A stretch of 64,000 nucleotides of DNA, from IMG/VR virus record IMGVR_UViG_2816332632_000001, positions 11,200-75,199 of that record. The stretch is one strand, 5' to 3'. This document shows, in pieces, positions 1 through 64,000 of this stretch (positions are counted from its first letter, which is position 1; each line of letters starts with the position of its first letter). The notes under the pieces were generated by a model. It worked only from the letters and a program-made list of their open reading frames with translations. It was not told the DNA's origin and made no database searches. This DNA is from a virus. Taxonomy: Duplodnaviria > Caudoviricetes. A program made the position numbers and the translations under genes.

Positions 1-1050
1 GTCGCGAGCGGTCAGACCTTCGCCGTCGAGCGCCGTGGCCACGGTCTTGCGGAAGCCGTGCGACTTGAATCCTTCCATGCCGAGGCGGTCGCGGTTCGCG
101 CGCCAGTCGGCTCCCGTGTTGGACGGGTCGCGCAGCTTCCCCAGCATCGACGGGAACACGAGGTCGAGCTCATTCTTCGGCATCCGCTCGCGTCGCTTGC
201 GCAACAGGTCCATGACTCGCTGCGGTGCAACCACGGTGCGCCAGCGATCGTCATCGTCGCGACGTCCCTTCGCCGGCTCCCAGATGATGAGCCCCTTGCC
301 CTTGATTCGCGAGACGGAAGGGCCGAGGGTGATCGTGCCAGCCTCGAAGTCGACGAAGCTCCAGCGCAGGGCGCACGCCTCGCCGATGCGGCAGCCGACG
401 AACGACATGAACTCCCAGAGGTCAGCAAGGTCAAGCCGCTGCATCTCGGGGTCGCTGCGCAGGCGCGCGATGAGCTCAGGCACGGAGTCGACCTTGAGCG
501 CCTTTGCCGCCTTGCTCGGGCCGTCCTTTCGGATGCCCTGGATGCCGTCGACCGGGTTCGCTGGCAGAACATCGGCGCGGACGGCCATCCCCAGCATCCC
601 GGAGAGGACGGAGCGGCAGCCTTTCGCGGAGCCGTGGCCGTGCTCCTTCGAGACAGTCGTGATGAACGCTTGGAGGCGGCCGACGGTGGCCTCGCCGACC
701 GTGAGGCTGCCGATGCGCGGGACGACGATCTTCTGGATGTTGTGCTCGTAGGTGTCGATGGAGCGCGGGGCGAGGTTCGCGTCACGCTTCGACTGGAGGA
801 AGGCTTCGGCCAGGTCCGCCAGCTTTGTCGACTTCGACAGGGCGCCACCCGAGGAGATCGGCACCTGGATCTTCGTGAGTGCATCCTTCAACACGTTCTC
901 CGCCTTGCCCTTGGTCGGGCCGAAGCGTTGAACCTGCCGCGAGCGGCCGTCCGAGAATCGGTAGAGGGTGCGCGCGCGCCACTTCCCCTTCTCGATCTCG
1001 TCGAGCTTGATCGTGCCGTATGCGCCAACCGGCGTGCGTGGTCGCCCCAC
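1..1050 (-). CDS. int: Tyrosine integrase (3' end beyond window)
   Basis: Manual translation, not in ORF track: GTG at 1050 after GGAGG, MGRPRTPVGAYGTIKLDEIEKGKWRAR...; near position 60 FKSHGFRKTVAT (HxxR motif). Confidence 0.95.
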   Translation of the reverse strand, partial: MGRPRTPVGAYGTIKLDEIEKGKWRARTLYRFSDGRSRQVQRFGPTKGKAENVLKDALTKIQVPISSGGALSKSTKLADLAEAFLQSKRDANLAPRSIDTYEHNIQKIVVPRIGSLTVGEATVGRLQAFITTVSKEHGHGSAKGCRSVLSGMLGMAVRADVLPANPVDGIQGIRKDGPSKAAKALKVDSVPELIARLRSDPEMQRLDLADLWEFMSFVGCRIGEACALRWSFVDFEAGTITLGPSVSRIKGKGLIIWEPAKGRRDDDDRWRTVVAPQRVMDLLRKRRERMPKNELDLVFPSMLGKLRDPSNTGADWRANRDRLGMEGFKSHGFRKTVATALDGEGLTARD

Positions 1051-1090
1051 GAAATCCTCCATTCAAAGTAAGTACAGGAAGACGCTAGCA

Positions 1091-1126
1091 GATTAGCTGC
1101 CTAATCCGGTAGGCTTAGCTAGCTAA
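1091..1126. promoter_or_regulatory. Tandem palindromic operator sites between divergent int and xis
   Basis: GATTAGCTGCCTAATC (1091-1106) and TTAGCTAGCTAA (1115-1126). Confidence 0.7.
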
Positions 1127-1146
1127 TTCCAAACGAAGGAGGATTC

Positions 1147-1335
1147 ATGAGAAACACGCTCGACATCGGCCAGGTCGCATCGAAGCTCGGGCTGGCGGTG
1201 CAGACGCTCTACCGCTGGCGCTCCGAGGGCCACGACATGCCCAAGGGCTTCACCATCGGCAACCGCCTCCGCTGGTACGAAGACGTCGTCGACGCCTGGA
1301 TCGAAGAGCAGTCCGAGAAGGCGGTCGCGGCATGA
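1147..1335 (+). CDS. xis: Excisionase / AlpA-MerR-type HTH protein
   Basis: 62 aa, VASKLGLAVQTLYRWR HTH, strong SD, divergent from int. Confidence 0.85.
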   Translation: MRNTLDIGQVASKLGLAVQTLYRWRSEGHDMPKGFTIGNRLRWYEDVVDAWIEEQSEKAVAA

Positions 1336-1466
1336 GCGCGTGGACCGACCCCTGCCCATACGGACTTCCGGCTCACGACTTCGAGCCGCTGCGCGAGCTC
1401 CAGAAGTTCTACGTAGGCAACACCATGAAGGTGGCCATCTGCCGGAAGTGCGGGATTGCGCGATGA
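1332..1466 (+). CDS. Small Cys/His protein (44 aa)
   Basis: ATGA overlaps at both ends; MSAWTDPCPYG...CRKCGIAR. Confidence 0.55.
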   Translation: MSAWTDPCPYGLPAHDFEPLRELQKFYVGNTMKVAICRKCGIAR

Positions 1467-1795
1467 GCAGCCTCATGGAGCACATCGAGCGCGCGCTCCG
1501 GCCGTCAGAGAAGACGTGGACAATCACCTTCGACGACAGCCCGGCGCTCCGAGACCTCTACGACTGGGTGGATCGCGAGTTACGGGCGGACAGTGACCTC
1601 ATCGAGCAAGATCTGCTTTCGCTCCCCGGGGTGCACCGTGGACTCACTGCGGCCGAGGCGGAGGAAATGGGTCTCATGATCGTGCGACAGCGCCCGCCGC
1701 ACGACCCCACATCGAGCGTGTACCGCGGAATCTGGGCGCATGGTACGCCACTGATCGACCACCACCCGGAATGGGGCGAGGTGCGCGGATGGTGA
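1463..1795 (+). CDS. Hypothetical protein
   Basis: ATGA-coupled start, phage-like codon usage. Confidence 0.6.
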   Translation: MSSLMEHIERALRPSEKTWTITFDDSPALRDLYDWVDRELRADSDLIEQDLLSLPGVHRGLTAAEAEEMGLMIVRQRPPHDPTSSVYRGIWAHGTPLIDHHPEWGEVRGW

Positions 1796-1921
1796 GTCGA
1801 ATCGAGGATGGCCTCGACATTGAGCCAAGTCTCCGATGCCGCGGCTGTGGGGCGGGGATTCGCATGGCGAATCTCGTGTGGGGGGACTGCATCAACCCCT
1901 ACTGCATGGAGGGTGATCCCA

Positions 1922-2218
1922 TTGGGCGCGAGTAGACCGAGCAACAACGATCCTCGCGGCAGCGCCGAGTCCCGACGGCAGCGCAAGATCTTCCTGCTCG
2001 CGACGTTCGGTGACGGCTACACGGCGCCGTGCGCGTTCTGCGGGTTCGAGCTCGACTTCTGGACGATCACCGCCGACCGGTTCCCGATACTCGGGGCGGA
2101 CGGCGGCAGCTACCGTCGCGACAACATTCGGCCGGCGTGCCTCCACTGCAACTCGAGCGAGGGTGCGAAGGAGGGCGCTCGGCGACGGCTCCTGCGAGTA
2201 GGGGTGGTGGCGGCATGA
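1922..2218 (+). CDS. HNH endonuclease
   Basis: CAFC...DR..P...GGSY...NIRPACLHCN; start uncertain. Confidence 0.85.
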   Translation: MGASRPSNNDPRGSAESRRQRKIFLLATFGDGYTAPCAFCGFELDFWTITADRFPILGADGGSYRRDNIRPACLHCNSSEGAKEGARRRLLRVGVVAA

Positions 2219-2664
2219 ACCTTCGAGATCGACTCCTTCGCCGGAGGAGCATCGTTCCCGAAACCGGCTGCTGGGAGTGGGATGGCTTCAGGCGCCCCGA
2301 CGGGTACGTGCAGATCAAGGTCAAGGGAGCCAACGAGTACATTCATCGCATCGCGCACGAGGTGTTCATCGGCCCCATACCCGATGGCTTCGACGTCGAT
2401 CACACCTGCTTCAATCCGCCATGCTTCAACCCGGAGCACTTGGAGTCCGTGACGCCGGAGGAGAACCTGCGGAGGGCTTGGTCGAGGCTGCGCAAGGTGG
2501 TGCGGGACAACGGGCGAACCGGCTTTCGCGCGAGCCACTGTAAGCGAGGACACGAACTCAACGAAGCAACCACCTACTCCGCATTCAACGCCAAGCGGGG
2601 CACGGCGTACCGTCGGTGCATCGAGTGTCGCAGGGGCAGGGAAGGGGTGCCATTAGCCAGCTAA
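2215..2664 (+). CDS. HNH endonuclease (HNH_3-like)
   Basis: GCWEWDG...HRIAHE...DHTCFNPPCFNPEHLESVT..EN; C-terminal CKRGH/CIEC zinc motif. Confidence 0.9.
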   Translation: MNLRDRLLRRRSIVPETGCWEWDGFRRPDGYVQIKVKGANEYIHRIAHEVFIGPIPDGFDVDHTCFNPPCFNPEHLESVTPEENLRRAWSRLRKVVRDNGRTGFRASHCKRGHELNEATTYSAFNAKRGTAYRRCIECRRGREGVPLAS

Positions 2665-2673
2665 ACTTAGAGG

Positions 2674-3069
2674 ATGAGCCTCCCCCGCCGTAAAGCGATT
2701 GACGACTGGTCGTCAGAGATCGAAGAGGCCGCTGCAACGAAGCGGAAGGGGAAGATCGTCGTCTACAAGGACCGCGCCGTGCTGATCCCCGAGCGCGCCG
2801 CGCGCATTCAGCACGTTCGGGCGACGACTGAGTTCGCGACAAGCACCGAGTGGAACACGAAGCGCTTCTACCGGTTCCAGATCTCGCTCCAGCCGAACGA
2901 TCCCCCCATCCCCGCCGGAAGCATCATCCGCGTCACCGACGGCGGCAAGGACCACACACTCATCCTCTACGTGTTCGAGGTGCTCAGCGCAGCCAACTCG
3001 TCGGAGGCCGCGCTCCGCACCATCGAAACGGTCACCTCGCTCAAGCCCGCTCCGCCGGTCACGCCGTGA
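2674..3069 (+). CDS. Putative head-to-tail stopper/adaptor
   Basis: Position before tail completion genes, size; leaderless promoter TAAACT-6nt-ATG. Confidence 0.55.
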   Translation: MSLPRRKAIDDWSSEIEEAAATKRKGKIVVYKDRAVLIPERAARIQHVRATTEFATSTEWNTKRFYRFQISLQPNDPPIPAGSIIRVTDGGKDHTLILYVFEVLSAANSSEAALRTIETVTSLKPAPPVTP

Positions 3070-3515
3070 AGTGGAGCAATGGTGGGCTGCCCTCAATCAG
3101 GTCCAGCATCGAGCTCCGCGAGAAGAAGCTGCGTGAGGGCGCTGAGGACATTGTCAGGGAGACGGTTCACGAAGCCGAGATAGAGCAGCGACGGATCATC
3201 GAGACGGCAGTGACCGAAACGGGCCGACGGAGGGTGGCGACCGGTGGCCGCTCCAGCGCTCACGGCTCCATCTCGCCGGGCCGCATTGACTCCGGCCTCA
3301 TGATCAACAGCACCGGCACGAGCGCCACCGCGGACGGCGGCGAGGTCGTCGGCCGATGGGGCTGGTTTGACCCCGAGGAGTACTTCGAGATCCAGGAGTG
3401 GGGCAGCGACCGCATCCAGGCGATGCACTCCCTCTTCCTCTCGTGGATTCGCGCCCGCGGCCGACTCGCAAAGCGCATCAACAAGCTCGTACGAACAGGA
3501 TCGGCAGGTAGCTAA
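3066..3515 (+). CDS. HK97 gp10-like tail completion protein
   Basis: PGRIDSGLMINS...YFEIQEWGS..IQAMH pattern; synteny. Confidence 0.6.
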   Translation: MKWSNGGLPSIRSSIELREKKLREGAEDIVRETVHEAEIEQRRIIETAVTETGRRRVATGGRSSAHGSISPGRIDSGLMINSTGTSATADGGEVVGRWGWFDPEEYFEIQEWGSDRIQAMHSLFLSWIRARGRLAKRINKLVRTGSAGS

Positions 3516-3943
3516 TGGCTGACAACTTTGACGGGACGGCCGAGATCGCCGCCGTCCTCGCCCGCATCGACGACATCGCCCCAGGAGGCGTCGAGTCCGT
3601 GCTCCGCGACGACGACGACGCCCCGATCGACGCTTTCGGCGACCTCGTCCCGTACGTCGTCGCCCTCTTCGGTGACACAGAGCGCCTGGGGCGCGACGAG
3701 ACGCTAGTGGAGATTGCCGCGCAGCCGTTCGTGCTTCCCTTCACCCTCGTGTTCTTCGCCTCGAGCGCCGAGCAGATTCGGGACATGCGCGCCGAGGTCA
3801 AGCGCCGATTCATCGACTGGCGGCCGACCGCGACCTCCGACAGCATCCAGACCGCGGGCGGCACGCTCCCCGTCCTGGACGGCAAGAACAAGCCGAGCCG
3901 GGTGCAGGCCACCTCGCACTACATGGTGGACGTCAACCTCTAA
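3515..3943 (+). CDS. Tail terminator
   Basis: PYVV motif, 142 aa, precedes major tail genes. Confidence 0.6.
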   Translation: MADNFDGTAEIAAVLARIDDIAPGGVESVLRDDDDAPIDAFGDLVPYVVALFGDTERLGRDETLVEIAAQPFVLPFTLVFFASSAEQIRDMRAEVKRRFIDWRPTATSDSIQTAGGTLPVLDGKNKPSRVQATSHYMVDVNL

Positions 3944-3981
3944 CCTGGGAGTTAGCTGGGAATACGCCGTAGACTAGGTGT

Positions 3982-4194
3982 ATGTCTCAGGCTAAGCACG
4001 TCTACCGCAACGTCGAAAACGGCCGCGAGGGCGTCCTCACCGAGGACCAGGCTCGCATCTGGCCCGACCTCCTGGTTCGCGTGGATGACACCGCCGAGCC
4101 GCCCGCGCCCGAGGAGGCCCCGACTCCGGTTGGCATCCTCTCTGTTGGCGCGAGTGAGGCACAGTCTCCCGCCCGCACCAAGAAGAAGGACTAA
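3982..4194 (+). CDS. Hypothetical protein
   Basis: Leaderless promoter TAGACT-6nt-ATG. Confidence 0.65.
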   Translation: MSQAKHVYRNVENGREGVLTEDQARIWPDLLVRVDDTAEPPAPEEAPTPVGILSVGASEAQSPARTKKKD

Positions 4195-4197
4195 CCG

Positions 4198-4791
4198 ATG
4201 GCAGATCGCCTCCTGCGTGCACACCGGACGATCCTCCTGGTTCCCGTAGTCGAGGTGGGCGGAGAGCCCTTCATCCTCGGCGGGACCAAGACGGCTCCGA
4301 AGGTGTCCCCGCTCTACAACCCCGACAAAGACATCCTCAACACCTGGCTCGCCGTCCAGAGCGACACCCACGCGCTCGCCGGCATCGGTGGCAACGTCTC
4401 CCGCGCCACGCTCGACGACGTCGACCTCGGCCTCGCCGACTCGGACACCGAGAAGGAGCTCGTCATCACCTCCCGCGGAAACGAGGAGGCGATCACGCTC
4501 TTCAATGTGGACGCCAAGTTCGTGTTCCTGCGCGACGAGGACGAGTTCGCGACCGGCGTGTTCAACATGGCTCGCAACCTCACCATCGGCCCCGACCGTC
4601 GCTACGCGATCGTCGACCGCGCCGTGGGCGAGTACACCGCCAACGACCCGTTCGACACCGGCCAGGTCATCTCGCTCTACGACGTCAACACCGACAACGC
4701 CATCGACTCCACGGACGACAAGGCATCCATCAAGCTCAACCAGAACTTCGTCGGCACCGGCGAGGTCGCGATCAACGTCGACGTGGCGTAA
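4198..4791 (+). CDS. Major tail (tube) protein-like 1
   Basis: Synteny; resembles next ORF (AIVDR/WIVDR, GEVAINV/GDVFPQQV). Confidence 0.65.
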   Translation: MADRLLRAHRTILLVPVVEVGGEPFILGGTKTAPKVSPLYNPDKDILNTWLAVQSDTHALAGIGGNVSRATLDDVDLGLADSDTEKELVITSRGNEEAITLFNVDAKFVFLRDEDEFATGVFNMARNLTIGPDRRYAIVDRAVGEYTANDPFDTGQVISLYDVNTDNAIDSTDDKASIKLNQNFVGTGEVAINVDVA

Positions 4792-4803
4792 GGAGTATCG
4801 AAA

Positions 4804-5580
4804 ATGGCAGACACCCGCGTCTACTCGAACAAGCGAAGGACCGTCTGGGCCGCGCTCGAGGAGGCTCACCCGTTCACGGACGAGGAAGCCGTCACCGACG
4901 ACGAGATCAACAACAACATGCTCAACATCTCGGGCGTGGTGAAGTGGGACTCGAGCGACCTCTCTGTTCAGGAGTCCGACCAGATCGACGACCGAGTCCT
5001 CACCGACTCGGCTGGCGCTCAGCGTCGCGGCTTCACTCAGTTCGGCGGCGGCCTGAACCTCCTCACCCCGCGAGACATGGACAACATCGTCGATGCGGCA
5101 GTGAAGGCGTTCGCGCTGTTCCGCACGCCACGCACGGTGCTGTGGATCGTCGACCGGCCGCTGTACCTCAACAACACCCCTGCGCTTCCCGGCCAGCGCG
5201 TCAACGTGTACCGCGTGGCCGTCGACGCCCAGAAGAACCAGACCTCCGGCGACACGAGCTACTCGTACACCGTCAAGCTGGTCCCGCAGGGCGACGTGTT
5301 CCCACAGCAGGTCATCGCGGACACCACGCCAGCGAAGGTCATCGTCACCGGTCACACGGCGTCGCTCAGCCTCGCCACGAAGCCCTACACGTGGGGCGTG
5401 GCGAAGCTTTCTGGCGCGACTGTCACCAACCAGGCCACCTGGAAGTCGAGCGCGCCGGACGTCGCATCCGTCGACAACCGTGGGCTCGTCACCGCCCTCA
5501 AGGTCGGCACCGCGTCGATCACGGCCACGTACCCCGGCGCCGCGGCGTCGGACCCTGTGGAGATCGAGGTCGCGGCGTAA
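4804..5580 (+). CDS. Major tail protein with C-terminal Ig-like (Big_2) domain
   Basis: ATWKSSAPDVASVDNRGLVTALKVGTASITATY Big_2 signature. Confidence 0.8.
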   Translation: MADTRVYSNKRRTVWAALEEAHPFTDEEAVTDDEINNNMLNISGVVKWDSSDLSVQESDQIDDRVLTDSAGAQRRGFTQFGGGLNLLTPRDMDNIVDAAVKAFALFRTPRTVLWIVDRPLYLNNTPALPGQRVNVYRVAVDAQKNQTSGDTSYSYTVKLVPQGDVFPQQVIADTTPAKVIVTGHTASLSLATKPYTWGVAKLSGATVTNQATWKSSAPDVASVDNRGLVTALKVGTASITATYPGAAASDPVEIEVAA

Positions 5581-5589
5581 ACCCATCGG

Positions 5590-5627
5590 AAAAGGCCCCA
5601 CTCCCATTTCGGGAAGTGGGGCCTTTT
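5590..5627 (+). terminator. Rho-independent terminator
   Basis: AAAAGGCCCCACT...AGTGGGGCCTTTT hairpin. Confidence 0.85.
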
Positions 5628-5693
5628 AGTTAGCTAAACTGGACAGTGGAGGCGGCCAATCGGCCGACCGGAGGCTTACAGAAGGAGTGTGCA

Positions 5694-6365
5694 TTGGCAA
5701 AGTCATCAGCGGCGAAGATTTCCGTGGAAGAAGACGAGATCAACGAGACCATCGAGGAGGCGCGCGGCTCATTCAACCTCACCGACAGGCTCATGAACCG
5801 CCCAATGCTGCACGATGTGGTCACCGTGTTCACCGACGAGGTCTCCGGCAAGAAGCTCGGCGGCAGCGAGGTCATCACGAACCAGTTCGGCGTGCCCACC
5901 TCGACGCGGCGCTGGGGCATCCTCGGGGAGATCCACGAGCTCGAGCAGGCACCCGAAGAGGAGCGCGACACCAAGGCCATCGCCAAGCTCAAGCGCGAAG
6001 CGAAGGCACTGCACGCCACGCTCGACAAGTCCGCGCTCACGTTCACGCTGCGCGCCCTGCCCGAGATCGTGGTCAAGGATCTCCGCCGGAAGTCCAAGAA
6101 GTCCCTCAAGATCAAGGGTGCTATCCCGCAGGAGCGGCTCGAGGAGTTCTCCGAGGACTTCACCGCGCGCCTCCTGGTCGACTCGGTCGAGTCATTCAAG
6201 GACCACGAGTCCGGCGAGACGTACAGCAGGATCTCGTACAACGAGGCGCGCGCTCTCGACGGCTTCCTGCCGAAGAGCGAGTACAAGAAGCTCGACATGG
6301 CGCTCAACGACCTCCAGTTCAAGAGCCAGATCTCCGAGGCGGTCACCGCAGACGCGGATTTCTAG
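5694..6365 (+). CDS. Tail assembly chaperone (G)
   Basis: TTG start after AAGGAG; between major tail and tape measure genes. Confidence 0.8.
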   Translation: MAKSSAAKISVEEDEINETIEEARGSFNLTDRLMNRPMLHDVVTVFTDEVSGKKLGGSEVITNQFGVPTSTRRWGILGEIHELEQAPEEERDTKAIAKLKREAKALHATLDKSALTFTLRALPEIVVKDLRRKSKKSLKIKGAIPQERLEEFSEDFTARLLVDSVESFKDHESGETYSRISYNEARALDGFLPKSEYKKLDMALNDLQFKSQISEAVTADADF

Positions 6366-6793
6366 CCGAGTACCTGGCCTCGAAAAAAGGGGCCAGGTAC
6401 GCCTACCTGATCAAGACGGCCATCGCGTTCGGGGTGCGCCCCTCTGCGATGATCCTCGGCACCGACTCGAACAAGCCGTGGGGCAAGTGGGATCTCCTGC
6501 TCGCTGAGGCGTACCAGATCTTCCTCGACGAGTGTTGCAAGCAGTGCGGCCTCCCGAAGTACATGTGCCACAGCGAAGACCCCGACATGCAGTTCGTGGT
6601 GGAGACGGACGTGTGTGAGGCGAAGAAGGCTGTCGCACTGTACGAGAAGAACCACAGCGGCAAGAACGGCTACGAGGCTCCCGCCGGTACACAGCTAATC
6701 CCCCGCCCCATCATGGCCGACCCCGAGCGTGACTTCTCGGACCTGCGCACCCCGTTCTACGAGCAGGAAGCCGCCCGACTCTCCGATTCCTGA
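6356..6793 (+). CDS. Tail assembly chaperone GT extension via -1 frameshift
   Basis: Slippery G GAT TTC (6356-6362) just before TAG; -1 frame open to 6793 (FLAEYLASKKG...). Confidence 0.75.
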   Translation, partial: GFLAEYLASKKGARYAYLIKTAIAFGVRPSAMILGTDSNKPWGKWDLLLAEAYQIFLDECCKQCGLPKYMCHSEDPDMQFVVETDVCEAKKAVALYEKNHSGKNGYEAPAGTQLIPRPIMADPERDFSDLRTPFYEQEAARLSDS

Positions 6794-6858
6794 AAGTTAC
6801 CTGGGAACTCGCTGATAGAATCGTGATTGTCCACGTTTCTGAGAGTTAGGCGGCTTCC

Positions 6859-9800
6859 TTGTCGGACGACATGCGGACCGAAGCCGAAATCCGGCTCAAG
6901 GTCGCGTCAGATGGCGTCGACAAGGCGATGGACGAACTCGCCGGGCTGGACGGCCAGGGCGAGAAAGTAACGCGCACACTCCTCTCCGCACGCAAGGCGC
7001 TCAAAGAGCTCAGCGACGAAGCAGGGACCGGATCTGCTCAGCTTTCCGGCTACGCCGACGGCTTCGGCAAGCTCGTCACGAAGCTCAATGCCTTCAAGAA
7101 GGCCAAGCGGGACGCCGCGCAAACCTCCGTCGTCAACGGCTCCACCGACGGCACCGACCGCGCGGCACTGGAGAAGCTCTCCACCGCCGAACTCGAGCAC
7201 TACATCGCCATCGACGACGCCCGCGGCCAGAACGCCGTGTCGGTTGCCCGTCAGATCGTCGCGCAGCGGCAGCGTGAGACCAGCGAATCCGAGCGCCTGC
7301 GCACGCAGGAAGACCGGATCTACAACCAGCTTCTCTCGGAGCAGACGGCCGCGCGCAAGAAGGCGACGGACTCTGCAATCGCCGAGATCGAGCGCGAGCA
7401 CCGCGCCTACGTTGCGGCGTACTCCGGTGAGTTCAACAACGCCTCACAGCAGAGCGCTGCCGCATCCGCCGCGCAGCAGGACCGCCGCTACGCCGTCCCC
7501 ACCCCAGCCTCCAGGAACACAGCCAACCCGTACGACAAAGCCGCCGCCCAGTCGCAGTACGCCGCCCAGTCAACCCGCGACTACTCGAACTCGCTCAAGG
7601 CTCAGGCCGAGGCGCACAACAAGGTCGTCAACGCCGCGCACGCCGAGGCTCTCGAAGAGGACAAGCTGCGCCGCACGCGCGACGCCGGCACAACCTCCCT
7701 GATCGCCCAGCGGTACGCGCTCTACGACGTCGCCACCACCTACGGCATCGTGGGCGCCGCCATGACTGCCGTGGCGGCCGGGACCATCAAGGCGTCCGCA
7801 GACTACGAGAGCGCCTTCACCAACGTCGAGCGCACGACCATCGACTCCAGCGGCAACGTCTCGCAGGCGGTCGAAGACCTCAAGCAGCAGTTCGTCGACC
7901 TGTCCACCCAGATTCCCGTCTCCTTCGAGGATCTCACCAGCATCGCCTCGCTCGGTGCGCAGCTTGGCATTCCCGAGGCCGCACTCGAGTCGTTCACCAC
8001 CACGGTCGCGCAGTTCTCCGCCGTCACCAACGTCACCGTCGACGAGGCATCCAAGTCGTTCGGTGCCCTCGGCTCCCTCATGAAGGTGCCCGCCGACCAG
8101 TTCAACAACCTCGGATCCTCGATCGCCCAGGTAGGTGTGAACTCTGTGGCGACGGAGTCGGAGATCCTCTCCGTCGCGCAGCAGATCGCCTCCTACACGA
8201 CCCTCGCGGGCTACTCGGCGCAGGCGACTATCGGACTGTCGGGCGCGCTCGCATCGCTGCGCGTTCCGCCGGAGCAGGCGCGTTCCGCGATCCAGTCGCT
8301 CTTCAACACCATCAACAACGCCACTGCCAAGGGCGGCCCGGAGCTCGACAACTTCGCCAAGGTGCTCGGCCTCACCGCCGACCAGGCGCGCGACCTGTTC
8401 TCCACGAACCCCGACGAGTTCGTGAACCGCTTCGTCGACTCCCTCTCGCACCTGAACTCGCAGCAGCTTACGCTCACGCTCGACGCGCTCGGCCTGTCCG
8501 AAAAGCGCGTCTCCACTGTCATCACGAAGCTCGCGGGCAACACCGACGTCCTCAAGCAGGCGCAGAACGACGCAAACCAGGCGTGGGCGAGCGGCACCTT
8601 CCTCACCAACGCCTACGGGCTCGTCGCCGACGATCTCAACTCCAAGCTGGCCGAACTTGGCTCCGCCGTTAGTGGGCTAATCGCGTCGCTCGGGCAGAGC
8701 GGCACGCAGCTTGCGCCCCTCATCGACGGCCTGATCGACGTCGTCAATTGGCTCCGCCAGATCGCCAACGACCCGTCCGCACAGGTCTTCATCCGTCTCG
8801 GCCTGGAGATCACCGCTATCGTCGGCGTCTTCGCCACGTTCAAGGCCGCCAGCGCCCTCGCAACCGCCTCCACCTACGCCCTCGTCACCGCCAACGAGGC
8901 GCTCGCGGGCAAGGGTATCCAGGGCGGCATCCGCGGCCTGGCGACATCCATGCTCGGCCTCGGTAACGCCGCGCGCACCGCAGAGGTGGGCACGAAGGGC
9001 GCCGCCGCCGGAGCCACGGTCGCGGGGGCCGTCGCTGGCGGCGCTGCGCCCAAGGTGAACATGCTGAGCGCCGCGCTGCGCGGACTCGGCCGGGCCACCG
9101 TCATTCTCGCCCTGCTCCAGGCCGCCACCGAACTCGTCTTCAACTTCGGCGGGTCCATGAAGTGGCTCGCAGGCATCTTCGGCTTCCTGCGCGACGGCTT
9201 CAACGGGGCCATCCAGGGCGTCGTCGACTTCATCAACACCATCGTCGCGGGCATGGGTCCGCTCGGCCAGTTCATCGGCCTCATGGCGCGCGTCGTCGGC
9301 GGCATGAACAAGAAGATGAACAACGACTGGGTCAACGGGTTCAGCGACTGGGCGGACAGCCTCGACACAACGACGGATGCGTCCGGCTCGCTCGACGACT
9401 CCCTCTACGGCCTCAACGACACGATGGGCGACACCGAGACGGGCTTCGACGGGCTCGGCGACTCGGCCGGCGGAGCGGCAGAGCAGATCCGCACCCTCGA
9501 GGACTACGCCAACGACCTCTCCACCGTGTTCAAGCGCGCCTTCGACATCCGCTTCGGCGGCGAGCAGGCACTCGACACAATCACGAGCGGCTGGCAGAAG
9601 ATCGCACAGGCATCCGCAGACGCCCGCGCCGAGATGGAGAAGGCCAACGCCACCCTCGCTCAGCTTGCGGCCGACAAGTCGATCAACGAGTACTGGCTCT
9701 CCGTCGCCACCGCCTACGGCGACACCCTCCGCGCATCCAAGATCCAGGCCGACCTCGCCAAGAACGCCACCGACACCAAGGCGGCGCAGGACGAACTCAC

Positions 9801-10647
9801 CAAGGCGCAGAACGCCAACTCGAAGACCCTCACCGGCAATTCCGAGGCGGCCATCGAAAACCGGTCCACGATCCTCGGGCTCGTCCAGAACTACGACGAC
9901 CTCCTCAAGGCGTACGCCGCGAGCGGGATGAGCCAGGAAGACCTCGCCATCAAGGCGCAGCAGCTCAAGGCCGACTTCATGGCGCAGGCGACGCAGCTTG
10001 GCTTCAACTCCGCGGAGCTTGGCCACTACGCCACCGCATTCGACGACGTCACGGTCGCCATCAACGGCGTGCCCCGCAACATCACCGTCTCCTTCGACGC
10101 CAACCCCGCCATCCAGGCGCTCAACGAGCTCCGCGCGCGGATGCAGCAGACCGCCGGAGACGCATACGGCGCAGGCGCATCAGCAGGAGCGGCGTACGGC
10201 AAGGGATGGGTCGACGGCACCGCCAACACCCGGCGCCTGGTCGAGGTTCCCAACGCCTCCGTCCCCGGCGGCAAGGCATACCGCTACGTCAACAACGACG
10301 GCTCCCGCGCGACCCCCGACTTCTTCGCAGAGGGTGGCTACACCGGCGGCGGCGGCAAGTACGAGGCGGCGGGCGTCGTCCACCGCGGCGAGTACGTGTT
10401 CTCGGCGGCAGCGACCCGCAACATCGGCGTCGCCAACCTCGCCTTCGCCCACAACTCCGCCAAGCAGGGCCGCGGATTCTCGCTCGGCAACGGCGGCGGC
10501 ATGGGCATGATGGCGCTTCACCCCGACGACCGCGCGCTCCTACGCGACATCGCCAACCGCATCGGAAACATCGAGGTCGAGTTCGTCGAGGTGTCGCAGG
10601 CGGCACAGGCGGGCGACCGAATCATCGCATCACGAGGAGGCCGCTAG
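6859..10647 (+). CDS. Tape measure protein
   Basis: 1262 aa, Ala-rich, ADYESAFTNVERT TP901-type core, FAEGGYTG..GKYEAAGVVHRGEYV motif. Confidence 0.95.
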   Translation: MSDDMRTEAEIRLKVASDGVDKAMDELAGLDGQGEKVTRTLLSARKALKELSDEAGTGSAQLSGYADGFGKLVTKLNAFKKAKRDAAQTSVVNGSTDGTDRAALEKLSTAELEHYIAIDDARGQNAVSVARQIVAQRQRETSESERLRTQEDRIYNQLLSEQTAARKKATDSAIAEIEREHRAYVAAYSGEFNNASQQSAAASAAQQDRRYAVPTPASRNTANPYDKAAAQSQYAAQSTRDYSNSLKAQAEAHNKVVNAAHAEALEEDKLRRTRDAGTTSLIAQRYALYDVATTYGIVGAAMTAVAAGTIKASADYESAFTNVERTTIDSSGNVSQAVEDLKQQFVDLSTQIPVSFEDLTSIASLGAQLGIPEAALESFTTTVAQFSAVTNVTVDEASKSFGALGSLMKVPADQFNNLGSSIAQVGVNSVATESEILSVAQQIASYTTLAGYSAQATIGLSGALASLRVPPEQARSAIQSLFNTINNATAKGGPELDNFAKVLGLTADQARDLFSTNPDEFVNRFVDSLSHLNSQQLTLTLDALGLSEKRVSTVITKLAGNTDVLKQAQNDANQAWASGTFLTNAYGLVADDLNSKLAELGSAVSGLIASLGQSGTQLAPLIDGLIDVVNWLRQIANDPSAQVFIRLGLEITAIVGVFATFKAASALATASTYALVTANEALAGKGIQGGIRGLATSMLGLGNAARTAEVGTKGAAAGATVAGAVAGGAAPKVNMLSAALRGLGRATVILALLQAATELVFNFGGSMKWLAGIFGFLRDGFNGAIQGVVDFINTIVAGMGPLGQFIGLMARVVGGMNKKMNNDWVNGFSDWADSLDTTTDASGSLDDSLYGLNDTMGDTETGFDGLGDSAGGAAEQIRTLEDYANDLSTVFKRAFDIRFGGEQALDTITSGWQKIAQASADARAEMEKANATLAQLAADKSINEYWLSVATAYGDTLRASKIQADLAKNATDTKAAQDELTKAQNANSKTLTGNSEAAIENRSTILGLVQNYDDLLKAYAASGMSQEDLAIKAQQLKADFMAQATQLGFNSAELGHYATAFDDVTVAINGVPRNITVSFDANPAIQALNELRARMQQTAGDAYGAGASAGAAYGKGWVDGTANTRRLVEVPNASVPGGKAYRYVNNDGSRATPDFFAEGGYTGGGGKYEAAGVVHRGEYVFSAAATRNIGVANLAFAHNSAKQGRGFSLGNGGGMGMMALHPDDRALLRDIANRIGNIEVEFVEVSQAAQAGDRIIASRGGR

Positions 10648-11561
10648 TGGCGGGCATCAAGCAGTTCTACATCGGCACGCTGGGGCACCTCCAGGTCGCC
10701 CCGATGCCCAAAGACGGCATGACCGTCGACAACGCCGGCTACACGGAGATGATGGCGTTCGAGAACGGCGGTGCGGCAGGAGTGCGCTCCGCGCAGTTCC
10801 GCAAGCGCTACAAGGTCTCGTTCTCCGGCATCGCCTCCGACCTGAACGGCATCGAGTACTACGGTCGCCTCCGGTCGGGTTTCCACGGGACTGGCCTGAT
10901 CTACTTCAACAACCCCTTCGACTACAAGACCAACCTGCTCGCCGCTGGGTGGGCGTCGCCTGGTCTCGGCAAGCTCGGCTGGAAGACCATCGGAGACCCC
11001 GAACTCGTCTCCGGCGTCTCGTACACCGACTCGCTGCCCAACGCCTACAACCAGCCGTTCACTGGGGCCACCTTCGGCATCACCGCGGCGGTCGGCGCCG
11101 TCCCCAAGCAGCAGCGCTACCGCCACGTCGTAGTCATCCCACCCGAGCGCACCCTGTGGTTCGGCGCATCCGGCTCGACGACGGGAACGGGCCGCGTCTA
11201 CGTGCGCCCGATTCTCAAGGGCGAAGGAGTGGCCTACGACACCCCGGTCGCCATCGCGCCGGTCAATCCTCAGAGCGCCGCGAGGCTCACCAACTCGTTC
11301 TCCGGTGCCACGTACAAGGCCGTCGAGATCTACCTCGGCCGCGCGTCGACGGCTGCCAGCGTGCTCACCCTGACGTCGATGATGGCGCAGCTTTGGCCGA
11401 ACGGGTCCGCCCCGACCCTCACCGGGCCGCACATCGAAGGCCACGGCCACACCGGGTGCATGTTCGCCGACGATGCCGTGACCGAGAACTACCTGTACTT
11501 CTACCCGCCCCGCAAGGGCATCTCCACCGTGCTTGAGGAGGTCGGAGCATGGCAGCGCTAG
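10647..11561 (+). CDS. Minor tail protein (distal-tail position)
   Basis: GTG overlapping TMP stop, SD GAGGAGG. Confidence 0.75.
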   Translation: MAGIKQFYIGTLGHLQVAPMPKDGMTVDNAGYTEMMAFENGGAAGVRSAQFRKRYKVSFSGIASDLNGIEYYGRLRSGFHGTGLIYFNNPFDYKTNLLAAGWASPGLGKLGWKTIGDPELVSGVSYTDSLPNAYNQPFTGATFGITAAVGAVPKQQRYRHVVVIPPERTLWFGASGSTTGTGRVYVRPILKGEGVAYDTPVAIAPVNPQSAARLTNSFSGATYKAVEIYLGRASTAASVLTLTSMMAQLWPNGSAPTLTGPHIEGHGHTGCMFADDAVTENYLYFYPPRKGISTVLEEVGAWQR

Positions 11562-13000
11562 CGGCAGCATCGCTCACTGACAACAACATCGGCGAGCTCG
11601 AGGCAGGGTGGTCCGTGACGGAAGCCGTCACCCCGCACGACATCAGCGGCCAGCCTGCGGCCACCGGCTCGGCATCGTTCGCCGGTCAGTCGTTCGCCGA
11701 GTCCTCCTTCGCGATCGACAGGACATCCACCCTCGCGAGCGACATGGGGTCCGTTACCGGCGCAGTGGACAGCGTCGGCGTCGACAACCTGCGCGCGCAG
11801 ATCTCGCAGGGCTCCATCCTCACCAAGCTCAACGTCGACCTGCCGTCAACCAGCCCGGCAATGGGCGGCACGTGGTCGCTCTCCGCACATTTCTCGCGCG
11901 CCATCAAGGCGATCCTGCCCGCCGCGGTGGTCAACTACACAGCAAGCGTTGATCCACAGGTGGTCACACCCCTGTGGCGCGGCAACGTCTGGGACATGCT
12001 CAACCAGCTTGCCTCCGCCTACAAGCGCGAAATCGCGACGTCCGGCTCAACCATCATCGTCCGCGACGTCGGCTCGACCATCCTCCCGCTCGAGGACTTC
12101 GACAACTCCAGCAAGTCCAAGCTCTCGATCAACACGCAGGCGTCCGGCCAGGTCGTCGAGATCTCGTACTACCAGAGCGCGGCGGTGACCAACCAGGAGG
12201 TCTACAACGCCTTCACCTCGAACAATCAGGTCTTCCAGGCCGACTACGGCGAGACGACCGAGGTGACGATCCCCACCGACACCTACTTCACCACCCTCGT
12301 ACAGCCGACGCCCATGAACGTCCCCAAGCCGTTCAAGGCGCCAATCACGACCGTGGGCGCATACTGCATCACCGCCTCCGACAACCTCCCGGTCCCCGCG
12401 GCGCTGTGGACGCGCTACGGGGGCTCGGTGAGGGTTCGCATCGGCGATGACCCGAACTCGCTCGTGGTGAGCGTCACTGGCCCGCGCTGGCGCATCCCCG
12501 GCTACGACGGCCCATACCGCCTGACCGTCTCCGATGGCCAGAACGACTACGCCACGCTGAGCGTCCGCGGCACCGGCGTGAAGACAAACCCGCAGACCCT
12601 CGCGCTCTCGACGGGGGCAGACCCGGCGATTGCCACGCAGGAGACGGCGACACGGGTGGACAACATCTTCATCTCCACCCTCGCACAGGCGTACGACCGT
12701 GGCGTGTGGGCGAGCGCCTCCGCCGCAGGTCCGACCGTGACCCTCACCTGCTCCGTCCCCACCGACCAGCTTCCGGGCTTCGGCTTGACCTGCGGCTCGC
12801 TGATTCGCTACCGCAACAGCATCTACCGGATCATGCAGGCGACCATCGGCGCACTGCGGACCAGCCTGTCGGCCGTGCAGTACGTCACTGCGGGCGACGA
12901 AGCATCCGCATGGTCGGGGAAGAGCGCCGGAGAGTACGCCGCGTTCTGGGCGGGCAAGACCGCCGGCCAGGCGTCGGTCGAGCCGCTCCGCACCTCGTAG
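11549..13000 (+). CDS. Minor tail protein
   Basis: Synteny; Ser/Thr/Gly-rich 483 aa. Confidence 0.75.
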   Translation: MAALAAASLTDNNIGELEAGWSVTEAVTPHDISGQPAATGSASFAGQSFAESSFAIDRTSTLASDMGSVTGAVDSVGVDNLRAQISQGSILTKLNVDLPSTSPAMGGTWSLSAHFSRAIKAILPAAVVNYTASVDPQVVTPLWRGNVWDMLNQLASAYKREIATSGSTIIVRDVGSTILPLEDFDNSSKSKLSINTQASGQVVEISYYQSAAVTNQEVYNAFTSNNQVFQADYGETTEVTIPTDTYFTTLVQPTPMNVPKPFKAPITTVGAYCITASDNLPVPAALWTRYGGSVRVRIGDDPNSLVVSVTGPRWRIPGYDGPYRLTVSDGQNDYATLSVRGTGVKTNPQTLALSTGADPAIATQETATRVDNIFISTLAQAYDRGVWASASAAGPTVTLTCSVPTDQLPGFGLTCGSLIRYRNSIYRIMQATIGALRTSLSAVQYVTAGDEASAWSGKSAGEYAAFWAGKTAGQASVEPLRTS

Positions 13001-13033
13001 CTGTACGTTTCCTGATAGTAAACTGGGAACAAC

Positions 13034-15268
13034 ATGTCAATTCGCCAGGTAACCTCGAGCCTCTCCGACGGGGCATACGTGCGCGCGCTTGAGCAGGAGC
13101 TTGCGGAGCGCGAGCAGCAGCTAAAGTCGGTGCAGTCGCGCGTCGACAGCCTGGAGCGTCGACCGCGCATCGCCACGGCCGCGCCCCTCACCGTCGACCC
13201 GGAGACTGGCGACCCTGTTCGCGATCCCGACCTCGTCCCCGTGACCGTCGACGACCCGCGCTCCCGGTTCACCCCCGACACCCCCGTCGCCTTCGGTGCG
13301 ACCTCCACCGCGGCCTTCGGTCCGACCGGCGCACTCAACGCCGCCGTGCATGCGACGTTCTTCCCAGTCGCCACGGCCGTCAACGGCGACCTCATCGACA
13401 TCACCAAGCACGAGCTCTACGGCCGCCGAGCAGACACGGGCGAGGTCTGGCGGCGTCTCACCACGGGCAGCGGCACAGTGTCCACCCTCGACTACGACCC
13501 GCTGCCGCCAGGCGAGACGTGGCAGTTCAAGGTGCGCGCCATCTCCGGCAACGGCACCCCTGGTGCCTTCACTGCGCCCATCGCGCTCGTCATGAGCGCC
13601 GACATCACGCCTCCGCCAACCCCATCCGTTCCATCGCTCAGCACGCGGCTCGGAACCGTCACCGTCTCCTGGGATGGCCTCGGCTCCGGCGGCGAGACTC
13701 AGCCGGTCGACTTTGACCGCTGCGACGTCCTGGTCAACGGACAGGTCGCCGGGGCAATCAAGCTGTCGAGCGGCGCATCCACGTTCGTCCTGACCGGCCT
13801 CGCCTACCTGACGAGCTACACAATCCGCCTCGTCGCCGTTGACACCTCCGGCAACCGCTCGCCCCAGTCCGCCCCCGCGAACGTCATCGTCCAGCCGCTC
13901 GTCGACACCGATCTCATCGGCCAGATCATCAACGGCGCGAACATCAAAGACGGCACGATCACAGCCAGTGACAAGATCATCGCCAACACCATCACGGGCG
14001 GCCTCATCCAGGCACTCGCGATCGACGCAGGGAAGATCGCAGCCAACGCCATCACCACCGACAAGCTCGCGGCCGGAGCCATCACCGCTGAGAAGCTCGC
14101 CGTCAACTCGGTCACTGCCAGCAATATCATGATCGGCGATTTTGCCAATCTCGCGAACAATGACGACTGGTCCCTTGGCGCGCCGTCCTGGGTCATCCCC
14201 ACGGGTGGCACGACGATCTACTCGCCCTCGCAGCCCCAGTCGAACAATGGCTACTTCATTCGCCTTCCGATGACACAGAACGAAGGGCAGGGGCTTCGCG
14301 CCCTCGGGCCGAAGTTCAACGCTGTTGCCGGTGAGCAGTTCTCGATCAGTGCCAACGTTTACGCAAACGGAACGGCGACCGGCGGGCTCGTCGGCCTCGA
14401 ACTCATCTGGTTTAGGCAGGACGGGACGAGCCAAACCCAACTAGCAGTCACGCTCACGCCGACATTCCCCGCGGGTTATGTCACCTACACCGCAACGCTC
14501 ACGGCGCCGGCGAACGTTGTGGCAGCGCAGTTCAGCTTTGTCACTGTCGGCAAAGCCACCCAGACAGCAGGCGCGATTGCCACGTTCGCGAACCCGATGG
14601 TCCGTCGCATGGTAGCTGGCTCGCTCATCGTCGACGGAGCGATCGACGGCAAGACCATCACCGGCGCCCTGGTCCGCTCGGCCGCATCCGGCGCACGCAC
14701 AGAGATGACCAACCAGGGCATCCGCGTCATTGACGGCACGGGCGTCGAGCAGGTCCGCCTCGGCTACGGCATCGCCACCGGCATGAGCGTCCTCAATCCG
14801 AACTCGGGCTCACTCGTGCCACTTTCGAGCATCGCGTTCGGCACGACGTCCAGCACGGGTGCGCCGCAGCAGGGCGTGCTCACCACCGGAACGGGCACCT
14901 ACAGCAGCCTCGCGCGCTCGATCGCGCCGGCCGCCGTCTCGAGCGCCTCAGGCCGAATGCTCGTCATGATGTCCGTCAATCTCTCGCTGCCGCCGGGCGC
15001 ATACTTCCGCGTCCGTGCTGCCGTCAACACGGCCGCCCCGCCCGTCGCAGGCGGAGTCAACGACGTCCTCGGCACCACCGTCCAGGTCCAGGAGCTCGAC
15101 ACCTACAACGGTGGCCTGACCTCCAACCAGATCACCCTCCTCGGCATCGTCAACGTCACTGCTGGCGCGTCCTACCGGGCATGGGCCGAGATGCAGGTCC
15201 GCGGCGGCACCGCTGGTGGCGTCTGGGGCTACGTCCGTCTCGATACCGTCGTCGCATTCCCCATTTAG
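13034..15268 (+). CDS. Minor tail / host-specificity protein with fibronectin III domains
   Basis: WQFKVRAIS and YTIRLVAVDTSGNRS FN3 motifs; KIAANAITTDKLAAGAIT repeats. Confidence 0.85.
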   Translation: MSIRQVTSSLSDGAYVRALEQELAEREQQLKSVQSRVDSLERRPRIATAAPLTVDPETGDPVRDPDLVPVTVDDPRSRFTPDTPVAFGATSTAAFGPTGALNAAVHATFFPVATAVNGDLIDITKHELYGRRADTGEVWRRLTTGSGTVSTLDYDPLPPGETWQFKVRAISGNGTPGAFTAPIALVMSADITPPPTPSVPSLSTRLGTVTVSWDGLGSGGETQPVDFDRCDVLVNGQVAGAIKLSSGASTFVLTGLAYLTSYTIRLVAVDTSGNRSPQSAPANVIVQPLVDTDLIGQIINGANIKDGTITASDKIIANTITGGLIQALAIDAGKIAANAITTDKLAAGAITAEKLAVNSVTASNIMIGDFANLANNDDWSLGAPSWVIPTGGTTIYSPSQPQSNNGYFIRLPMTQNEGQGLRALGPKFNAVAGEQFSISANVYANGTATGGLVGLELIWFRQDGTSQTQLAVTLTPTFPAGYVTYTATLTAPANVVAAQFSFVTVGKATQTAGAIATFANPMVRRMVAGSLIVDGAIDGKTITGALVRSAASGARTEMTNQGIRVIDGTGVEQVRLGYGIATGMSVLNPNSGSLVPLSSIAFGTTSSTGAPQQGVLTTGTGTYSSLARSIAPAAVSSASGRMLVMMSVNLSLPPGAYFRVRAAVNTAAPPVAGGVNDVLGTTVQVQELDTYNGGLTSNQITLLGIVNVTAGASYRAWAEMQVRGGTAGGVWGYVRLDTVVAFPI

Positions 15269-15275
15269 GAGAGAA

Positions 15276-15536
15276 ATGTCAGATCAGTCAATCACCACCC
15301 AGTTTGGTGTCACCTACCCGAACGGAGTGACGGAGTGGGCCACCGAGGCGTGGTTCGGTGCAATCGACACGCCTGAGAAGCGTGCGACGTTCCAGGAGCA
15401 GTACAACCTCAAGCTCCAGTCACTCGGCGTCCCTGGCCAGGGTCTTTCGTTCGTCACCCGCGAGGTCACCTCTACCTACGGCGCGCCTACCGCACTCGTC
15501 GACATCATCATCGACCCCGAGGAGCAGTCCGAATGA
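15276..15536 (+). CDS. Hypothetical tail-region protein
   Basis: ATG after AGGAGAG. Confidence 0.65.
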   Translation: MSDQSITTQFGVTYPNGVTEWATEAWFGAIDTPEKRATFQEQYNLKLQSLGVPGQGLSFVTREVTSTYGAPTALVDIIIDPEEQSE

Positions 15537-16207
15537 CGGCCTCAATCGGATCAGACAACCTCACAGTCTGGACCACATCGGACCCACAGTCGCTCCCAGC
15601 CGCTTCCTCCGCCATGATGACCAGCGTGCGCGCCGCACTCGACGCACGCGCGATCCGGTCGTACAAGTGGGCGAACAGCACCGAGCGCGGCAACGCAACC
15701 GGCATGACCGAGGGCGACCTCGGCGATCAGCGCGACACGGACACGATCTGGCGTTACGACGGAGCTGCCTGGCAGCCACTCATCGCCCCGTCGGTCTCGT
15801 ACCCGGTGACCCTCCAGGGTGTCGCGGCGCTCGGGAACGGCGTGCTCACCGGCTCGTACTCCCGTGTCGGCAAGATGGTCACCGTGGAAGGCTCCCTCCG
15901 AGTCGGCTCGTCGACAACCTTCAACACGTCCAACATCGCCGTGAGCCTCCCGGTCGACGCCGCCAGCAAGTACGCCGCTGCGACAGGGCTCGAGTCGATG
16001 GTCGGCGGATGCGGCATCCTCAACCCCGGCGTCCTCGCGTTCAGTGGCCCCGTCGCCATGCGTGCCGACAACACGCAGGCAGCCAACCTGAAATTCCAGG
16101 CCATCTTCAACAACCAGGTCGTCGACTCTCTCGCCAAGCAAGGCTCGCCCGTCACGCTGGCCAACGGTCACCTCGTCACCTGGACCTTCGCGTACGAGGC
16201 GGCGTAA
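15533..16207 (+). CDS. Minor tail / fibre protein
   Basis: WRYDGAAW and GSYSRVGKMVTV fibre-type motifs. Confidence 0.7.
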   Translation: MTASIGSDNLTVWTTSDPQSLPAASSAMMTSVRAALDARAIRSYKWANSTERGNATGMTEGDLGDQRDTDTIWRYDGAAWQPLIAPSVSYPVTLQGVAALGNGVLTGSYSRVGKMVTVEGSLRVGSSTTFNTSNIAVSLPVDAASKYAAATGLESMVGGCGILNPGVLAFSGPVAMRADNTQAANLKFQAIFNNQVVDSLAKQGSPVTLANGHLVTWTFAYEAA

Positions 16208-16297
16208 CCATCCCGGAGAGTTAGCTAGCTATAGCAGGTAAACTGGGAGAATGCTGAACGTCTCCCGAGTGTCTGTCATCCCGAAGGTGGTCGCCCT

Positions 16298-17107
16298 TTG
16301 AGCATCATCGACGGCCAGGGCCTCATCACCTGGGAAGGCGGCCTCTTCGCCCCCGGCAGCGACCTCCTGCGTCGCGTCAAGTGGGCGTTCGGCAAGATCC
16401 GCGCGGCGGGCGGCACCATCTACCTCAACGAGGCGGGCCGCCCCTTCGGCGTTCCCGGCGACGCAAACGTGGGGTGGGAGTGGCAGACCGCTTCCGGTCG
16501 ATCCACCGTGTGGTTCCAGTGGGGGCGCTACCTGCGTGGAGAGACGCCCTCTGCGGCAGACCCACGCTCCGGCAACGTGTTCGCCTCGGAGCACACCCAG
16601 GGCATCGCCATCGACTGCAACGCACCTACGGCGGCGGACGCAGCACTCCGCGCCAAGTACTTCGCTCAGGCGGGACTCAAGAACACCATCTCGTCCGAGT
16701 CCTGGCACTGGGCCATCCGCGGCAACCCGCTCGTGGACATCAGCATCGACACCGCGTCAGACGGCGCAACACCTCTCACGAACGGAGACGACGAATTGTC
16801 CGCAGCAGAAGTGGCCGACATCAAGGCCCACATCACCGCAGAGACCAACCGCCTCGCTGACTACGTGCGCCGCGAGTCGCGCCTGCGCCTCTACAAGAAC
16901 TCGGTCACCGGCAAGTTCATGGCGGCCTCGATCCTGACCGGCCGCTACGAGATCCTCTCCGGCCAGTCCGAGGTCGACTCGCTGGTCCAGAACGGCTACC
17001 TCGAGATCGGCAACGGCGACGCGGTCAACCCGCAGATCGTCGACGAGACGCGCTGGGCCAACATCATCGCCAAGTGCCCGGTCAACATCAAGGCGCTGGC
17101 CCACTGA
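16298..17107 (+). CDS. Endolysin, M15-family Zn peptidase
   Basis: SEHTQGIAID and ESWHW motifs. Confidence 0.85.
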   Translation: MSIIDGQGLITWEGGLFAPGSDLLRRVKWAFGKIRAAGGTIYLNEAGRPFGVPGDANVGWEWQTASGRSTVWFQWGRYLRGETPSAADPRSGNVFASEHTQGIAIDCNAPTAADAALRAKYFAQAGLKNTISSESWHWAIRGNPLVDISIDTASDGATPLTNGDDELSAAEVADIKAHITAETNRLADYVRRESRLRLYKNSVTGKFMAASILTGRYEILSGQSEVDSLVQNGYLEIGNGDAVNPQIVDETRWANIIAKCPVNIKALAH

Positions 17108-17108
17108 C

Positions 17109-17438
17109 ATGAACGACGACGAAATCCCCAAAGACTTCACCGGCCTCGCGGTCGCGATGGGGGTCGTCCAGGAAGGGCAGCGCAACATTTTGCAGGCGTT
17201 CACCGACTTTAAGAAGGACCAGGTGAAGGCGGTCGACGACATCCGCGCGGAGCACGCCGCAACGCGGACGGAGGTTGAGGGCGTGAAGACGCGGCTGACC
17301 GTCATCGAGTCGCAGGCGCGCCCGAAGACGCCCTGGTTCATCGTCGTCAGCGCCATCGGCGTCATCGTCACCACCGTAGGCGGCGGTATCGGCCTACTCG
17401 CCAGCATGTCTCAAATCGCAGCAGCGGTCGGCAAGTAG
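17109..17438 (+). CDS. Lysis-cassette membrane protein (coiled coil plus one TM)
   Basis: C-terminal hydrophobic helix, follows endolysin. Confidence 0.7.
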   Translation: MNDDEIPKDFTGLAVAMGVVQEGQRNILQAFTDFKKDQVKAVDDIRAEHAATRTEVEGVKTRLTVIESQARPKTPWFIVVSAIGVIVTTVGGGIGLLASMSQIAAAVGK

Positions 17439-17460
17439 CCGGCACCCAGGAGGAACCCTT

Positions 17461-18738
17461 TTGTCACGCAAGACCGACGCACTACTCGCCGACCCGGACT
17501 TCGCGGCGGCCATCAACAGCGCAGAGTCGCTGCGCCCCATTGCACAGCGCTACGGCGTCAGCTTCGGCTTCGTGCAGAAGGCCAGAGCAGAAGGGCTCTG
17601 TGAAGGCGTCGAAGGCGTGGAACCGGCGACGGTCGGCGACTCCCGCGAGGAGTCATCCGACGGGCGCATCACCATCGAGAAGAAGGCCGACCGGATCATC
17701 CCCCTGTCGGAGTGGCTCGACGACCTCCGCCGCGACGGCTACAACCCCGACGACTACACCACCTCGCACCGTCACTCCGTCTGGACGCAGCACACCGCCA
17801 AGGGCATCACGAAGACGCTCTACTCGAACGCATTCTCCGCCGTCAAAAAGCCGGTGAAGGAGCTTGCGGCGACGGCAAGGATCGACTGGGAAGCCGCCTC
17901 CAAGTTCGTGGAGGGGTTCACCTACATCCCCGCCAAGCGCGACTTCCTCGTCGACACGGCCATCCTCCAGCCGACCGACGAGCAGTGGGGCAAGACCGAC
18001 TTCGACGGCGGCACGCCTCAGACCGAAGAGCGGGTCATGAACTCGTACGCCGCGTTCGCTGACTACGTCCGCGAGTACCGCCCACGCCAGGCGTTTTTCG
18101 CGCGCACGGGTGACGGCATCGAGAACTTCTGCAACACCCCGTCGCAGCGCGACACCAACGATCTCGACCTTCCGGCGATGATTACCCAGTCGTTCAAGAT
18201 GGACCTCGCGGGCACGGCCATGATCGCGCCCCTCGTGCAGGAGCTCGTGGAGGCGTACGTGCCGTCCAACCACTCCCGCTGGCGCACTGGAGCGAAGGCG
18301 GACGCCGGCAACGCGCACGCCGACTTCGGCCTCACCGTCGCCAACCAGCTCCGCGCGATGCAGTCGCTCATGGGCATCCTCCCCAACGTGAAGATCCTCA
18401 CGCCGGAGCCGCACATGGAGTCGATGACGGTGCAGCTTGACACGCTGCGCGCCGGACTCGTCCACGGCCACCAGACCAACTCCCCCGACAAGATCGGCGA
18501 GTGGTGGAAGGGCCAGGACCACGGCCGGATGCCCACCTGGGATGCGGACATTCTATTCGTCGGCCACTTCCATTCGCTCCGCATCTACCAGTCCGGCGAC
18601 GGTCGCTGGATCGTCGTCGGTCCCGCAAGCGACAACGGCTCCTCGTGGTTCTCCAACCTCAAGGGCGAGCGCGCTCGATCCGGGATGCTGGCAATGGCGA
18701 TCGAAGGCAAGCGCTGGCGCTTCCAGGAGATCCTCTAG
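17461..18738 (+). CDS. Calcineurin-like metallophosphoesterase / exonuclease
   Basis: D.Q.GK, GD.IE, PSNH, HGH, VGHFH motifs. Confidence 0.8.
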   Translation: MSRKTDALLADPDFAAAINSAESLRPIAQRYGVSFGFVQKARAEGLCEGVEGVEPATVGDSREESSDGRITIEKKADRIIPLSEWLDDLRRDGYNPDDYTTSHRHSVWTQHTAKGITKTLYSNAFSAVKKPVKELAATARIDWEAASKFVEGFTYIPAKRDFLVDTAILQPTDEQWGKTDFDGGTPQTEERVMNSYAAFADYVREYRPRQAFFARTGDGIENFCNTPSQRDTNDLDLPAMITQSFKMDLAGTAMIAPLVQELVEAYVPSNHSRWRTGAKADAGNAHADFGLTVANQLRAMQSLMGILPNVKILTPEPHMESMTVQLDTLRAGLVHGHQTNSPDKIGEWWKGQDHGRMPTWDADILFVGHFHSLRIYQSGDGRWIVVGPASDNGSSWFSNLKGERARSGMLAMAIEGKRWRFQEIL

Positions 18739-18778
18739 CCACGGATTAGCCAGCTAATCGCTCCTAGACTTAAACCCT

Positions 18779-18859
18779 ATGGAAAACACCGAGATCGTCG
18801 ACCAGTACGCCTGCCCCATCGACCCGATGGAAGCCTTGCAGTGCGATAGCTGCCAGTAG
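18779..18859 (+). CDS. 26-aa CxxC micropeptide
   Basis: MENTEIVDQYACPIDPMEALQCDSCQ; TAGACT -10 at 18765-18770. Confidence 0.55.
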   Translation: MENTEIVDQYACPIDPMEALQCDSCQ

Positions 18860-18872
18860 AAAGAGAGACCGC

Positions 18873-19115
18873 ATGACGCACACCGCAAACGTCGATCCCA
18901 ACGCCCCCGCCGAGGTGAATCCGACCAAGTACTCCAAGGAGTTCTGGCAGGATCTCGGCGACCGCTCCGTCTCCAGTGCCGCAGGTGCGGCCCTCTCCGT
19001 GCTTGGCGCGGGTGGGCTCGGCATCGTCACAGCCGACTGGCAGAGCGTCGTCTCCATCTCGCTCATGGCCGGAGCCATCTCGATCCTCAAGGCTTTCGCT
19101 GTCGCCCGAAGGTAG
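18873..19115 (+). CDS. Holin (r1t-like)
   Basis: KEFWQDLGDR..., DWQSVVS, two TM segments. Confidence 0.85.
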   Translation: MTHTANVDPNAPAEVNPTKYSKEFWQDLGDRSVSSAAGAALSVLGAGGLGIVTADWQSVVSISLMAGAISILKAFAVARR

Positions 19116-19131
19116 GTGATCCCATCTCGAC

Positions 19132-19161
19132 GAACGGCCCCGGATTTCTCCGGGGCCGTTC
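19132..19161. terminator. Terminator between convergent arms
   Basis: GAACGGCCCCGGA/TCCGGGGCCGTTC hairpin. Confidence 0.75.
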
Positions 19162-19165
19162 TGGT

Positions 19166-19678
19166 TTAAGCAGCTACCGGTCGCGGCGGCCAGAAGGTGC
19201 GCAGCGTCGGCATGTGCTTCCGCTGTTTGAGGTAGACGAGCGAATGCGTGATGGCGTCGTTCGAGTCGTCGTTGTCGGTGCCCTTAGCGTGCAGCCCGAA
19301 TTCCGCCAGGAAATTGAACCGGACACGCTGCCGCTGCGCCTTCGTCTTCGCCTCGGGCGGGTAGCCGGTGAGCAGCGCCTTGTGTGTGCGCATCTGCCAG
19401 GTCACCGCCCGCCACTCGGCATCCGTGAGTGCCATGCAGAGCGCGCCCTCGATATGCACGGGAGTGAGGTCGGCCTGGAAGTTGTTCCGCGCGAGCACGA
19501 ACTTTTCGACCACGAGCTCGTCGTAGACCGGCCGCTCGTGAGTCCACCAGCGCTTGAACCCCGCCACCCCGCCGTGCACCTGGTAGCGCTCGACGAGTTG
19601 ATAGGGCGTGGTCTCGTTGTAGAAGCCGAGCGAGATCCCCGTGTTCTTGCCAGGGTCGATGGAGAGCAGGCGCGTCAC
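19166..19678 (-). CDS. RuvC-like Holliday junction resolvase
   Basis: LLSIDPGKNTG, VVEKF, DSNDA. Confidence 0.85.
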   Translation of the reverse strand: MTRLLSIDPGKNTGISLGFYNETTPYQLVERYQVHGGVAGFKRWWTHERPVYDELVVEKFVLARNNFQADLTPVHIEGALCMALTDAEWRAVTWQMRTHKALLTGYPPEAKTKAQRQRVRFNFLAEFGLHAKGTDNDDSNDAITHSLVYLKQRKHMPTLRTFWPPRPVAA

Positions 19679-19941
19679 GGCTCCTCCCCCTCTTCCCAGG
19701 CAATCGTCCGCTGGGCTGTCTTCCAGTTGCCGTACTCGCTCTTGACGTAGGTGATGTGCGCAGTACAGAGCAACACCCACTCGCCGTCACGCATCTCGTA
19801 GAGCGCGCCCTCGCGGCCGACGGCCTTGATCGCGGAGAGCCCGAGCCCGCGCGTTGCGTGCAGCTTCTCGCGTTGATTCCGGGCTGGGATCACTGTGAGG
19901 AACGTTTGCGGCTTTGCTCGCCGTGGTGTGAGGTCGGTCAT
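19675..19941 (-). CDS. Hypothetical protein
   Basis: Coupled overlaps on both sides. Confidence 0.6.
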   Translation of the reverse strand: MTDLTPRRAKPQTFLTVIPARNQREKLHATRGLGLSAIKAVGREGALYEMRDGEWVLLCTAHITYVKSEYGNWKTAQRTIAWEEGEEP

Positions 19942-21290
19942 GCTGCCAGCCCCATCTCCGACCGCTTCGCGCTAACCGCCACCTCGACGAGGGGGCTGAG
20001 GATGGCCTCACCCAGGAGCGGCGGGACCGCGTTGCCGATCTGGAGGAAGCGCTTGCCCTTCGCGCCCTGGAACGGGAAGCCGTCGGGGTACGACTGGAGC
20101 GCCGCTGCCTGGTTGTCCTCGAGCTTCATTGAGCCGGGTCGGTTCTGGCGCGAGACTCCGCCCTTCACGAACTCCGAGCGCCCTGGCCCGCCGAGTCTGG
20201 GGTCGGCCACAATCGTGGTCGCGGGTCGCTCGTAGGGCCACGACTCCGCAGAACCGGCAACCCGGAAGCCGCCTGGTGTCGTGCCGGACGCGCTGCCGGT
20301 CACGGTGAGGGCAGGGTGCTCGACCGGGCGAGCGGGCCGCTCACCGTGCCGCTCCAGCATCCCAGCGCCGCGGTGGCGCTCCTGGGTTAGGCCACTCGGG
20401 TACGACTGGAGCACTGCCGCATCCTGGTCAGTGAGGCGCAGGATTCCACCGTCGTTGTCGGCGTCACCGGAAGGCTCCCACGCTCCTCGCTCTCGCTCGC
20501 CGTAAACGGTTCGACGCGCACCCGATCCCCCGAGCGCCGCCGGATCGGTCCCGCCCTGCTCTGTGCCGGTGGCGACAGTGGGGTACGGCCGCTCGGTCAT
20601 GCCCCAGCCGAGTGCCTCTGCCATCGAGACCCACTTCTCCACGCCGTCGTCGAGCTTCTCGGGGCTGCGCGAGTAATAGCGCGAGTGGGTCGGTGTCGGC
20701 ATCTTGGCTTCGACGCCGTCACGGCGTGCGATGAGGATGGCGCGCTTCCGAGTCTGAGGGACGCCATACTGCTCAGCGTTCAGGACGCCAGTCACTACCG
20801 AGTAGCCGATCGCACGCAGGACTTCCGCGCACGCCTCCCAGACGGGGAGCACGGTCGGCACCTGTTCCAGCACGACAAGCATCGGCCGGTCGCGGTAGGC
20901 GTAGGTGAGCGGGGTGAGAACGAGCGCGGTGCGATCGTCCAGCCCCTCCGTCGCCGCACGCAGCGTCTCCGGGGTTTTGTACGCCCCGAACCGGATCGCT
21001 CCGAGCACATCGTCGAGCGCCTTTCGGCCGGCACCCTTCCCCGCAACGGAGAATGTCTGGCATGGCGGGCTCGCGATGAGGAGTTGGTAGGTGTTGAGGA
21101 TGTCGCGGACGTTACCCACCACTTTCCCTTCATCCAGCCCCTCCCAGACGTCACGGTAGAGGGTGGTCATCCCAGCGGCGTCGCGGGTCGCAACGGCCTC
21201 GTCCATGAGCTCGACGCCATGCTCTTCGATCCCGAGGCGCTGGCAGGCGACACCCCAGCCGGTGCCCGCGAACAGGTCGAGCGCGATCAT
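19938..21290 (-). CDS. DNA (cytosine-5) methyltransferase
   Basis: DLFAGTG, SPPCQTFS, EQV, YGVPQTRKR, QIGNAVPP. Confidence 0.93.
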   Translation of the reverse strand: MIALDLFAGTGWGVACQRLGIEEHGVELMDEAVATRDAAGMTTLYRDVWEGLDEGKVVGNVRDILNTYQLLIASPPCQTFSVAGKGAGRKALDDVLGAIRFGAYKTPETLRAATEGLDDRTALVLTPLTYAYRDRPMLVVLEQVPTVLPVWEACAEVLRAIGYSVVTGVLNAEQYGVPQTRKRAILIARRDGVEAKMPTPTHSRYYSRSPEKLDDGVEKWVSMAEALGWGMTERPYPTVATGTEQGGTDPAALGGSGARRTVYGERERGAWEPSGDADNDGGILRLTDQDAAVLQSYPSGLTQERHRGAGMLERHGERPARPVEHPALTVTGSASGTTPGGFRVAGSAESWPYERPATTIVADPRLGGPGRSEFVKGGVSRQNRPGSMKLEDNQAAALQSYPDGFPFQGAKGKRFLQIGNAVPPLLGEAILSPLVEVAVSAKRSEMGLAA

Positions 21291-21622
21291 GCCTCCACCA
21301 GCGCAATCCCGTAGTTCGCGCCGCGTTTGACGACCCACCACTCGCCGTGCACGACCGCTCCCTGGTCGGAGTCGATTCGGCCGTTGGTGAGCAGGGTGTC
21401 CATGTCCTTCATGAACATCGGGTAGGTGTTGCCGTCGATGTCCTCCCAGATCACTCGCACGGCGCTGCGCCCGCGCTGCCAGGTCTTGTAGAACAGCGAG
21501 GCCGGGAAGGGGTCGTTGGGCCGCCACTCGCCATTGTCGATGGCGCCCGGGAATGTGCGGTAGACGAATTCCTGGAGGTTGCCATTGCGGTACGGCGCGT
21601 GCGTCAGGCTGTTCTTCGTCAT
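21287..21622 (-). CDS. Hypothetical protein
   Basis: ATGA overlap; VVKRGANYGI. Confidence 0.6.
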   Translation of the reverse strand: MTKNSLTHAPYRNGNLQEFVYRTFPGAIDNGEWRPNDPFPASLFYKTWQRGRSAVRVIWEDIDGNTYPMFMKDMDTLLTNGRIDSDQGAVVHGEWWVVKRGANYGIALVEA

Positions 21623-22083
21623 GCCGCGACCGCCTTCGCTGCTGCGCGCGCTCGTCGCGCTTCGAGCCACTGGATGGCGTTGCAGTCGCCGCCGGGGATC
21701 TCGATGCGTTCGAGGACCGTGCGCGCGCCCGCAGCTTCGAGGCCGGCGGCCAGCTTCGCGGCGAAACGGCGCCATTCGTCGGCGTCCGCGGCCTCGGTTC
21801 TGTTGAGATCCTTGATGGCCCGATTCACCTCGCTCTTGCGGCGGTTCACCAGGGCGAGGAGCGTTTTGGCGCGGCGCTTCCACTCCGGCTCACCATCCTC
21901 GGCGTGCTCGATAAGCTGCGCCTGCAACGAGCCGATGATGCCCGCAAGCACCTCGTGCGTCCGGTCGATGAGCTCCGGCTCCATCAGGTCTGCCCACTCA
22001 TCGCGCCGCAGACGCCATTTCACCTCCCCCTCGAAAACGTGGTCGTTCGCCTTGACGAGATCTCCGATAGTCAGTGTGCTCAT
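21619..22083 (-). CDS. Hypothetical coiled-coil protein
   Basis: ATGA overlap. Confidence 0.6.
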   Translation of the reverse strand: MSTLTIGDLVKANDHVFEGEVKWRLRRDEWADLMEPELIDRTHEVLAGIIGSLQAQLIEHAEDGEPEWKRRAKTLLALVNRRKSEVNRAIKDLNRTEAADADEWRRFAAKLAAGLEAAGARTVLERIEIPGGDCNAIQWLEARRARAAAKAVAA

Positions 22084-22937
22084 CCTGTCCATTCCCCTTC
22101 CTGTAGTAGGTCCGCGGCGGTCGCCTCGGCCTGTTTCTGTTTCTTGCTCGCCGCCCGCTCCTTCGGGACGTACCCGGGGACGAGCATCTTCATCCACTCC
22201 TCGAGCCAGGCGGTGAGATCCGCCGCTTTCTCAGAGGTGACGATCTTGTGGAGCGCGGTGTCGCCGTCGTTGTATTCGATGGAGAGGCGCGTGGTCTTCT
22301 CGGCGCGCACCTCGTCGTTCCACCCCATTGACTCGCCATAGCGCTTGTCGATCTTGTAGTGGTAGTGCATCTCGCGTGGCAACCCGACGGGGTCCACGAT
22401 CAGCGCGTAGACGAACTTGGCTCCCGGCGCACCCTTGGCCGTGACAGTCTGAATCCATTCGGCGTAGAAGCCCAGACGGCCGCCGGGGTGCTTCGCGAGC
22501 ATGGCAAGGTGGTCGACGTCGTGTGCGGGCGTTTTCAGGTCGCCAGCAGATGCGCCAGTAGCCTTGCTGTCGCCCGCGTAGTAGTCGTCGGGGTGGTGGA
22601 CGGTGAACTCGCGGACGGTGCGGTCCCATGCGAGCGCGTCGACCGATTTGAGAATCCCCGCGGGCGACGTTGGGATAGCCTCGGCGTCGCGCGAGGACGT
22701 CACGTATGGCGTCACGGTGGCGGCTCCCGCCTTGCGGGCGCGGTCGCGGCTCTTGACGTCGGCGAAGAACTCCCTCCACGTTCCGCCGCCGATCGGCTGT
22801 GTCGGAAACCGGACCGAGGTGCGTTCAGTGGATCGCGCCTCGGAGACGACTGCTTCTTCTGCGTCGGGATCTTCGCTGGCTTCACCCCAGTCGAGGTCTG
22901 CCTCCTCTTCGGAGGCGTCTACGAATCCGACCGTCAT
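22080..22937 (-). CDS. Hypothetical protein
   Basis: 285-aa ORF in coupled operon. Confidence 0.65.
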   Translation of the reverse strand: MTVGFVDASEEEADLDWGEASEDPDAEEAVVSEARSTERTSVRFPTQPIGGGTWREFFADVKSRDRARKAGAATVTPYVTSSRDAEAIPTSPAGILKSVDALAWDRTVREFTVHHPDDYYAGDSKATGASAGDLKTPAHDVDHLAMLAKHPGGRLGFYAEWIQTVTAKGAPGAKFVYALIVDPVGLPREMHYHYKIDKRYGESMGWNDEVRAEKTTRLSIEYNDGDTALHKIVTSEKAADLTAWLEEWMKMLVPGYVPKERAASKKQKQAEATAADLLQEGEWTG

Positions 22938-23305
22938 TTCCAGCCTCGCGGGTCAAAATGCGGCGCAGCCTCTTCATAGAGCAGTGTCACGCCAGGCCCC
23001 AGGAACACGTTGAGGAAGTCCGTCGGAGTGAAGAGGCCCGTGGTGTCGCCTGCGGGCTGGGTGAGGATCTGGCGGACCTTGTCGCGGATCTGCCGCTCGT
23101 CGTTGACGTCCTGGACGTAGGCGACATCGACGGCGAATGGCGGCACAGCTCCCATACCCAGCACTCGTCCGGGCTCTCCAGGGTTGGCGGGGACCGGCTG
23201 CACGGCGAAGGGGACTTTCAGGCTCATGTACGCGAGGCGAATGCGCTCGAGCTGCTCGGGAGGGAGCGGCCACGGGTGGATCGCAAGCGCGAACGGCTCA
23301 GCCAT
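22934..23305 (-). CDS. Hypothetical protein
   Basis: Coupled operon, MAEPFALAIHPW. Confidence 0.6.
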   Translation of the reverse strand: MAEPFALAIHPWPLPPEQLERIRLAYMSLKVPFAVQPVPANPGEPGRVLGMGAVPPFAVDVAYVQDVNDERQIRDKVRQILTQPAGDTTGLFTPTDFLNVFLGPGVTLLYEEAAPHFDPRGWK

Positions 23306-23678
23306 TGGTGCGCTCCGCCATCCGGGCGAGCGTGCGCTGCGGGATGCCAGCGAGCTTGGCGAGGAAGTTGACGGAGACGCCTGCGGCGATTGCCACGCGC
23401 ACCTTGTCGTTGTCGACCTCGCCGCGGATGCGCATGAGGAGGACGTCGATGGTGGGCTGGAGGGCTTCGGGCTCGAGTCGACCGCCCGTTCTCTCGGTCT
23501 TCGGCACAAGCCCGTTCACCGTGGCCGGTGCGAGACCGACGAACTTGGCGATGTGCCGGTTGGAGTAGATGCCCCACTCCGCGAGCGAAACGGCCGCGTC
23601 GGCCTTCTGCTGGCGGTCGAGTCCTCCGCGGCGCGAGTGAACGTCGCGCGCTTCCTTGAGTGCTGCGAGGGTGGTCAT
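23298..23678 (-). CDS. HTH DNA-binding protein (two HTH-like segments)
   Basis: SNRHIAKFVGLAPATV and SVNFLAKLAGIPQRTL. Confidence 0.7.
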   Translation of the reverse strand: MTTLAALKEARDVHSRRGGLDRQQKADAAVSLAEWGIYSNRHIAKFVGLAPATVNGLVPKTERTGGRLEPEALQPTIDVLLMRIRGEVDNDKVRVAIAAGVSVNFLAKLAGIPQRTLARMAERTNG

Positions 23679-26212
23679 GCCGCCTCCTTGATTTCGAGCC
23701 AGGTCTCGCCTGACGTTTGGTCTCTGGTCTTGCCGATGCGCCCTTCGGCGACAAGCTGGGTGATGTATCTGTCTGCGGTGAAGACGTCGTTGACGCGGCC
23801 GTAGACCGCCGACTGTTTGACCTTGCGGCCCGGTCTCGACGCGATGTACTGCTCGACCTTGTCGACCTCGCGCCGGTAGCCGGACTGGGTGGTCTTCTTC
23901 ACCATGAAGAGGAGGTTGCCGAGCCATTCCTCCGCCTGTTCCAGGGCAATGAGGTAGTCGAGTCTGGTGATCTCCGTGCGGCCGAGGGAGCAGGCCACCA
24001 GTGCTGCGCACTTCATGACGGTCCAGGTGAAACGCTCGAGCGACGGCTTGATGAGGTCACGGCTGGGGTGGCCTTCGATCAGCTTCTCGAAGTGCTCGTA
24101 GAACTCCAGGTCGCGGTCGATCACCTCGTCGGGCACGAACATCGCGGACGGCTCGCCCGGCTTCGAGATGAGGCGCACGTTGTTGGCGAACTCGGCCGCC
24201 CAATGCTTCTGCATGTGCTTGAAGTCGACGGTGCGTGCGTCGTCGGGCTTGGCGAACCGCTTGCGCTTCATGTCGCGGGTGCGCTCGACGGTGTCGCCGA
24301 CCGCCCACACGAAACGGTGCAGGAAGCCGGAGTCCCAGTCTTCGGGCTCCAGTGCGGCATACAGCTTCTCGTCGATGCCCGCGTACTGCATCACCAGGAA
24401 GGCTTTCGCGTTCTGGCCGGAGATGTCCTTCTTGCCGTTGCGGAGGATCATCGGCACGCGGCCGCCGTAGATGTCGGTGAGCTTCTCGCGGAGGTTCTTG
24501 AGGTAGCCGTTGTTACCCGGCCGGGACGCCGCGATGTGGCCGTGTGCCTCGTCCGAGTTGAACCAGGAGGCCATGCCGTCGCGCTCGATCAACTTCTCGA
24601 TGAGTGCTTCGGGCGTTGCGTCGCCACCGATGTCCGGGTGATTCTCGGCCGTGTAGTAGGCGTCGAGCACGGTGCGCTGCACGTCCATCGACTCCGACTT
24701 ACCGGTCGTCGACTTTCCGCTCGTCATGCCCCAGATGTTGAGCGGCACGACGAGCCCGCCCTCCTTCATGAGGTAGGCGTGCGGCGAGTAGATGAGGGAG
24801 AGGATCAGGAATCGGTTGAGCCGGTGGTACGGAGGGTTGACGGTCGGGAGTGTCTCGTTGACGAAGTTCATGTACTCGGTGCCGAACCACTGCACGCCCG
24901 CGATCTCTTCACGCTCCGCCGGGCTGAGCAACTCTTCCGGGGTGCGCTCGTCAGTCTGCGGCACGAGCGGCGCGCGCTCCTCGGCGGGCGGCGGTGCCAC
25001 CTGAGTGCCCGTCTCGCGCTGGATGACGTCGGCGGCCGTGGCAACCTCACGCCACAGCTTTGCGAGGCCGAGCGAGTCGATCTGGAGGTACTGGGACGCC
25101 CTGGTGCCCCAGGCGAGCGACACTGCCTGCTCCTCAGTGAACCCGAGACGCATCGACTCGACGAGGATGAGGTGGCGAAGCTGCCAGTAGCCCTTGTCGG
25201 TCTTGTGGTCCGGCTCGGCGGTCAGGAGCTCCATCCAGGATTCGCCGCGCGTGGTGAACTCGGGCAGCATGTTTGCCACGCCGAGGAATGGGAGCGGGTT
25301 CGGGATGTTCGCTCCGGGCGGGTCGGCAAGCTGGCCGGCGGTGGAGTGTCGGGCGGACGTCCACTGCTCCATGATCTTGTCCTGGCCCCACGCCGGGTAC
25401 GTCGGCGTGTGCGACATGAGGATCTCGAGCGCCTGCTCTTCGGTGACCGCGTAGTCGTTGGAGTTGACCATCCGCGACAGCCAGCACGCAGAGCCGAACA
25501 CGACGTCGTGCCATCCGGCACCCTCGTGCCACACCGTCGGCAGCGCCGAGAGGTCGCGGATGATGGCGTTGACCTGTCGCTGCTCGTCGTCGGAGGCGTA
25601 CTCGACCTTCGTGGCGGAGTGCTGCTCGTAGCTGTACGTCGGGCGCTCGACGGTGAGGTAGTCGATCCACGCATCCGGCAGTCGCTCGAAGTCTTCGAGG
25701 CGCGGCGGTCCGGCCATCGGCTCGCCCTCGTAGTCATACCACTGGTACGTCTCGCCCGTCTCGGGGTGGCGTGAGGGGAACACGAGCGAGTAGCGATGGT
25801 GTCGCTGCACGATCTCGATGTCCTTTGCGGGCTTCTGCTCGAACTCGACGCCGTCGGGCACCAGGAAGAAGTGCTGGCGGCTGGGGTGGCCTTGGCCGCG
25901 GGAGGTGCTCGAGATCGTCGCCGGGAGGGAGCCGAGTCTCCTTTCGAGCTCGGCGAGCTGCTCGGCACCCTTCTTCTCGCCGTACTCGTCGACGTCGACG
26001 CCGATGAAGCCCTCCGCGCGCAGGGCGACGTTCTGCCTGCCCCACGACGGGTCGGCTATCCATTCGGCGACCTTCTCGTCGGTGACGGTTCCCTCGCGGC
26101 CGGTGGCGTCTGCTGGGACCGGTCGCTTCCCCTTCACGGGGATTGGTGCGAAGCCGAGCGATCGGTACGTCTGCGCCGAGGTGCTGTAGTCGACGGGGGT
26201 TGAGGCGTCTAT
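23675..26212 (-). CDS. Bifunctional primase-polymerase with C-terminal helicase-like domain
   Basis: NVALR..GFIGVDVDEYGEKKG, HFF, DIE Prim-Pol motifs; GKSTTGKS P-loop; probable ATA start at 26212. Confidence 0.9.
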   Translation of the reverse strand: MDASTPVDYSTSAQTYRSLGFAPIPVKGKRPVPADATGREGTVTDEKVAEWIADPSWGRQNVALRAEGFIGVDVDEYGEKKGAEQLAELERRLGSLPATISSTSRGQGHPSRQHFFLVPDGVEFEQKPAKDIEIVQRHHRYSLVFPSRHPETGETYQWYDYEGEPMAGPPRLEDFERLPDAWIDYLTVERPTYSYEQHSATKVEYASDDEQRQVNAIIRDLSALPTVWHEGAGWHDVVFGSACWLSRMVNSNDYAVTEEQALEILMSHTPTYPAWGQDKIMEQWTSARHSTAGQLADPPGANIPNPLPFLGVANMLPEFTTRGESWMELLTAEPDHKTDKGYWQLRHLILVESMRLGFTEEQAVSLAWGTRASQYLQIDSLGLAKLWREVATAADVIQRETGTQVAPPPAEERAPLVPQTDERTPEELLSPAEREEIAGVQWFGTEYMNFVNETLPTVNPPYHRLNRFLILSLIYSPHAYLMKEGGLVVPLNIWGMTSGKSTTGKSESMDVQRTVLDAYYTAENHPDIGGDATPEALIEKLIERDGMASWFNSDEAHGHIAASRPGNNGYLKNLREKLTDIYGGRVPMILRNGKKDISGQNAKAFLVMQYAGIDEKLYAALEPEDWDSGFLHRFVWAVGDTVERTRDMKRKRFAKPDDARTVDFKHMQKHWAAEFANNVRLISKPGEPSAMFVPDEVIDRDLEFYEHFEKLIEGHPSRDLIKPSLERFTWTVMKCAALVACSLGRTEITRLDYLIALEQAEEWLGNLLFMVKKTTQSGYRREVDKVEQYIASRPGRKVKQSAVYGRVNDVFTADRYITQLVAEGRIGKTRDQTSGETWLEIKEAA

Positions 26213-26252
26213 TGGTCTTGCTCCCGTCTGCTTGGTGATTTGCTGTCTAAAT

Positions 26253-26339
26253 TGGTGGAACGGGGAGGATTCGAACCTCCGGCCTGGGATACCTGTTTTG
26301 CGTCGCGCGACCCCTGCTCTGCCACTGAGCTACCGTCCC
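26253..26339 (-). tRNA. tRNA-like RNA with expanded 19-nt anticodon loop (no assignable anticodon)
   Basis: Acceptor GGGACGG/CCGTTCC-A-CCA, D arm GCTC/GAGC, T arm GGAGG-TTCGAAT-CCTCC. Confidence 0.75.
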
Positions 26340-26396
26340 TCGGCCCGTTTCGGTCACATCGTGGATGCGACCAGGAGGGCTAGACCCGTGGCCTGG

Positions 26397-27242
26397 CTAG
26401 TAGCCGGACGCCTGTGCTGCTGCGGCCGCCAGCGCGTCGGCGGGGGCCGCCGGTGCTGCGGCCTGCTGCGCGTAGGCGGCGTCGGCGGGTGCCGGCGTCC
26501 ATGTGGGCGGTCCGGCGGGTGCCTGCGGTGCCTGCTGCGGGGCGGCGGGCGGCTGGGCGTACGCCGGTGCCTGCGGTGCGGGGGGTGCGGCCTGGGCGGG
26601 TGCTCCACCGCCCCATGCGGGCGGCGCGGACGGTGCCGCGGGAGCCGGGGCGGCGGCGCGAGCGCCAGCAGCCTTCGGGACGTACCCGGCGACGAGGTTG
26701 CCGTGGTCGTCCAGCCACGGGACGCGCACGGGCGTCTGCGGCGTGGCGTTGATGTCGCCCGGCGCGTCGAAGAAGTCGACCTCGTTGTAGCCGAGGGGGT
26801 TGAAGGCGTCCGGCTCCTTCGGTGCGCCGAGCTTGATGGTCAGCGGCTTGCCGCCGATGTCGGACGGGCCGGGAAGCTGGCCGGTGATGAGGAGGTCGCG
26901 GGACCAGCCCATCGCCTTCTCCCAGAAGTCCCAGAATCCGCGGGCCGGTGCGCCCTGGGGGTTCTTCTCGGTGGGAGCGAACCTCGTGAAGAGCGGGACG
27001 CGGACGAAGAACGACCTCTTGCGGCCGGTGGGCGACTCGTCGACGATCTGCACCTGAATGCGGACCACCTGCTTGTTCGCGTTGCCGCCACTGCCACCGA
27101 ACTTCTCGGTGCCGACGACCTTGGCGACGTACGCCTGGTACGCGCCAGCCGGGAGCGGGGGGAACCCTCCACTACCGCCCTTGGCCGCCTCTTCGGCAGC
27201 CTCGGCAGCGCGAGGGTCAATCTCTGCTACGAATCCAGTCAA
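26397..27242 (-). CDS. Putative ssDNA-binding protein (DUF669-like) with Pro/Ala-rich tail
   Basis: GFPPLPAGAYQAYVAKV motif; follows AAA ATPase. Confidence 0.7.
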   Translation of the reverse strand: MTGFVAEIDPRAAEAAEEAAKGGSGGFPPLPAGAYQAYVAKVVGTEKFGGSGGNANKQVVRIQVQIVDESPTGRKRSFFVRVPLFTRFAPTEKNPQGAPARGFWDFWEKAMGWSRDLLITGQLPGPSDIGGKPLTIKLGAPKEPDAFNPLGYNEVDFFDAPGDINATPQTPVRVPWLDDHGNLVAGYVPKAAGARAAAPAPAAPSAPPAWGGGAPAQAAPPAPQAPAYAQPPAAPQQAPQAPAGPPTWTPAPADAAYAQQAAAPAAPADALAAAAAQASGY

Positions 27243-27259
27243 TGGTGTTCCTCCTTTGG

Positions 27260-28201
27260 TTAGGCCGCGACCGCGGCCGGGTTGGTGGTGGTGGGTGCGG
27301 TTGCCTCGGGGCGAACGCCGAGGGTCATGCGGGTCTGCGGAAGCGGCTTGCGCGCGACCTTGGCGTCGATGATGTCCCAGAGCTCGAGCAGGTCGAAGTT
27401 GTAGAGCTTCGACGGCAGGAGGTAGCGGTTCTTCGACGCGAACGACTCGGACTCGCCGACGGTGGCGACGAGTTCGGTCTCATTGGTCGCCGGGTTCTTC
27501 TCGTAGTCGAGGTAGGCGACGATGGTGGGGATGGTGGCGAACGATTCCTTGAAGCCGCCCTGGAGCGCCGGCATCGTCTTCACTCCGCCGGTCTTCTCCT
27601 CGACCTCCTTCGGGTGGGCGACGAACCCTCCGGTGAACCGCGGGGAGTTGTGCATGAGGCGGATCATCTCGTCGCTCCAGCGCGAGATCTCCCCCCACGC
27701 ACCGCGGGTGTCGAGGACGCCCTTGTCGCTGTACGTCGTGGCCAGGAAGTGCTTGGCCGCGACCGACTGGATGAGGTTGACCGTGTCGAGCACGACGAGG
27801 TCGTAGCCGAAGTCGGGGATGTTCGGGTTGGGCTCGATGTGGCCGTACGGGGTGCGCCAGCATCCGGCGAGCTCGAGGATGGTTGCCTCGACCTCGGCGA
27901 CGATCGACGATGGCGACGAGGTGGTGGTGTCGATGGGGAAGATTTCGATTCGCCCCTCCTCGACGGCGCGCATCGTGTTGTCGTCGTTCGCGAAGACCTC
28001 GGTGCCGTTGTCGGCGTCCAGGAACAGGGACTTGCGGAAGCGGGGCGTGGCGGCGAGTTTGCCGAATGCGGAGCTCTTGCGGGTGTCGGTCGGGCCGTAG
28101 AGCGCGATGCTCTTGGGCGGACCGACGTGCTCGGCCTTCGTGAACTTGCCTGCGAAGCTCGGTGCTGGCGGGGCCGGAATGGCGGGTGTGGTTGTGGTCA
28201 T
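27260..28201 (-). CDS. AAA_24 / Sak4-like ATPase
   Basis: LYGPTDTRKS Walker A variant, LDADNG, VVLDT, VAH. Confidence 0.85.
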   Translation of the reverse strand: MTTTTPAIPAPPAPSFAGKFTKAEHVGPPKSIALYGPTDTRKSSAFGKLAATPRFRKSLFLDADNGTEVFANDDNTMRAVEEGRIEIFPIDTTTSSPSSIVAEVEATILELAGCWRTPYGHIEPNPNIPDFGYDLVVLDTVNLIQSVAAKHFLATTYSDKGVLDTRGAWGEISRWSDEMIRLMHNSPRFTGGFVAHPKEVEEKTGGVKTMPALQGGFKESFATIPTIVAYLDYEKNPATNETELVATVGESESFASKNRYLLPSKLYNFDLLELWDIIDAKVARKPLPQTRMTLGVRPEATAPTTTNPAAVAA

Positions 28202-28245
28202 GTGTGTTTCCTCCTCGGATCAGTTTAGCGGACTAATTGGCACAT

Positions 28246-29187
28246 TTAAGCAGCTAAATCGAAGCTGACCTCAATGTCGATGTCGGGGACGGGCGCGACG
28301 GCGGGTGAGATCTCGCCCTTGCCGTCCTGTTCGCAGGCGAAGCAGAGTGCGTGCGACTCGAAGTCAGTCGGCTTGCCGCCGGCCTCGAGGTGACTGAAAA
28401 TGCGCTGCCCGCGGTCGATGAGCCACTCGGCGTAAGCCTGGTCGTAGTCGAACGACATCACGTGGATGTCGTGCACGGCCGTCGGGTCGTCGTATCGCTG
28501 GCCAGCCGGGTTGTCGAACCACCCGGTTCCGTCACGGGCGATGAAGACGAGCGAGGCGCGCTTGCGGCCCGAGCCGTGCATGTAGAGGTTCTGCTGGCCG
28601 TAGTAGCCGGTGACCTTGTAGGCCATCTTCTCCATCTCGGTGGCGTACTCCTTATCGGAGAGCTTCACCCAAGTGCGGCGGCGGCCGAAGGTCGGCTCGA
28701 GACCCTGCTGGATCTGCATGTAGTCGATGAGAATGCAGATCTTCTTGCGGGTCGAGCCCTTCCAGTCGACAAGCTGGAGCGCGGACAGCAGGAGGTCGAT
28801 CGTCCCGCCGACCGGGCCGTAGCCAGCGATGTCGGCGAAGTAGGTGTGGACCTCCGGCTTGGCGTCGGGGTTGAGGCCGATGAGCGCGGCCATCTGCCTG
28901 CGCATCTCTGCGGTCCCGGCTTCGTTGAGGTCGTCGTTGTCGACGAGCTCGTTGACCCTCTGTTCGAGGATCGAGTGGAATGCTGTTCCGAGCACTCGCC
29001 CCATCCAGGCGCGGTCCGTGATCGGAGTGGACCGGTCGTCGCCTAGGAAGTTGAAAGCGAGGCAGCGGTCGCAACCGTTCGACAGGTTCGACGCGCCGAT
29101 CCTGACCTGCTTGTCGCGGCTGGTGGGCGCCTTGAGGAGGCTGATCGCCAGGTGGCGGATCTCCTCGTCCGTGTAGATGTCGGTCAC
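28246..29187 (-). CDS. Cas4-like PD-(D/E)XK exonuclease
   Basis: GASNL..CDRC, GTAFH, GTIDL..LVDWK, QQNLY, CFAC. Confidence 0.85.
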   Translation of the reverse strand: MTDIYTDEEIRHLAISLLKAPTSRDKQVRIGASNLSNGCDRCLAFNFLGDDRSTPITDRAWMGRVLGTAFHSILEQRVNELVDNDDLNEAGTAEMRRQMAALIGLNPDAKPEVHTYFADIAGYGPVGGTIDLLLSALQLVDWKGSTRKKICILIDYMQIQQGLEPTFGRRRTWVKLSDKEYATEMEKMAYKVTGYYGQQNLYMHGSGRKRASLVFIARDGTGWFDNPAGQRYDDPTAVHDIHVMSFDYDQAYAEWLIDRGQRIFSHLEAGGKPTDFESHALCFACEQDGKGEISPAVAPVPDIDIEVSFDLAA

Positions 29188-29345
29188 GACGTCTCTCCCT
29201 TCATGTCGATGGTGGAACCGGTCAGCGGTGCGGGGCGCGGCCCGCTGACCGGTCTTCTTTTCTGGTGCCTTGACTTGTTCACGATCTCTCCCTCCTGGTT
29301 GGTACAAGAAGATTTAATCGCAAATTAGCCACCTAAGTCAAGGGA

Positions 29346-29690
29346 TTAGCTAGCTAATCTTCCAATTTCTTTGTCCGCCATTTGGAGGACACGAAGTTCT
29401 CCCAGGTCAAGCGGGATTTCTTCGAGTATGGGCTTGCCGTCGTCGTAGCCGATCCCGCCCCACACGCCCCAGCCGGGCTTGCTCACCTCTCCGTACTCGC
29501 GGCATAGCTGCCGAATTGGGCATGATGCGCACATCTCCTCAGCCACGGCGGGCTCTGGCGCGACCTCATAGTTCGCGAAGTCCTCTCCCCTCCCGTAGCA
29601 GTTTCTTTTGTGGTCCCAGTCGTTGCGCTTCGCCTCCCGGAGGAGGGCGAAGAACTCGCGACGAACGACGCGCACTCCACGCTTCGGCAC
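29346..29690 (-). CDS. WhiB-family transcription factor
   Basis: C...CASCPIRQLC...GVWGG. Confidence 0.88.
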   Translation of the reverse strand: MPKRGVRVVRREFFALLREAKRNDWDHKRNCYGRGEDFANYEVAPEPAVAEEMCASCPIRQLCREYGEVSKPGWGVWGGIGYDDGKPILEEIPLDLGELRVLQMADKEIGRLAS

Positions 29691-30247
29691 TACCGCGCCT
29701 CCGGCTTCCTGAACACCTTGACGGCGGCCTTGTCGGTAGCGAATGCGAGCAGGAGCGGTGCGCCGCCGGAGATCACGGAGCCGACGATGAGTTGCTGGGG
29801 TGTCGTCGCCGTCGACACGGTCAGGGTGTGCAAGACGTTGGACGCCGCCGAGACGGTCGCGAAGACGGCGATGGCCACCCATGTCCACCTGACGCTCTCG
29901 CCGCGCTCACGCTCGACGAAGAGGGCCACCGTGAAGGCGATGATCGCGACATCGAGCATGACCGGCACGGCGATCTGGAGCCACGGGGACTCCCCCACGG
30001 CCCAGGCCGCCGCCGCGTACAGGCCGGCGAACGACACCGAGAACGATGCGACGGCGAGCAGTGCGACGAGCGACAGCAGGAGTGCGAGGGTGCGTGGCGT
30101 GTCCGCGAAGATCCGCTTGGCGCTGCGAGCAGCCCGCTCCTGCTGGAGTTGAATCTGCTCGCGCTCCGCATTTGACTTGCGGCCCGGCTTCTTCTGCTCC
30201 TTGCGGACGGTCACCGGCTGGTAGACGACCTCCGTAGCGGCGCTCAC
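29690..30247 (-). CDS. Membrane protein (DUF2637-like)
   Basis: SFSVSFAGL, PVMLD, SAASNVLH; four TM segments. Confidence 0.75.
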   Translation of the reverse strand: MSAATEVVYQPVTVRKEQKKPGRKSNAEREQIQLQQERAARSAKRIFADTPRTLALLLSLVALLAVASFSVSFAGLYAAAAWAVGESPWLQIAVPVMLDVAIIAFTVALFVERERGESVRWTWVAIAVFATVSAASNVLHTLTVSTATTPQQLIVGSVISGGAPLLLAFATDKAAVKVFRKPEAR

Positions 30248-30510
30248 TCCTCGACCTCCCTGGCGGTCTCGGTGAGGACGTCGGCGATGCGCTCGATTGC
30301 GTCCGAGTCGGACGTGGTCGCGTCGTCTCCGGCGCAGCGCTCGGTCCAGGCGATGATTGCGCGGAGTCGGGAGACGATCTCCGCGTTCTGCCGATCTTCG
30401 AGGTGTGCCTCGTACGCCTCTACGGACACGTCGATGCCTGCGAGAGTGCGCTCTTCGCGCCACTCCCGGAAGTCGTCGATCGCCTGGAGCTTGTCTGTGA
30501 TGCTGGTCAT
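30244..30510 (-). CDS. Hypothetical protein
   Basis: Coupled overlap. Confidence 0.6.
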   Translation of the reverse strand: MTSITDKLQAIDDFREWREERTLAGIDVSVEAYEAHLEDRQNAEIVSRLRAIIAWTERCAGDDATTSDSDAIERIADVLTETAREVEE

Positions 30511-30716
30511 GCGGCCATCCTTTCTCGATAGCTGGGGATCTCTTTGTCTCGGCGGTGTCGCCACACGGTCTGGTCGGCGATGCCGAGTCTCCTGGCGATC
30601 TCGGCGTCGCTCAGCGGCTCCTTGAGGAGCGTGTCGATGGCGTCGTGAGTCTCCTCACTGAGCCAGGCGTCCATGCGGCCGGATGTGCCGCGTTCGCTCC
30701 TGACGCCTCCGCTCAA
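30507..30716 (-). CDS. Small HTH protein
   Basis: LSDAEIARRLGIADQTVWRHR. Confidence 0.75.
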   Translation of the reverse strand: MSGGVRSERGTSGRMDAWLSEETHDAIDTLLKEPLSDAEIARRLGIADQTVWRHRRDKEIPSYRERMAA

Positions 30717-32200
30717 CGCTGCGCCGCCAGTGTCGAGCGAACGTCTGCGAACGACTGGTACCGGATGAAGGCGCCATCCTCCCAGACCGGCTGTAGCTCC
30801 GAAACGCTCTCCAGTTCCGGGCTCGCCTCCTGGAGGAGCATGAGCTCTCCAGCGTTGCGCACGACCGCGAGGCGGCCAGTGGCGGACTTCTTCATGCCAG
30901 AGTCAGTGACCGGGTTCTTCTGGATGTTGCGGCCTTCGCCGTCGATCTCCACCCAGGTCGCCTTGATGGCGCTCATGAACGTGTCGCGGGTCTGGTACTG
31001 GTAGGTGTAGGAGCCGACGCCGAAGACGATGTTGGTTGACGCGAATCCCTTCGCCTCCAGCCTCTTGACGATGTCAGCCGCTCGCTCGCGAGTGATGCTG
31101 TCACCGTAGATCGCGCCGACGTGCGGGTCGAGGGTGCGGAACCACTGGCCAGCGCCCGATCGCTCGCCCTTGACGCGCTCGCCAGGATATCGGTCGTAGA
31201 GGAGCTCGATCAGCCCCTTCTCCGCGGCCGTGCGTCCGGCTCCAAAGTTCCGTTCCGTGCCGCAGATGATGTCGGCAGGGTCGCCGGAGTCGGGGCGGAT
31301 GACGAGCTTGCCGTCACGCTCCATGATCTCGGAGTAGAGCTTCGGCAGGATGCGAGTGACCACGTTCCACAGATCCCAGGTGTCGGACACGATGGACACG
31401 ATTCCCGTCGGGTAAAGCGAGAGGAGGCGGCGATACGTTTCGAGCTCGTCGTCCTGCCCGCCGGCGCACATGACGGAGTGCTCGGTGGCCGGGACCGAGG
31501 CGAGCACGAGGCCGTTGTCGCCCCTGTAGTACCGCTCGATCCACTCCAGCGATGCGAGCGAGTCGGAGCCGGTGAAGGAGAGGAGGTGGCCTGCGCCGGA
31601 TGCGGCAGCCGACTCCGTGCCCGACATGCCCCTGTAGGAGAAGTCGTGGAGCTGGAAGTCGACGCCGTCGGTAGATCCGGTGGTGGTCAGCGCGGCGTCG
31701 TCGAGAAGCTTGCGGTACTCGTGAGCGAGGGTGGCGCTCGTCGACGGCCCCCACACGGATGCCGAGAGCACAGTCTCGATGTAGTTGGTCAGCCAGAAGA
31801 ACTCCGGGAGCGTGTTCTCCACCGTGAACGACGGCACGCGCAGCGGCACGAGTGTTCCCTCGGGGACCGCGCAGAAGCGCAGCGGGAGGTAGCCGAGGCG
31901 ATGCAGTGCCCGGATGTGGTCGGTGCCGACGGCGTTGGGGCCGAGGATCGAGTTGACGCGCGCCTCGTACTCGGCCACCACGGCATCCTCGTCGGCGGCG
32001 AAGAACGACTCGAATGCGTCCGTGCAGTACCGCTGGAGGAACGCCTGGAGCCCGAAGTGCACGACGTGGTCGACGCCGTCGATGCGGGAGCCGCGGTTGG
32101 TGAAGTTGGAGTAGACGCGGGTTGTGCCCTCGGGGTACTGGCGGCGGTGGTCGAGCTTGTAGGCGTCGGTCTCGAAGAGTGCTGCGGTTGCGGTGGTCAT
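30713..32200 (-). CDS. Nicotinamide phosphoribosyltransferase-family protein (Namat/NadV-like)
   Basis: TDAYKLDH..QYP, LHDFSYRG, PATEHSVM, IRPDSGDP, IYGDSIT. Confidence 0.93.
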   Translation of the reverse strand: MTTATAALFETDAYKLDHRRQYPEGTTRVYSNFTNRGSRIDGVDHVVHFGLQAFLQRYCTDAFESFFAADEDAVVAEYEARVNSILGPNAVGTDHIRALHRLGYLPLRFCAVPEGTLVPLRVPSFTVENTLPEFFWLTNYIETVLSASVWGPSTSATLAHEYRKLLDDAALTTTGSTDGVDFQLHDFSYRGMSGTESAAASGAGHLLSFTGSDSLASLEWIERYYRGDNGLVLASVPATEHSVMCAGGQDDELETYRRLLSLYPTGIVSIVSDTWDLWNVVTRILPKLYSEIMERDGKLVIRPDSGDPADIICGTERNFGAGRTAAEKGLIELLYDRYPGERVKGERSGAGQWFRTLDPHVGAIYGDSITRERAADIVKRLEAKGFASTNIVFGVGSYTYQYQTRDTFMSAIKATWVEIDGEGRNIQKNPVTDSGMKKSATGRLAVVRNAGELMLLQEASPELESVSELQPVWEDGAFIRYQSFADVRSTLAAQR

Positions 32201-33072
32201 CGGGTGGCTCCGTTCAGGTAGGGGGCGAGTGGGATGGTGGTGAGGTAGCCGCGGCTGGCCATGTACTCGGCCGCCTCCGACTCGGGGAACGAGTCCGTCG
32301 TCCAGATGTGGTCGAAGTGGTTGACGAGCTCGTGGGCACCACCCGAGAACACGCCATGCGTGACGAACAGGCCGAGCCGGTCGAGGTCCAGGCCGGTCGC
32401 TTCGGCGAGCCCGATGAACGTGCCGCCTCCGTCGCAGATGTCGTCGACGACGAGCAGCTTCCCCTCGTCCGGCAGGGGCTCGCAGGAGAAGCCGGACAGC
32501 TTCCCGGTGTCCGAGTCGCGGTGCTTCTCCGCCTGGTACAGCGGGAGTCCGCAGATGTCGGCCACATACTTCGCTCGCTCACGCGCACCCTTGTCCGGGG
32601 CGATGATGCCCGCGAACCGCTGCGCCTTCACGTCGGAGTCCGGTCTGCCAACCACGTGGCGGCGAATGATGGGGGCCGCGTCGGTGACGGTGAGCCGCTC
32701 GACCAGGTGCTCCATGACGGGCGAGTGGACGTCGACGGCCTGGATGCGGTCGATGGCGAGGTTGTTCAGGAACCGTGCGTACACGGCTGCCCCGAACGGT
32801 AGGCCACGGTCCTGGCGTGCGCCGGGGAGGTACGGGATCTGGGCGATGGTGACCGCGCCGCGCTGGTGTGCGGCGTCGGCCCACATGGCGAGGGTGAAGA
32901 GGTCGTCGGCGTCAGAGCCGTGGATGCGCGCGATCTCGGTGAGCTTGCCGTAGCCGGTGTTCTCGTTGGCGACCTTGACATGCGACTCCCCGGCGGGGAA
33001 CCGCATCGCCTCGAAGGTCGGCTCGGGTGCGATGAAGCCGGGGCCGATGCGGGTCTCGAACGTGATGGTCAT
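32197..33072 (-). CDS. Ribose-phosphate pyrophosphokinase-family protein (Adps/Prs-like)
   Basis: FPAGE, PYLPGARQDR, DVHS, APDKGA, VVDDICDGGGTF, VTHGVFS. Confidence 0.93.
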   Translation of the reverse strand: MTITFETRIGPGFIAPEPTFEAMRFPAGESHVKVANENTGYGKLTEIARIHGSDADDLFTLAMWADAAHQRGAVTIAQIPYLPGARQDRGLPFGAAVYARFLNNLAIDRIQAVDVHSPVMEHLVERLTVTDAAPIIRRHVVGRPDSDVKAQRFAGIIAPDKGARERAKYVADICGLPLYQAEKHRDSDTGKLSGFSCEPLPDEGKLLVVDDICDGGGTFIGLAEATGLDLDRLGLFVTHGVFSGGAHELVNHFDHIWTTDSFPESEAAEYMASRGYLTTIPLAPYLNGATR

Positions 33073-33278
33073 GCGGTACCCCCAGACCAAATCCAGCAAA
33101 CCAGCAGGATTATCCCTAGGGACAGTCCCATCACCAGCGCGGAAATCAGGAACGCCAAGAGGGATGCCGCGAGAGTTTCGATCGCATCCTCGCCCTCCTG
33201 CCAGGTTCGCTTTGCGATGAACCCCGTGATGGCGAGCACGAGGATGAGCGCAAGCAGGATCAGAGCGCCCTCGATCAT
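33069..33278 (-). CDS. Small two-TM membrane protein
   Basis: Two hydrophobic helices; ATGA overlaps. Confidence 0.65.
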   Translation of the reverse strand: MIEGALILLALILVLAITGFIAKRTWQEGEDAIETLAASLLAFLISALVMGLSLGIILLVCWIWSGGTA

Positions 33279-34579
33279 GCGGCCACCAGGCTTCCCTCGG
33301 CCTCGAGGTCGACGGCGTCCTGGTCGAGCATCTTGGTTTCGTGCTGGAGGAAGATCGGCGACTTGGCCTTGAGCAGGAACGGTGCCCACCCATCGGCGCG
33401 AACGACCACGCCCTCGTCGACAAACCGCTTGGGCAGCGGGACGACGTCGAGGATTGGGTACTTCGCCTCGCCGAGAGTCTGGCCGTTGATGCTGAGGTTC
33501 TTGTCGATCCAGTAGTCCACATCGAACTCAGCGTGCCGCCCACTCCACAACTCGGGCACGTACTTGAGCCCGCGCTCCGTGGCGAACGCCTTCACCTGCG
33601 GCCACGAGAGGTCGACGAGCATCCCGCCGTTGGTGACCACGGCGACGCGGTAGATGTAGAGCTCTGCCGCGCCCTGCGGCAGGTCGTATGTGTAGTCCTT
33701 TTGGATGGGCGCGCCATCCGGGGTCCAGCCGATGAGTTCGCCGTAGACGACGAAATTCTCCGGGATCATGTCGTCGAGGGTGCGGCCGAAGTCGGTCCAG
33801 ATGTCGGAGCCGTAGAAGTGGTTCTGGTTCGGGTTGTTCGGGTCTTTGATGACCTTGCGCGAGCCGTACACGTGGTCGTACTCGGTCTCGCGGACGGTCA
33901 CGCCGAGCTTCTTGGCCAGGCGCTCCAGGAAGGAGAGCTTGCGCTTCACGAGCGTATTGGCGATGCGGATGCTGGTGCCGTGGAGCTTCTGCGTGACGAC
34001 GATCTGCTCGTCCGGCGCGATCTTGAACTCGTTGCGCCAGTAGTTCTCGGTGTCGTAGTGCTCCGGCAGGAACTTCTCGTCGACGCGCTTGAAGACCTTC
34101 TCGTGCTTGGCGGTGCGCTCGCGCGGCTCGGCCGGCTGCTTCACGAGGTACTTGCGGCAGATCTCGTGGTCGCCGATCTTGTCGAACGTGTCGCCGACCT
34201 CGAAGTCGCGAAGATCCTCCGGGTGGTTGAGCAGGTAGTCGAGCGAGGTGAGCGGCATGAAGAGCGCGTCGGAGCGGTGGCCGCGGAACTTCATCGCCTT
34301 CACTCGGCGGTTGTCCTCCAGGTAGCCCTTCACGCGGTCGTCGACGTTCTTCTCGGCGTGGCGGTACAGCCCATTGAATGCGGCGTACTCGTCGGAGAGT
34401 TGCGTCTCGGCCGGGAAGAACAGGCCGATGTCGCCGACCTTGACATCCTTCGACACGATGGCCTGGAGTCCGAACAGCGGGACGCCGACCACGTTGTCGC
34501 AGTTAGCTAGCTGATTGATGGCGTTCACCCTCACGACGACGGCCGCGTAGTTCGGGTTGACGGGTGCTTCGAGTTTCAA
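33275..34579 (-). CDS. RNA ligase (DRB0094/Rnl5-like, N-terminal OB fold)
   Basis: TQKLHGTS motif I, VYGE, EGVVVR, LKAKS. Confidence 0.88.
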   Translation of the reverse strand: MKLEAPVNPNYAAVVVRVNAINQLANCDNVVGVPLFGLQAIVSKDVKVGDIGLFFPAETQLSDEYAAFNGLYRHAEKNVDDRVKGYLEDNRRVKAMKFRGHRSDALFMPLTSLDYLLNHPEDLRDFEVGDTFDKIGDHEICRKYLVKQPAEPRERTAKHEKVFKRVDEKFLPEHYDTENYWRNEFKIAPDEQIVVTQKLHGTSIRIANTLVKRKLSFLERLAKKLGVTVRETEYDHVYGSRKVIKDPNNPNQNHFYGSDIWTDFGRTLDDMIPENFVVYGELIGWTPDGAPIQKDYTYDLPQGAAELYIYRVAVVTNGGMLVDLSWPQVKAFATERGLKYVPELWSGRHAEFDVDYWIDKNLSINGQTLGEAKYPILDVVPLPKRFVDEGVVVRADGWAPFLLKAKSPIFLQHETKMLDQDAVDLEAEGSLVAA

Positions 34580-34589
34580 AGAGTCCTCC

Positions 34590-34688
34590 TCAGTTGGTTG
34601 TCCCGCAGCGGGCGCAGCGGAGTTTGCTTGCGGACGAGCGCCAGGCGTGGCCAACCTTCTCGCACCAAAATGCAGTCGCGGTCTTCAT
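34590..34688 (-). CDS. 32-aa zinc-finger-like peptide
   Basis: C...GH.W...CARCG. Confidence 0.5.
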   Translation of the reverse strand: MKTATAFWCEKVGHAWRSSASKLRCARCGTTN

Positions 34689-34690
34689 GC

Positions 34691-35623
34691 CTAGAAGTCG
34701 CCGTCGGCAACCTGATAGCACTTGAGGCCGATGGCGCGCCACATGGCGACGACACGGTTGCGGTCGTCGAACACGCCGAGCACGTTGTAGCGGCGGCGGA
34801 TGTGCTCGTCGAAGAGCTCGTACTTGACGATGTCGTCGTTGCGCTCGTCGCCGGCCTTCCGCATGAACAGGTGATCGAACGGAACGCCGTTGTCGTGAAG
34901 CCACTGCTCGGTCTCGTCTCGGCAGTCGTCACGACGGCCGGAGACGAGAATGATGGTCGCGTGGTCCCACGCGTAGTGCACCATGCGAAGCACGTTGAGG
35001 TCGATGATGTCCTCGCCGACGCGGCCGTAGTCGTGCCACTCTCGCGGGTTCTCCGGGTCGAGGTGGGCGAGCGTGCCGTCGATGTCGAAGATGTACGCAC
35101 GACGGGCGAAGGTGTCAGGCACGTACCGCTCGAACACGGGGCGGTCGCGCTCAGGGAGGCGCTCGGGCGGGGCGGGCAGCACGCCGCCCGTGCCGCGCAC
35201 GTAGCGGTTGTAGAAGTCGCGGATGACCTTCTCGCCGACCGGGTGCTCGCGCTTGCTGTCGCGCTTGATCGCTTCGTCGACCGCGATGGGGAAGTCGCGG
35301 AACTCGATGGGGCCGACCTCGAGCCACTTGCGCACGTGGCGCGCTCGGAGGTTGGTGTCGTCCACGACGACGTCCTTGCCAGCCTTGAGCGCGCGGCGCG
35401 CGGTGGCGTGCTGGATGGCGGTGATGGCGCCTTCGTTGTCGAAGTCGAAGCGGTAGGGGCCGCCGCCGGTGAACATGCGGCGCAGGTCGTCGCGGTTCAG
35501 GCGGATGCGATTCTCGGGGTCTTCGGCAACCCACTCCTTCGCCCACGTGGACTTGCCGGATGCGGGGATGCCGCGGGTCAGGATAATGCGGCCCTGTCTG
35601 GTGGGCGCGATGGTGTCTGTCAA
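34691..35623 (-). CDS. Polynucleotide kinase/phosphatase (T4 PseT-like)
   Basis: GIPASGKST, RDDLR, DIDGTLA, SGR, FDDR. Confidence 0.93.
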   Translation of the reverse strand: MTDTIAPTRQGRIILTRGIPASGKSTWAKEWVAEDPENRIRLNRDDLRRMFTGGGPYRFDFDNEGAITAIQHATARRALKAGKDVVVDDTNLRARHVRKWLEVGPIEFRDFPIAVDEAIKRDSKREHPVGEKVIRDFYNRYVRGTGGVLPAPPERLPERDRPVFERYVPDTFARRAYIFDIDGTLAHLDPENPREWHDYGRVGEDIIDLNVLRMVHYAWDHATIILVSGRRDDCRDETEQWLHDNGVPFDHLFMRKAGDERNDDIVKYELFDEHIRRRYNVLGVFDDRNRVVAMWRAIGLKCYQVADGDF

Positions 35624-35666
35624 ATCTGAATCCTCCAATTCGTGATTAGCTAGCTAAACCCTAGCA

Positions 35667-37262
35667 TTAAGCAGCTAATCGTAGGGTGTTTTTGTTGGAA
35701 AATGCCCGAAGTTTGTTCGAGCGGTACACGCCCACGTCCTTCGTTTCGCGGGCTTGGATCTTCACCTGCTGGAATCCGCCGTTGGCTTCGGTGCGTCCGG
35801 GGCGGAACAGACGGCGGACGAACTGCTCGTTGACCGCCTCGTCCCCGTCCATTTCGTTCAGCCAGGCGAGCTTGTTGCAGACCTTCTGGAAGCCGTCGAG
35901 ACCAGTGCTCATGGATGGAATGGTTGTGACGATGTACTGGAGCTCCCCGGCCAGGAAGCGCGCCTTGATCTGATCTCGCTGCTTTGAAGAGATGTCGCCC
36001 GTCCACTCCGCCACCGATTCGCCGGCCCTGGTCATGCGCTCGACGACCACCTTGGCGAACCTCTTCGAGTCCATGCCGATGATGGCGGGCTGGTCGCCCC
36101 AGAAGCGGAGGATGCCCTGGAGGGCGCGCAGTTTTGTGCTGACGCACTCCGTGTCGAAGTAGACCTCCCCCTCGTCGGTGACGGAGAGTTCGCCGAGCGC
36201 CGCCGTGCGGAGCCGCTGGCGCAAATTTGCTGGGATCTCGACCGCGAGTGGATTGTCCTCGATCCAGACGATGAGGTCGCGCTCCAGCGACTCGTACTGG
36301 TGGCGCTGCTCCGGCGACAGGTCGACGTACACGGGCAGCGCATCCGGGATCGGCTCGGCCTCGGCGCGGAAGTAGAGCGGGAGGGTCTTCACGAACTCGC
36401 CGGGGTACTTCTCCCCCACCACGCGCTGCACAGGGTTGTCGAAGTGATCGAGGAGCGGCTGACCGTCCTTGTAGACCGTCTCCGTGGTGCACCAGTCGTC
36501 CTGCCATCGCACGTAGTTCGGGTCGATGAGGTCCGGCCAGAGCCAACGGGTGACAGCCCAGATGCCGGGGAACTTGTTGCCCTGCGGGGTGCCGGACATG
36601 CCGAGCTTGTACTCGGAAGCGATGGTCTGGATGGTCTTGAAGCCGGCCGACTTGCGGTTCTGGATGAGGTGGACCTCGTCGAAGATGAGGAGGTCCACCG
36701 GTGGCATTTTGGCGTACGTCTTGAGTTGGACGGAGCGGCGCTCACGGATCGGCACGAGAGCCGGGCCGATGACGGTAGCACCGTTGCCGGGCACGCGCTT
36801 CGCCGGATGCTCCTCCTTCCACAGCGCGCGCTCACTCTCGTTCATCGGCACGAGCACGAGCTCGTCAGAGCCGGTGACGGTCTTGAACTTGGGGCGCCTA
36901 GTCCGGCTCTCGAACGCGAGCTTGCTAACCCAGTCCTGCTTGACGAGGTACTGAGCGCCGACGAAGAAGTGCCCCGGCGCCCCGGCGAGGAGGTCTTGCA
37001 TCGCCTTCTTGCCAGGGGCGCTGGAGTCGATGCGGCGGAGCACGACCGCACCGTCTGTCTGCGCGAGCATGAGGTCCGCGAACTGCCCGTACGTGTCCTT
37101 GATGCCGACGGTCAGGGTGCGCTCGAACTGCACGGCCGACTCGACGGCGACCAGGGTTTTGCCATAGCCAGGCTCGTCGGCCACGAGCGCCGCCTTGGTC
37201 GGCTCGGCGCGCAGGCTCTTGATCCTGAGCGCCTGCGCTTCGCGGGGCGTCTGCTTCTGCAC
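35667..37262 (-). CDS. SF2 (SNF2-like) helicase
   Basis: ADEPGYGKT, DEVH, MSGTP, GLDG.Q, Q..RR..RPG. Confidence 0.9.
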   Translation of the reverse strand: MQKQTPREAQALRIKSLRAEPTKAALVADEPGYGKTLVAVESAVQFERTLTVGIKDTYGQFADLMLAQTDGAVVLRRIDSSAPGKKAMQDLLAGAPGHFFVGAQYLVKQDWVSKLAFESRTRRPKFKTVTGSDELVLVPMNESERALWKEEHPAKRVPGNGATVIGPALVPIRERRSVQLKTYAKMPPVDLLIFDEVHLIQNRKSAGFKTIQTIASEYKLGMSGTPQGNKFPGIWAVTRWLWPDLIDPNYVRWQDDWCTTETVYKDGQPLLDHFDNPVQRVVGEKYPGEFVKTLPLYFRAEAEPIPDALPVYVDLSPEQRHQYESLERDLIVWIEDNPLAVEIPANLRQRLRTAALGELSVTDEGEVYFDTECVSTKLRALQGILRFWGDQPAIIGMDSKRFAKVVVERMTRAGESVAEWTGDISSKQRDQIKARFLAGELQYIVTTIPSMSTGLDGFQKVCNKLAWLNEMDGDEAVNEQFVRRLFRPGRTEANGGFQQVKIQARETKDVGVYRSNKLRAFSNKNTLRLAA

Positions 37263-37287
37263 GGGGACTCCTTCGGGTGGTGGTGGG

Positions 37288-40200
37288 TTAGTTCATTCCG
37301 GGGCACCCGCAGTGCGGGCAGGTCTGACACTGGAAGTCGCCGGTGCCCGAGAAAGCGTCCTCCCAGATCTGTGCCCACTCCTCCTCGGTGAGGTGGTCGG
37401 GCTTGTCGGCGCTCACTCGCTCTCCGCTTCGAGTTCGGCTAGGGCCGCACGGCCCTTCTCTGTCAGGCCGCCTGTGTAGAGCTTGATGAGTCCGTGATCG
37501 TGCCTCTCGAACCAGACCAGTCCGCGACGGGCGAATGCAGCGAGCGTGCGCCCGTCGACGCCGTTGAACTCGTTCTGGCCACTGTCATCGAACACTTGCA
37601 GTGCGATGCGATTCGCTCGGGTGTACGCGTCGACGAGCTTGCTCATGCCGCGTTCATCTCCTCGATTGGGTCCGGGAAGAAGTTGAACGAGCGGTAGAGG
37701 TAGCCCGCACCCTCCTGGAGCTTGTTCAGGTGCACAGCCAGCTTGCTCATCGAGCCGTAGCTCCCCACCTTCCCCTCGATGGCGTTCGACAGCGAGTCGG
37801 GAAGGTCCGCCATCTCCGGGTCCGGGTCCACGTTCACGAACTGGATGCCCCCTTCGTCGTCCGCGAGGAGCACGTCGCCGCCGATGGTGGTGGTGCGCGC
37901 GCTCTGGTTCTGAGTCCAGGCGAGGCGGTAGAGCTTGTCATCCGGCTTCGCGTCGGCTGGCCACTGAGTTAGGTCGACGACAGGGGTGCCCGGTTCGATG
38001 CCGAGTTCTCTCAGCGTGCGGGTGTCCTTGTCGAACTCGTTGTATCTGATCTTGGTGTCGCTCATGCTTGCTCGACTCCTTCCTGCCGCAGCGCGGCGAT
38101 TGCTTCGGTGATGAGGGTGAGTACGTCGTCGTCGTACTTGTGCTCGAAGTCCGCCTTGCCGCGTTCCCAGCGGCGCGGGTCCATGTGTTTAGGGGCGACC
38201 CCATAGAGCACCACCTGATACGTGTGCGGGTCGCCTGGATGGTCACCGCCTGCGGAGCGAGAGATCTTGAGGTGGCGGCGGGCCATCCCCTGGCCGATGT
38301 CGATGGCTACCTGGACGCTCACGCATTCACCGCCTTGAGCTCAGCGCGAGCGTGGCTCGTCGCATCCTGGGTGCGGTTTGAGTAGGTGCGGAAGGCGTCG
38401 AGGAACCCCGGCGTGCCTTCCCAGAACTCCTCGATAGGCTTGGCCTGGTCGGTGAAGACCTCGATGACCTGTTCGCCCCACGCGCCGGTGCGCACGGTGG
38501 CGTCATAGCCGAGGGCGCTCATGGCGTCGTTGAAGTTGTCGAGCTCCGCGTCGATCTGCTCGATGCTCGGGCCGGCGAGGGTGTCGGTGATGGTGATGCT
38601 CATGCTGTCCTTCTTTCGATTTAGGTAGTTACTTGCGCCGGAAGATTTGGTTGCGGTGACGGCGGAACCGGGCGCCCTTCGCGGTGACAACGATGAACCA
38701 GTCGCGCTCGTCCGTGTCGAACACCAGGGCGTCTTTCGCCTGTCCGGGGATGTGCGCTTTGCCGACGCACGCGCCGAGTGTGGCGGTGCTCACGTGTCGC
38801 ACTCGCACGGATGCACAATGAAGCAGCCCTGGCAGACCGTCTCGGCGGCGCTGCGGCGTTCGACTCGCGCGACGCATCCGGCGTGCGCCCACCGCGCCTC
38901 GTCGTCCTGAAGGAGGCTCTGGCCTCGCTCGATGGGGTACGGGCAGAGCGGGCACGCACTGTCGAATTGCGCGAGCATCAGAGCAGCGCCGCCATGCGCT
39001 CGCGGGCGGTGCCGACGCTGTCGAAGACGCTCGGCACAATGGTGGCCCCAGTGAAGTTCAGGTGGTCGAAGGAGTTGCGGGACGGCAGGTGCGCCTCGCC
39101 GGGCTCCCACAGCACGACGGGGCCGGCGGGGTGCATAACCACGCGCCTTACCACGCGCATGTGCCCGTCGACGAGAACGGTGACGCCGGGTGTGAGGTCG
39201 AGAATGTCCATGATGCCTAGTCCTCCGAGTCGTATCGTTCGGTGAGCGCGTCCGCAATCGCGGCGGAAGAGAAGTCTTCGAGCTCCGGGTTTTGGTTGGC
39301 GTATCTGGCCAATGTGTTCTCCTTAGTGCGAAATGGTCGAGATTGTGATTCCAATAGCGAGGAATCCGATGATCCAGCCAGCGGTTGCGGCGTGGACGAG
39401 TCCTTTTGGCGGGGAATGCTTCGCGCTCAGGTCAGGGCCGCCAGCTTGGTCAGGACGCGACGGGCGTGGTCACGCTCGGCAATGGTGAACTCCGAGCCGA
39501 TCAGACGCACATCGTTGAGCATGTAGCGCAGGATTTCCGTGTGGGTCCCGCAGTTGGGGTCACCCCACAGCGCCCGTAGCCACACCAGGATCGGGTTGTG
39601 GTTGTCGAACTCGGGGCGGGGTGCGTAGTCAGCCAGGCCGAACCGACCCACCTCCGGAAACATGAGGGCAACCGTTTCGCTGAATCGAGCCCCTGTGGAC
39701 AGGAGCCACGGCTCCGGGTCGTGCGTCGTCTTGCCGCTCGTGAAGCCGCTGGTGCTCATGACCAGTTCTCCGTCCAGCCTTCGGGCAGGCGCACGGGCTT
39801 GTCGCATCGGTCGTGCGTGAAGTACTTCGTCTCGAAGTCGCCGCGGTCGTCGTTCGAGAGGTCGATCTGTTCGAGCGAGTAGTCCGTGGACTCGCGCACG
39901 TAGCTCCACCGCTCCGCGTGCTCCACCGCGTGCAGCCCTCCGCCCGGCATGAGCGCAACGCCGCACCACGGGCAGAGCAGCCCGTCGATTGGGGCGCCAT
40001 CCTCGTCCCTGTCGACGATTGTGACGGTGAGTGCCGGCCAGGCGTAGGCGTCGTACTGCGCCTTCACCGCGGCGAGCCGTTCGATGATGGCGTCTGCCGC
40101 CTCTCGTTCTTGGGTGTTCATGCCGTCTTCTCCTTCTCTGCCCGTCGGGCTGCCTGCCATGCTTCGTTTCGCTCCTGCTCCGCCTTGCACTCGGCGTACG

Positions 40201-41520
40201 ACTTCCAGCCGGGGATGCTCTCGCCGTCGTACCACCGCTGCTCCTTCTCCCAGTGCCGCACGTACCATCCGCTATCCAGGTTCGCTTCCGCTTCCCGCTT
40301 TGTTTCGTACGTCGGCCCCATCTGCGTGCCCTGTTTGTCGACTACGCACCAGCGTGCGCGCGTGCCGTACGGGATGCGCTCAACCGTCCAGGTTTCGGGC
40401 GGGTTTGCGGCGTGCTGCTCGGGTGAGGTGTAGAGGCTCATGCGCTCATCGCCTCCCGGATGCGCTCCGTAACCTCGACGGTGGTGCCCAGCGCGGCGGG
40501 CGTGTTGCCCCAGCGCTGAATGCTGCCGTCGCGGGCGATGGCGAACTCGAACACTTGGCCCTCGTCGGTCGTACCCCAGCCTCGGAGCTCGATCAGGCTG
40601 GCGTCCCGGATGGTGTCCGTGCTCATGCGATGCCCTCCCAGTCGGTCAACTCGTCCGCGAACGCGGAGCGCACCAGGCCGTCAGCGAACCGCATTTCGAA
40701 CATCGGGCCGACCTCCTCGTCAACGCCATCATCGGGGCCGAGTTCGCGCAGCACGGTCACGCGCTCGCCGCTGTGCTCGTTGAGCTCCGGCTCACACGTG
40801 CTCTCGTCCGTGGTGTAGCGCGTGAACGTGGCGACAGCGGGTGTCTGGATGGTGCTCACGCTGCGTTCTCCTTCGGGATGTGGCGTTCAGCCTCGACCGT
40901 GTCGAGCATCCGGGCTAGTTCGGCGGTGGGGATGGTCACGTTGCGCTTGTCGGCTGCCAGGGCTGCCGCGACAGTCTCCGTGACCGTTGCGGCTGGCTTG
41001 CGGCGCTTCACTGCGCGGGGCGTCTCGTAGGCGATGCGGGCCACCTGCGCAATGAGCGCTTCGACCTGCTCACGGCTCACGATCGCCTCACCGTTTTCAT
41101 CCCACTGCATGAGGTCTGCAAGCTCCGTGGGGAGCGCTTCGAGCTTCGCGGGAATGGTGGGCGCGTCCGGCTCGGATACCGGGGCGATGTGTTCGCCCAC
41201 ACGGGCCAGCAGGCGCGCCATGTCGGCGGTCGGGACGCTCACTGTCGCCGCGCCCTTGATCTGCGCTGCGGCGAGCTTGCCAGGGAGCACGTAGCGGGAA
41301 ACGTGCGTGCGCATGAACTCGTCGATGCGGGCGGCGGCGCTCACGCTTTGACCTCCCCGCACCCGTGCTCCGCGGCGGTATCCCAGAGAGCCGCGAGGGT
41401 GTCGTCATGTTCGACATCGCACACTCGCTCTCGGCAGTCGGGGTCCGGGCAGTACAGCGCGAGACTGTCGCTTTCGCCGCTCCAGCGGATTTCGTACCGC
41501 CCTGCAAATTCGTTGCTCAC
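37288..41520 (-). CDS. Run of about 15 small coupled hypothetical genes (37288-37416, 37413-37646, 37643-38065, 38062-38322, 38319-38603, 38629-38793, 38790-38978, 38978-39211, 39427-39759, 39756-40121, 40118-40441, 40438-40626, 40623-40859, 40856-41344)
   Basis: Consecutive ATGA/GTGA overlaps and SD motifs; no recognisable domains. Confidence 0.6.
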
Positions 41521-42107
41521 GCGGCGACCTCCTGCGGGGTGTTCTCGGCGAGCCAGGCGAGCGCTTCACGCTCATTCGCCCACAGCCATTCCGCGACCGG
41601 GTTTCGCACCCAAGTCGTGCCGAACAGTGTCGGCTCCGTCGGGATCAGCGTGTCCGAACCGTTGGCGTGCGTCCCCAGCTTGAATGTGGCCGCGTTGGGG
41701 GCGATGCCGTCGGCGTCGTCATACCCGATTGTGAGCTTGATCTGCGCGAGCTCCTCATCCGTGAGCGTGACCACGAGCAGCCCGGCCGCGTCAACGCTGT
41801 ACCGGTTCGCCAGCGGGTCCGTGTGCAGTTCGGCGGGGGTGAACGCTTCGCCCGCCGTGCGGCGCAGCGACTCGTACACCGTGTTCGGGTTCGTCGTGCC
41901 GAGCCCCTGGATGCCGATCTGACGTTTCGGGATGCCGAGCGCGAACGCTTTGCGGACCTCGACGTCCATGTCCCGGGTCAGGCCGGCGATCCGTGCATCC
42001 AACTCCATTCTGAGCCGGGCGAGGCCGTTCGCCTTCTCGCTGAGCACCCTCTCACGGGTCATGCGGACGTTCGAGAGGGCCATCTTCTGTGTGGCGTCCA
42101 ACTGCAT
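41517..42107 (-). CDS. Putative DNA-binding protein
   Basis: HTH-like GIPKRQIG..GLGTTNPNTVY; operator immediately upstream. Confidence 0.55.
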   Translation of the reverse strand: MQLDATQKMALSNVRMTRERVLSEKANGLARLRMELDARIAGLTRDMDVEVRKAFALGIPKRQIGIQGLGTTNPNTVYESLRRTAGEAFTPAELHTDPLANRYSVDAAGLLVVTLTDEELAQIKLTIGYDDADGIAPNAATFKLGTHANGSDTLIPTEPTLFGTTWVRNPVAEWLWANEREALAWLAENTPQEVAA

Positions 42108-42358
42108 TGAAACTCCATTCTCGGGGGTTTTGCTTGGATTAAGCGTATCGGATGTATCGGAATTTAGCTAGCTAATTTGTACGTATTAGTCAGCAATACG
42201 AACGCTACATCGGGGAAATACGGTGGCTGCTGAAATGTGACTAGCCAGTAAACGCCTAGGAATCAGCGTTCTTGCGAGATCGCTCTCACTTCACTCTTAA
42301 CACTTGACCGTATTTAGTTCTTGTAACTACATACGGGGAATACTGGGGGTGTGGGGTA

Positions 42359-44046
42359 TCAGGCTTTGAGGATGAACCAGTACAGCCACATTGCAGCGCC
42401 GGCGGCAACCGGGATGGTTGTCCCGATCAGGGTGTAGGCGGCGAGTCGTGCAAGCTGCTGGATGCGTCGAGCGCGGATGCGCTGGCGGCGAGTCTTCAAA
42501 CCAAGCTCGCGGTACAGCTTGCCCTCAGTCATGCTCGCGGCAGGGTTGAACGTGCGCGCGTAGTGCTGGCGTTCCGACTCTGTGAGGGCTCGTGAATGGT
42601 CCGGAGCCATCACAATCAGGGCGGCGGTGGTGCTCACTTTCCGCCGCCCGTCCGACGCGCAATGATGGCGGTCTGTAGCGCCCACTGCGCAGTGTTCAGA
42701 GTGTTGAACGCCTCACGGGACGTAAACCCAATGAAACCGTGGTCGGTCAGGAATGCGGGGTGAGCCATTCCGGGGGTGTTCGGGTGAATCACGAACAGTC
42801 GCCACGGCTGATAGGCATCCTTGATGAGGGTGAACGTGGAGCCGACCGGCTCAACGCCGAGCTCCACAGCATTCTTGATCGCCAGGCCGGCCATGTGCTC
42901 GATCTGTGCGCGGGTGTAGTGAGTCAACGGGGGCCACCTTTCTTAGCTTTGCGGCGCCGCTTCATGGCGGCATTGTGGAGTCGTGCACGGTGTTCGGAAC
43001 GCTTGCGGGACTCGTATTCGTACCGGTCGCGCTGGCGGGCAAGCTCGTATTCGTCGGGATTCACTTGACCCTCACCCCTGCTCGGATGATGCCGCTAGTG
43101 GCGCGCGTCCGGATTGCGGGCCGACAGTCGATGAGGTACTTACCCTGCTTGACGGGGCGGAGGTCACTGTGCGGGGTGGACACATGCACGCGCTCCCAGA
43201 GCTGGCCGGGGACTCGGGGCGCAACAGGGGTGAACGCCTCGCACGGGCGCCGGTCGCCCAACCATCCGGTGAGCGCGTTGCGCGCGTCCCGGTCGATACC
43301 GCACGGGCCGTGACCGATCCCGACGGGCTCACCGGCGGCGTTGAAGCTGCCGTGGGACACGCGCTTGTGGCCACAGGTGCAGCGCTGGGCGTCACGGGCT
43401 CGCATTGCCTCATCGTCGATCATTAGTCAGCCTCCACAATCGTCCAGCCGAAAACCTCTAGCACGGCGCTCTCGCGCTCCGCGTTGTAGTCGTCGTACGT
43501 GGCATCCGCGTAGAACTCCTGATAGGTGGCCTGCTCGTTGTCCACGATCAGTTCCGCCGTCCCGAGGTTGAGCTCTGCGGGATCGTTTGGGTAGGACTCG
43601 TGGCCCCAACCCTCGGGATCAGCGACGAAAACCACTGAGCGTCGCTTACCGTTCACGTCCGCGCTGTAGCGGTATGTGCGGAGGTTCATGCGCTCACCTC
43701 CACCTGTCCGACACGGTTACCGTTCAGGTCGCGGATGATGACGCGCAACCCCTCCTCGAGCGTGTCGCGCTCATCCAGGTTTGCGGCGACTTCACGCAGT
43801 GCTCGCGCTACATCGTCGCCCGTCTGCATTGCCGCATTTCCGAGGTTGATTCGGAGGGTGACTGTGCTCATAGCTCTATTCCTTAGTGGCTTAAATGTGA
43901 CCGGATACGGGGCGCTATGCGGCAAACCGGGCGCGGACGCTGGCTTTGTTCCGCTGGGCGGTCCTCCGCTCCATCGTCCGCTCACGGTCCACCCGGCGGC
44001 GGGAAACGTAGGTGGTGTGACGCTCAGTGCTCATCTTGCGTGCCAT
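42359..44046 (-). CDS. Cluster of small early genes (42359-42637, 42634-42927, 43061-43423, 43423-43689, 43686-43871, 43915-44046)
   Basis: Coupled ORFs with SD motifs and relaxed codon bias. Confidence 0.55.
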
Positions 44047-44146
44047 TGTGAATCCTCCATTGAATTCGTTGCTTGACGGTTGGCGTAAATGCCAGGCGCA
44101 CACCGGATAGGTTCGGGCCGAATCCGGGATGCACCCTACATTGGCG

Positions 44147-44815
44147 CTAACGGGTGGGGAGGACAGGCTGCAACAGGCCAGCGAACCGGTCGCCAATGGT
44201 CACACGGACGGGTGCCGTTGTGGCGTAGCGGGAATCGGACGGCTTGCCGAACTCGACGCGGAGGGCGAGCGGGTCACGCTTCGAGTTCCCCAGCTTGTTT
44301 GCGCTCACCGCGAACCGCGCGAGGAAATCGCCATTCAGGTGCAGCGGCGCGGCGTCGACGGCGGGCCTCCAATCGGCGAGGAGTCGACCGACGGGCGGAT
44401 AGTTGCCCTCCATCGCTTTGAACAGTCGGGATGCGAGGGCAACCCCGTCCCCGTCCCGGATGGTGATGGTGTCGGCCGTGATGGTGACCGTGAGAGTGTC
44501 CGTGGAGGTGTACCGGTCCAAGCCGAGCGCTTTCGCGGTCTGCTTGGTCAGCCATTCAGCGGCCTCACGGGGCACAATGACAGGGTCCGTGTCGGGGTGA
44601 ATGAGCGCCCCGTGGGTGTACTGCCCGACGGCGTAACGGTCGGTTGTGGTGAACGCGTCCGGGCCGACATGCACAGCCTGAATGATGGGGGTAACGGCAT
44701 CCTTGGATGCGTGAGGCAGCACAGCGGCGATACCGGCGAACGCATCCGCGTACGGGAACGTGAGCACGTGTGCAAGCTCCGGGGTGGTGGTGGTGGTGGT
44801 GTCAGTGATAGTCAC
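44147..44815 (-). CDS. DNA sliding clamp (DnaN)-like protein, about two domains
   Basis: TDRY and MEGNYPPVGRLL resemble beta-clamp motifs. Confidence 0.6.
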   Translation of the reverse strand: MTITDTTTTTTPELAHVLTFPYADAFAGIAAVLPHASKDAVTPIIQAVHVGPDAFTTTDRYAVGQYTHGALIHPDTDPVIVPREAAEWLTKQTAKALGLDRYTSTDTLTVTITADTITIRDGDGVALASRLFKAMEGNYPPVGRLLADWRPAVDAAPLHLNGDFLARFAVSANKLGNSKRDPLALRVEFGKPSDSRYATTAPVRVTIGDRFAGLLQPVLPTR

Positions 44816-44859
44816 GATTACTCCTGTTGTTAGTGGCTTAAATGCGGGTGGTTAGGTGG

Positions 44860-45285
44860 TTAGTGCTCGCACGTGCGAATGAGGGTGGACAGGCCACCCA
44901 CGGTGACGTAATAGCCGGTCAGGGTGTGGCCCGTGTGCAGGTAGTGGCCACGCGCCTCCCGGCCATTCATGACCGTTTCCCTGGGGTCAAACGGCTTCAC
45001 TGTGGCTGTTGCATCCGTGGTAGCCACGACGAGAACATAGGCAGCGGTAAGGGCATCCTCCATGTCCTCAATGGGCCAACCGCCTACAGCGTGCACGCCG
45101 GGCAGGGTTACCGTGTTGCGGACGTGCGCGATGATATCGGCATCCGTGGCACCATCCTCCGCGTCCTCACTGCTGCGCTGGTCCTCCACCACAAGCGCTA
45201 CCGCCTGTGCATAGGTGATGGGTGCGATATCCATAATGGCCGGTCCTCCCGGGGTAGTGGTGGAGGGCTCATCCCTCAACCTCAT
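44860..45285 (-). CDS. Hypothetical protein, first gene of leftward early operon
   Basis: TAGGAT-6nt-ATG promoter overlapped by operator. Confidence 0.55.
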   Translation of the reverse strand: MRLRDEPSTTTPGGPAIMDIAPITYAQAVALVVEDQRSSEDAEDGATDADIIAHVRNTVTLPGVHAVGGWPIEDMEDALTAAYVLVVATTDATATVKPFDPRETVMNGREARGHYLHTGHTLTGYYVTVGGLSTLIRTCEH

Positions 45286-45556
45286 AGAACCATCCTACCA
45301 AATTAGCTAGTTAAAGTGTAGCGATTAGATAGCTAAATGTACGGTTTTATTACCCCACAATGGGTGACATGAAACGAGCTCGAGCGCGCCGGCATGATGG
45401 CAAGCTCGGGTGCCGGCCGGGGGCATGAGCTCATAGTGTGCCGGGAAACATCCCATATTTTGGTGGCGAATGGGGGTGTTTGCGGGTGCGGCCAGTGCCG
45501 TGAAAATTTTTCGCGATCCGGGCCAAACCTGAATATCCCACCACTACCCTGATGTC

Positions 45557-45742
45557 ATGTCCGACGATCCTCTCCTCAATCCCGTGTGCACCGTGCGGGA
45601 TCTCCAGGCCGCCCTTGCCAGCGTGCCACCTGACACCGAGATTCGAGCGTTCGCAGGCATGGACTCGTCGGTCATCGTCAGCTTTCGGGACGGTCGAGAC
45701 TGGCGCGACCTTGCATACTTCCGGCCCGACGGCGACGACTAG
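45557..45742 (+). CDS. Hypothetical protein
   Basis: Leaderless TACCCT-6nt-ATG. Confidence 0.55.
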   Translation: MSDDPLLNPVCTVRDLQAALASVPPDTEIRAFAGMDSSVIVSFRDGRDWRDLAYFRPDGDD

Positions 45743-45790
45743 CCCGCCCCGAAAGTGGCCCCCGAATCGCGGCTACGCTTGATATGCACC

Positions 45791-45862
45791 CACCGCTTAG
45801 TTCAATGGCAGACACACCGGCGCGCAAGCCGGAGACGGAGCGTTCGATTCGCGCCAGCGGCA
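45791..45862 (+). pseudogene. Degenerate tRNA-like element
   Basis: CCGCT/AGCGG acceptor, AATGGCA D loop, CCGGC-GCGCAA-GCCGG arm with 6-nt loop, TTCGATT T loop. Confidence 0.5.
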
Positions 45863-45870
45863 GGTGACCT

Positions 45871-45943
45871 TGCCCCGTAGCGCAACTGGTAGAGCGCCTG
45901 ATTCTGGATCAGGAGGTTGTTGGTTCGAATCCAGCCGGGGCAG
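45871..45943 (+). tRNA. tRNA-Gln(CUG)
   Basis: Full cloverleaf; CCTGA-TTCTGGA-TCAGG anticodon arm. Confidence 0.92.
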
Positions 45944-45954
45944 CGCAACACCGA

Positions 45955-46027
45955 TGGCCCGTAGCTCAGTTGGTAGAGCATCCGCCTGTTAAGCGGACGG
46001 TCGCAGGATCGAGACCTGCCGGGCCAG
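45955..46027 (+). tRNA. tRNA-Asn(GUU)
   Basis: Full cloverleaf; TCCGC-CTGTTAA-GCGGA; atypical T loop ATCGAGA. Confidence 0.88.
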
Positions 46028-46029
46028 CC

Positions 46030-46251
46030 TCACTGCCCTTCGGCGAGCCGCTGCTCCGCCTGACGCACAGCCAGGTTGCGTGCCGCCTCAGCTTCGATGC
46101 GCTGCGCCTGGATCTGGGCGGCCAGTGCGGCGCGAGCATCGCGCTTCTTCTTCGACTCGAGCGGGATGCCGAGCATTGCGGCGCCGAACACCACCAGGAA
46201 GAAGCCGACGACGAGCACGATGCCAACCACGATGGCGATACCCAGAATCAT
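46030..46251 (-). CDS. Single-TM membrane protein
   Basis: N-terminal hydrophobic helix; leaderless TACGGT-6nt-ATG. Confidence 0.7.
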   Translation of the reverse strand: MILGIAIVVGIVLVVGFFLVVFGAAMLGIPLESKKKRDARAALAAQIQAQRIEAEAARNLAVRQAEQRLAEGQ

Positions 46252-46284
46252 GCTCCAACCGTAGCCGACAGCGCCGACAGGGCT

Positions 46285-46440
46285 CTACTCCCCCGAATCC
46301 GGGGCATCCTCGAGCTCGTTGCGGCCGGCGGCCGCTTGCTCCTTCGACCGCGCCAGCAGTTCAACGTCGATCCGCTCCCAGTCCAGTGGCTTCGGGTAGT
46401 CGCCCTTGAAGCCGTCTGCATTCTCTCGTCCAGTAGGCAT
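46285..46440 (-). CDS. 51-aa acidic protein under a LexA box (putative antirepressor)
   Basis: MPTGRENADGFKGDYPKPLDWERIDVELLARSKEQAAAGRNELEDAPDSGE; TTGAAA-17nt-TATGTT-6nt-ATG. Confidence 0.7.
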   Translation of the reverse strand: MPTGRENADGFKGDYPKPLDWERIDVELLARSKEQAAAGRNELEDAPDSGE

Positions 46441-46442
46441 GT

Positions 46443-46460
46443 ATCGAACATATGTTCGAT
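46443..46460. promoter_or_regulatory. LexA (SOS) box
   Basis: ATCGAACATATGTTCGAT matches actinobacterial TCGAAC-N4-GTTCGA exactly. Confidence 0.88.
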
Positions 46461-46591
46461 TTGCTTCATTTTCAAGCTGGAAAATGTACGGTTATTAGCT
46501 AGCTAATCGGTGGGATTAGCCCACTAATTGCGATAGTGTTGGTGTTGTTCGGGCGTGGAAGCCCAGCAAACACAACGAATTGGAGGATTCA

Positions 46592-46972
46592 TTGACCAAC
46601 TTCAAGCACGGCAAGCGCGTCAGACTCGTGGAGAGTGATCTGCTGCGCATCTATGACATCCCGATGCGCGACGGCAAGTACCGCGTTCGCATCGACTTCG
46701 ACGAGCTCGAACTTCTGGACGTCGTCGACATCCACACGGGCCTCGGCAAGTTCCTGGACTCGAAGGACGCCCTGCCCGTCGCCTACAGCGCCCTCGACCC
46801 CGACGTTCTCGAGGCGACACTGCGCAGCTTCATCTCCGACCTCGACTACGACCTGCACAAGAGCATCGACGAGGACGAGGAGACCAACGAGAACCGCTAC
46901 CCGGAGCAGGTCGAAGCGTTCCTCGCCGCCTACGAGAAGGCCGTCGAGAAGGCTCTGGAGGACGCCGAATGA
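46592..46972 (+). CDS. Hypothetical acidic protein
   Basis: TTG after GGAGG; tandem operators upstream. Confidence 0.65.
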   Translation: MTNFKHGKRVRLVESDLLRIYDIPMRDGKYRVRIDFDELELLDVVDIHTGLGKFLDSKDALPVAYSALDPDVLEATLRSFISDLDYDLHKSIDEDEETNENRYPEQVEAFLAAYEKAVEKALEDAE

Positions 46973-47307
46973 GCGCACTGCCCACGGTACCCGAGTCCAC
47001 CGTCTACCCAGCGAGCGTCGTCTCCGACCCGGATCTTGCGCGGCACCTCGCCCTGCGCGAGAACTCGGACCGCCTCGCAGAAGCGTCGAGGCGAGCAGGG
47101 ATTCTCGCCCGCTTTGAGCGCAAAGAACTAGACCCCGAGACCGTCCGGGGGATCGCGAACTCGACATCCCACTTCCGCGACGTCGCCAACCTCATCATCA
47201 AGGGTACGAAGCCCGGCCGAGAGCAGACTCTCGCGCTCACCGCCCTCGAGGAGGCGAAGTTCTGGACCAACCAGAGCATCGCAATGAACGGGGTGATGTC
47301 CAAGTGA
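46969..47307 (+). CDS. Acb2/Tad1-like helical hairpin protein
   Basis: PGREQTLALTALEEAKFWTNQSIA. Confidence 0.65.
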   Translation: MSALPTVPESTVYPASVVSDPDLARHLALRENSDRLAEASRRAGILARFERKELDPETVRGIANSTSHFRDVANLIIKGTKPGREQTLALTALEEAKFWTNQSIAMNGVMSK

Positions 47308-47783
47308 GCGCCCGCACCAAACTCGCCGCCGCCCAGGAGCAGATCAAGAACCTCCAGGATTCGCTCGCCCAGGAACGCGCGGAGGTCAAGTACCTCCAGG
47401 CCGTCGCCGAGCAGGAGAAGGTCGAGGCGAAGCGGAAGGCGGATACTGCCAAGAGCCTGCACGCGGTTTCGCACGGACTCGGCGGCTACGCAGGGGGTGG
47501 CATCACCTTCACCGCGCCCGACCTGTCGCCCCGAGTGAAGAAGCTGGAGACGCTGCTCAGCGACATCCTCACCCTCGAGCCGCACCTCAAGCACTACCGC
47601 ACCGAGCCGACCGTGACCAGTCCGTGGGGCTCAAACGCCGACTGGGACTACGACCGCGTGCACCGCGCCGCCGAGCACCTGCGCAGCATCGACGCGCTCG
47701 AGTCGGTCGGCTACACGGACGCCGCGCCGCTCCCCGACAACGTGACGCCGCTGTTCCCGCCCGACCGGGACTGCTGCGCGTGA
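47304..47783 (+). CDS. Hypothetical coiled-coil protein
   Basis: GTGA overlap. Confidence 0.6.
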   Translation: MSARTKLAAAQEQIKNLQDSLAQERAEVKYLQAVAEQEKVEAKRKADTAKSLHAVSHGLGGYAGGGITFTAPDLSPRVKKLETLLSDILTLEPHLKHYRTEPTVTSPWGSNADWDYDRVHRAAEHLRSIDALESVGYTDAAPLPDNVTPLFPPDRDCCA

Positions 47784-47824
47784 CGCGCATTAAGCAGCTA
47801 ATCCACCAACCACAAGGAGGCCCC

Positions 47825-48235
47825 ATGAAACTCAGAACCAAGATCGCCACCGCAGTCCTCGCGGCCACCGCCGCCGGATGGGCACTCACCGGCGCGGCGT
47901 GCGCCAGCGACGCCGACACCGCAAGCCAGAACATCGCCACCGCCGCCGAGCAGTTCGAGGTGCAGCGCACCATCGTCGGCATCAACGGCATCACCGGGAA
48001 GACGACCTTCTTCGCTGAGGGACGATGCTCGTTCGAGAACTCGGGTCGGCGCTTCGACGTGACCTGCAAGTACGGCCCGAACGAATACCGCAAGCACGTG
48101 TTCATCATGGGCGACCAGGACTCGGTCTCGGTGACCCAGGAGCACGCGATCGACGTCAGCGTCTACCACACGCGCGTCGTCCTCAAGCCCGAAAGCCTCC
48201 TGCCCGAGTTCGACCTCCAGGTTGGCAAGCAGTGA
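47825..48235 (+). CDS. Phage lipoprotein
   Basis: Signal peptide then Cys; SDADTASQNI..AAEQFEVQR..INGIT family pattern. Confidence 0.75.
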   Translation: MKLRTKIATAVLAATAAGWALTGAACASDADTASQNIATAAEQFEVQRTIVGINGITGKTTFFAEGRCSFENSGRRFDVTCKYGPNEYRKHVFIMGDQDSVSVTQEHAIDVSVYHTRVVLKPESLLPEFDLQVGKQ

Positions 48236-48835
48236 CGACAGCAGCGCAGGCCGCGCAAATCCTCGCCCTCCCCCTCGACCCCGAGGAGAACGACGCCGAA
48301 GCTTCGACTGTCGGAGAGTACCTCGGCGCAATCCTCAAGGCCCTTCTGGTTGAGCAGGAATGCTTCAGCGGGAAGCGCCCGCTCGGCAACTCCGGCTGGG
48401 AGGGGCCGCTCGAGGACGCACTCGACGGGGCTGGCTACGAGTGGTCAGCCCTGCACGCGGCCGCCGTGCTCGGGCTGGGTGGCGAGCGATGAGCGCCACC
48501 CGCCAGGTCGAGCGCCGCGGCGTCGGCTTCCTCACCCTCCTCACCCTGCTGTTCATCGCCCTCAAGCTGCTCGGCGTCATCGCCTGGTCGTGGCTCTGGG
48601 TGCTCTCGCCGCTGTGGATTCCGAGTGTCCTCGTTCTGGTGGCCGCGGTCATTATCCTCGTCGTCTACGTGCTGGTCGGCAAGAAGCGGGGGCGTCGATG
48701 ATCGCGCCCCTGGCCGCCTTCGTTGGCGGGATAGTCGTCGGCGTCATCGTCACCGGCGGCGCCTGGTACGGGTGGTTCATCAGCACCTTCGGCCCGGCAG
48801 ACGAACAGGACATCGACCGGAAGGAGCAGGCATGA
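48232..48835 (+). CDS. Three small genes: 48232-48492, 48489-48701 (membrane, LFIALKL.GVI.WSW.WV.SPLW) and 48698-48835 (membrane)
   Basis: Coupled overlaps; hydrophobic helices. Confidence 0.65.
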
Positions 48836-49308
48836 GCAACGAGCAGGAAATCCTCGACGAGCACCACAACGCCATCGTCAACGGGGCGCTCGACGAGGTG
48901 CAGAACCAGATCGACAAGTGGGGCGTCCAGCACCACCCGGACGGCACCGGCTCCGAGTCGGACAAGAGACTCGCAGATGTCGCGAAAGCGCTCACCGACA
49001 ACGCCGCCAAGCACGGCGGCCTCACCTGGAAGCTGATCCTGGATGAGGAGGTCAAGGAGGCGTTCGCCGAGTCGAACGCGGTCAGTCTCCGCGCCGAACT
49101 CGAACAGGTGGCCGCCGTAGCGATCTCGTGGATTCGCGACCTCGACAACCGCCCGAAGGAGGGTGCTCCTCGGGAGCCGCACTACCGCACCTACGGGCGC
49201 GCGGGCGGAGTCAGTGAGGTCTACATCGCCGCAGACGGGACCGCGAACCTCACCGAGGAACTCCTGCACGATCTCATGATCCGTGCTGGCTTCGAGGAAC
49301 TCGCGTGA
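48832..49308 (+). CDS. MazG-like nucleotide pyrophosphohydrolase
   Basis: KWGVQ, ILDEEVKEA, ELEQVAAVAISWI. Confidence 0.7.
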   Translation: MSNEQEILDEHHNAIVNGALDEVQNQIDKWGVQHHPDGTGSESDKRLADVAKALTDNAAKHGGLTWKLILDEEVKEAFAESNAVSLRAELEQVAAVAISWIRDLDNRPKEGAPREPHYRTYGRAGGVSEVYIAADGTANLTEELLHDLMIRAGFEELA

Positions 49309-49420
49309 TCCACGCAGCCGCCGCACCCACCGGCGAGGAGGTCGGGACGTGCATCGTCCTCCTCCTCGCCCTGGTGGCGCTCGTCTTCCTCAACAACCGA
49401 CCGAAAGGACCGCGACCAGC

Positions 49421-50426
49421 ATGACGAAGACCATCATCAGACTCGACGCCAAGAGCCGCCTCTCCGTCGGCCGCTACACCGAACTCGAGCCCGGCTCGTA
49501 CTTCCGCATCGAGAAGGCCGAAGGCGGCACGCTTACCCTCACGCCGGTCCCGGTCGAGGCCCCTGAAACCGAGGTGGCTGCATGAGCCAGACGAAACGCG
49601 TCGGCCTCCGGCGCATTCTCCCGACGGTCATCAACTCGCACATGTTCCGCGCAGAGCTCAATCGGGCGATCGACGAGCTTGAGCAGCACGAGGCCAAGAC
49701 GGGCGAGCAGATCATCTGGGCGACGATCGACCTTGAAATCGAAGAGGACCAGATCGACGACCGCACGTTCGCCGGCATGGATGCCGAGGTGTCCGTGCTG
49801 CGCTCCCTGCGATTCGGGGCGTACGCCACCGTCCCCGGAGGTGAGGATGAGTAACCGCGCCGCGCTCATCGCGCTCATCCTCGCGTACTGGACGTGCCGC
49901 GCCCTGGCGGCCGCCAGCATCTTCGGCACGCTGACATTCCTGGCCGTCTACGTAGCGACCGGCCAGCCGCAGTTTGGCTACGCGGCGGTGGTCTGCATCG
50001 GTTCGATGGTCGGCTTCGTCATTGCGGGTGCCGTCGCGCAGAATTGGGCTCGCGCATGACGATCACGACCGGAGACTACGTGACCATCGGCCGCAACAAG
50101 CTCACGTGGCGCGTCATTCGGATCGTCGACGGCGTGGCCCAACTCGCCTCCGGCAACTCCAGCCGCCACCGCTTCGAGCACGTGGTCCGTCTCCGACTCT
50201 TCGGCGTGGGAGGCGAGAAATGACCGCCAACATGCGCTACGGCTCCGCGGACATGCTCATCGCCCAGGCCGGAATCGACCCGAACACAGTTTCGACACTC
50301 GGCGTGACCGCACAAGGGTACTGGGAGCCGCAGGGGCGGCGCGGAGACGCCGAGTGCTTCGTATGGCGCTCATGGCCAAGCCAGCAGATCGGTTCCGAGA
50401 TCTACCAGGCGCTCAACCCACGGTGA
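49421..50426 (+). CDS. Small genes: 49421-49585 (AbrB-like), 49582-49854, 49847-50059 (membrane), 50056-50223, 50220-50426
   Basis: Coupled overlaps; RLDAKSRLSV...TLTLTP AbrB-like pattern. Confidence 0.55.
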
Positions 50427-50537
50427 GGGACGACGACTATCCCGAACTTGGCTCCGGCGAGGTCGAATTTACCGAGGGCCGCACCATCATCCACTTCGGG
50501 AGCCCCGCTGGCTCCCAATTCACAGACAGGAGTAACA

Positions 50538-51452
50538 ATGAGCACTCAAAAAGGACTGGTCTACGTCGCTGGGCCCATGACGGGCTATCCGGGATTCAAC
50601 TTCCCGGCCTTCGACGCGGCCACGAAGGCGCTGCGCGAGGATGGGTGGTGGCCGATCAACCCCGCCGACCACGACCGGGCGATGGGGTTCACCGGTGAGG
50701 GGATGACCGGCGCCGAGGATCTCCAGGAGCGCGGCTTCAACCTCGCGGAGGCTCTCCTCTGGGATCTCCAGAAGGTTGCCGAGGCGAACGCCATTTACCT
50801 TCTCGAGGGGTGGCGGGAGTCGAAGGGCGCACGCGCCGAGCACGCTCTGGCAGTTGCTCTCGGCAAGGAGATCATCGAACAGCCCGGAAAGCGCCTCCTT
50901 GGCTTCGGCGGTCGGCTCGCGAGCGGGAAGGATGCTCTTGCGGACCACCTCGTGGAGACCGCCGGCTACGTCAAGATCGGCATGAGCGACGCGCTCAACC
51001 ACGCACTACTAACCCTCGACCCGATCATCGACCAGGACGGCCAGTGGGTGCAGCGATACTCGGATGTCATCGAGGAACGCGGCTACGTCGACGCCAAGAA
51101 GCACCCCGAGGTTCGCCGACTCCTCCAGGTGCTCGGCACTGAGGTCGGTCGCGAGATGATCGACGTCGACGTATGGGTCAAGATCAGCGAGCGAATGATC
51201 CGCTCGCTGCTCGCCAACGGCAAGAAGGTCATCATCACCGGCGTCCGGTATCCCAATGAGGTCGATCTCATCGAGCGCCTCGGCGGAAGAACAGTGTGGG
51301 TGGAGCGCCCTAGCGACAGCGCCAGCAAATCCATCCACATCTCCGAATCGTCCGTCCTCCCCCGAGACTTCCAGCACGTCGTCGATAATGACGGGACGCT
51401 CGAGGATCTCTACCGCAAGGGGGATCGGCTGGTCGAGGGGGTGAACCAGTGA
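50538..51452 (+). CDS. DUF4406-like domain fused to deoxynucleoside monophosphate kinase
   Basis: YVAGPMTG..FNFPAF, INPA, LEGWRESKGARAE; then G..ASGKD, RRLLQ.LGTEVGR, VRYPNE. Confidence 0.85.
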   Translation: MSTQKGLVYVAGPMTGYPGFNFPAFDAATKALREDGWWPINPADHDRAMGFTGEGMTGAEDLQERGFNLAEALLWDLQKVAEANAIYLLEGWRESKGARAEHALAVALGKEIIEQPGKRLLGFGGRLASGKDALADHLVETAGYVKIGMSDALNHALLTLDPIIDQDGQWVQRYSDVIEERGYVDAKKHPEVRRLLQVLGTEVGREMIDVDVWVKISERMIRSLLANGKKVIITGVRYPNEVDLIERLGGRTVWVERPSDSASKSIHISESSVLPRDFQHVVDNDGTLEDLYRKGDRLVEGVNQ

Positions 51453-51622
51453 GCCCGCAGCAAGTTTCCGAGTTTGCGCCCGCAACTAAGGCGCTCCTCG
51501 ACGGCGAGATCCTGGTGACGATCCTGCGCCCGGTCTCCGGCAACATCCTCGTCGACGTCGGCCACGGGACACTTCTCGTCCCCAGGGAGCGGCTCACGTT
51601 GCTCGCTTAGCTAACTAACGCG

Positions 51623-51651
51623 AAAAGCCCCCGTGAGAACGGGGGCTTTTT
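51623..51651. terminator. Bidirectional Rho-independent terminator
   Basis: AAAAGCCCCCGT/ACGGGGGCTTTT. Confidence 0.85.
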
Positions 51652-51665
51652 CGGGTGGTTCACAG

Positions 51666-51878
51666 TCAGACTGACGCGAGGAACCTCTCGACTCCAATCT
51701 CCAGCGGTTCGAGCAGCCCGAACTCCTTCTTGACGGCGGCGATGAACTCCGCCTTGTCGATCTCGATGCAGAACCCGTGGGCTTCGTCGGCAATGAAGAC
51801 CGAATTAGGGAGGCTGCGATGCGTCCCCTCGATCTCGACGACGCGGTCGTGGAAAACGTTCTGCAATCTCATAGTCAT
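51666..51878 (-). CDS. Hypothetical protein divergent from DGQHR gene
   Basis: 70-aa ORF with GAAAGG SD, ends at terminator. Confidence 0.55.
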   Translation of the reverse strand: MTMRLQNVFHDRVVEIEGTHRSLPNSVFIADEAHGFCIEIDKAEFIAAVKKEFGLLEPLEIGVERFLASV

Positions 51879-52090
51879 GTCGTTTGGTGGCCTTTCATAT
51901 CCCTAGTTATCCCCCGTGCATACGCTCCGGTCTACCTGTGAAAGTTAGCATGGTGGTCCGACACAGGATCGGCTTAAATGCGTTTAATGTGCTTGCCACC
52001 CCCGTACTGGGGGCGATAGCCTGTAGCCGCGGATTAACGGGACGTTGGTATAGTTTCCCGTTGTCTAATGATATTTGAGGAGGTCAACTT

Positions 52091-53485
52091 TTGGCTGCTG
52101 GCACGAAGGCGCAATCCGGTACTGCGCCGCGGGTAACTGGTTACGACACGGACATTAAGTACTACGCGAACCGGTACAAGCAGGGCGGCAGGACGACCTA
52201 CTCGTTGAACCTTTCGCCCCTACAGGTGATCTCGACGATTCATCGCCCGGACCCCAGCCAGGCGACACCCGGCAACCGCGCGATCAATGCGAAGCACGCC
52301 CAAGGATTTGCCAAGTACTTCCGCGAGCACGACTCCTGGGTGGTGCCCGGCATGATTATGCGCGTGGCTGAGCCGTTCGACTTCGAGCTAATCGAAGAGG
52401 TCGAGGGCGCATCCTTCGGAGTCATTTCGTTCCCACGACAGGCGGCCGGAGACATTCACATCCTCGACGGTCAGCACCGCATCCTTGGCTTCTACCTGGC
52501 TAGCGAGCAGATCAACCAGGATCTCGACAAGGCGCGGAATCAGCTTGCAATGGCCCGCCGCGTCGACCCACACGGCGCTGCCGTTCGGGAGGCAGAGAAC
52601 CGGATCAAGGAGTTGGAGGCGCAGCGCGCACGTTTCGAGCGGGAGCGCGTGGACCTCACCATCGTGGTCGAGTCCGACCCGGCTGCGTACAAGCAGATGT
52701 TCTTCGACATCGCCGACAATGCCAAGGGGATCAGCGGCTCCGTCAAGGCGCGATTCGACGCCCGCAAGGTCGTCAACCGCTCACTCGAGGCCGTTCTGCT
52801 CCACCCGCTGCTGCTGAACCGAGTCGACATCGAACAGGACCGCATCGGCCGCGGAAGCATCTACTTCCTGGGCGCGCGGCACGTCGCCGAGATCATCCGA
52901 AGCGTCATCGTCGGACTCGACGGGCGCGTGAGCGCTCGGCAGGACAAGGAGTGGAAGGAGGTCGACGTCGCGGCGAAGGCCAACCAGTTCTTCGATGTGC
53001 TGCTCGAGGCGTTCCCGCCACTGCGGGCGATGAGCCTCGGCCAGCTTCTCCCGGACCAGCTTCGAAAGACAAGCCTGCTCGGCTCCGTCCTCATGATCCG
53101 CATTCTCGCCGGCGTCTACCACGACCTCGTCACGAATCACGCGTTCACGCCAGAAATGGTGGCGAACTACTTCGCGAAGCTCAGTCCGCACATGGAAGGA
53201 CCGGTCTACCCCGGCTCGATCTGGCTCGATCGCACCCCCACCGGCGCATTCGGCGATGGGGCAATGGCTCCAAACGGGCGCCGCCAGGAGGCCAAGGCAT
53301 TCAAGAACGCCCTGGTCGACTGGGCGGTTGAGGCGCCCGACTTCCTCGACGAAGCTCCCGCACCCCGACCCGTCGCGGAAGAGGCTGCCGAGCTCGAATT
53401 GACGGAGGAGGCCGCCGACGAGGTGCTGCGCCCGGAGACAGCCCGCGCACGCAAGAGCGCCAAGGATGCCGCGCCCGTTGGCTGA
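52091..53485 (+). CDS. DGQHR-domain / DndB-family protein (ParB-Srx fold)
   Basis: GNRAIN..HA, HILDGQHR, QMFFDI..NAK; SD GAGGAGG. Confidence 0.85.
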   Translation: MAAGTKAQSGTAPRVTGYDTDIKYYANRYKQGGRTTYSLNLSPLQVISTIHRPDPSQATPGNRAINAKHAQGFAKYFREHDSWVVPGMIMRVAEPFDFELIEEVEGASFGVISFPRQAAGDIHILDGQHRILGFYLASEQINQDLDKARNQLAMARRVDPHGAAVREAENRIKELEAQRARFERERVDLTIVVESDPAAYKQMFFDIADNAKGISGSVKARFDARKVVNRSLEAVLLHPLLLNRVDIEQDRIGRGSIYFLGARHVAEIIRSVIVGLDGRVSARQDKEWKEVDVAAKANQFFDVLLEAFPPLRAMSLGQLLPDQLRKTSLLGSVLMIRILAGVYHDLVTNHAFTPEMVANYFAKLSPHMEGPVYPGSIWLDRTPTGAFGDGAMAPNGRRQEAKAFKNALVDWAVEAPDFLDEAPAPRPVAEEAAELELTEEAADEVLRPETARARKSAKDAAPVG

Positions 53486-53801
53486 CAACGTCATCTACGG
53501 ACTGTCCTGCCGCTGCCATCCGGCGGCAGGGCTCCGGTACGTGGGCCTCACTTCGAGGGGGCTCACGTACCGGCTCGCCCAGCACCGTCGAGATGCTGCG
53601 AATACAACAGTGAATCGGATGCACCTGTGGATGCGCGAGCACGATGTGGTCGGCGAGGTGCTGGAGGTGCTGCCGAGCCGCAGCGAGCTTCGAGTCGCTG
53701 AGTTGAGGTGGATGGCTCGCCTCCGCGGCCAGGGTGCGGATCTCTTGAACGGGACGGACCACTGGAAGGTCGTCGACGGGGTCTGGCTTCGGGCAAGCTG
53801 A
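53478..53801 (+). CDS. GIY-YIG-like endonuclease
   Basis: VIYGL...RYVGLT...RLAQH...E..W...LLN. Confidence 0.75.
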   Translation: MADNVIYGLSCRCHPAAGLRYVGLTSRGLTYRLAQHRRDAANTTVNRMHLWMREHDVVGEVLEVLPSRSELRVAELRWMARLRGQGADLLNGTDHWKVVDGVWLRAS

Positions 53802-53834
53802 GGACTACCTGTATGTAAGCTGTAAACTGGCTGT

Positions 53835-54344
53835 ATGCCACAGGAGATCCGAGCCGTTCCCGCGAACGTCGTCGACCACAAGCTCCTGATGAACGCGGCC
53901 AACATGAGCCCCGTCGAGCTCAGCGCCGAGGTCAACGGAATCCTGCGCCCCGAGGTTGCCGCAGCCCGAGTCAAAGAGCTTCTGCGCGCACGCGACTGGC
54001 TCACCGACACCGAGCTCGACAACCTCGTCACGTACAAGCTCCAGAAGGCGCTCGCGCGCCTCGAGGGCCAGTACCTCGACAACGAGAACCTCGAGCTCCA
54101 GCTCAAATTCCTTCGCGAGATCGCGGGCCGCCTCGACAAGCGCCGCGCGGCCACGACCGTCGACCTCAACACGCTCTACGGCAACAACGGCCGCCTCATG
54201 GCGCAGATCTACGACATGTGCCTCGCGTACATGAAGGGCGCGCTGCGCGAGAAGATCGACGCGGACCTGTGGGACGAACTCGCCCAGGAGGCGCTCGACC
54301 ACGCCAGCCTCGAGATCTCCCGGCACGAGGCGATCGAGGCATAG
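53835..54344 (+). CDS. Putative terminase small subunit
   Basis: Helical 169 aa directly before TerL; leaderless promoter. Confidence 0.6.
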   Translation: MPQEIRAVPANVVDHKLLMNAANMSPVELSAEVNGILRPEVAAARVKELLRARDWLTDTELDNLVTYKLQKALARLEGQYLDNENLELQLKFLREIAGRLDKRRAATTVDLNTLYGNNGRLMAQIYDMCLAYMKGALREKIDADLWDELAQEALDHASLEISRHEAIEA

Positions 54345-56032
54345 TGCTCGACCCCCGCATCCTCCAGGCCGCCAAGGCGGAGTCCGAGACGATCCGCAAG
54401 AAGCGGCAGTACGTCAACGACCCCGTCCTCTGGGCGCGCGAGTACCTCGGCATCATCCTTTGGTCGAAGCAGAAAGAGATCCTCTACTCGATCCGCGACA
54501 ACCGTAAGACGGCGGTGGCGGCCGGCCACGGTGTCGGCAAGTCGTTCGTCGCGGCCGTCGCGATGGCATGGTGGATTGACGTACATCCGCTCGGCGCCGA
54601 CGAGACGGGCGCCCCACAGACCTTCGTGGCGTCGACCGCGCCCTTCCAGGACCAGATCACGACCATTCTGTGGACGAACGTGCTGATCCTCCACCAGCTT
54701 TCGCAGAAGCGCCACACGGAGTACCTGCGCCGCAAGGAGCGCGGCGAAGACCTCGGCGACTACGCCGCAGCCGACCACGCGCTCCCCGGCTACATCACTG
54801 GCCAGAACAAGTGGATGTATAACGGCATGGTCATCGGCCAGGGCCGGAAGCCACCGGACAACAAGGCCGACTCCGGCTACCAGGGAAAGCACGCCACGTA
54901 CCTCCTCGCCATCGGCGATGAGGCCGCTGGCCTGAATGCAGACATGATCGGCGCGCTCGGCAACATCACCACCGGTGACTTCAACCGAATGCTGCTCATT
55001 GCCAACCCGACCGACCCGACCTGCGAAATGGCGAAGATCTGGTCGGACAACAACGCGGAGTGGCACACCATGCACATCTCCGTGTTCGACTCCCCCAAGA
55101 TCACCAACGAGCCCGGCTTCCCGGAAGAGCGCATGTCGGCGCTCTCCGGCCAGGCGTACATCGACGAGATGGCTGCAACCCACGGAGTCGACGACCCGCA
55201 GTACATCTCGCGCGTGCTCGGCCAGTGGGCTTTCGAGGCTGGCAACACGGTGTTCAGCGAGTTCGAGATCGCACAGGCCGCGAACACCGTCGTACTCCCC
55301 GACCCCAACGCCCTCCGTCGCCAGGGATGGGACATCGCCCGCATGGGCAAGGACTCGACCATCGGGTATCAGTGCGTCGAGGGCGAGGTCTGGGAGACGG
55401 ACCCCGAGACGACGAAGCCAATTCGTCCGACCGGTCGCCGCGGTCTCTACATCCGACTCATCGACGAGTGGCGCAAGGCACCCCTGGTCAGTTCCAACCC
55501 CGAGAACCTCGGCTCGGCGCAGCGCATCGACGGGTACGCCCTCGCCGAGGGTGCGGCCATCCTCAACATCGACGCATCCGGCATGGGCTCCGCCATCGTC
55601 GACGGACTCGCCGAGATCAACCTCGACCGCTCCATCGAGCCGTACGTCGTCCTCGAGGTCTTCGGCAACGCGACACCGACGGACACCCGAGCCTTCCGCA
55701 ACCTCCGCGCCGAGCAGTACTTCGAGCTCAAGCGCCGGTTCTTCGCCGGTGAAATCGACGTCGACCCGACGGACAAGCGACTGCTCGACGAGCTTCGCGG
55801 CATCGTCTACGAGTACACCGAGGGCGGCGCACGCAAAATCGAGTCGAAGGACAAGATGAAGGCCGCCGGCAAGAAGTCCCCCGACGCGGCCGACGCCTTC
55901 TGGTACGCCGGACTCGACGTTAGCGAGCTAATCGACGGACCGCTCGCCGGACTCAACCCTGGCGACGTCGTGCGCCGCGATCCGTGGGAGATTCTCAACG
56001 TTGCGCGGACTGGTGCGGGAATGCCCTGCTAA
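54344..56032 (+). CDS. terL: Terminase large subunit
   Basis: AGHGVGKS, IGDEA, ANPT, WDIARMGKDS, IDASGMG, KSPDAADA. Confidence 0.95.
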   Translation: MLDPRILQAAKAESETIRKKRQYVNDPVLWAREYLGIILWSKQKEILYSIRDNRKTAVAAGHGVGKSFVAAVAMAWWIDVHPLGADETGAPQTFVASTAPFQDQITTILWTNVLILHQLSQKRHTEYLRRKERGEDLGDYAAADHALPGYITGQNKWMYNGMVIGQGRKPPDNKADSGYQGKHATYLLAIGDEAAGLNADMIGALGNITTGDFNRMLLIANPTDPTCEMAKIWSDNNAEWHTMHISVFDSPKITNEPGFPEERMSALSGQAYIDEMAATHGVDDPQYISRVLGQWAFEAGNTVFSEFEIAQAANTVVLPDPNALRRQGWDIARMGKDSTIGYQCVEGEVWETDPETTKPIRPTGRRGLYIRLIDEWRKAPLVSSNPENLGSAQRIDGYALAEGAAILNIDASGMGSAIVDGLAEINLDRSIEPYVVLEVFGNATPTDTRAFRNLRAEQYFELKRRFFAGEIDVDPTDKRLLDELRGIVYEYTEGGARKIESKDKMKAAGKKSPDAADAFWYAGLDVSELIDGPLAGLNPGDVVRRDPWEILNVARTGAGMPC

Positions 56033-56077
56033 TAGATCCTGATTATTAGCTGGGTGTTCGCTGATAGACTGCTGAAC

Positions 56078-57682
56078 GTGCCAGAAATCGCCGAAGTAGC
56101 CCCCGAAACCCGCGAAGACCTCGAAACTGCCCTCGAAGCAGTGATGACGGCGAACGGGTTCCTTGCCGAGGATCTGGACCGCGTGCGGCAGATGTTCAAG
56201 GCGGAGGACATCGGTTGGTTCCGATTCGGCGATGGCAACACCGAGCACGGCATGACGAAAGAGGATCTCGACGACTGGTCGGGGCAGATCCGCGAAGCGA
56301 TCATCGGCAACACCTGGATCAAGGCGGGTATCCGACTGCGGAACTCGTACGTCCTCCAGGGCGGCGGGATTCACTACGAGAACATCCCGGCGGACTCGGA
56401 TGGCCGCAAGAAGACCGCCAACGTTCAGGCCCACATCGACAACCCGATCAACAAGGCGCACTTCTTCGGCATGGGCGCGCGGAAGGAGCGCGAGAGCGCC
56501 CTCTATTCCGACGGCAATGTGTTCTACCTCGGCGACGACGAGACCCGCACCCTCGACCCGGTGCCGCTCTGGGAGATCGACGGCGACTACCGCAACCCCG
56601 AGAACGACGCGCAGATCTGGGCGTACCGCCGCAGGTGGAGCTACTACCCGCCCGGAAAGTCGGCCCCCGAAGAGCGGGTGGCCTGGTATTTCACCGACAC
56701 CTACAAGTCCAAGGCCACAACGAGCGACGGCAAACTCGTCACCACCATCACGCACGCGGGCAAGGCCGAGAAGGTCGATAACGGCAAGACCATGTTCGAC
56801 GGCCGGGTGAACACTCAGATCGGCTGGGCGTACGGGGTGCCGGATGCCGTGATTGCGCTCGTGTGGGCGCGCATCTACCGCGACTTCATGACCAACGGCA
56901 AGATCATGACGGACGCGCTCGCGCAGTTCGCCTTCCAGGCGGTCCAGGAGACGCAGAAGGGCAGCAACAACGTCGGCCTCCAGATGGCCGGGGTCAAGCG
57001 CGCTGGCGCAACCGTGGTCACGAACAGCCCCAACGGGCTCGTGCCGCTGTCGTCCGCTGGCAAGGGGTACGACTTCCCTTCCGGCGTCGCCTTGCTCGCC
57101 GCCGTCGCTACGGCCATTGGCGTCTCCGTTATCCACCTCTCCGCCGACCCCGGCACCGCCGGCGGCAGCTACGGCTCAGCATCCACTCTCGACCTGCCGA
57201 CCTTGCTCGCAACCAACGATCGCCGCGAGTGGCACATCGAGTTCGACCTTCGCGTGCTGCACTGGATGGGCGCCAACGACGCACACGCCTACTTCAAGCC
57301 GCTCACCAACCCGACCGACCTCCTGCGACTCATCCAGGGCTTCGTCGCACTGTGGAACACCGGCAACTACTCGTCCGACGAGTTCCGCAAGATGGTCGAC
57401 GAGCTCCTCGGCAACATCCCCGGCCAGGCGCCGGAGGGGGTCATGCTTCCGAACAACAGCAACTTCACCGACACCCTGACCAACGACGGCCAAGCCCCTG
57501 CCGACACCACATCCACCAAGGGCAAGGCCGCGACCGGCCAGGGCAAGGCGACGAAGTCGGGCAACAGCCCGAAGGGCAACGACCTCCGCACGGACACGCT
57601 CGCCAACTCCCTCCTCGAGGACAAACTCGACCACGTGCTCGAACGCATCGAGGCGCTCATGCTTCTCGACCGAGCGGCCTAA
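56078..57682 (+). CDS. Portal protein
   Basis: Follows TerL; DGNVF, GWAYGVPD, GSYGSA..LD. Confidence 0.85.
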   Translation: MPEIAEVAPETREDLETALEAVMTANGFLAEDLDRVRQMFKAEDIGWFRFGDGNTEHGMTKEDLDDWSGQIREAIIGNTWIKAGIRLRNSYVLQGGGIHYENIPADSDGRKKTANVQAHIDNPINKAHFFGMGARKERESALYSDGNVFYLGDDETRTLDPVPLWEIDGDYRNPENDAQIWAYRRRWSYYPPGKSAPEERVAWYFTDTYKSKATTSDGKLVTTITHAGKAEKVDNGKTMFDGRVNTQIGWAYGVPDAVIALVWARIYRDFMTNGKIMTDALAQFAFQAVQETQKGSNNVGLQMAGVKRAGATVVTNSPNGLVPLSSAGKGYDFPSGVALLAAVATAIGVSVIHLSADPGTAGGSYGSASTLDLPTLLATNDRREWHIEFDLRVLHWMGANDAHAYFKPLTNPTDLLRLIQGFVALWNTGNYSSDEFRKMVDELLGNIPGQAPEGVMLPNNSNFTDTLTNDGQAPADTTSTKGKAATGQGKATKSGNSPKGNDLRTDTLANSLLEDKLDHVLERIEALMLLDRAA

Positions 57683-57720
57683 CCTGAAAGTTACCTGGGA
57701 ATCAGCTGTACGCTAGATGT

Positions 57721-58656
57721 ATGGCACGTCAGGTACTTCACGAGTCGTTCACGACTCTCCTTGAGCGCAAGGGCGCGCGCTGGCGTGCGGTCCTCATCAC
57801 TCCCGGCCAGGGCTCCAGCGGCTTCTACGCCGAGTCGATGCTCGAGGCTAACCTGCACGCCTTCGAGGGCAACGTCGTCAAGAACTACTTCAAGCACCCC
57901 GAGAAGCCGGGCGCCCAGCGCGACCCGCGCGACCAGTGGGGCTACGTCGAAGAGGGCACCGTGCGCTACGAGCCCGGTGTCGGCGTCGTCGGCGAGATCA
58001 ACGTCCTCGACCACTGGAAGCCGGTCATCGAGTCGCTCGCCAAGGCGGGTCAGGCCAGCCTCTCCGTCTACATCAGCGCCGAGCGCGACAGCGACGGCAA
58101 TGTGACGGCCCTCTACCCCCACGTGAAGAACTCCGTGGACCTCGTGGACTACCCCGGCCGCCCAGGCTCGGCGCTCACGGAACAAATGCTCGAGTCGGCA
58201 CTTGCCGGCTTCAACGAACCTGCTGTCGAAGCCTCGGCAGAGGAGAAAGAAGACCCAATGACCCCGGAAGAGCTCAAGGCCGCACTGGCCGAAGCACTCG
58301 CCCCTGTCATCGCCTTCGTCACCAAGGAGAAGGACTCTGCCGACGAGCAGGTCCAGGCCGAGGCGGATGCCAAAGCCGTGGACAAGGCCGTCGAAGAGCG
58401 CCTCGCTGCCATCGCCGAGAAGGAGGCTGCCATCGCGGCTGCCGAAGATCTCTCGCCGAAGCAGATCGAGAGCCTCAAGGCAGCAGCCCACAAGGGTGAG
58501 GACATCACCCAGCTCCTCGAGGACGCCAAGGCGATCGCAGCCGATTTCAAGACCCTCAGCGAGTCGCACGACGTCGAAGGCTACGGCCGCGTCGTCGAGT
58601 CCGCTGGCAACAGCAACGACGACTTCACCGTCGCAGGATTCGGAGGTTCGTTCTAA
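57721..58656 (+). CDS. Capsid maturation protease / scaffold
   Basis: ITPGQGSSGFY, SVDLVDYPGRPG; acidic helical C-terminal half. Confidence 0.8.
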   Translation: MARQVLHESFTTLLERKGARWRAVLITPGQGSSGFYAESMLEANLHAFEGNVVKNYFKHPEKPGAQRDPRDQWGYVEEGTVRYEPGVGVVGEINVLDHWKPVIESLAKAGQASLSVYISAERDSDGNVTALYPHVKNSVDLVDYPGRPGSALTEQMLESALAGFNEPAVEASAEEKEDPMTPEELKAALAEALAPVIAFVTKEKDSADEQVQAEADAKAVDKAVEERLAAIAEKEAAIAAAEDLSPKQIESLKAAAHKGEDITQLLEDAKAIAADFKTLSESHDVEGYGRVVESAGNSNDDFTVAGFGGSF

Positions 58657-59081
58657 TGGCGACCAACGCAGTCTTCCCGTACAGCGAGACGGGCACCGAG
58701 CTCTGGACCCTCGCAGCCACCACGGCGCCCGGTACGCCGGTCGTCGGCGGCGCAGGCGGCGCACAGCCCGGCGTGACCCTCACCGGCACCGGCGACTACA
58801 CCGTCAGCCAGGTCGTCGGCCCGTACACCGTCTCGGGCATCCCCCGCGGCGCGCAGGGGCTCGCGGCCAAGGAGGCGACCATCGCCACCGATGGCACCTG
58901 GGACTTCCCCGTAGCGGGTGGAGACCTCACCACGGCCCAGAACACGCTCGTCTACATCAAGACGGACAACACCCTCACCACAACGGTCGGCACCAACAAG
59001 GTCTTCGGGAAGGTCAACTACCCCAAGGACTACGTGAAGGTCGCCGGCACCCTCCCCGTCAAGATCGGAGTGTTCGCGTAA
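58656..59081 (+). CDS. Capsid decoration/cement protein
   Basis: Gly/Thr-rich 141 aa between scaffold and major capsid. Confidence 0.65.
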   Translation: MATNAVFPYSETGTELWTLAATTAPGTPVVGGAGGAQPGVTLTGTGDYTVSQVVGPYTVSGIPRGAQGLAAKEATIATDGTWDFPVAGGDLTTAQNTLVYIKTDNTLTTTVGTNKVFGKVNYPKDYVKVAGTLPVKIGVFA

Positions 59082-60187
59082 TGAGCGACCGCGTATACAA
59101 GGACAAGTTCACCCTCGACGGCCGCCTGCACCCGCAGCGCGGCGCATCGCGGGCCAAGGTGCTCGAGGCGAAGGCGCTCATGGAGCGCGCGCTGAGCGGC
59201 GACTACGAGGCGGATGCGAAGCTCCGTCGCCTGGTCACCTCCGAGGCGTACACCTCTGCCGACCTGGCTCCGGCCGTCGCGCACCTCGTCAACCTCCAGA
59301 CGATCCCGCAGTTGGACAAGCCGCAGTACAGCGTGTCCGACCTGGCGAGCGTCCGCGTGGTCAAGGACTTCAACCCGGCCGTCCTATACTCCCTGTACGG
59401 CGACCTCAAGGGCTCTGGCATCGACGCGAACGGCGCCCCGGCGCGCGTTCCCGAGGGCCAGCAGTACCCGACGGTGACCGTGAGCGGCGTCGAGTCGTTC
59501 TACGCGGCACTGGCCAAGCGCGGTGTGCGGTTCGACTTCACCTGGGAGGCGCAGATCAACGACACCGTCGGCTTCTTCGCAGACCTGCCCGGTGAGATCG
59601 CGCAGCTTTCGCACGACGCGGACTACGCCGAGGTGCTCAACGCGATCCTCTCGGCTCCGTCCTCGAGCAACCTCGCCGGTGGCACCCTCCCGAACGGCGT
59701 CGTGGTTCCGGCCATGTCGAAGCTCACCCCGGATGCCATCTGGCAGGCGAAGTTCGAGCTCTCGCAGCGCAAGATCAACGGCCGCCTGATCGGCGAGGCT
59801 TCGGGCTACAACGTCCTGGTCCCGGTTGGCCGCAAGGGCTTCATCGACTACGAACTCAACAAGCAGCTCGTCGAGTTCAGCGAAGGCACGCTCAAGTTCT
59901 CCGGCGCCTCGTACTACCAGGGTGCGCTCGGGAACGTCACGACCGTCGAGTCGCCTCGCATCACCGGCGACTCCTGGGTCATGCTGCCGAAGCCGGGTGC
60001 CACGAAGCGCCCGTCGGTCGACCTGCTCAAGCTGCGCGGCTACGAGACCCCGGAGCTTCGCGTCCGCCAGGATGGCGGGGACTCCTCGTTCGACACCGAC
60101 ACGAAGGCGTTCCGCCTGCGGTACGTCGTCGGTGGCGCACTGTGGGACTCGAAGTACATCCTCAAGTCCGACGGATCTGCTGCCTAA
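59081..60187 (+). CDS. Major capsid protein
   Basis: VKDFNP, VPEGQQYP, FTWEAQINDT, SFDTDT..FRLR. Confidence 0.88.
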   Translation: MSDRVYKDKFTLDGRLHPQRGASRAKVLEAKALMERALSGDYEADAKLRRLVTSEAYTSADLAPAVAHLVNLQTIPQLDKPQYSVSDLASVRVVKDFNPAVLYSLYGDLKGSGIDANGAPARVPEGQQYPTVTVSGVESFYAALAKRGVRFDFTWEAQINDTVGFFADLPGEIAQLSHDADYAEVLNAILSAPSSSNLAGGTLPNGVVVPAMSKLTPDAIWQAKFELSQRKINGRLIGEASGYNVLVPVGRKGFIDYELNKQLVEFSEGTLKFSGASYYQGALGNVTTVESPRITGDSWVMLPKPGATKRPSVDLLKLRGYETPELRVRQDGGDSSFDTDTKAFRLRYVVGGALWDSKYILKSDGSAA

Positions 60188-60198
60188 GCAACAGCACA

Positions 60199-60241
60199 GA
60201 CGCGAAGGGGCCGCCCGAATTGGGCGGCCTCGCGTCGTTTA
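60199..60241 (+). terminator. Terminator after major capsid gene
   Basis: GACGCGA..GGCCGCCC/GGGCGGCC-TCGCGTC followed by TTT. Confidence 0.7.
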
Positions 60242-60294
60242 AGCAGCTAATCCTATCTGGGAGTTAGCTGTGTGAATGCTGATAGACTAGCGAT

Positions 60295-60362
60295 GTGGTT
60301 CTCCTCCAGCCACCGAAACGCCCCAGGAATTGAGCCGACGCTCTTCCTGGGGCGCTTCCAAT
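60295..60362 (+). ncRNA. Putative two-hairpin small RNA with CUCCUCC loop
   Basis: Own TAGACT -10 (60283-60288); GTGGTT-CTCCTCC-AGCCAC and CGCCCCAGGAA/TTCCTGGGGCG stems. Confidence 0.5.
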
Positions 60363-60401
60363 TCTGGGAGTTGCCTGAGTGTTAGCTGATAGAATTGCGG
60401 C

Positions 60402-60881
60402 ATGACCAACCCCGGCCTGAGCCCCATCAATCCGTCCACACTGGTGGGTAAGTTGCGGCTCGAGATCGGTGACGTTCACGGGGAGCCGCTGGACCCCGAG
60501 GTTCCCGGCCAGCTCGACTACGACTGGTTCAGCGACAGCGAGCTCGCGCAGTTCTTCGGCGACGAGTCGTCGGTCCTCCGGGCCGCCGGGCGCGCCGTCC
60601 GACAGCTTGCCCTTGGCGGCGGCCTCAAGGCCATCTCGATCAAGACCGACGACCTGTCCCTCGACTCGCAGAAGCGCGGCTCGACCCTACTGGAGATCTC
60701 GCAGGCTTACTTCGCAGACGCGGACGCCGCAGACTCGCGCACAAACGGCGACCTCTTCCAGGTCATCCCCTTCGGCGGCATCAGCACGCCGGCCCCAGGC
60801 GCCGACCTCTCCTGGGGCGCTCCGCCCGCACAGCACTCCTTCCGGCCTGACCCCTTCAACCCCGGCTACTTCGTCGCATGA
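60402..60881 (+). CDS. Head-to-tail adaptor
   Basis: VGKLRLEIGD...FSDSEL...IKTDDLSLD pattern. Confidence 0.75.
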   Translation: MTNPGLSPINPSTLVGKLRLEIGDVHGEPLDPEVPGQLDYDWFSDSELAQFFGDESSVLRAAGRAVRQLALGGGLKAISIKTDDLSLDSQKRGSTLLEISQAYFADADAADSRTNGDLFQVIPFGGISTPAPGADLSWGAPPAQHSFRPDPFNPGYFVA

Positions 60882-61829
60882 GTACCTGGCTGATTCCGGG
60901 CGTCGACGCGGAAACGAAGCTCTTCCCTCAGCCCACGATGGACGCCCTCGCGGACGCCCTGGGCGCCACGCCTGACGAGATTCAGGCGGCCGTGGAGGAG
61001 TACCTCACCGCCAACCCTCCGGCAGCCGGAGAGCCTCTCCTGGCCGCGCACGTTGCCGATCCCGAGCCCCATCCGGCCTACGACGACACCCCCTCCCTGT
61101 CGACCCTCTTCGAGAACGGCCTTGTCTAATGTCCCTCGTCTCCAACCTCCAGTCCCTCGCCACACGCATCGCCACTGAGCTCAAGGCGCACCGCGTCCTC
61201 ATCAATGGCAACGCGACCGACCTCTCGGCACTGACGACCACGCAGAAGTCCAGCCTGGTTGCCGCCATCAACGAGGTCGTCGCCTCGATCAGCGCAGGCG
61301 GCGGTGCAGCGATCGACGACGCGACTACGAGCACGACCAAGGTGTGGTCCTCGAGCAACACTCAGGCCAAGATCGTCGCCGCTGTCGCAGGAGTCGTCGC
61401 TTCGGCTCCCGGCACGCTGGACACGCTCAAGGAGCTCGCGGATGCGCTTGGCGACGACGCGAACTTCGCGGCCACCACGGCGACCGCGCTCGGCAACCGC
61501 GTCCGCTTCGACGCGGCACAGACCCTCACCACGCAGCAGAAGGCGCAGGCGAACAGCAACGCAGGCTCGCTCTCGCTCGTGGACGCCGGTGACCCGACCA
61601 CGAACTTCGTCACGACTTTCGAGGCCGGTCTGGTATGAGCCTGGTAGCGAACGTCACGGCGCTCGCCGCGCGGATCGCCACTGAGTTCAAGTCGATCCGC
61701 GCGGCGCTCGACGCCAAGGCGCGCACTGGAGCGAACGGGCGAACCGACCTCGGGCTCTACAGCATCGCGAAGGACGGGCCCACCGCGGGCATCCCGGAAG
61801 GCTCCATCATCTTCGAGTCGCTCTCGTGA
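60878..61829 (+). CDS. Three small virion-associated genes (60878-61129, 61129-61638, 61635-61829)
   Basis: APGTLDTLKELADALGDDANFA fibre motif; paralogous N-termini. Confidence 0.65.
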
Positions 61830-63427
61830 GCATTGCGCTCCAGGGCTCCCCGGTCGTCGTTCAGACCTCGGCGGCGTCCGCAACGGTAGGCGCTCCCGTG
61901 GGTCTCACTGTTGGCGAGATCATCCTGCTCGCCATCTCCCACCAGAACCAGGCCGCCTCCGCCGACTGGACCCTCCCGAGCGGGTGGGTCCGCTTCGGCA
62001 CGCCGTGGATGCAGAACGACGCCAACCAGCGCGGCAACATGCTCGCCTACCACGTCGTCACCTCCGCGGACGTGAGCGCGCAGGCGGGCGGATCAAACCC
62101 GTCGTGGGTGTTCACCTACCCCTCGGGGTCCGGCCGCCTTCCAGCGTGGGCGTTCCGCTTCTCCGGCGTCGACACCACCAACCCGGATGCCGGGCACTCG
62201 GTCGGCAACCCGGCAACGCTCACCGGCGCAACCAGGACGCTCCCCGGCTTCTCTGTCGCCGTCGACAACGCCTACCTGGTCGTCATCGCGAGCAACCAGC
62301 TTGTCAGCCCCAGTGCCGCAGGCGTATCCGTCGACTCGGGGATGACCCAGCTTGGCCTCGTGAGTTCGCTCGCCGGCGCCGACAACACCAGCGTCACTCG
62401 GACGCTGCTCGGCGTGTTCGGGAAGCAACTAAGCGCGGCCGGAGCCAGCCCCACGCCAACCGTGACCTGGCCGACGGCGACCGGTGCGTCGATGATGTCA
62501 GTGGCTCTCCGCCCCGCCACCGTCGCCCCGCCGGCGACTGCCGTAGTGAAGCAGAAGACGGCTGCTGGCGCCGCCGACGTACTCGCGTGGAAGGCGGGCG
62601 CATCCGGCGCCAAGCTCCCTCTCGCGCGCGTCTGGACCGTCGGCGGTGGGCAGAAGACCCCAACGGCGTTCATCGCCAAAGCGGGGGCGATCTGCGGCCA
62701 CATGGGGATGCGCTACGACGAGGTTGAGGGCTCGATGGAGGGCATCACTCGCGCGCTCATGGCGGGCGTCGACGGCCTCATGCTGTCGCTCGCCCGAACC
62801 TCCGACGGCAAGTTCTTCCTGCTCAACGACACCAAGTATCTGGACCGGATGCAGCGTGGTGTCGAGGAAAAGGACGGAGGCACGACGCTGGACTCGTCCG
62901 CGATGACATGGGCGCAGGTGCAGGCCTACGACCAGGGCTCGTACTGGACGAAGCGTGGAGCCGGCGGCCCGCGGCGACCATTCCTGCTGCTCACGGACTT
63001 CCTGGCGGCCTACCCAACGGTCGGCCCCATCATGATCGACCCGAAGACCATTCCGTCGACGTACTTCCCCGCCATCCTCGACCTCATGGATGCCAACGGC
63101 GGCCCCTCCAGATTCATCGCCAAGTATTACTGCACCGGAACAGGATGGGCCACCGCCGCGCGAGCGCGTGGATACCTCACGTGGGGATACTTCTACGCCT
63201 CCGAGATCGCAGCGGGGACCACGCCGCTCGCCACGTACGCGCCAAACTGGGACTGGCTCGGCCTCGACGTCGGCGGAGCGACCGCGCAGTGGACCGCCAT
63301 GAAAGCGCTCGGCAAGCCGATCATCGGCCACATCACCAACCTGCGATCTGACTACGACCTCGGGATCTCGAAGGGCGCCAACGCCATCATGGCCGCTGGC
63401 GTCCTCGAGGCTCGCAACCTCGTCTAG
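61826..63427 (+). CDS. Virion protein with C-terminal glycerophosphodiester phosphodiesterase-like domain
   Basis: GHMG, E.SMEG, RTSDGKFFLLND..LDR, IDPK. Confidence 0.7.
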   Translation: MSIALQGSPVVVQTSAASATVGAPVGLTVGEIILLAISHQNQAASADWTLPSGWVRFGTPWMQNDANQRGNMLAYHVVTSADVSAQAGGSNPSWVFTYPSGSGRLPAWAFRFSGVDTTNPDAGHSVGNPATLTGATRTLPGFSVAVDNAYLVVIASNQLVSPSAAGVSVDSGMTQLGLVSSLAGADNTSVTRTLLGVFGKQLSAAGASPTPTVTWPTATGASMMSVALRPATVAPPATAVVKQKTAAGAADVLAWKAGASGAKLPLARVWTVGGGQKTPTAFIAKAGAICGHMGMRYDEVEGSMEGITRALMAGVDGLMLSLARTSDGKFFLLNDTKYLDRMQRGVEEKDGGTTLDSSAMTWAQVQAYDQGSYWTKRGAGGPRRPFLLLTDFLAAYPTVGPIMIDPKTIPSTYFPAILDLMDANGGPSRFIAKYYCTGTGWATAARARGYLTWGYFYASEIAAGTTPLATYAPNWDWLGLDVGGATAQWTAMKALGKPIIGHITNLRSDYDLGISKGANAIMAAGVLEARNLV

Positions 63428-63642
63428 CTGCCCACCTCGTTCTCACAGAACCACTCCTGATACTCGACTCCGGCCTTCATGCCGCGATCGAACTCCGCCT
63501 TGAGCCGCTTCTTCGACAGCGTCTCCGACGCCTCAGCTCGCCCCTTCTGGTAGGCCGACTGGACCGCCACCCCGGCGCCCCAGATCGTCGCTACAATCAC
63601 CAATACGGCACATGCGATCATGAGCCAGACCTTCATTTTCAA
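63424..63642 (-). CDS. Small single-TM protein beside att
   Basis: N-terminal hydrophobic helix. Confidence 0.55.
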   Translation of the reverse strand: MKMKVWLMIACAVLVIVATIWGAGVAVQSAYQKGRAEASETLSKKRLKAEFDRGMKAGVEYQEWFCENEVGS

Positions 63643-63786
63643 TCCTCATTCCCCTCTTACAGATCCCGAACTTATTCCGAACATTCAGCGGCAAGCGGGG
63701 GAACTCTGAGGTAGTCGGAGGAAAGCAACTTCCGCGAGAATACAGGCATCGGAAGGTTCTGGAAGGTCAAGGAAACACGTGATTTG

Positions 63787-63825
63787 TAATCCGCGGGTCG
63801 TGGGTTCGAGCCCCACCGGGCCCAC
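63787..63825 (+). repeat. att core: 3' half of a host tRNA
   Basis: TAATCCGCGGGTCGTGGGTTCGAGCCCCACCGGGCCCAC with no 5' half upstream. Confidence 0.85.
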
Positions 63826-63841
63826 CTCATCATCACGAGGG

Positions 63842-64000
63842 ATCCTGCGAGACGACCCGTTCGAGGGCGTCGGCAAGCCGGAACCGCTGAAACACGCACT
63901 GGCGGGGGCGTGGTCACGACGCATCGACGAGGCGAATCGCCTCGTCTGTCTCGTGGACGACGCCCATGTGATCATCCTTCAAGCCCGCTATCACTACTGA
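63842..64000 (+). pseudogene. yoeB: 5'-truncated Txe/YoeB toxin
   Basis: DPFEGVGKPEPLKHALAGAWSRRIDEANRLV...QARYHY without N-terminus or start. Confidence 0.8.

Follow-up and report, generated by a model that had tools for sequence, protein, structure and literature searches.

Temperate phages with one repressor word before most of their transcription units include P1 (C1), epsilon15/phiV10 and the SSU5-like phage-plasmids, and the conserved inverted repeats of phiC31 are comparable dispersed words; the words, hosts and proteins of all of these differ from those of the prophage described here. In the Cluster A phages (L5, Bxb1; gp71 type), which are temperate actinophages, PMC6550527 describes tens of copies of a short word, the stoperator, across early and late operons and mostly in short intergenic gaps, with a motif that is similar yet non-identical in each phage and with an orientation bias relative to transcription. 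Cluster O phages carry more than 30 genome-wide copies of a 17-bp repeat, TGTTCGG-N3-CCGAACA, whose inverted arms are invariant and whose centre varies, with many copies intergenic or close to gene starts; these phages encode a protein with a ParB-like domain, and the account of the repeat in PMC4351075 assigns it no function. Dispersed palindromes with TTAG/CTAA arms are also described for the IncP plasmid RK2, as the operators OB (ATTTTAGCGGCTAAAAG) of KorB and OA (TGTTTAGCTAAACA) of KorA (PMC11790492), and many operons of this mobile element are silenced by KorB, a member of the ParB family. DndB of S. enterica, in turn, is described as binding palindromes of the form TACG-N10-CGTA and acting as a repressor (PMC4507180).

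Here we analyse a palindromic word with TTAG/CTAA arms in IMGVR_UViG_2816332632_000001. The window, meaning the whole 64-kb stretch analysed, is a ~64-kb integrated actinophage (G000) in a GC-rich actinobacterial host, and the full 75-kb record adds 11 kb of non-phage flank. No sequenced close relative of this prophage was found; the relatives used for comparison are IMG/VR phages retrieved via their capsid or DndB-like protein. Because genes were called with a crude, purpose-made caller, all distances from sites to gene starts and stops are approximate.

A palindromic word enriched across the prophage

The original prediction listed 26 12-mers of one AT-rich palindrome family, each of which we verified at its coordinate (Table 1). 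Exact TTAG-N4-CTAA arms are present in 16 of the 26, five of which (1115, 29346, 35646, 42164 and 46495) are the perfect palindrome TTAGCTAGCTAA. The variant TTAAGCNNCTAA, or its complement, accounts for six more (28246, 35667, 43883, 44830, 47790 and 60239), and the remaining four are near misses: a single mismatch separates 16221, 34503 and 45303 from the palindrome, whereas 19166 differs from it at four positions and from TTAAGCNNCTAA at one. That such words would be very unlikely by chance was borne out, as 100 dinucleotide shuffles averaged 0.13 matches with at most two mismatches against 16 observed, a count that no shuffle reached. Likewise, the 75-kb record has 17 occurrences of TTAG-N4-CTAA (mean 0.04 and maximum 1 in 200 shuffles), and TTAAGCNNCTAA occurs six times against 0.01 in shuffles. 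The motif had also been expected to be rarer outside the phage, and this holds for the part of the host compared, namely the 11-kb flank, which contains one arm-type match; each of five unrelated actinobacterial genomes, 1.4-10.7 Mb in size, contains between 2 and 16, whereas the prophage has 16 in 64 kb.

Dyad symmetry reaches two bases past the arms in 93 aligned flanks, giving the extended consensus RW-TTAG-YNNR-CTAA-WY, and no -10/-35 element was found at a fixed position next to the sites in the same alignment. The perfect word places a stop codon in all six frames and therefore cannot sit unchanged within a gene.

Table 1. Words of the palindrome family and associated features, in window coordinates (strand given for genes and promoter elements)
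Positions	Strand	Word or feature	Context
1..1050	-	tyrosine integrase	3' end beyond window start
1093..1104		TTAGCTGCCTAA	integrase/Xis-like divergent gap, distal pair member; gap also has a site in G006, G007 and G012
1115..1126		perfect palindrome	20 nt before HTH_17 (Xis-like) gene start
1147..1335	+	HTH_17 (MerR/excisionase-like) protein	site upstream in every case
2653..2664		TTAGCCAGCTAA	its TAA is the stop of an HNH endonuclease ORF; 9 nt before first head-tail connector start; syntenic G006 site likewise 9 nt ahead of gene start
5626..5637		TTAGTTAGCTAA	immediately 3' of terminator-like hairpin; downstream of major tail genes
8669..8680		TTAGTGGGCTAA, arm-type	within tape measure gene
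16221..16232		TTAGCTAGCTAT	13 nt past last minor tail gene
18746..18757		TTAGCCAGCTAA	7 nt past end of 425-aa gene
19166..19177		TTAAGCAGCTAC, weak variant	adjoins hairpin separating convergent genes
23298..23678	-	126-aa protein, two HTH-like segments	replication module; candidate binder
28225..28236		pair, proximal	23 nt before Sak4-like gene start
28246..28257		TTAAGCAGCTAA variant, distal	its TTA serves as stop codon of the 313-aa gene upstream
29325..29336		pair, proximal	upstream of recombination operon (313-aa gene, Sak4-like gene); syntenic site in G007, G012 and G013
29346..29357		perfect palindrome	overlaps stop of WhiB-like gene
34503..34514		TTAGCTAGCTGA	5' part of RNA ligase gene, 76 nt from predicted start
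35646..35657		perfect palindrome	22 nt before polynucleotide kinase-phosphatase (PNKP) gene start; syntenic site in G007
35667..35678		variant, distal	overlaps stop of SNF2-like helicase gene
42164..42175		perfect palindrome	56 nt before conserved 196-aa gene; G007 ortholog has syntenic upstream site
43883..43894		variant, sense-strand TTAAGCCACTAA	11 nt before 61-aa gene
44830..44841		variant, sense-strand TTAAGCCACTAA	14 nt before 222-aa gene
45303..45314		pair, proximal	5 nt upstream of TAGGAT -10-like hexamer (by eye) facing 124/141-aa gene
45325..45336		pair with 45303, distal	followed by ATGTACGGTT on + strand
46447..46475	-	sigma-70-like promoter TTGAAA-17-TATGTT	for leaderless leftward gene; 19 nt from palindrome 46495
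46495..46506		perfect palindrome	main divergent (switch-like) gap; preceded by ATGTACGGTT
46516..46527		TTAGCCCACTAA	switch-region pair, second site
47790..47801		TTAAGCAGCTAA variant	6 nt past one gene, 23 nt ahead of next start
49421..49585	+	54-aa AbrB/MraZ-like small protein	second candidate binder
51607..51618		TTAGCTAACTAA	overlaps stop codon; then intrinsic-terminator-like hairpin
52047..52055	+	extended -10-like element TGGTATAGT (by eye)	7 nt upstream of RNA-library contig first base, 52062
52091..53485	+	DndB-like protein (DGQHR, ParB/DUF262-fold)	Pfam DndB 93.8 bits, cut-off 29.1
55920..55931		TTAGCGAGCTAA	within large terminase gene, 101 nt from gene end
60239..60250		TTAAGCAGCTAA variant	3' of hairpin downstream of major capsid gene; G006 capsid gene also followed by syntenic site

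Conservation in related phages

In the related IMG/VR phages the arms are identical and stand at syntenic junctions, and the centre is phage-specific (CTAG, TCGR, TGGA or CGCA). We found 10 sites with centre TCGA/TCGG in G007, 15 sites in 27.5 kb with centre TGGA in G006, and six with centre CGCA in G008; G009, G010 and G011 have 8, 10 and 18 sites, and G012 and G013 have 12 and 19 that lie within two mismatches of the CTAG palindrome. An independent example, in two Streptomyces genomes, is the pair TTAGCTAGCTAA / TTAGTAAGCTAA at 21-22 bp spacing, which in L105, the genome in which flanks were read, occupies the divergent gap at a gene for a MarR-family regulator.

Site synteny persists at protein identities of 26-70%, and selection on each site is therefore indicated. 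This counts against selfish short repeats, or mosaic-boundary words that aid module exchange through Sak4-type annealing at shared borders, with no regulatory role. Such words would lie at module borders, as sites here do, their arms are common to diverged phages, and the prophage encodes a Sak4-like annealing protein; however, phage-specific centres would hinder exchange between phages, and the fixed pair spacing and extended dyad symmetry would be left unexplained. We regard this explanation as highly improbable.

Placement of the words and their possible function

The six predicted pairs have spacings of 22, 21, 21, 21, 22 and 21 bp and are located at divergent or promoter regions. Sites 8669, 34503 and 55920 do fall within genes (tape measure, RNA ligase and large terminase), as had been noticed, and 19166, 28246, 29346 and 35667 overlap only a gene's last codons or stop codon. 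Pooled over nine related genomes, each 81-94% coding, 97 of 114 sites (85%) are intergenic (binomial tail 2e-52 with p=0.19). For 93 of the intergenic sites a gene adjoins downstream, and its start codon lies within 30 nt in 42 cases and within 60 nt in 71; start-codon distances in the pooled genomes peak at 9-10 and 20-24 nt, and nine sites supply the stop codon of the upstream gene. In the prophage and its relatives most gene blocks are preceded by the word. Several sites come after terminator hairpins, and some occupy divergent gaps or stand behind convergent genes, facing no gene. In relatives with asymmetric centres, 31 of 37 centres point in the same direction relative to transcription; the G006 sites are split 4 vs 5.

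The enrichment, the largely intergenic placement, the syntenic arms with a changed centre and the 21-22 bp pairs together point to a dispersed, functional protein-binding site. We give about an even chance to the reading that the words serve a DNA-binding regulator encoded by the phage, as prophage-wide operators or in a stoperator-like way. The predicted distributed operator system, like L5 stoperators but symmetric, is supported as regards a dispersed, enriched and phage-specific functional site; that a protein binds there and represses, and which protein it is, we infer from the sequence. One sequence-specific, probably dimeric, phage-encoded protein would bind all words, with the invariant TTAG and CTAA arms as its two half-sites and the 4-bp centre setting a specificity that may vary among related phages as do the operators of heteroimmune phages. 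Pairs 21-22 bp apart (~two helical turns) may be bound cooperatively and control initiation; such paired-operator regions would be the integrase/Xis gap, the 46.5-kb switch gap and the stretches ahead of three operons (recombination, PNKP and 45.3-kb). Lone sites within long operons, often after a hairpin or stop codon and 9-60 nt before a start, would be stoperator-like, blocking or gating transcription that enters the next gene block, and one protein could thereby keep the whole prophage repressed.

The orientation bias bears on this reading in both directions, being a defining trait of stoperators yet unexpected for a symmetric dimer at a dyad site, and the closeness of many sites to a start codon (9-24 nt) is also compatible with a role as promoter or at the RNA level. 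Late promoters of T4 are short words, and the word here could similarly constitute, in whole or in part, a phage-specific site for promotion or activation that turns on gene blocks in lytic growth. The 42 of 93 sites within 30 nt of a start stand ahead of gene blocks; those behind terminator hairpins are located where transcription would need to restart; the asymmetric centres are biased in orientation; and a WhiB-like regulator gene adjoins one pair. Since host-type -10/-35 elements at a fixed distance are absent, the promoter signal would need to reside in the word. Yet dyad symmetry is unusual in promoters, the two-turn pairs and divergent-gap sites fit cooperative binding better, and a site 9 nt before a start leaves no space for a leader with a Shine-Dalgarno sequence after the transcription start. 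Furthermore, the proteins scanned included neither a sigma factor nor an RNA polymerase, and the G006 sites take both orientations. Positive control is, on balance, unlikely.

The same start-codon peaks and orientation bias, together with the nine stop-supplying sites and the all-frame stops of the perfect word, would suit UUAG-N4-CUAA acting in 5' leader or intercistronic RNA, where it would serve translation or processing as an AU-rich landing pad for ribosomes, a start-associated sequence, an insulator with stops in every frame or a site cut by a nuclease. A precedent for start-linked repeats is described in the start-associated sequences of Cluster K (PMC4351075). Against such a role, dyad symmetry continues into the flanks, the perfect palindrome is the commonest form in G000, some sites face no gene, the 21-22 bp pairs have no RNA rationale, and a 4-bp A/U-rich stem would probably be too weak to fold alone. 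We consider it very unlikely.

Candidate binding proteins

Pfam or PHROGs scans of ~75 window proteins returned no canonical immunity repressor of the CI/XRE-S24 or L5 gp71-like type, which counts against the operator reading. The leading candidate, which we put forward tentatively, is the DndB-like protein; all 13 related records encode an ortholog, and the DGQHR motif is invariant. Structural comparison gave weak matches (Z 5.4-6.6) and no recognisable HTH; over 152 residues the N-terminal domain aligns with SspE's ParB-like DUF262 domain (Z 6.6, rmsd 4.5), and over 97 residues with PadC (Z 5.9), both below the tool's reliable level. Against this candidate, G017 also encodes the protein, yet no repeated palindrome was found in that record. 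Contigs from two RNA-library runs lie exactly over this gene (52062 to at least 53000) and over 45405-46292, and the gene probably has its own promoter, as suggested by the element TGGTATAGT.

The 54-aa protein resembles AbrB/MraZ in motif and may share that fold; its family HMM finds members in 8 of 13 records, including all seven with many strict-arm sites. None of the candidate proteins co-varies cleanly with the centre class: residues of the DndB-like protein exclusive to CTAG-class phages number five, against two in a control comparison, the recognition helices of the Xis-like proteins are nearly identical between CTAG-class and TGGA-class phages, and the distribution of the 126-aa protein does not correspond to the centre classes.

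The original prediction also raised parS-like loading sites, an idea that has gained a concrete if putative binder in the conserved ParB-fold DndB-like protein. As KorB does from the OB sites of RK2, this protein could form an NTP-dependent clamp that loads at the words and then slides or spreads, silencing distant promoters or serving phage DNA organisation or partition. The KorB and KorA operators share the TTAG/CTAA arms (PMC11790492), the DndB-like gene is universal among the 13 relatives, matches SspE DUF262 and PadC at its N-terminus and has a promoter-like element with RNA-library contigs, and many sites are distant from recognisable promoters. Nevertheless, the arm identity may be a coincidence because the arms are just 4 bp, the spacer does not equal that of KorB, and the fold matches are under the reliable level. 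Neither a CTPase motif nor an HTH is demonstrated for the DndB-like protein, nor was a KorA-like partner identified. The case of G017, with the protein and no repeat found, counts against loading as well, and DUF262/DndB-like prophage proteins can be defence genes. We judge loading of this kind to be quite unlikely.

Comparison with known systems

Returning to a regulator acting at dispersed operators, the prophage is, like the Cluster A phages, a temperate actinophage with many copies in early and late operons; their placement in short gaps, the phage-specific motif and the orientation bias are shared as well. The prophage differs in that stoperators are described as 13-bp asymmetric sites of a monomeric repressor (PMC9283540), whereas the arms here form a dyad, the perfect palindrome is the commonest form, two-turn pairs are frequent and no gp71-like repressor was seen among the window proteins scanned. 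Cluster O offers the same arrangement of invariant inverted arms and a variable centre; its word and length are different, the phages are unrelated and not obviously temperate, and the description in PMC4351075 reports no meaningful orientation, against 31 of 37 in relatives here.

RK2 has the same arms and, in KorB, a ParB-family silencer comparable to the ParB-fold candidate. Its spacer is 3 bp (OB) or 0 bp (OA) rather than 4 bp, so that the arms of the KorB operator stand one base closer; moreover, RK2 is a Gram-negative plasmid, and the candidate here is DndB/DUF262-like with weak fold support and no known KorA-like partner. The candidate scores in the DndB Pfam family, whose S. enterica member is described as repressing through palindromes with 4-bp arms, but that repressor has two sites at its own operon, in contrast to the dispersed set here (PMC4507180). 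No dndCDE genes were found close to the phage DndB-like gene among the proteins scanned. Most likely, then, prophage-wide control by one regulator through dispersed sites is a known type of system, of which TTAG-N4-CTAA is a new form.

Recurrence, symmetry and placement of the sites

Every one of the 26 AT-rich 12-mers that the original prediction had listed was confirmed at its coordinates (26/26). Exact TTAG-N4-CTAA arms are carried by 16/26 sites, 6/26 read TTAAGCNNCTAA or its complement and form another exact class, and the other 4/26 are near misses. The symmetry claimed for the word holds, as the arms form an inverted repeat and five copies are perfect 12-bp palindromes (see the table). 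Chance recurrence is as improbable as had been supposed: the palindrome at <=2 mismatches was counted 16 times, where 100 dinucleotide shuffles averaged 0.13, and over 200 shuffles the arms pattern (17 copies in the 75-kb record) and the TTAAGCNNCTAA variant (6 copies) were expected 0.04 and 0.01 times, respectively. TTAGCTAGCTAA contains a stop codon in every one of the six frames and is thus barred from coding sequence, which does not force its abundance between genes. A literature search with the exact word returned no phage paper among the matches listed.

By the crude gene calls of our own simple codon-usage caller, 19 of the 26 sites are intergenic and four more touch genes only at their 3' ends (last codons), bearing out the dispersed placement; the copies expected inside genes were found in the tape measure, RNA ligase and terminase genes (3/26). 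All six predicted pairs are present, with spacings of 22, 21, 21, 21, 22 and 21 bp. One pair occupies the integrase/Xis gap, another the 46.5-kb divergent gap, and each of the other four stands upstream of a leftward operon; the proximal site of three pairs ends 20-23 nt ahead of the start codon. Single sites tend to be placed behind a stop codon or terminator-like hairpin and ahead of the next ribosome-binding site. The palindrome at 46495 has, at a distance of 19 nt, a sigma-70-like promoter for a leftward gene that is leaderless. Reading a pair as a host -10/-35 promoter (TTAGCT-N16/17-TAGCTA) was rejected because the -10 lacks its final T and the centres found in relatives destroy the hexamer. 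Separately, two sites directly adjoin the 10-mer ATGTACGGTT, which follows 45325 and precedes 46495, and TGTACG recurs 3' of the site at 42164; these words may represent the -10 region (TACGGT) of rightward promoters overlapped by the sites.

Pooling nine genomes, each 81-94% coding, places 97/114 sites between genes. Where an intergenic site has a gene adjacent to it downstream (93 sites), the distance to the start codon is <=30 nt in 42 and <=60 nt in 71, with clusters at 9-10 and 20-24 nt, and in nine pooled cases the site itself supplies the stop codon of the upstream gene. Aligned flanks contain no fixed -10 or -35 beside the sites; they add two symmetric positions per side (RW...WY), extending the word to a 16-bp dyad. 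A promoter or activator role for the sites is possible, as is a role at the RNA level.

The asymmetric centres reveal a directionality that is undefined for the palindromic form in the present phage (G000). Seven sites that are flanked by opposed genes or situated at the end of a record were left out; of the 37 that stand between same-strand genes in G006-G011, 31 show TCCA, CCGA or TGCG on the sense strand, with orientation in G006 mixed (4 vs 5). The one-sided binomial tail, calculated by hand, is ~2e-5 and overstates the evidence, since related phages share part of their sites by descent. Base skew fails to explain the bias because the CGCA class runs against it, and no explanation that we considered accounts for an orientation bias on a dyad-armed site.

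Related phages and the change of centre

Relatives were drawn from IMG/VR, three contigs via the capsid protein and 24 loci via the DndB-like protein, and 12 records were taken in full. Seven records are rich in TTAG-N4-CTAA, each with its own centre. Site numbers are 10 in G007 (centre TCGA/TCGG), 15 within 27.5 kb in G006 (TGGA/TCCA), 8 in G009, 10 in G010, 18 in G011 (TCGR and TCCA mixed) and 6 in G008 (CGCA). The CTAG centre is common to the present phage, G012 and G013, the latter two having looser arms (12 and 19 sites, respectively, at <=2 mismatches); G014 and G015 have 10 sites each within one mismatch of TTAGCACGCAAA, and our search of G016 and G017 gave no clear repeated palindrome. 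Site synteny holds across 26-70% protein identity. Recurrent spots are the integrase/Xis gap, the region upstream of the recombination operon and a position 9 nt before the first connector gene, with further ones behind the capsid and the helicase gene and ahead of a conserved 196-aa gene.

Megablast of 40 kb found no close sequenced phage, save for one NAD-salvage gene at 71-75%. Best identities to sequenced phages are <=52% for the terminase and <=28.5% for the capsid protein; tblastn gave no match for the 196-aa or the DndB-like protein, and the sole match of the two-HTH protein is a hypothetical protein of Clavibacter phage CMP1. A capsid scan of genome contigs found no relative. The pair pattern occurs at at least 120 loci in genome contigs, with no relative among the matches listed save one weak integrase match, and at four loci in viral contigs, three of them single-copy and none related to the present phage. 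One unrelated viral contig (L003; 4 kb, 39% GC) carries four TTAGCTAGCTAA / TTAGCTACCTAA words as a 43-bp tandem array, spaced 21-22 bp like the pairs described here.

Positions of the main features (window coordinates unless another locus is named)
Feature	Locus	Position	Strand	Remark
Perfect palindrome TTAGCTAGCTAA, five copies	window	1115, 29346, 35646, 42164, 46495
Integrase/Xis cassette	window	1-1335
WhiB-family gene	window	29346-29690	-	Pfam E 3.6e-08; 3' end exactly in palindrome at 29346
Cargo for counter-defence or repair	window	30713-35623, 46969-47307
RNA-library contigs	window	41019-41457, 44992-45249		exact match, low depth
RNA-library contig	window	45405-46292
TGTACG	window	42178-42183
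ATGTACGGTT	window	45337-45346, 46481-46490
tRNA genes Gln-CTG, Asn-GTT	window	45871-46029	+	inside leftward gene block, under RNA-library contigs
DndB-like gene	window	52091-53485
Head genes	window	53835-63427
~40-bp second repeat, two copies	window	60252-60400
Imperfect direct repeat, 17 nt	window	63430, 63820
tRNA-like 3' fragment (T-arm, acceptor end) and other putative att words, right end	window	about 63670-63685, 63775-63836
TrwC relaxase, methylase, ABC-3C region	L005	1-11050		left of window
Tandem array of four words	L003	1392-1468
Pair TTAGCTAGCTAA / TTAGTAAGCTAA	L105	4316-4348		Streptomyces
Pair TTAGCTAGCTAA / TTAGTAAGCTAA	L140	516-549		Streptomyces

Candidate binders

Pfam and PHROG scans turned up no canonical immunity repressor, and no gp71-like protein was noticed. 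Of four candidates, the leading one, still tentative and on balance doubtful, is the DndB-like protein, which matches PF14072 at E 1.4e-26 (93.8 bits against a curated cut-off of 29.1) and has orthologs in 13/13 records. The DGQHR motif, named in PMC4507180, corresponds to D126 G127 Q128 H129 R130 and is invariant in all 13 orthologs; the same source describes S. enterica DndB as a repressor binding palindromes with 4-bp arms (PMC4507180). Structural comparison of the modelled N-domain gave Z 6.6 with SspE DUF262 and Z 5.9 with PadC, both under the tool's reliable range, weakly hinting at a ParB/DUF262-like fold. The C-domain is helical and confidently modelled, with no solved relative. Foldseek with the whole model and with its C-terminal domain gave no match at E <=0.001, VIA scores were middling, and no PDB sequence match was found. 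The DndB-like gene is flanked by a 68-aa gene and the terminase genes, with no dndCDE genes beside it, and no Dnd proteins were matched elsewhere among the scanned window proteins. Counting against the DndB-like protein as binder are its presence in the motif-less G017 and its weak covariation with centre class (5 vs 2 positions).

AbrB/MraZ-like, HTH_17 and two-HTH proteins were also considered, each of them quite unlikely. The 54-aa AbrB/MraZ-like protein, whose fold assignment is by motif resemblance only, occurs in 8/13 records, namely all seven strict-arm-rich ones plus G016 (Fisher ~0.005, by hand with relatedness ignored), and is absent from G012-G015 and G017, for G012 and G013 by six-frame HMM search at E up to 10. 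As a universal binder it was rejected: it is missing from G012 and G013 despite their 12 and 19 CTAG-type sites, and is hence not the binder there. A site invariably lies upstream of the HTH_17 gene, and the recognition helix of the HTH_17 protein does not track centre class. All 10 of the fuller records that bear the motif encode the two-HTH protein, which G017 lacks. Across the Xis-like, two-HTH and DndB-like proteins, covariation with centre class gave no clear signal.

Hints of expression

One DNA run contains the whole stretch and may be where it originates, and two RNA-library runs of another study contain parts of it. Within 33001-53000, the stretch compared, RNA-library contigs match exactly over two low-depth intervals, over a segment (45405-46292) where two tRNA genes and one for a small membrane protein are joined by a part that is unassigned, and over the DndB-like gene from 52062 as far as the compared stretch reaches. 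This last contig begins 7 nt downstream of an extended -10-like element, TGGTATAGT, recognized by eye. These contigs carry neither strand, ends nor levels and may include DNA carry-over; most of 33001-53000 is free of them, an absence that is not evidence of silence.

Prophage organization and surroundings

Within its 75,199-bp virus record the window runs from base 11200 to base 75199. The first 11 kb of the record codes for a TrwC relaxase, a C5 cytosine methylase and an ABC-3C defence system (CTD6, MC2, AAA), has a codon-position GC pattern unlike that of the phage part and holds a single arm-type match; a two-HTH protein is also encoded left of the window. Since the relaxase, methylase and ABC-3C genes adjoin it, the prophage seems to sit in or beside a conjugative element. 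At the start of the phage part are a tyrosine integrase gene and, divergent from it, an HTH_17 Xis-like gene. Tail genes come next, then a leftward block for replication, recombination and nucleotide metabolism, the 46.5-kb divergent gap and a rightward block, followed by the terminase, portal and capsid genes. The WhiB-family gene, with orthologs in 7/12 other records, indicates from gene content an actinobacterial host.

The integrase/Xis cassette, and hence the attachment site, stands with the head genes on one side and those of the head-tail connector and tail on the other, a position common to three relatives (G006, G007, G012) and unusual for the integration module of a siphovirus-like genome. 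Comparison of the two prophage ends revealed no shared repeat of >=15 bp. The tRNA-like fragment near the right end of the window, the 11-mer TTATTCCGAAC near both ends (record bases about 11086-11096 on the left) and the 17-nt repeat may mark attL and attR, giving a prophage of ~63.8 kb. The cargo includes NAD salvage genes (an NAMPT-like phosphoribosyltransferase and a PRPP-synthetase-like gene), RNA repair genes (an RNA ligase and a polynucleotide kinase-phosphatase) and an Acb2/Tad1 hairpin-domain protein of the signal-sponge family. Downstream of the capsid gene there are two copies of a second repeat, of form CTGGGAGTT..GCTGATAGA(C/A)T; the latter copy puts TAGAAT 6 nt ahead of the ATG at 60402, an arrangement suggestive of a late gene that is leaderless.

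Discussion

The sites fit best with a putative genome-wide operator set, because they combine dyad arms, phage-specific centres, promoter pairs two turns apart and singles inside operons. In such a set, pairs spaced by two helical turns would act from promoters and single sites from within operons. Two Streptomyces genomes also carry the pair TTAGCTAGCTAA / TTAGTAAGCTAA, spaced 21-22 bp. In L105 the pair is flanked by a MarR-family regulator gene and an amidohydrolase (Amidohydro_2) gene and, adjoining the former, is likely a MarR operator made of the same word. These pairs hint, independently of the phage, that the word serves as an operator in actinobacteria.

A version of the operator reading with KorB-like clamp loading is attractive by analogy because OB of KorB and OA of KorA, as given in PMC11790492, carry arms (TTAG/CTAA) identical to those of the sites; the likeness rests on these 4-bp arms, and the OB spacer is 3 bp vs 4 bp here. 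Carried furthest, and in our judgement unlikely, the DndB-like ParB-fold protein would act as a KorB-style silencer: made in the lysogen under a promoter of its own, it would load at ~25 sites and shut every lytic block, with lineages retuning the 4-bp centre as immunity specificity. If true, the DndB/DGQHR family would gain a role outside DNA phosphorothioation, and the phage would provide an equivalent of plasmid KorB as well as a possible clue to the Cluster O repeats.

Read as operators, the sites define the regulatory word of an uncultured ~60-70-kb actinophage group that has no sequenced isolate, and form a clean natural series of specificity change, with fixed arms and at least four centres. 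They offer a direct experimental route to the evolution of immunity specificity and a source of orthogonal repressor-operator parts for GC-rich actinobacteria. The binders nominated here are testable, and one would add a new function to the DndB/ParB-fold family.

In some temperate phages and plasmids, genome-wide operator sets allow one protein to silence dozens of genes, and to our knowledge few such systems are understood (L5/Bxb1, P1 and RK2 KorB). The kind of system described here, one word ahead of most gene blocks of a temperate element, is known from Cluster A stoperators, Cluster O and RK2 KorB; P1 C1 and epsilon15-like phages also have it. L5-type stoperators are alike in their many copies in short intergenic gaps of early and late operons, and differ in being asymmetric 13-bp sites, whereas the arms here are an inverted repeat; the orientation bias and intra-operon placement recall stoperators as described in PMC6550527. 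The still unexplained 17-bp repeat of Cluster O has invariant arms and a variable centre (PMC4351075). Cluster K start-associated sequences, which PMC4351075 mentions, are asymmetric words located a few bases ahead of the start codon and containing the ribosome-binding site; here, by contrast, the word lies upstream of the Shine-Dalgarno and has dyad arms. The DndB family is matched by profile and by DGQHR and differs in that dndCDE association is missing here. Set against these systems, the novelty lies in the word itself and the phage group that carries it, in a natural series of centres on fixed arms, in the joint occurrence of dyad arms and orientation bias, and in a candidate binder from the DndB family.

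Follow-up and report, generated by a model that had tools for sequence, protein, structure and literature searches.

A micro-gene of a temperate actinophage that is probably LexA-controlled, leaderless, and portable

A palindrome of the actinobacterial LexA type lies over the predicted promoter of a gene for a 51-residue protein in a temperate actinophage, and this site and this gene together very probably form part of a damage-triggered switch. That the gene is real and controlled by LexA can be stated with considerable confidence. According to the reading favoured here, which is regarded as moderately probable, it is an SOS micro-gene that LexA represses, that is read from a leaderless mRNA, and that can move between phages, and its product docks on a partner that is conserved and probably belongs to the host. 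The sequence analysed, referred to as the window, is a stretch of 64,000 nucleotides comprising bases 11200-75199 of an IMG/VR provirus record of 75,199 bases. DNA-damage sensing by temperate phages of Actinobacteria is poorly understood, and most of the known repressors of these phages lack a self-cleaving domain.

Judged by its gene layout and a G+C content of about 65%, the window phage is a temperate siphovirus-like actinophage. A tyrosine integrase is encoded just left of the window (record 11074-12261, minus strand); the main features of the window itself are collected in Table 1. No close relative was found among isolated phages, to which matches are confined to the tRNAs and a terminase fragment, the best coming from Microbacterium, Curtobacterium, and Streptomyces phages. 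A putative operon on the minus strand consists of the 51-aa ORF and, behind it, a 73-aa ORF, and no terminator-like site was found between the two on this strand. The 73-aa protein has an N-terminal hydrophobic, single-pass membrane segment and a charged helical tail. Its ORF has a per-position GC of 0.77/0.40/0.82, and RNA folding of this region shows nothing unusual (z = -1.0). A search for homologues of this protein returned only the self-match, and it is absent from the other loci that carry the cassette of box and small ORF. In the opposite direction, a divergent plus-strand operon starts with TTG 46580 and encodes an Acb2/Tad1-hairpin protein and a Phage_VG64 protein that is lipoprotein-like by sequence. 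Further to the right, a dNMP kinase, a DndB-like protein, terminase, portal, and protease are encoded.

Table 1. Features of the window phage around the LexA-boxed gene, and the corresponding boxes at the other loci (positions refer to the window)
Feature	Position	Strand	Remarks
HTH_17 excisionase-like gene	1147-1335		
Tail genes including tape measure	3515-18738		
Long minus-strand block	19166-45285	-	
tRNA-Gln and tRNA-Asn	45871-46029	+	
Second ORF of the putative operon, 73 aa	46030..46251	-	GGAG 5 nt before ATG
Predicted leaderless 51-aa ORF	46285..46440	-	stop included; conserved N-terminal motif, acidic tail
LexA (SOS) box TCGAACATATGTTCGA	46444..46459	.	perfect 16-bp palindrome; 18 bp with flanking A/T
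-10 hexamer TATGTT (TANNNT type)	46447..46452	-	within LexA box; last T 7 nt ahead of the A of the ATG
-35-like hexamer TTGAAA	46470..46475	-	from consensus scan; 17 nt upstream of the -10
Operator-like palindrome pair ATTAGCTAGCTAAT and ATTAGCCCACTAAT	46494..46528	.	starts 46494 and 46515, 21 nt apart
Box at L007, TCGAACATATGTTCGAtacATG			identical to window box
Box at L003, TCGAATGTATGTTCGAttcATG			
Box at L004 and L016, TCGAACGTATATTCGA			followed by ttc or gtc, then ATG

The box is part of the 18-nt perfect palindrome ATCGAACATATGTTCGAT, which encloses the pattern TCGAAC-N4-GTTCGA. A perfect match to this pattern occurs once in the window against 0.02 expected, with at least one match in 2 of 100 shuffles, and TCGAACATATGTTCGA is the sole such site across the entire 75,199-base record, in which the reversed control pattern has a count of zero. 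With up to two mismatches allowed, ten boxes are present in the window against 4.39 expected, a number reached in none of 100 shuffles. One two-mismatch box, at 50280-50295, falls within a coding frame and was discarded. Read on the minus strand, TTGAAA is followed by 17 nt, the hexamer TATGTT, the six nucleotides CGATAC, and the ATG at 46440. The operator overlaps the core promoter, with the -10 inside the box and the end of the box 3 nt before the ATG. A promoter consensus scan of positions 45300-47000 returned a single promoter-like site (9/12 matches; 0.3 expected), which is this promoter. The TTGAAA hexamer is not conserved at the other cassette loci, where the upstream flanks are unalignable. 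The layout described in the initial annotation was thereby confirmed in every detail, the box being unique in the window, and its identification as an actinobacterial LexA site likewise held: the operator matches the actinobacterial motif in 12 of 12 specified bases, in agreement with the motif tCGAAC-N4-GNNCGa that has been determined for S. venezuelae LexA by ChIP-seq and SPR (PMC9380542). The S. venezuelae LexA regulon includes a radical-SAM gene and phage-like genes (PMC9380542). A domain search found no LexA DNA-binding domain encoded in the record, and the box would therefore have to be read by host LexA. We infer that LexA binds this box and that the gene is induced in the SOS response; LexA control of the 51-aa gene appears strongly supported.

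For leaderless genes, mycobacterial transcription starts follow the rule that a TANNNT -10 hexamer ends about 6-7 nt before ATG or GTG, with no Shine-Dalgarno sequence. The hexamer of the window promoter has this geometry, and at all five cassette loci for which DNA is available it occupies positions -12 to -7, counted from the first base of the start codon. The gap between the -10 and the ATG consists only of the CGA of the box and three further nucleotides, which leaves no room for a Shine-Dalgarno sequence. The transcript of the 51-aa ORF is accordingly laid out as a leaderless one and is predicted to start at the ATG. RNA contigs from four libraries of one study match positions 44933-45256 and 45405-46292 with 100% identity, these contigs being silent on strand, start, and level. 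Within the 5-kb stretch compared, the only other RNA contig is one short piece at 48557-48643. Positions 46293-46504, with the small ORF and its promoter, are uncovered, a gap that proves nothing for or against repression in the lysogen.

The same motif is found at SOS genes of Leifsonia aquatica, a cassette-bearing genome. This genome contains five perfect boxes, among them that of the cassette itself, versus none for the reversed control. A box identical to TCGAACATATGTTCGA lies 8 nt before an in-frame ATG of a radical-SAM gene (PF04055). Two perfect boxes are located 1.35 kb apart on either side of a DUF3097 gene, the second of them at the start of a 237-aa ORF without Pfam match. Boxes with two mismatches are found about 107 nt upstream of lexA (identified via PF01726), which is adjoined by a divergent LysM gene, and 131 nt upstream of recA (identified via PF00154). 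By the company it keeps, the motif really is an SOS operator in this clade, as represented by the cassette-bearing Leifsonia.

No earlier start codon is open to the 51-aa ORF downstream of the preceding in-frame stop, and the ORF has a per-position GC of 0.75/0.45/0.76, which is the coding pattern of this genome. It had been introduced in the initial annotation as an unannotated small acidic protein. The gene is real, and it is unannotated only in the ORF track then at hand, because a gene caller had already predicted the identical protein on a contig of 80,151 bases. A HMMER search of 1.84 billion cluster representatives (E<=1e-3) returned eight proteins, namely the query itself, two small proteins of 49 and 55 aa (P0006 and P0007), and five long proteins. 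The latter (P0002-P0005 and P0008) were rejected as artefacts, being repetitive and matched in 4-7 stretches, such as the TPR segment GDYPKALEW. With the profile search added to the HMMER search, the family comprises 11 distinct members of 39-58 aa, which share a conserved N-terminal motif of 28 residues and have variable, acidic C-terminal tails. The motif residues of the 51-aa protein are R5, G10, F11, G13, Y15, P16, P18, L19, W21, I24, E27, and L28; in the 11-sequence alignment M1, R5, G10, G13, Y15, P16, P18, and L19 are invariant and D9, W21, and I24 nearly so. At the five DNA loci, 13 amino-acid columns are invariant, and synonymous codon variants occur at 8 of them, with Arg5 encoded by CGA, AGG, or CGC and Leu28 by CTG, TTA, CTA, or TTG. 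Since these 8 invariant residues use differing codons, selection acts on the protein and not on an RNA or DNA element. On this evidence, the 51-aa ORF is a real gene of a new protein family.

An AlphaFold2 model based on the family alignment has a mean pLDDT of 69.8, with a peak of 83-86 on residues 11-30, and predicts a single helix at residues 21-38 and no globular fold, a picture that fits a docking peptide. The 51-aa protein had no match in Pfam or PHROGs. A profile search of the PDB returned only designed coiled coils at E>3, the best score in the ESM Atlas was 0.76 and under the usable range, and tblastn against isolated phages gave only haloarchaeal noise at E>=1. Scans of viral contigs with single sequences (the 51-, 130-, 222-, and 112-aa proteins) detected no relatives, and a word-based protein search with the 51-aa protein returned the self-match only. 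A match to a 725-aa primase/helicase-like protein (L005/L006) was rejected as probably non-homologous; the similar stretch holds the apparent catalytic D-x-D of a primase domain. The family is rare, with one clear and one weak match among 401 genomes of the Leifsonia family.

DNA sequence is available for five loci only, which are the window, L003 in the IMG/VR phage G002, L004 in the IMG/VR phage G003, L007 in Leifsonia aquatica H1aii, and L016 on a metagenome contig; L004 and L016 are close to each other. At all five, a LexA box with no or one mismatch ends exactly 3 nt ahead of the ATG. The initial annotation had made its proposal depend on box and ORF being conserved together in relatives, and they are, at the same spacing throughout. 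In the ten pairwise comparisons, 14-16 of 16 positions are identical in the box and 49-64 of 84 in the first 28 codons, while the 41 nt further upstream agree at 10-18 positions, which is about random. The left half-site reads TCGAAC at four loci and TCGAAT at one, although it is located in the spacer and is dispensable for the -10. All substitutions in the half-sites are transitions at the symmetry-related inner positions 6 and 11. The -10 hexamer is TATGTT or TATATT at each of the five loci, and the leaderless design seems to be conserved as well, because the hexamer is fixed in its distance from the ATG and leaves no room for a ribosome-binding site. Because the box contains the -10 and the start, its conservation could in part be due to the promoter alone. 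L017, a partial relative of uncertain homology in which 16 residues are matched, has a Shine-Dalgarno sequence and no box. The comparison of the five loci shows that operator and peptide have been selected together.

The genomes around the cassette have little else in common. When all six-frame ORFs of the record of at least 40 aa were compared by tblastn with the complete phages G002 (44,882 bp) and G003 (40,493 bp), only the 51-aa ORF was detected apart from a marginal integrase match between the window phage and G003 (21% identity, E 7e-4), at a cut-off of E 1e-3 that small, fast-evolving repressors can escape. The peptide motif is 64-69% identical in these two phages (tblastn segments of 26-28 residues). 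The neighbours of the cassette differ at every locus. At L003 and L004, it lies at the prophage end and is preceded, on its own strand, by a tyrosine integrase gene and then a gene for 87-93 aa; the next gene after the cassette is convergent at L003 and encodes an acyltransferase at L004. At L016, the start of a DUF732 lipoprotein gene overlaps the stop of the small ORF. At L007, the cassette adjoins an IS transposase and is convergent with a DndB-like gene, lies between this gene and the packaging genes, and is followed by no gene on the same strand. The Leifsonia prophage is distantly related to the window phage (49% identity for the DndB-like protein and 38-39% for terL, terS, and the dNMP kinase), and the position of the cassette differs between the two. 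These comparisons suggest that the cassette is portable between otherwise unrelated phages.

The window phage also carries a set of palindromes of its own. Palindromes of the ATTAGCTAGCTAAT type (up to three mismatches) occur at 20 sites against 0.16 expected, all within record positions 12291-67118. According to the ORF map, 4 of the 20 fall within genes and the other 16 between genes or at their ends, and there are five pairs with starts 21-22 nt apart. One pair separates the LexA promoter from the operon starting at 46580; it belongs to the context and is outside the portable cassette. Just beyond the integrase, a 169-aa double-HTH protein is encoded outside the palindrome-bearing region, and no link between it and the palindromes was found. 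Searches for a lysogeny regulator gave little. A Peptidase_S24 domain (PF00717), as found in self-cleaving repressors, is absent from the record (G000) as well as from G002 and G003, which agrees with the remark in the initial annotation that no self-cleaving cI is visible. ANT and Bro-N antirepressor domains were not found in the record, a search for HTH_3 gave one weak match below threshold (E 0.016) and a search for HTH_31 none, and Pfam and PHROG scans of 20 small neighbouring ORFs provided no repressor candidate.

In the mechanism proposed here, host LexA on the box would block RNA polymerase in the lysogen, and RecA-stimulated self-cleavage of LexA after DNA damage would free the promoter. 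Transcription would then begin at the ATG, giving a leaderless mRNA from which the 51-aa protein is made, in the window phage along with the 73-aa membrane protein. The protein would consist of a docking motif of about 28 residues, formed by an extended GFKGxYPxPLDW segment and a helix, and of a variable, acidic, disordered tail. It may bind a partner that is conserved, most likely one of the host proteins at work during the SOS response, and so couple damage to prophage fate. A conserved partner is preferred over the palindrome binder of the phage itself because phages with no further genes or operators in common have all retained this motif. The preference for an SOS effector with such a partner follows from the motif being 64-69% identical across unrelated gene sets, and the DinI precedent of the Gifsy prophages agrees with it (PMC3121763). 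The step to a conserved host partner is suggested by tblastn detecting no shared phage proteins at E 1e-3 and leans on this result. That the 28-residue motif represents a new class of SOS-induced micro-proteins docking on a core host damage-response protein, for example RecA, LexA, or a replication/division factor, is a more tentative proposal and remains doubtful.

The main competing explanation is the one offered in the initial annotation, which saw in the peptide a LexA-triggered antirepressor directed at the binder of the palindromes that are spread over the genome. The first half of this claim, LexA control of a real and putatively leaderless gene with a co-conserved box, has stood; the second half is not supported. 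An antirepressor of the Tum/AntC/Gifsy type would bind the phage's own lysogeny repressor, the reader of the ATTAGCTAGCTAAT palindromes, and thereby induce the prophage. The setting is of the right kind for this: the -10 is covered by a LexA box, which is also the case at p95 of coliphage 186, searches found no S24 peptidase in G000, G002, and G003 and no ANT or Bro-N domain in the record, and the gene is divergent from the 46580 operon with a palindrome pair in between. Small LexA-controlled antirepressors are moreover known from Gifsy prophages, where they vary with their repressors (PMC3121763). The conservation described above points the other way: the same motif occurs in phages that otherwise share only a marginal integrase with the window phage, and the palindromes were not found in the stretches of 1.4-10 kb each around L003, L004, L016, and L017, while the L007 stretch has one two-mismatch match, inside a gene. 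The peptide does not co-vary with a cognate repressor and operator set, the gene sets being unrelated and the palindromes missing, as judged by tblastn searches that may miss remote small repressors. In Gifsy, it is a homologue of DinI that is conserved while the antirepressors vary (PMC3121763), and the lack of a repressor candidate in the window phage and of sequence similarity to Tum also speaks against the antirepressor. This reading is not supported by the comparisons made here and is considered rather unlikely. The peptide may have a role in prophage induction, and the absence of S24 repressors from the three phage records is compatible with a conserved partner and with an antirepressor alike.

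Other explanations place the function in the neighbourhood of the peptide or deny SOS control altogether. The promoter might serve variable envelope cargo, with the peptide as helper or translational-coupling element and an altered surface or superinfection exclusion under stress as the outcome, as with orf97 of phage 186, the gene behind tum in the SOS operon, for which the record annotation gives a block of infection. Envelope proteins are indeed encoded downstream at three of five loci (the 73-aa membrane protein, the lipoprotein of L016, and the acyltransferase of L004), and the overlap of stop and start at L016 suits such coupling. The strong selection at protein level on the peptide itself does not, and neither do L007, without a same-strand gene after the peptide, and L003, with its convergent next gene; this explanation is thus quite unlikely. 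A link between SOS and excision, with the peptide made after damage as a cofactor or directionality helper of integrase or excisionase, would account for the position two genes downstream of an integrase at two of the five loci (L003 and L004). However, the cassette is about 45 kb from the integrase in the window and lies between the DndB-like and packaging genes at L007, the integrases of the window phage and G003 are only 21% identical, and an acidic peptide is unlikely to bind DNA, all of which makes an excision helper very unlikely. Scarcely credible, finally, is a chance or non-LexA element, in which the palindrome would be a promoter feature or the site of another factor and the ORF would not be SOS-regulated. 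The -10 and the start do lie inside the box, but a perfect box is far above the 0.02 expected, both half-sites retain the exact consensus although the flanks are unrelated, and the lexA, recA, and radical-SAM genes of the cassette-bearing Leifsonia have this motif as well. Among these explanations, docking of the SOS-induced peptide on a conserved partner is the one retained here.

The cassette offers a compact and testable handle that consists of one operator, one predicted leaderless promoter, and one product of 51 aa. The identity of the partner would separate an induction trigger from a modulator of the host SOS response, like DinI or gp7, and from a stress-timed cargo promoter. For work in high-GC Gram-positive bacteria, the cassette would also provide a minimal expression element that is natural in origin and inducible by SOS. 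If the proposed class of host-docking micro-proteins is real, the cassette would be a plug-in SOS sensor that needs no repressor and is open to horizontal acquisition by any temperate actinophage. Such a sensor would tie phage induction or survival strategy to DNA damage and would be the first such module described in Actinobacteria.

The closest parallel in layout is coliphage 186, in which a LexA site also lies over the -10, that of promoter p95 of the tum-orf97 operon (record annotation). A further likeness is that a small operon lies away from the immunity region and is combined with a repressor that does not cleave itself (record annotation and PMC3121763), a trait presumed for the window phage from the missing S24 domain. 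The products differ, since Tum has 146 aa and a DinI-like half, unlike the 51-aa protein, and an hhalign comparison of the family profile with Tum gave a probability of 0.09% and thus no sequence similarity. The tum transcript carries a leader, since the coding sequence begins only at 29082 after a -10 that ends at 29049, whereas the window gene is predicted to be leaderless, and Tum acts on its cognate CI, whereas the motif of the window protein is common to phages with unrelated gene sets. The second gene of the 186 SOS operon, orf97, is annotated as blocking infection. The dinI-gfoA/gftA-irsA genes of the Gifsy prophages of Salmonella are likewise LexA-controlled and distant from the immunity region, encode small proteins, and go along with uncleaved repressors (PMC3121763). 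What is conserved there is DinI, which binds the RecA filament, next to a variable antirepressor (PMC3121763); in the cassette, the 51-aa protein is conserved and the downstream gene varies. Gifsy belongs to a different phylum with a different LexA motif.

The Bacillus phage GIL01 provides a further likeness in gp7, a protein of about 50 aa that is tied to LexA control in a prophage without a CI-type repressor (PMC4551915). In the GIL01 record ORF7 has 50 aa, and hhalign against the family profile gave a probability of 0.2%, that is, no similarity. The actinobacterial LexA regulon itself, with lexA, recA, a radical-SAM/splB-like gene, and imuA'-dnaE2, has the same 16-bp motif near the start codon (PMC9380542, and the Leifsonia genome above); the cassette differs from it in controlling a phage accessory gene and not a repair gene. 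Literature searches, which did not extend to subscription journals, turned up no account of an actinobacteriophage gene with a LexA box. Compared with the known systems, the locus is new in its actinobacterial setting, in the strictly conserved way in which operator, -10, and putative leaderless start are fused, in its tiny product made up of a motif and an acidic tail, and in the apparent portability of the whole.

Palindromic sites matching the 14-bp sequence ATTAGCTAGCTAAT with at most three mismatches were found 20 times between window positions 1092 and 55919, as compared with 0.16 expected sites. When read against the ORF map, 16 of these 20 sites are intergenic or located at gene ends, and four lie within genes. 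Pairing is frequent among them, the two members being 21-22 nt apart and placed immediately 5' of strong ribosome-binding sites. A near-identical 5' region, CGAA-NN-GGAGGATTCA, is common to three operon-first genes starting at window positions 1147, 35638, and 46580, where it sits immediately 5' of the start codon, with a palindrome pair directly preceding it or close by. The palindromes look like operators or "stoperator"-type sites for some phage regulator.

The 11 kb to the left of the tyrosine integrase gene (positions 1-11073 of the whole virus record, locus L002) contain neither palindrome sites nor tRNAs. Its predicted proteins include a relaxase, an ATPase, and a double-HTH protein. 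This part of the record resembles an island or an element capable of conjugation or mobilisation, rather than the phage itself. Within the window, the DndB-like protein shares 49% identity over 440 aa with a 478-aa ORF of the Leifsonia aquatica H1aii prophage (L007 5174-6610), which occupies the equivalent place and matches PF14072 (E 5e-34). The modules compared for layout are those at window 3515-18738 and 52091-61000. If the whole represents a single prophage, the attachment site and the integrase cassette would separate the head module from the tail module, an unusual arrangement.

Positions of palindrome pairs, second LexA-like boxes, and selected predicted proteins
Feature	Position	Strand	Remarks
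Palindrome pairs	window starts 1092/1114, 29324/29345, 35645/35666, 45302/45324, 46494/46515		
TrwC relaxase with helicase, 1259 aa	within record 1-11073 (L002)		beyond integrase
SMC/AAA_23-type ATPase, 624 aa	within record 1-11073 (L002)		DUF3732 match sub-threshold
Double-HTH protein, 169 aa	within record 1-11073 (L002)		
DndB-like (DGQHR) protein	window 52091-53485	+	just 5' of packaging genes
Acb2/Tad1 hairpin-domain protein, 112 aa	window 46969-47307	+	PF24729, E 8e-7, above cut-off
Second LexA-like box TCGAACAAAAATTCGA	G002:C1:9744-9759 (L020)		1 mismatch
Second LexA-like box TCGAACAAATATTCGA	G003:C1:16114-16129 (L021)		1 mismatch

Second LexA-like boxes are present in two complete IMG/VR phages, G002 and G003, that carry the cassette of LexA box and small, predicted leaderless ORF; by our own arithmetic, about 0.1 boxes with one mismatch are expected per genome. 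The box of G003 lies inside a non-coding gap of about 530 nt separating the small- and large-terminase genes. That of G002 is located next to the small-terminase gene, within a similarly conserved flank. In the IMG/VR loci L005 and L006, a 725-aa primase/helicase-like protein (L006 4830-7007) carries GFVADYDAPLDWDRIDETL, which is similar to the motif GFKGDYPKPLDWERIDVEL of the 51-aa protein's family and overlaps a putative primase D-x-D; this likeness may reflect either chance or a shared peptide.

Near the cassette, four RNA libraries from a single study yielded contigs (strand not given) that align at 100% identity within window 44933-46292, with matches to a section of the 141-aa gene, to the 61-aa ORF and both tRNAs, and to the region of the 73-aa ORF. 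They include a short, high-depth piece at about 46027-46191, whose start coincides with the tRNA-Asn 3' end. The gene of the 112-aa protein belongs to the operon that diverges from the LexA promoter; this protein, which matches the Acb2/Tad1 hairpin domain, may act as an anti-CBASS/anti-Thoeris nucleotide sponge.
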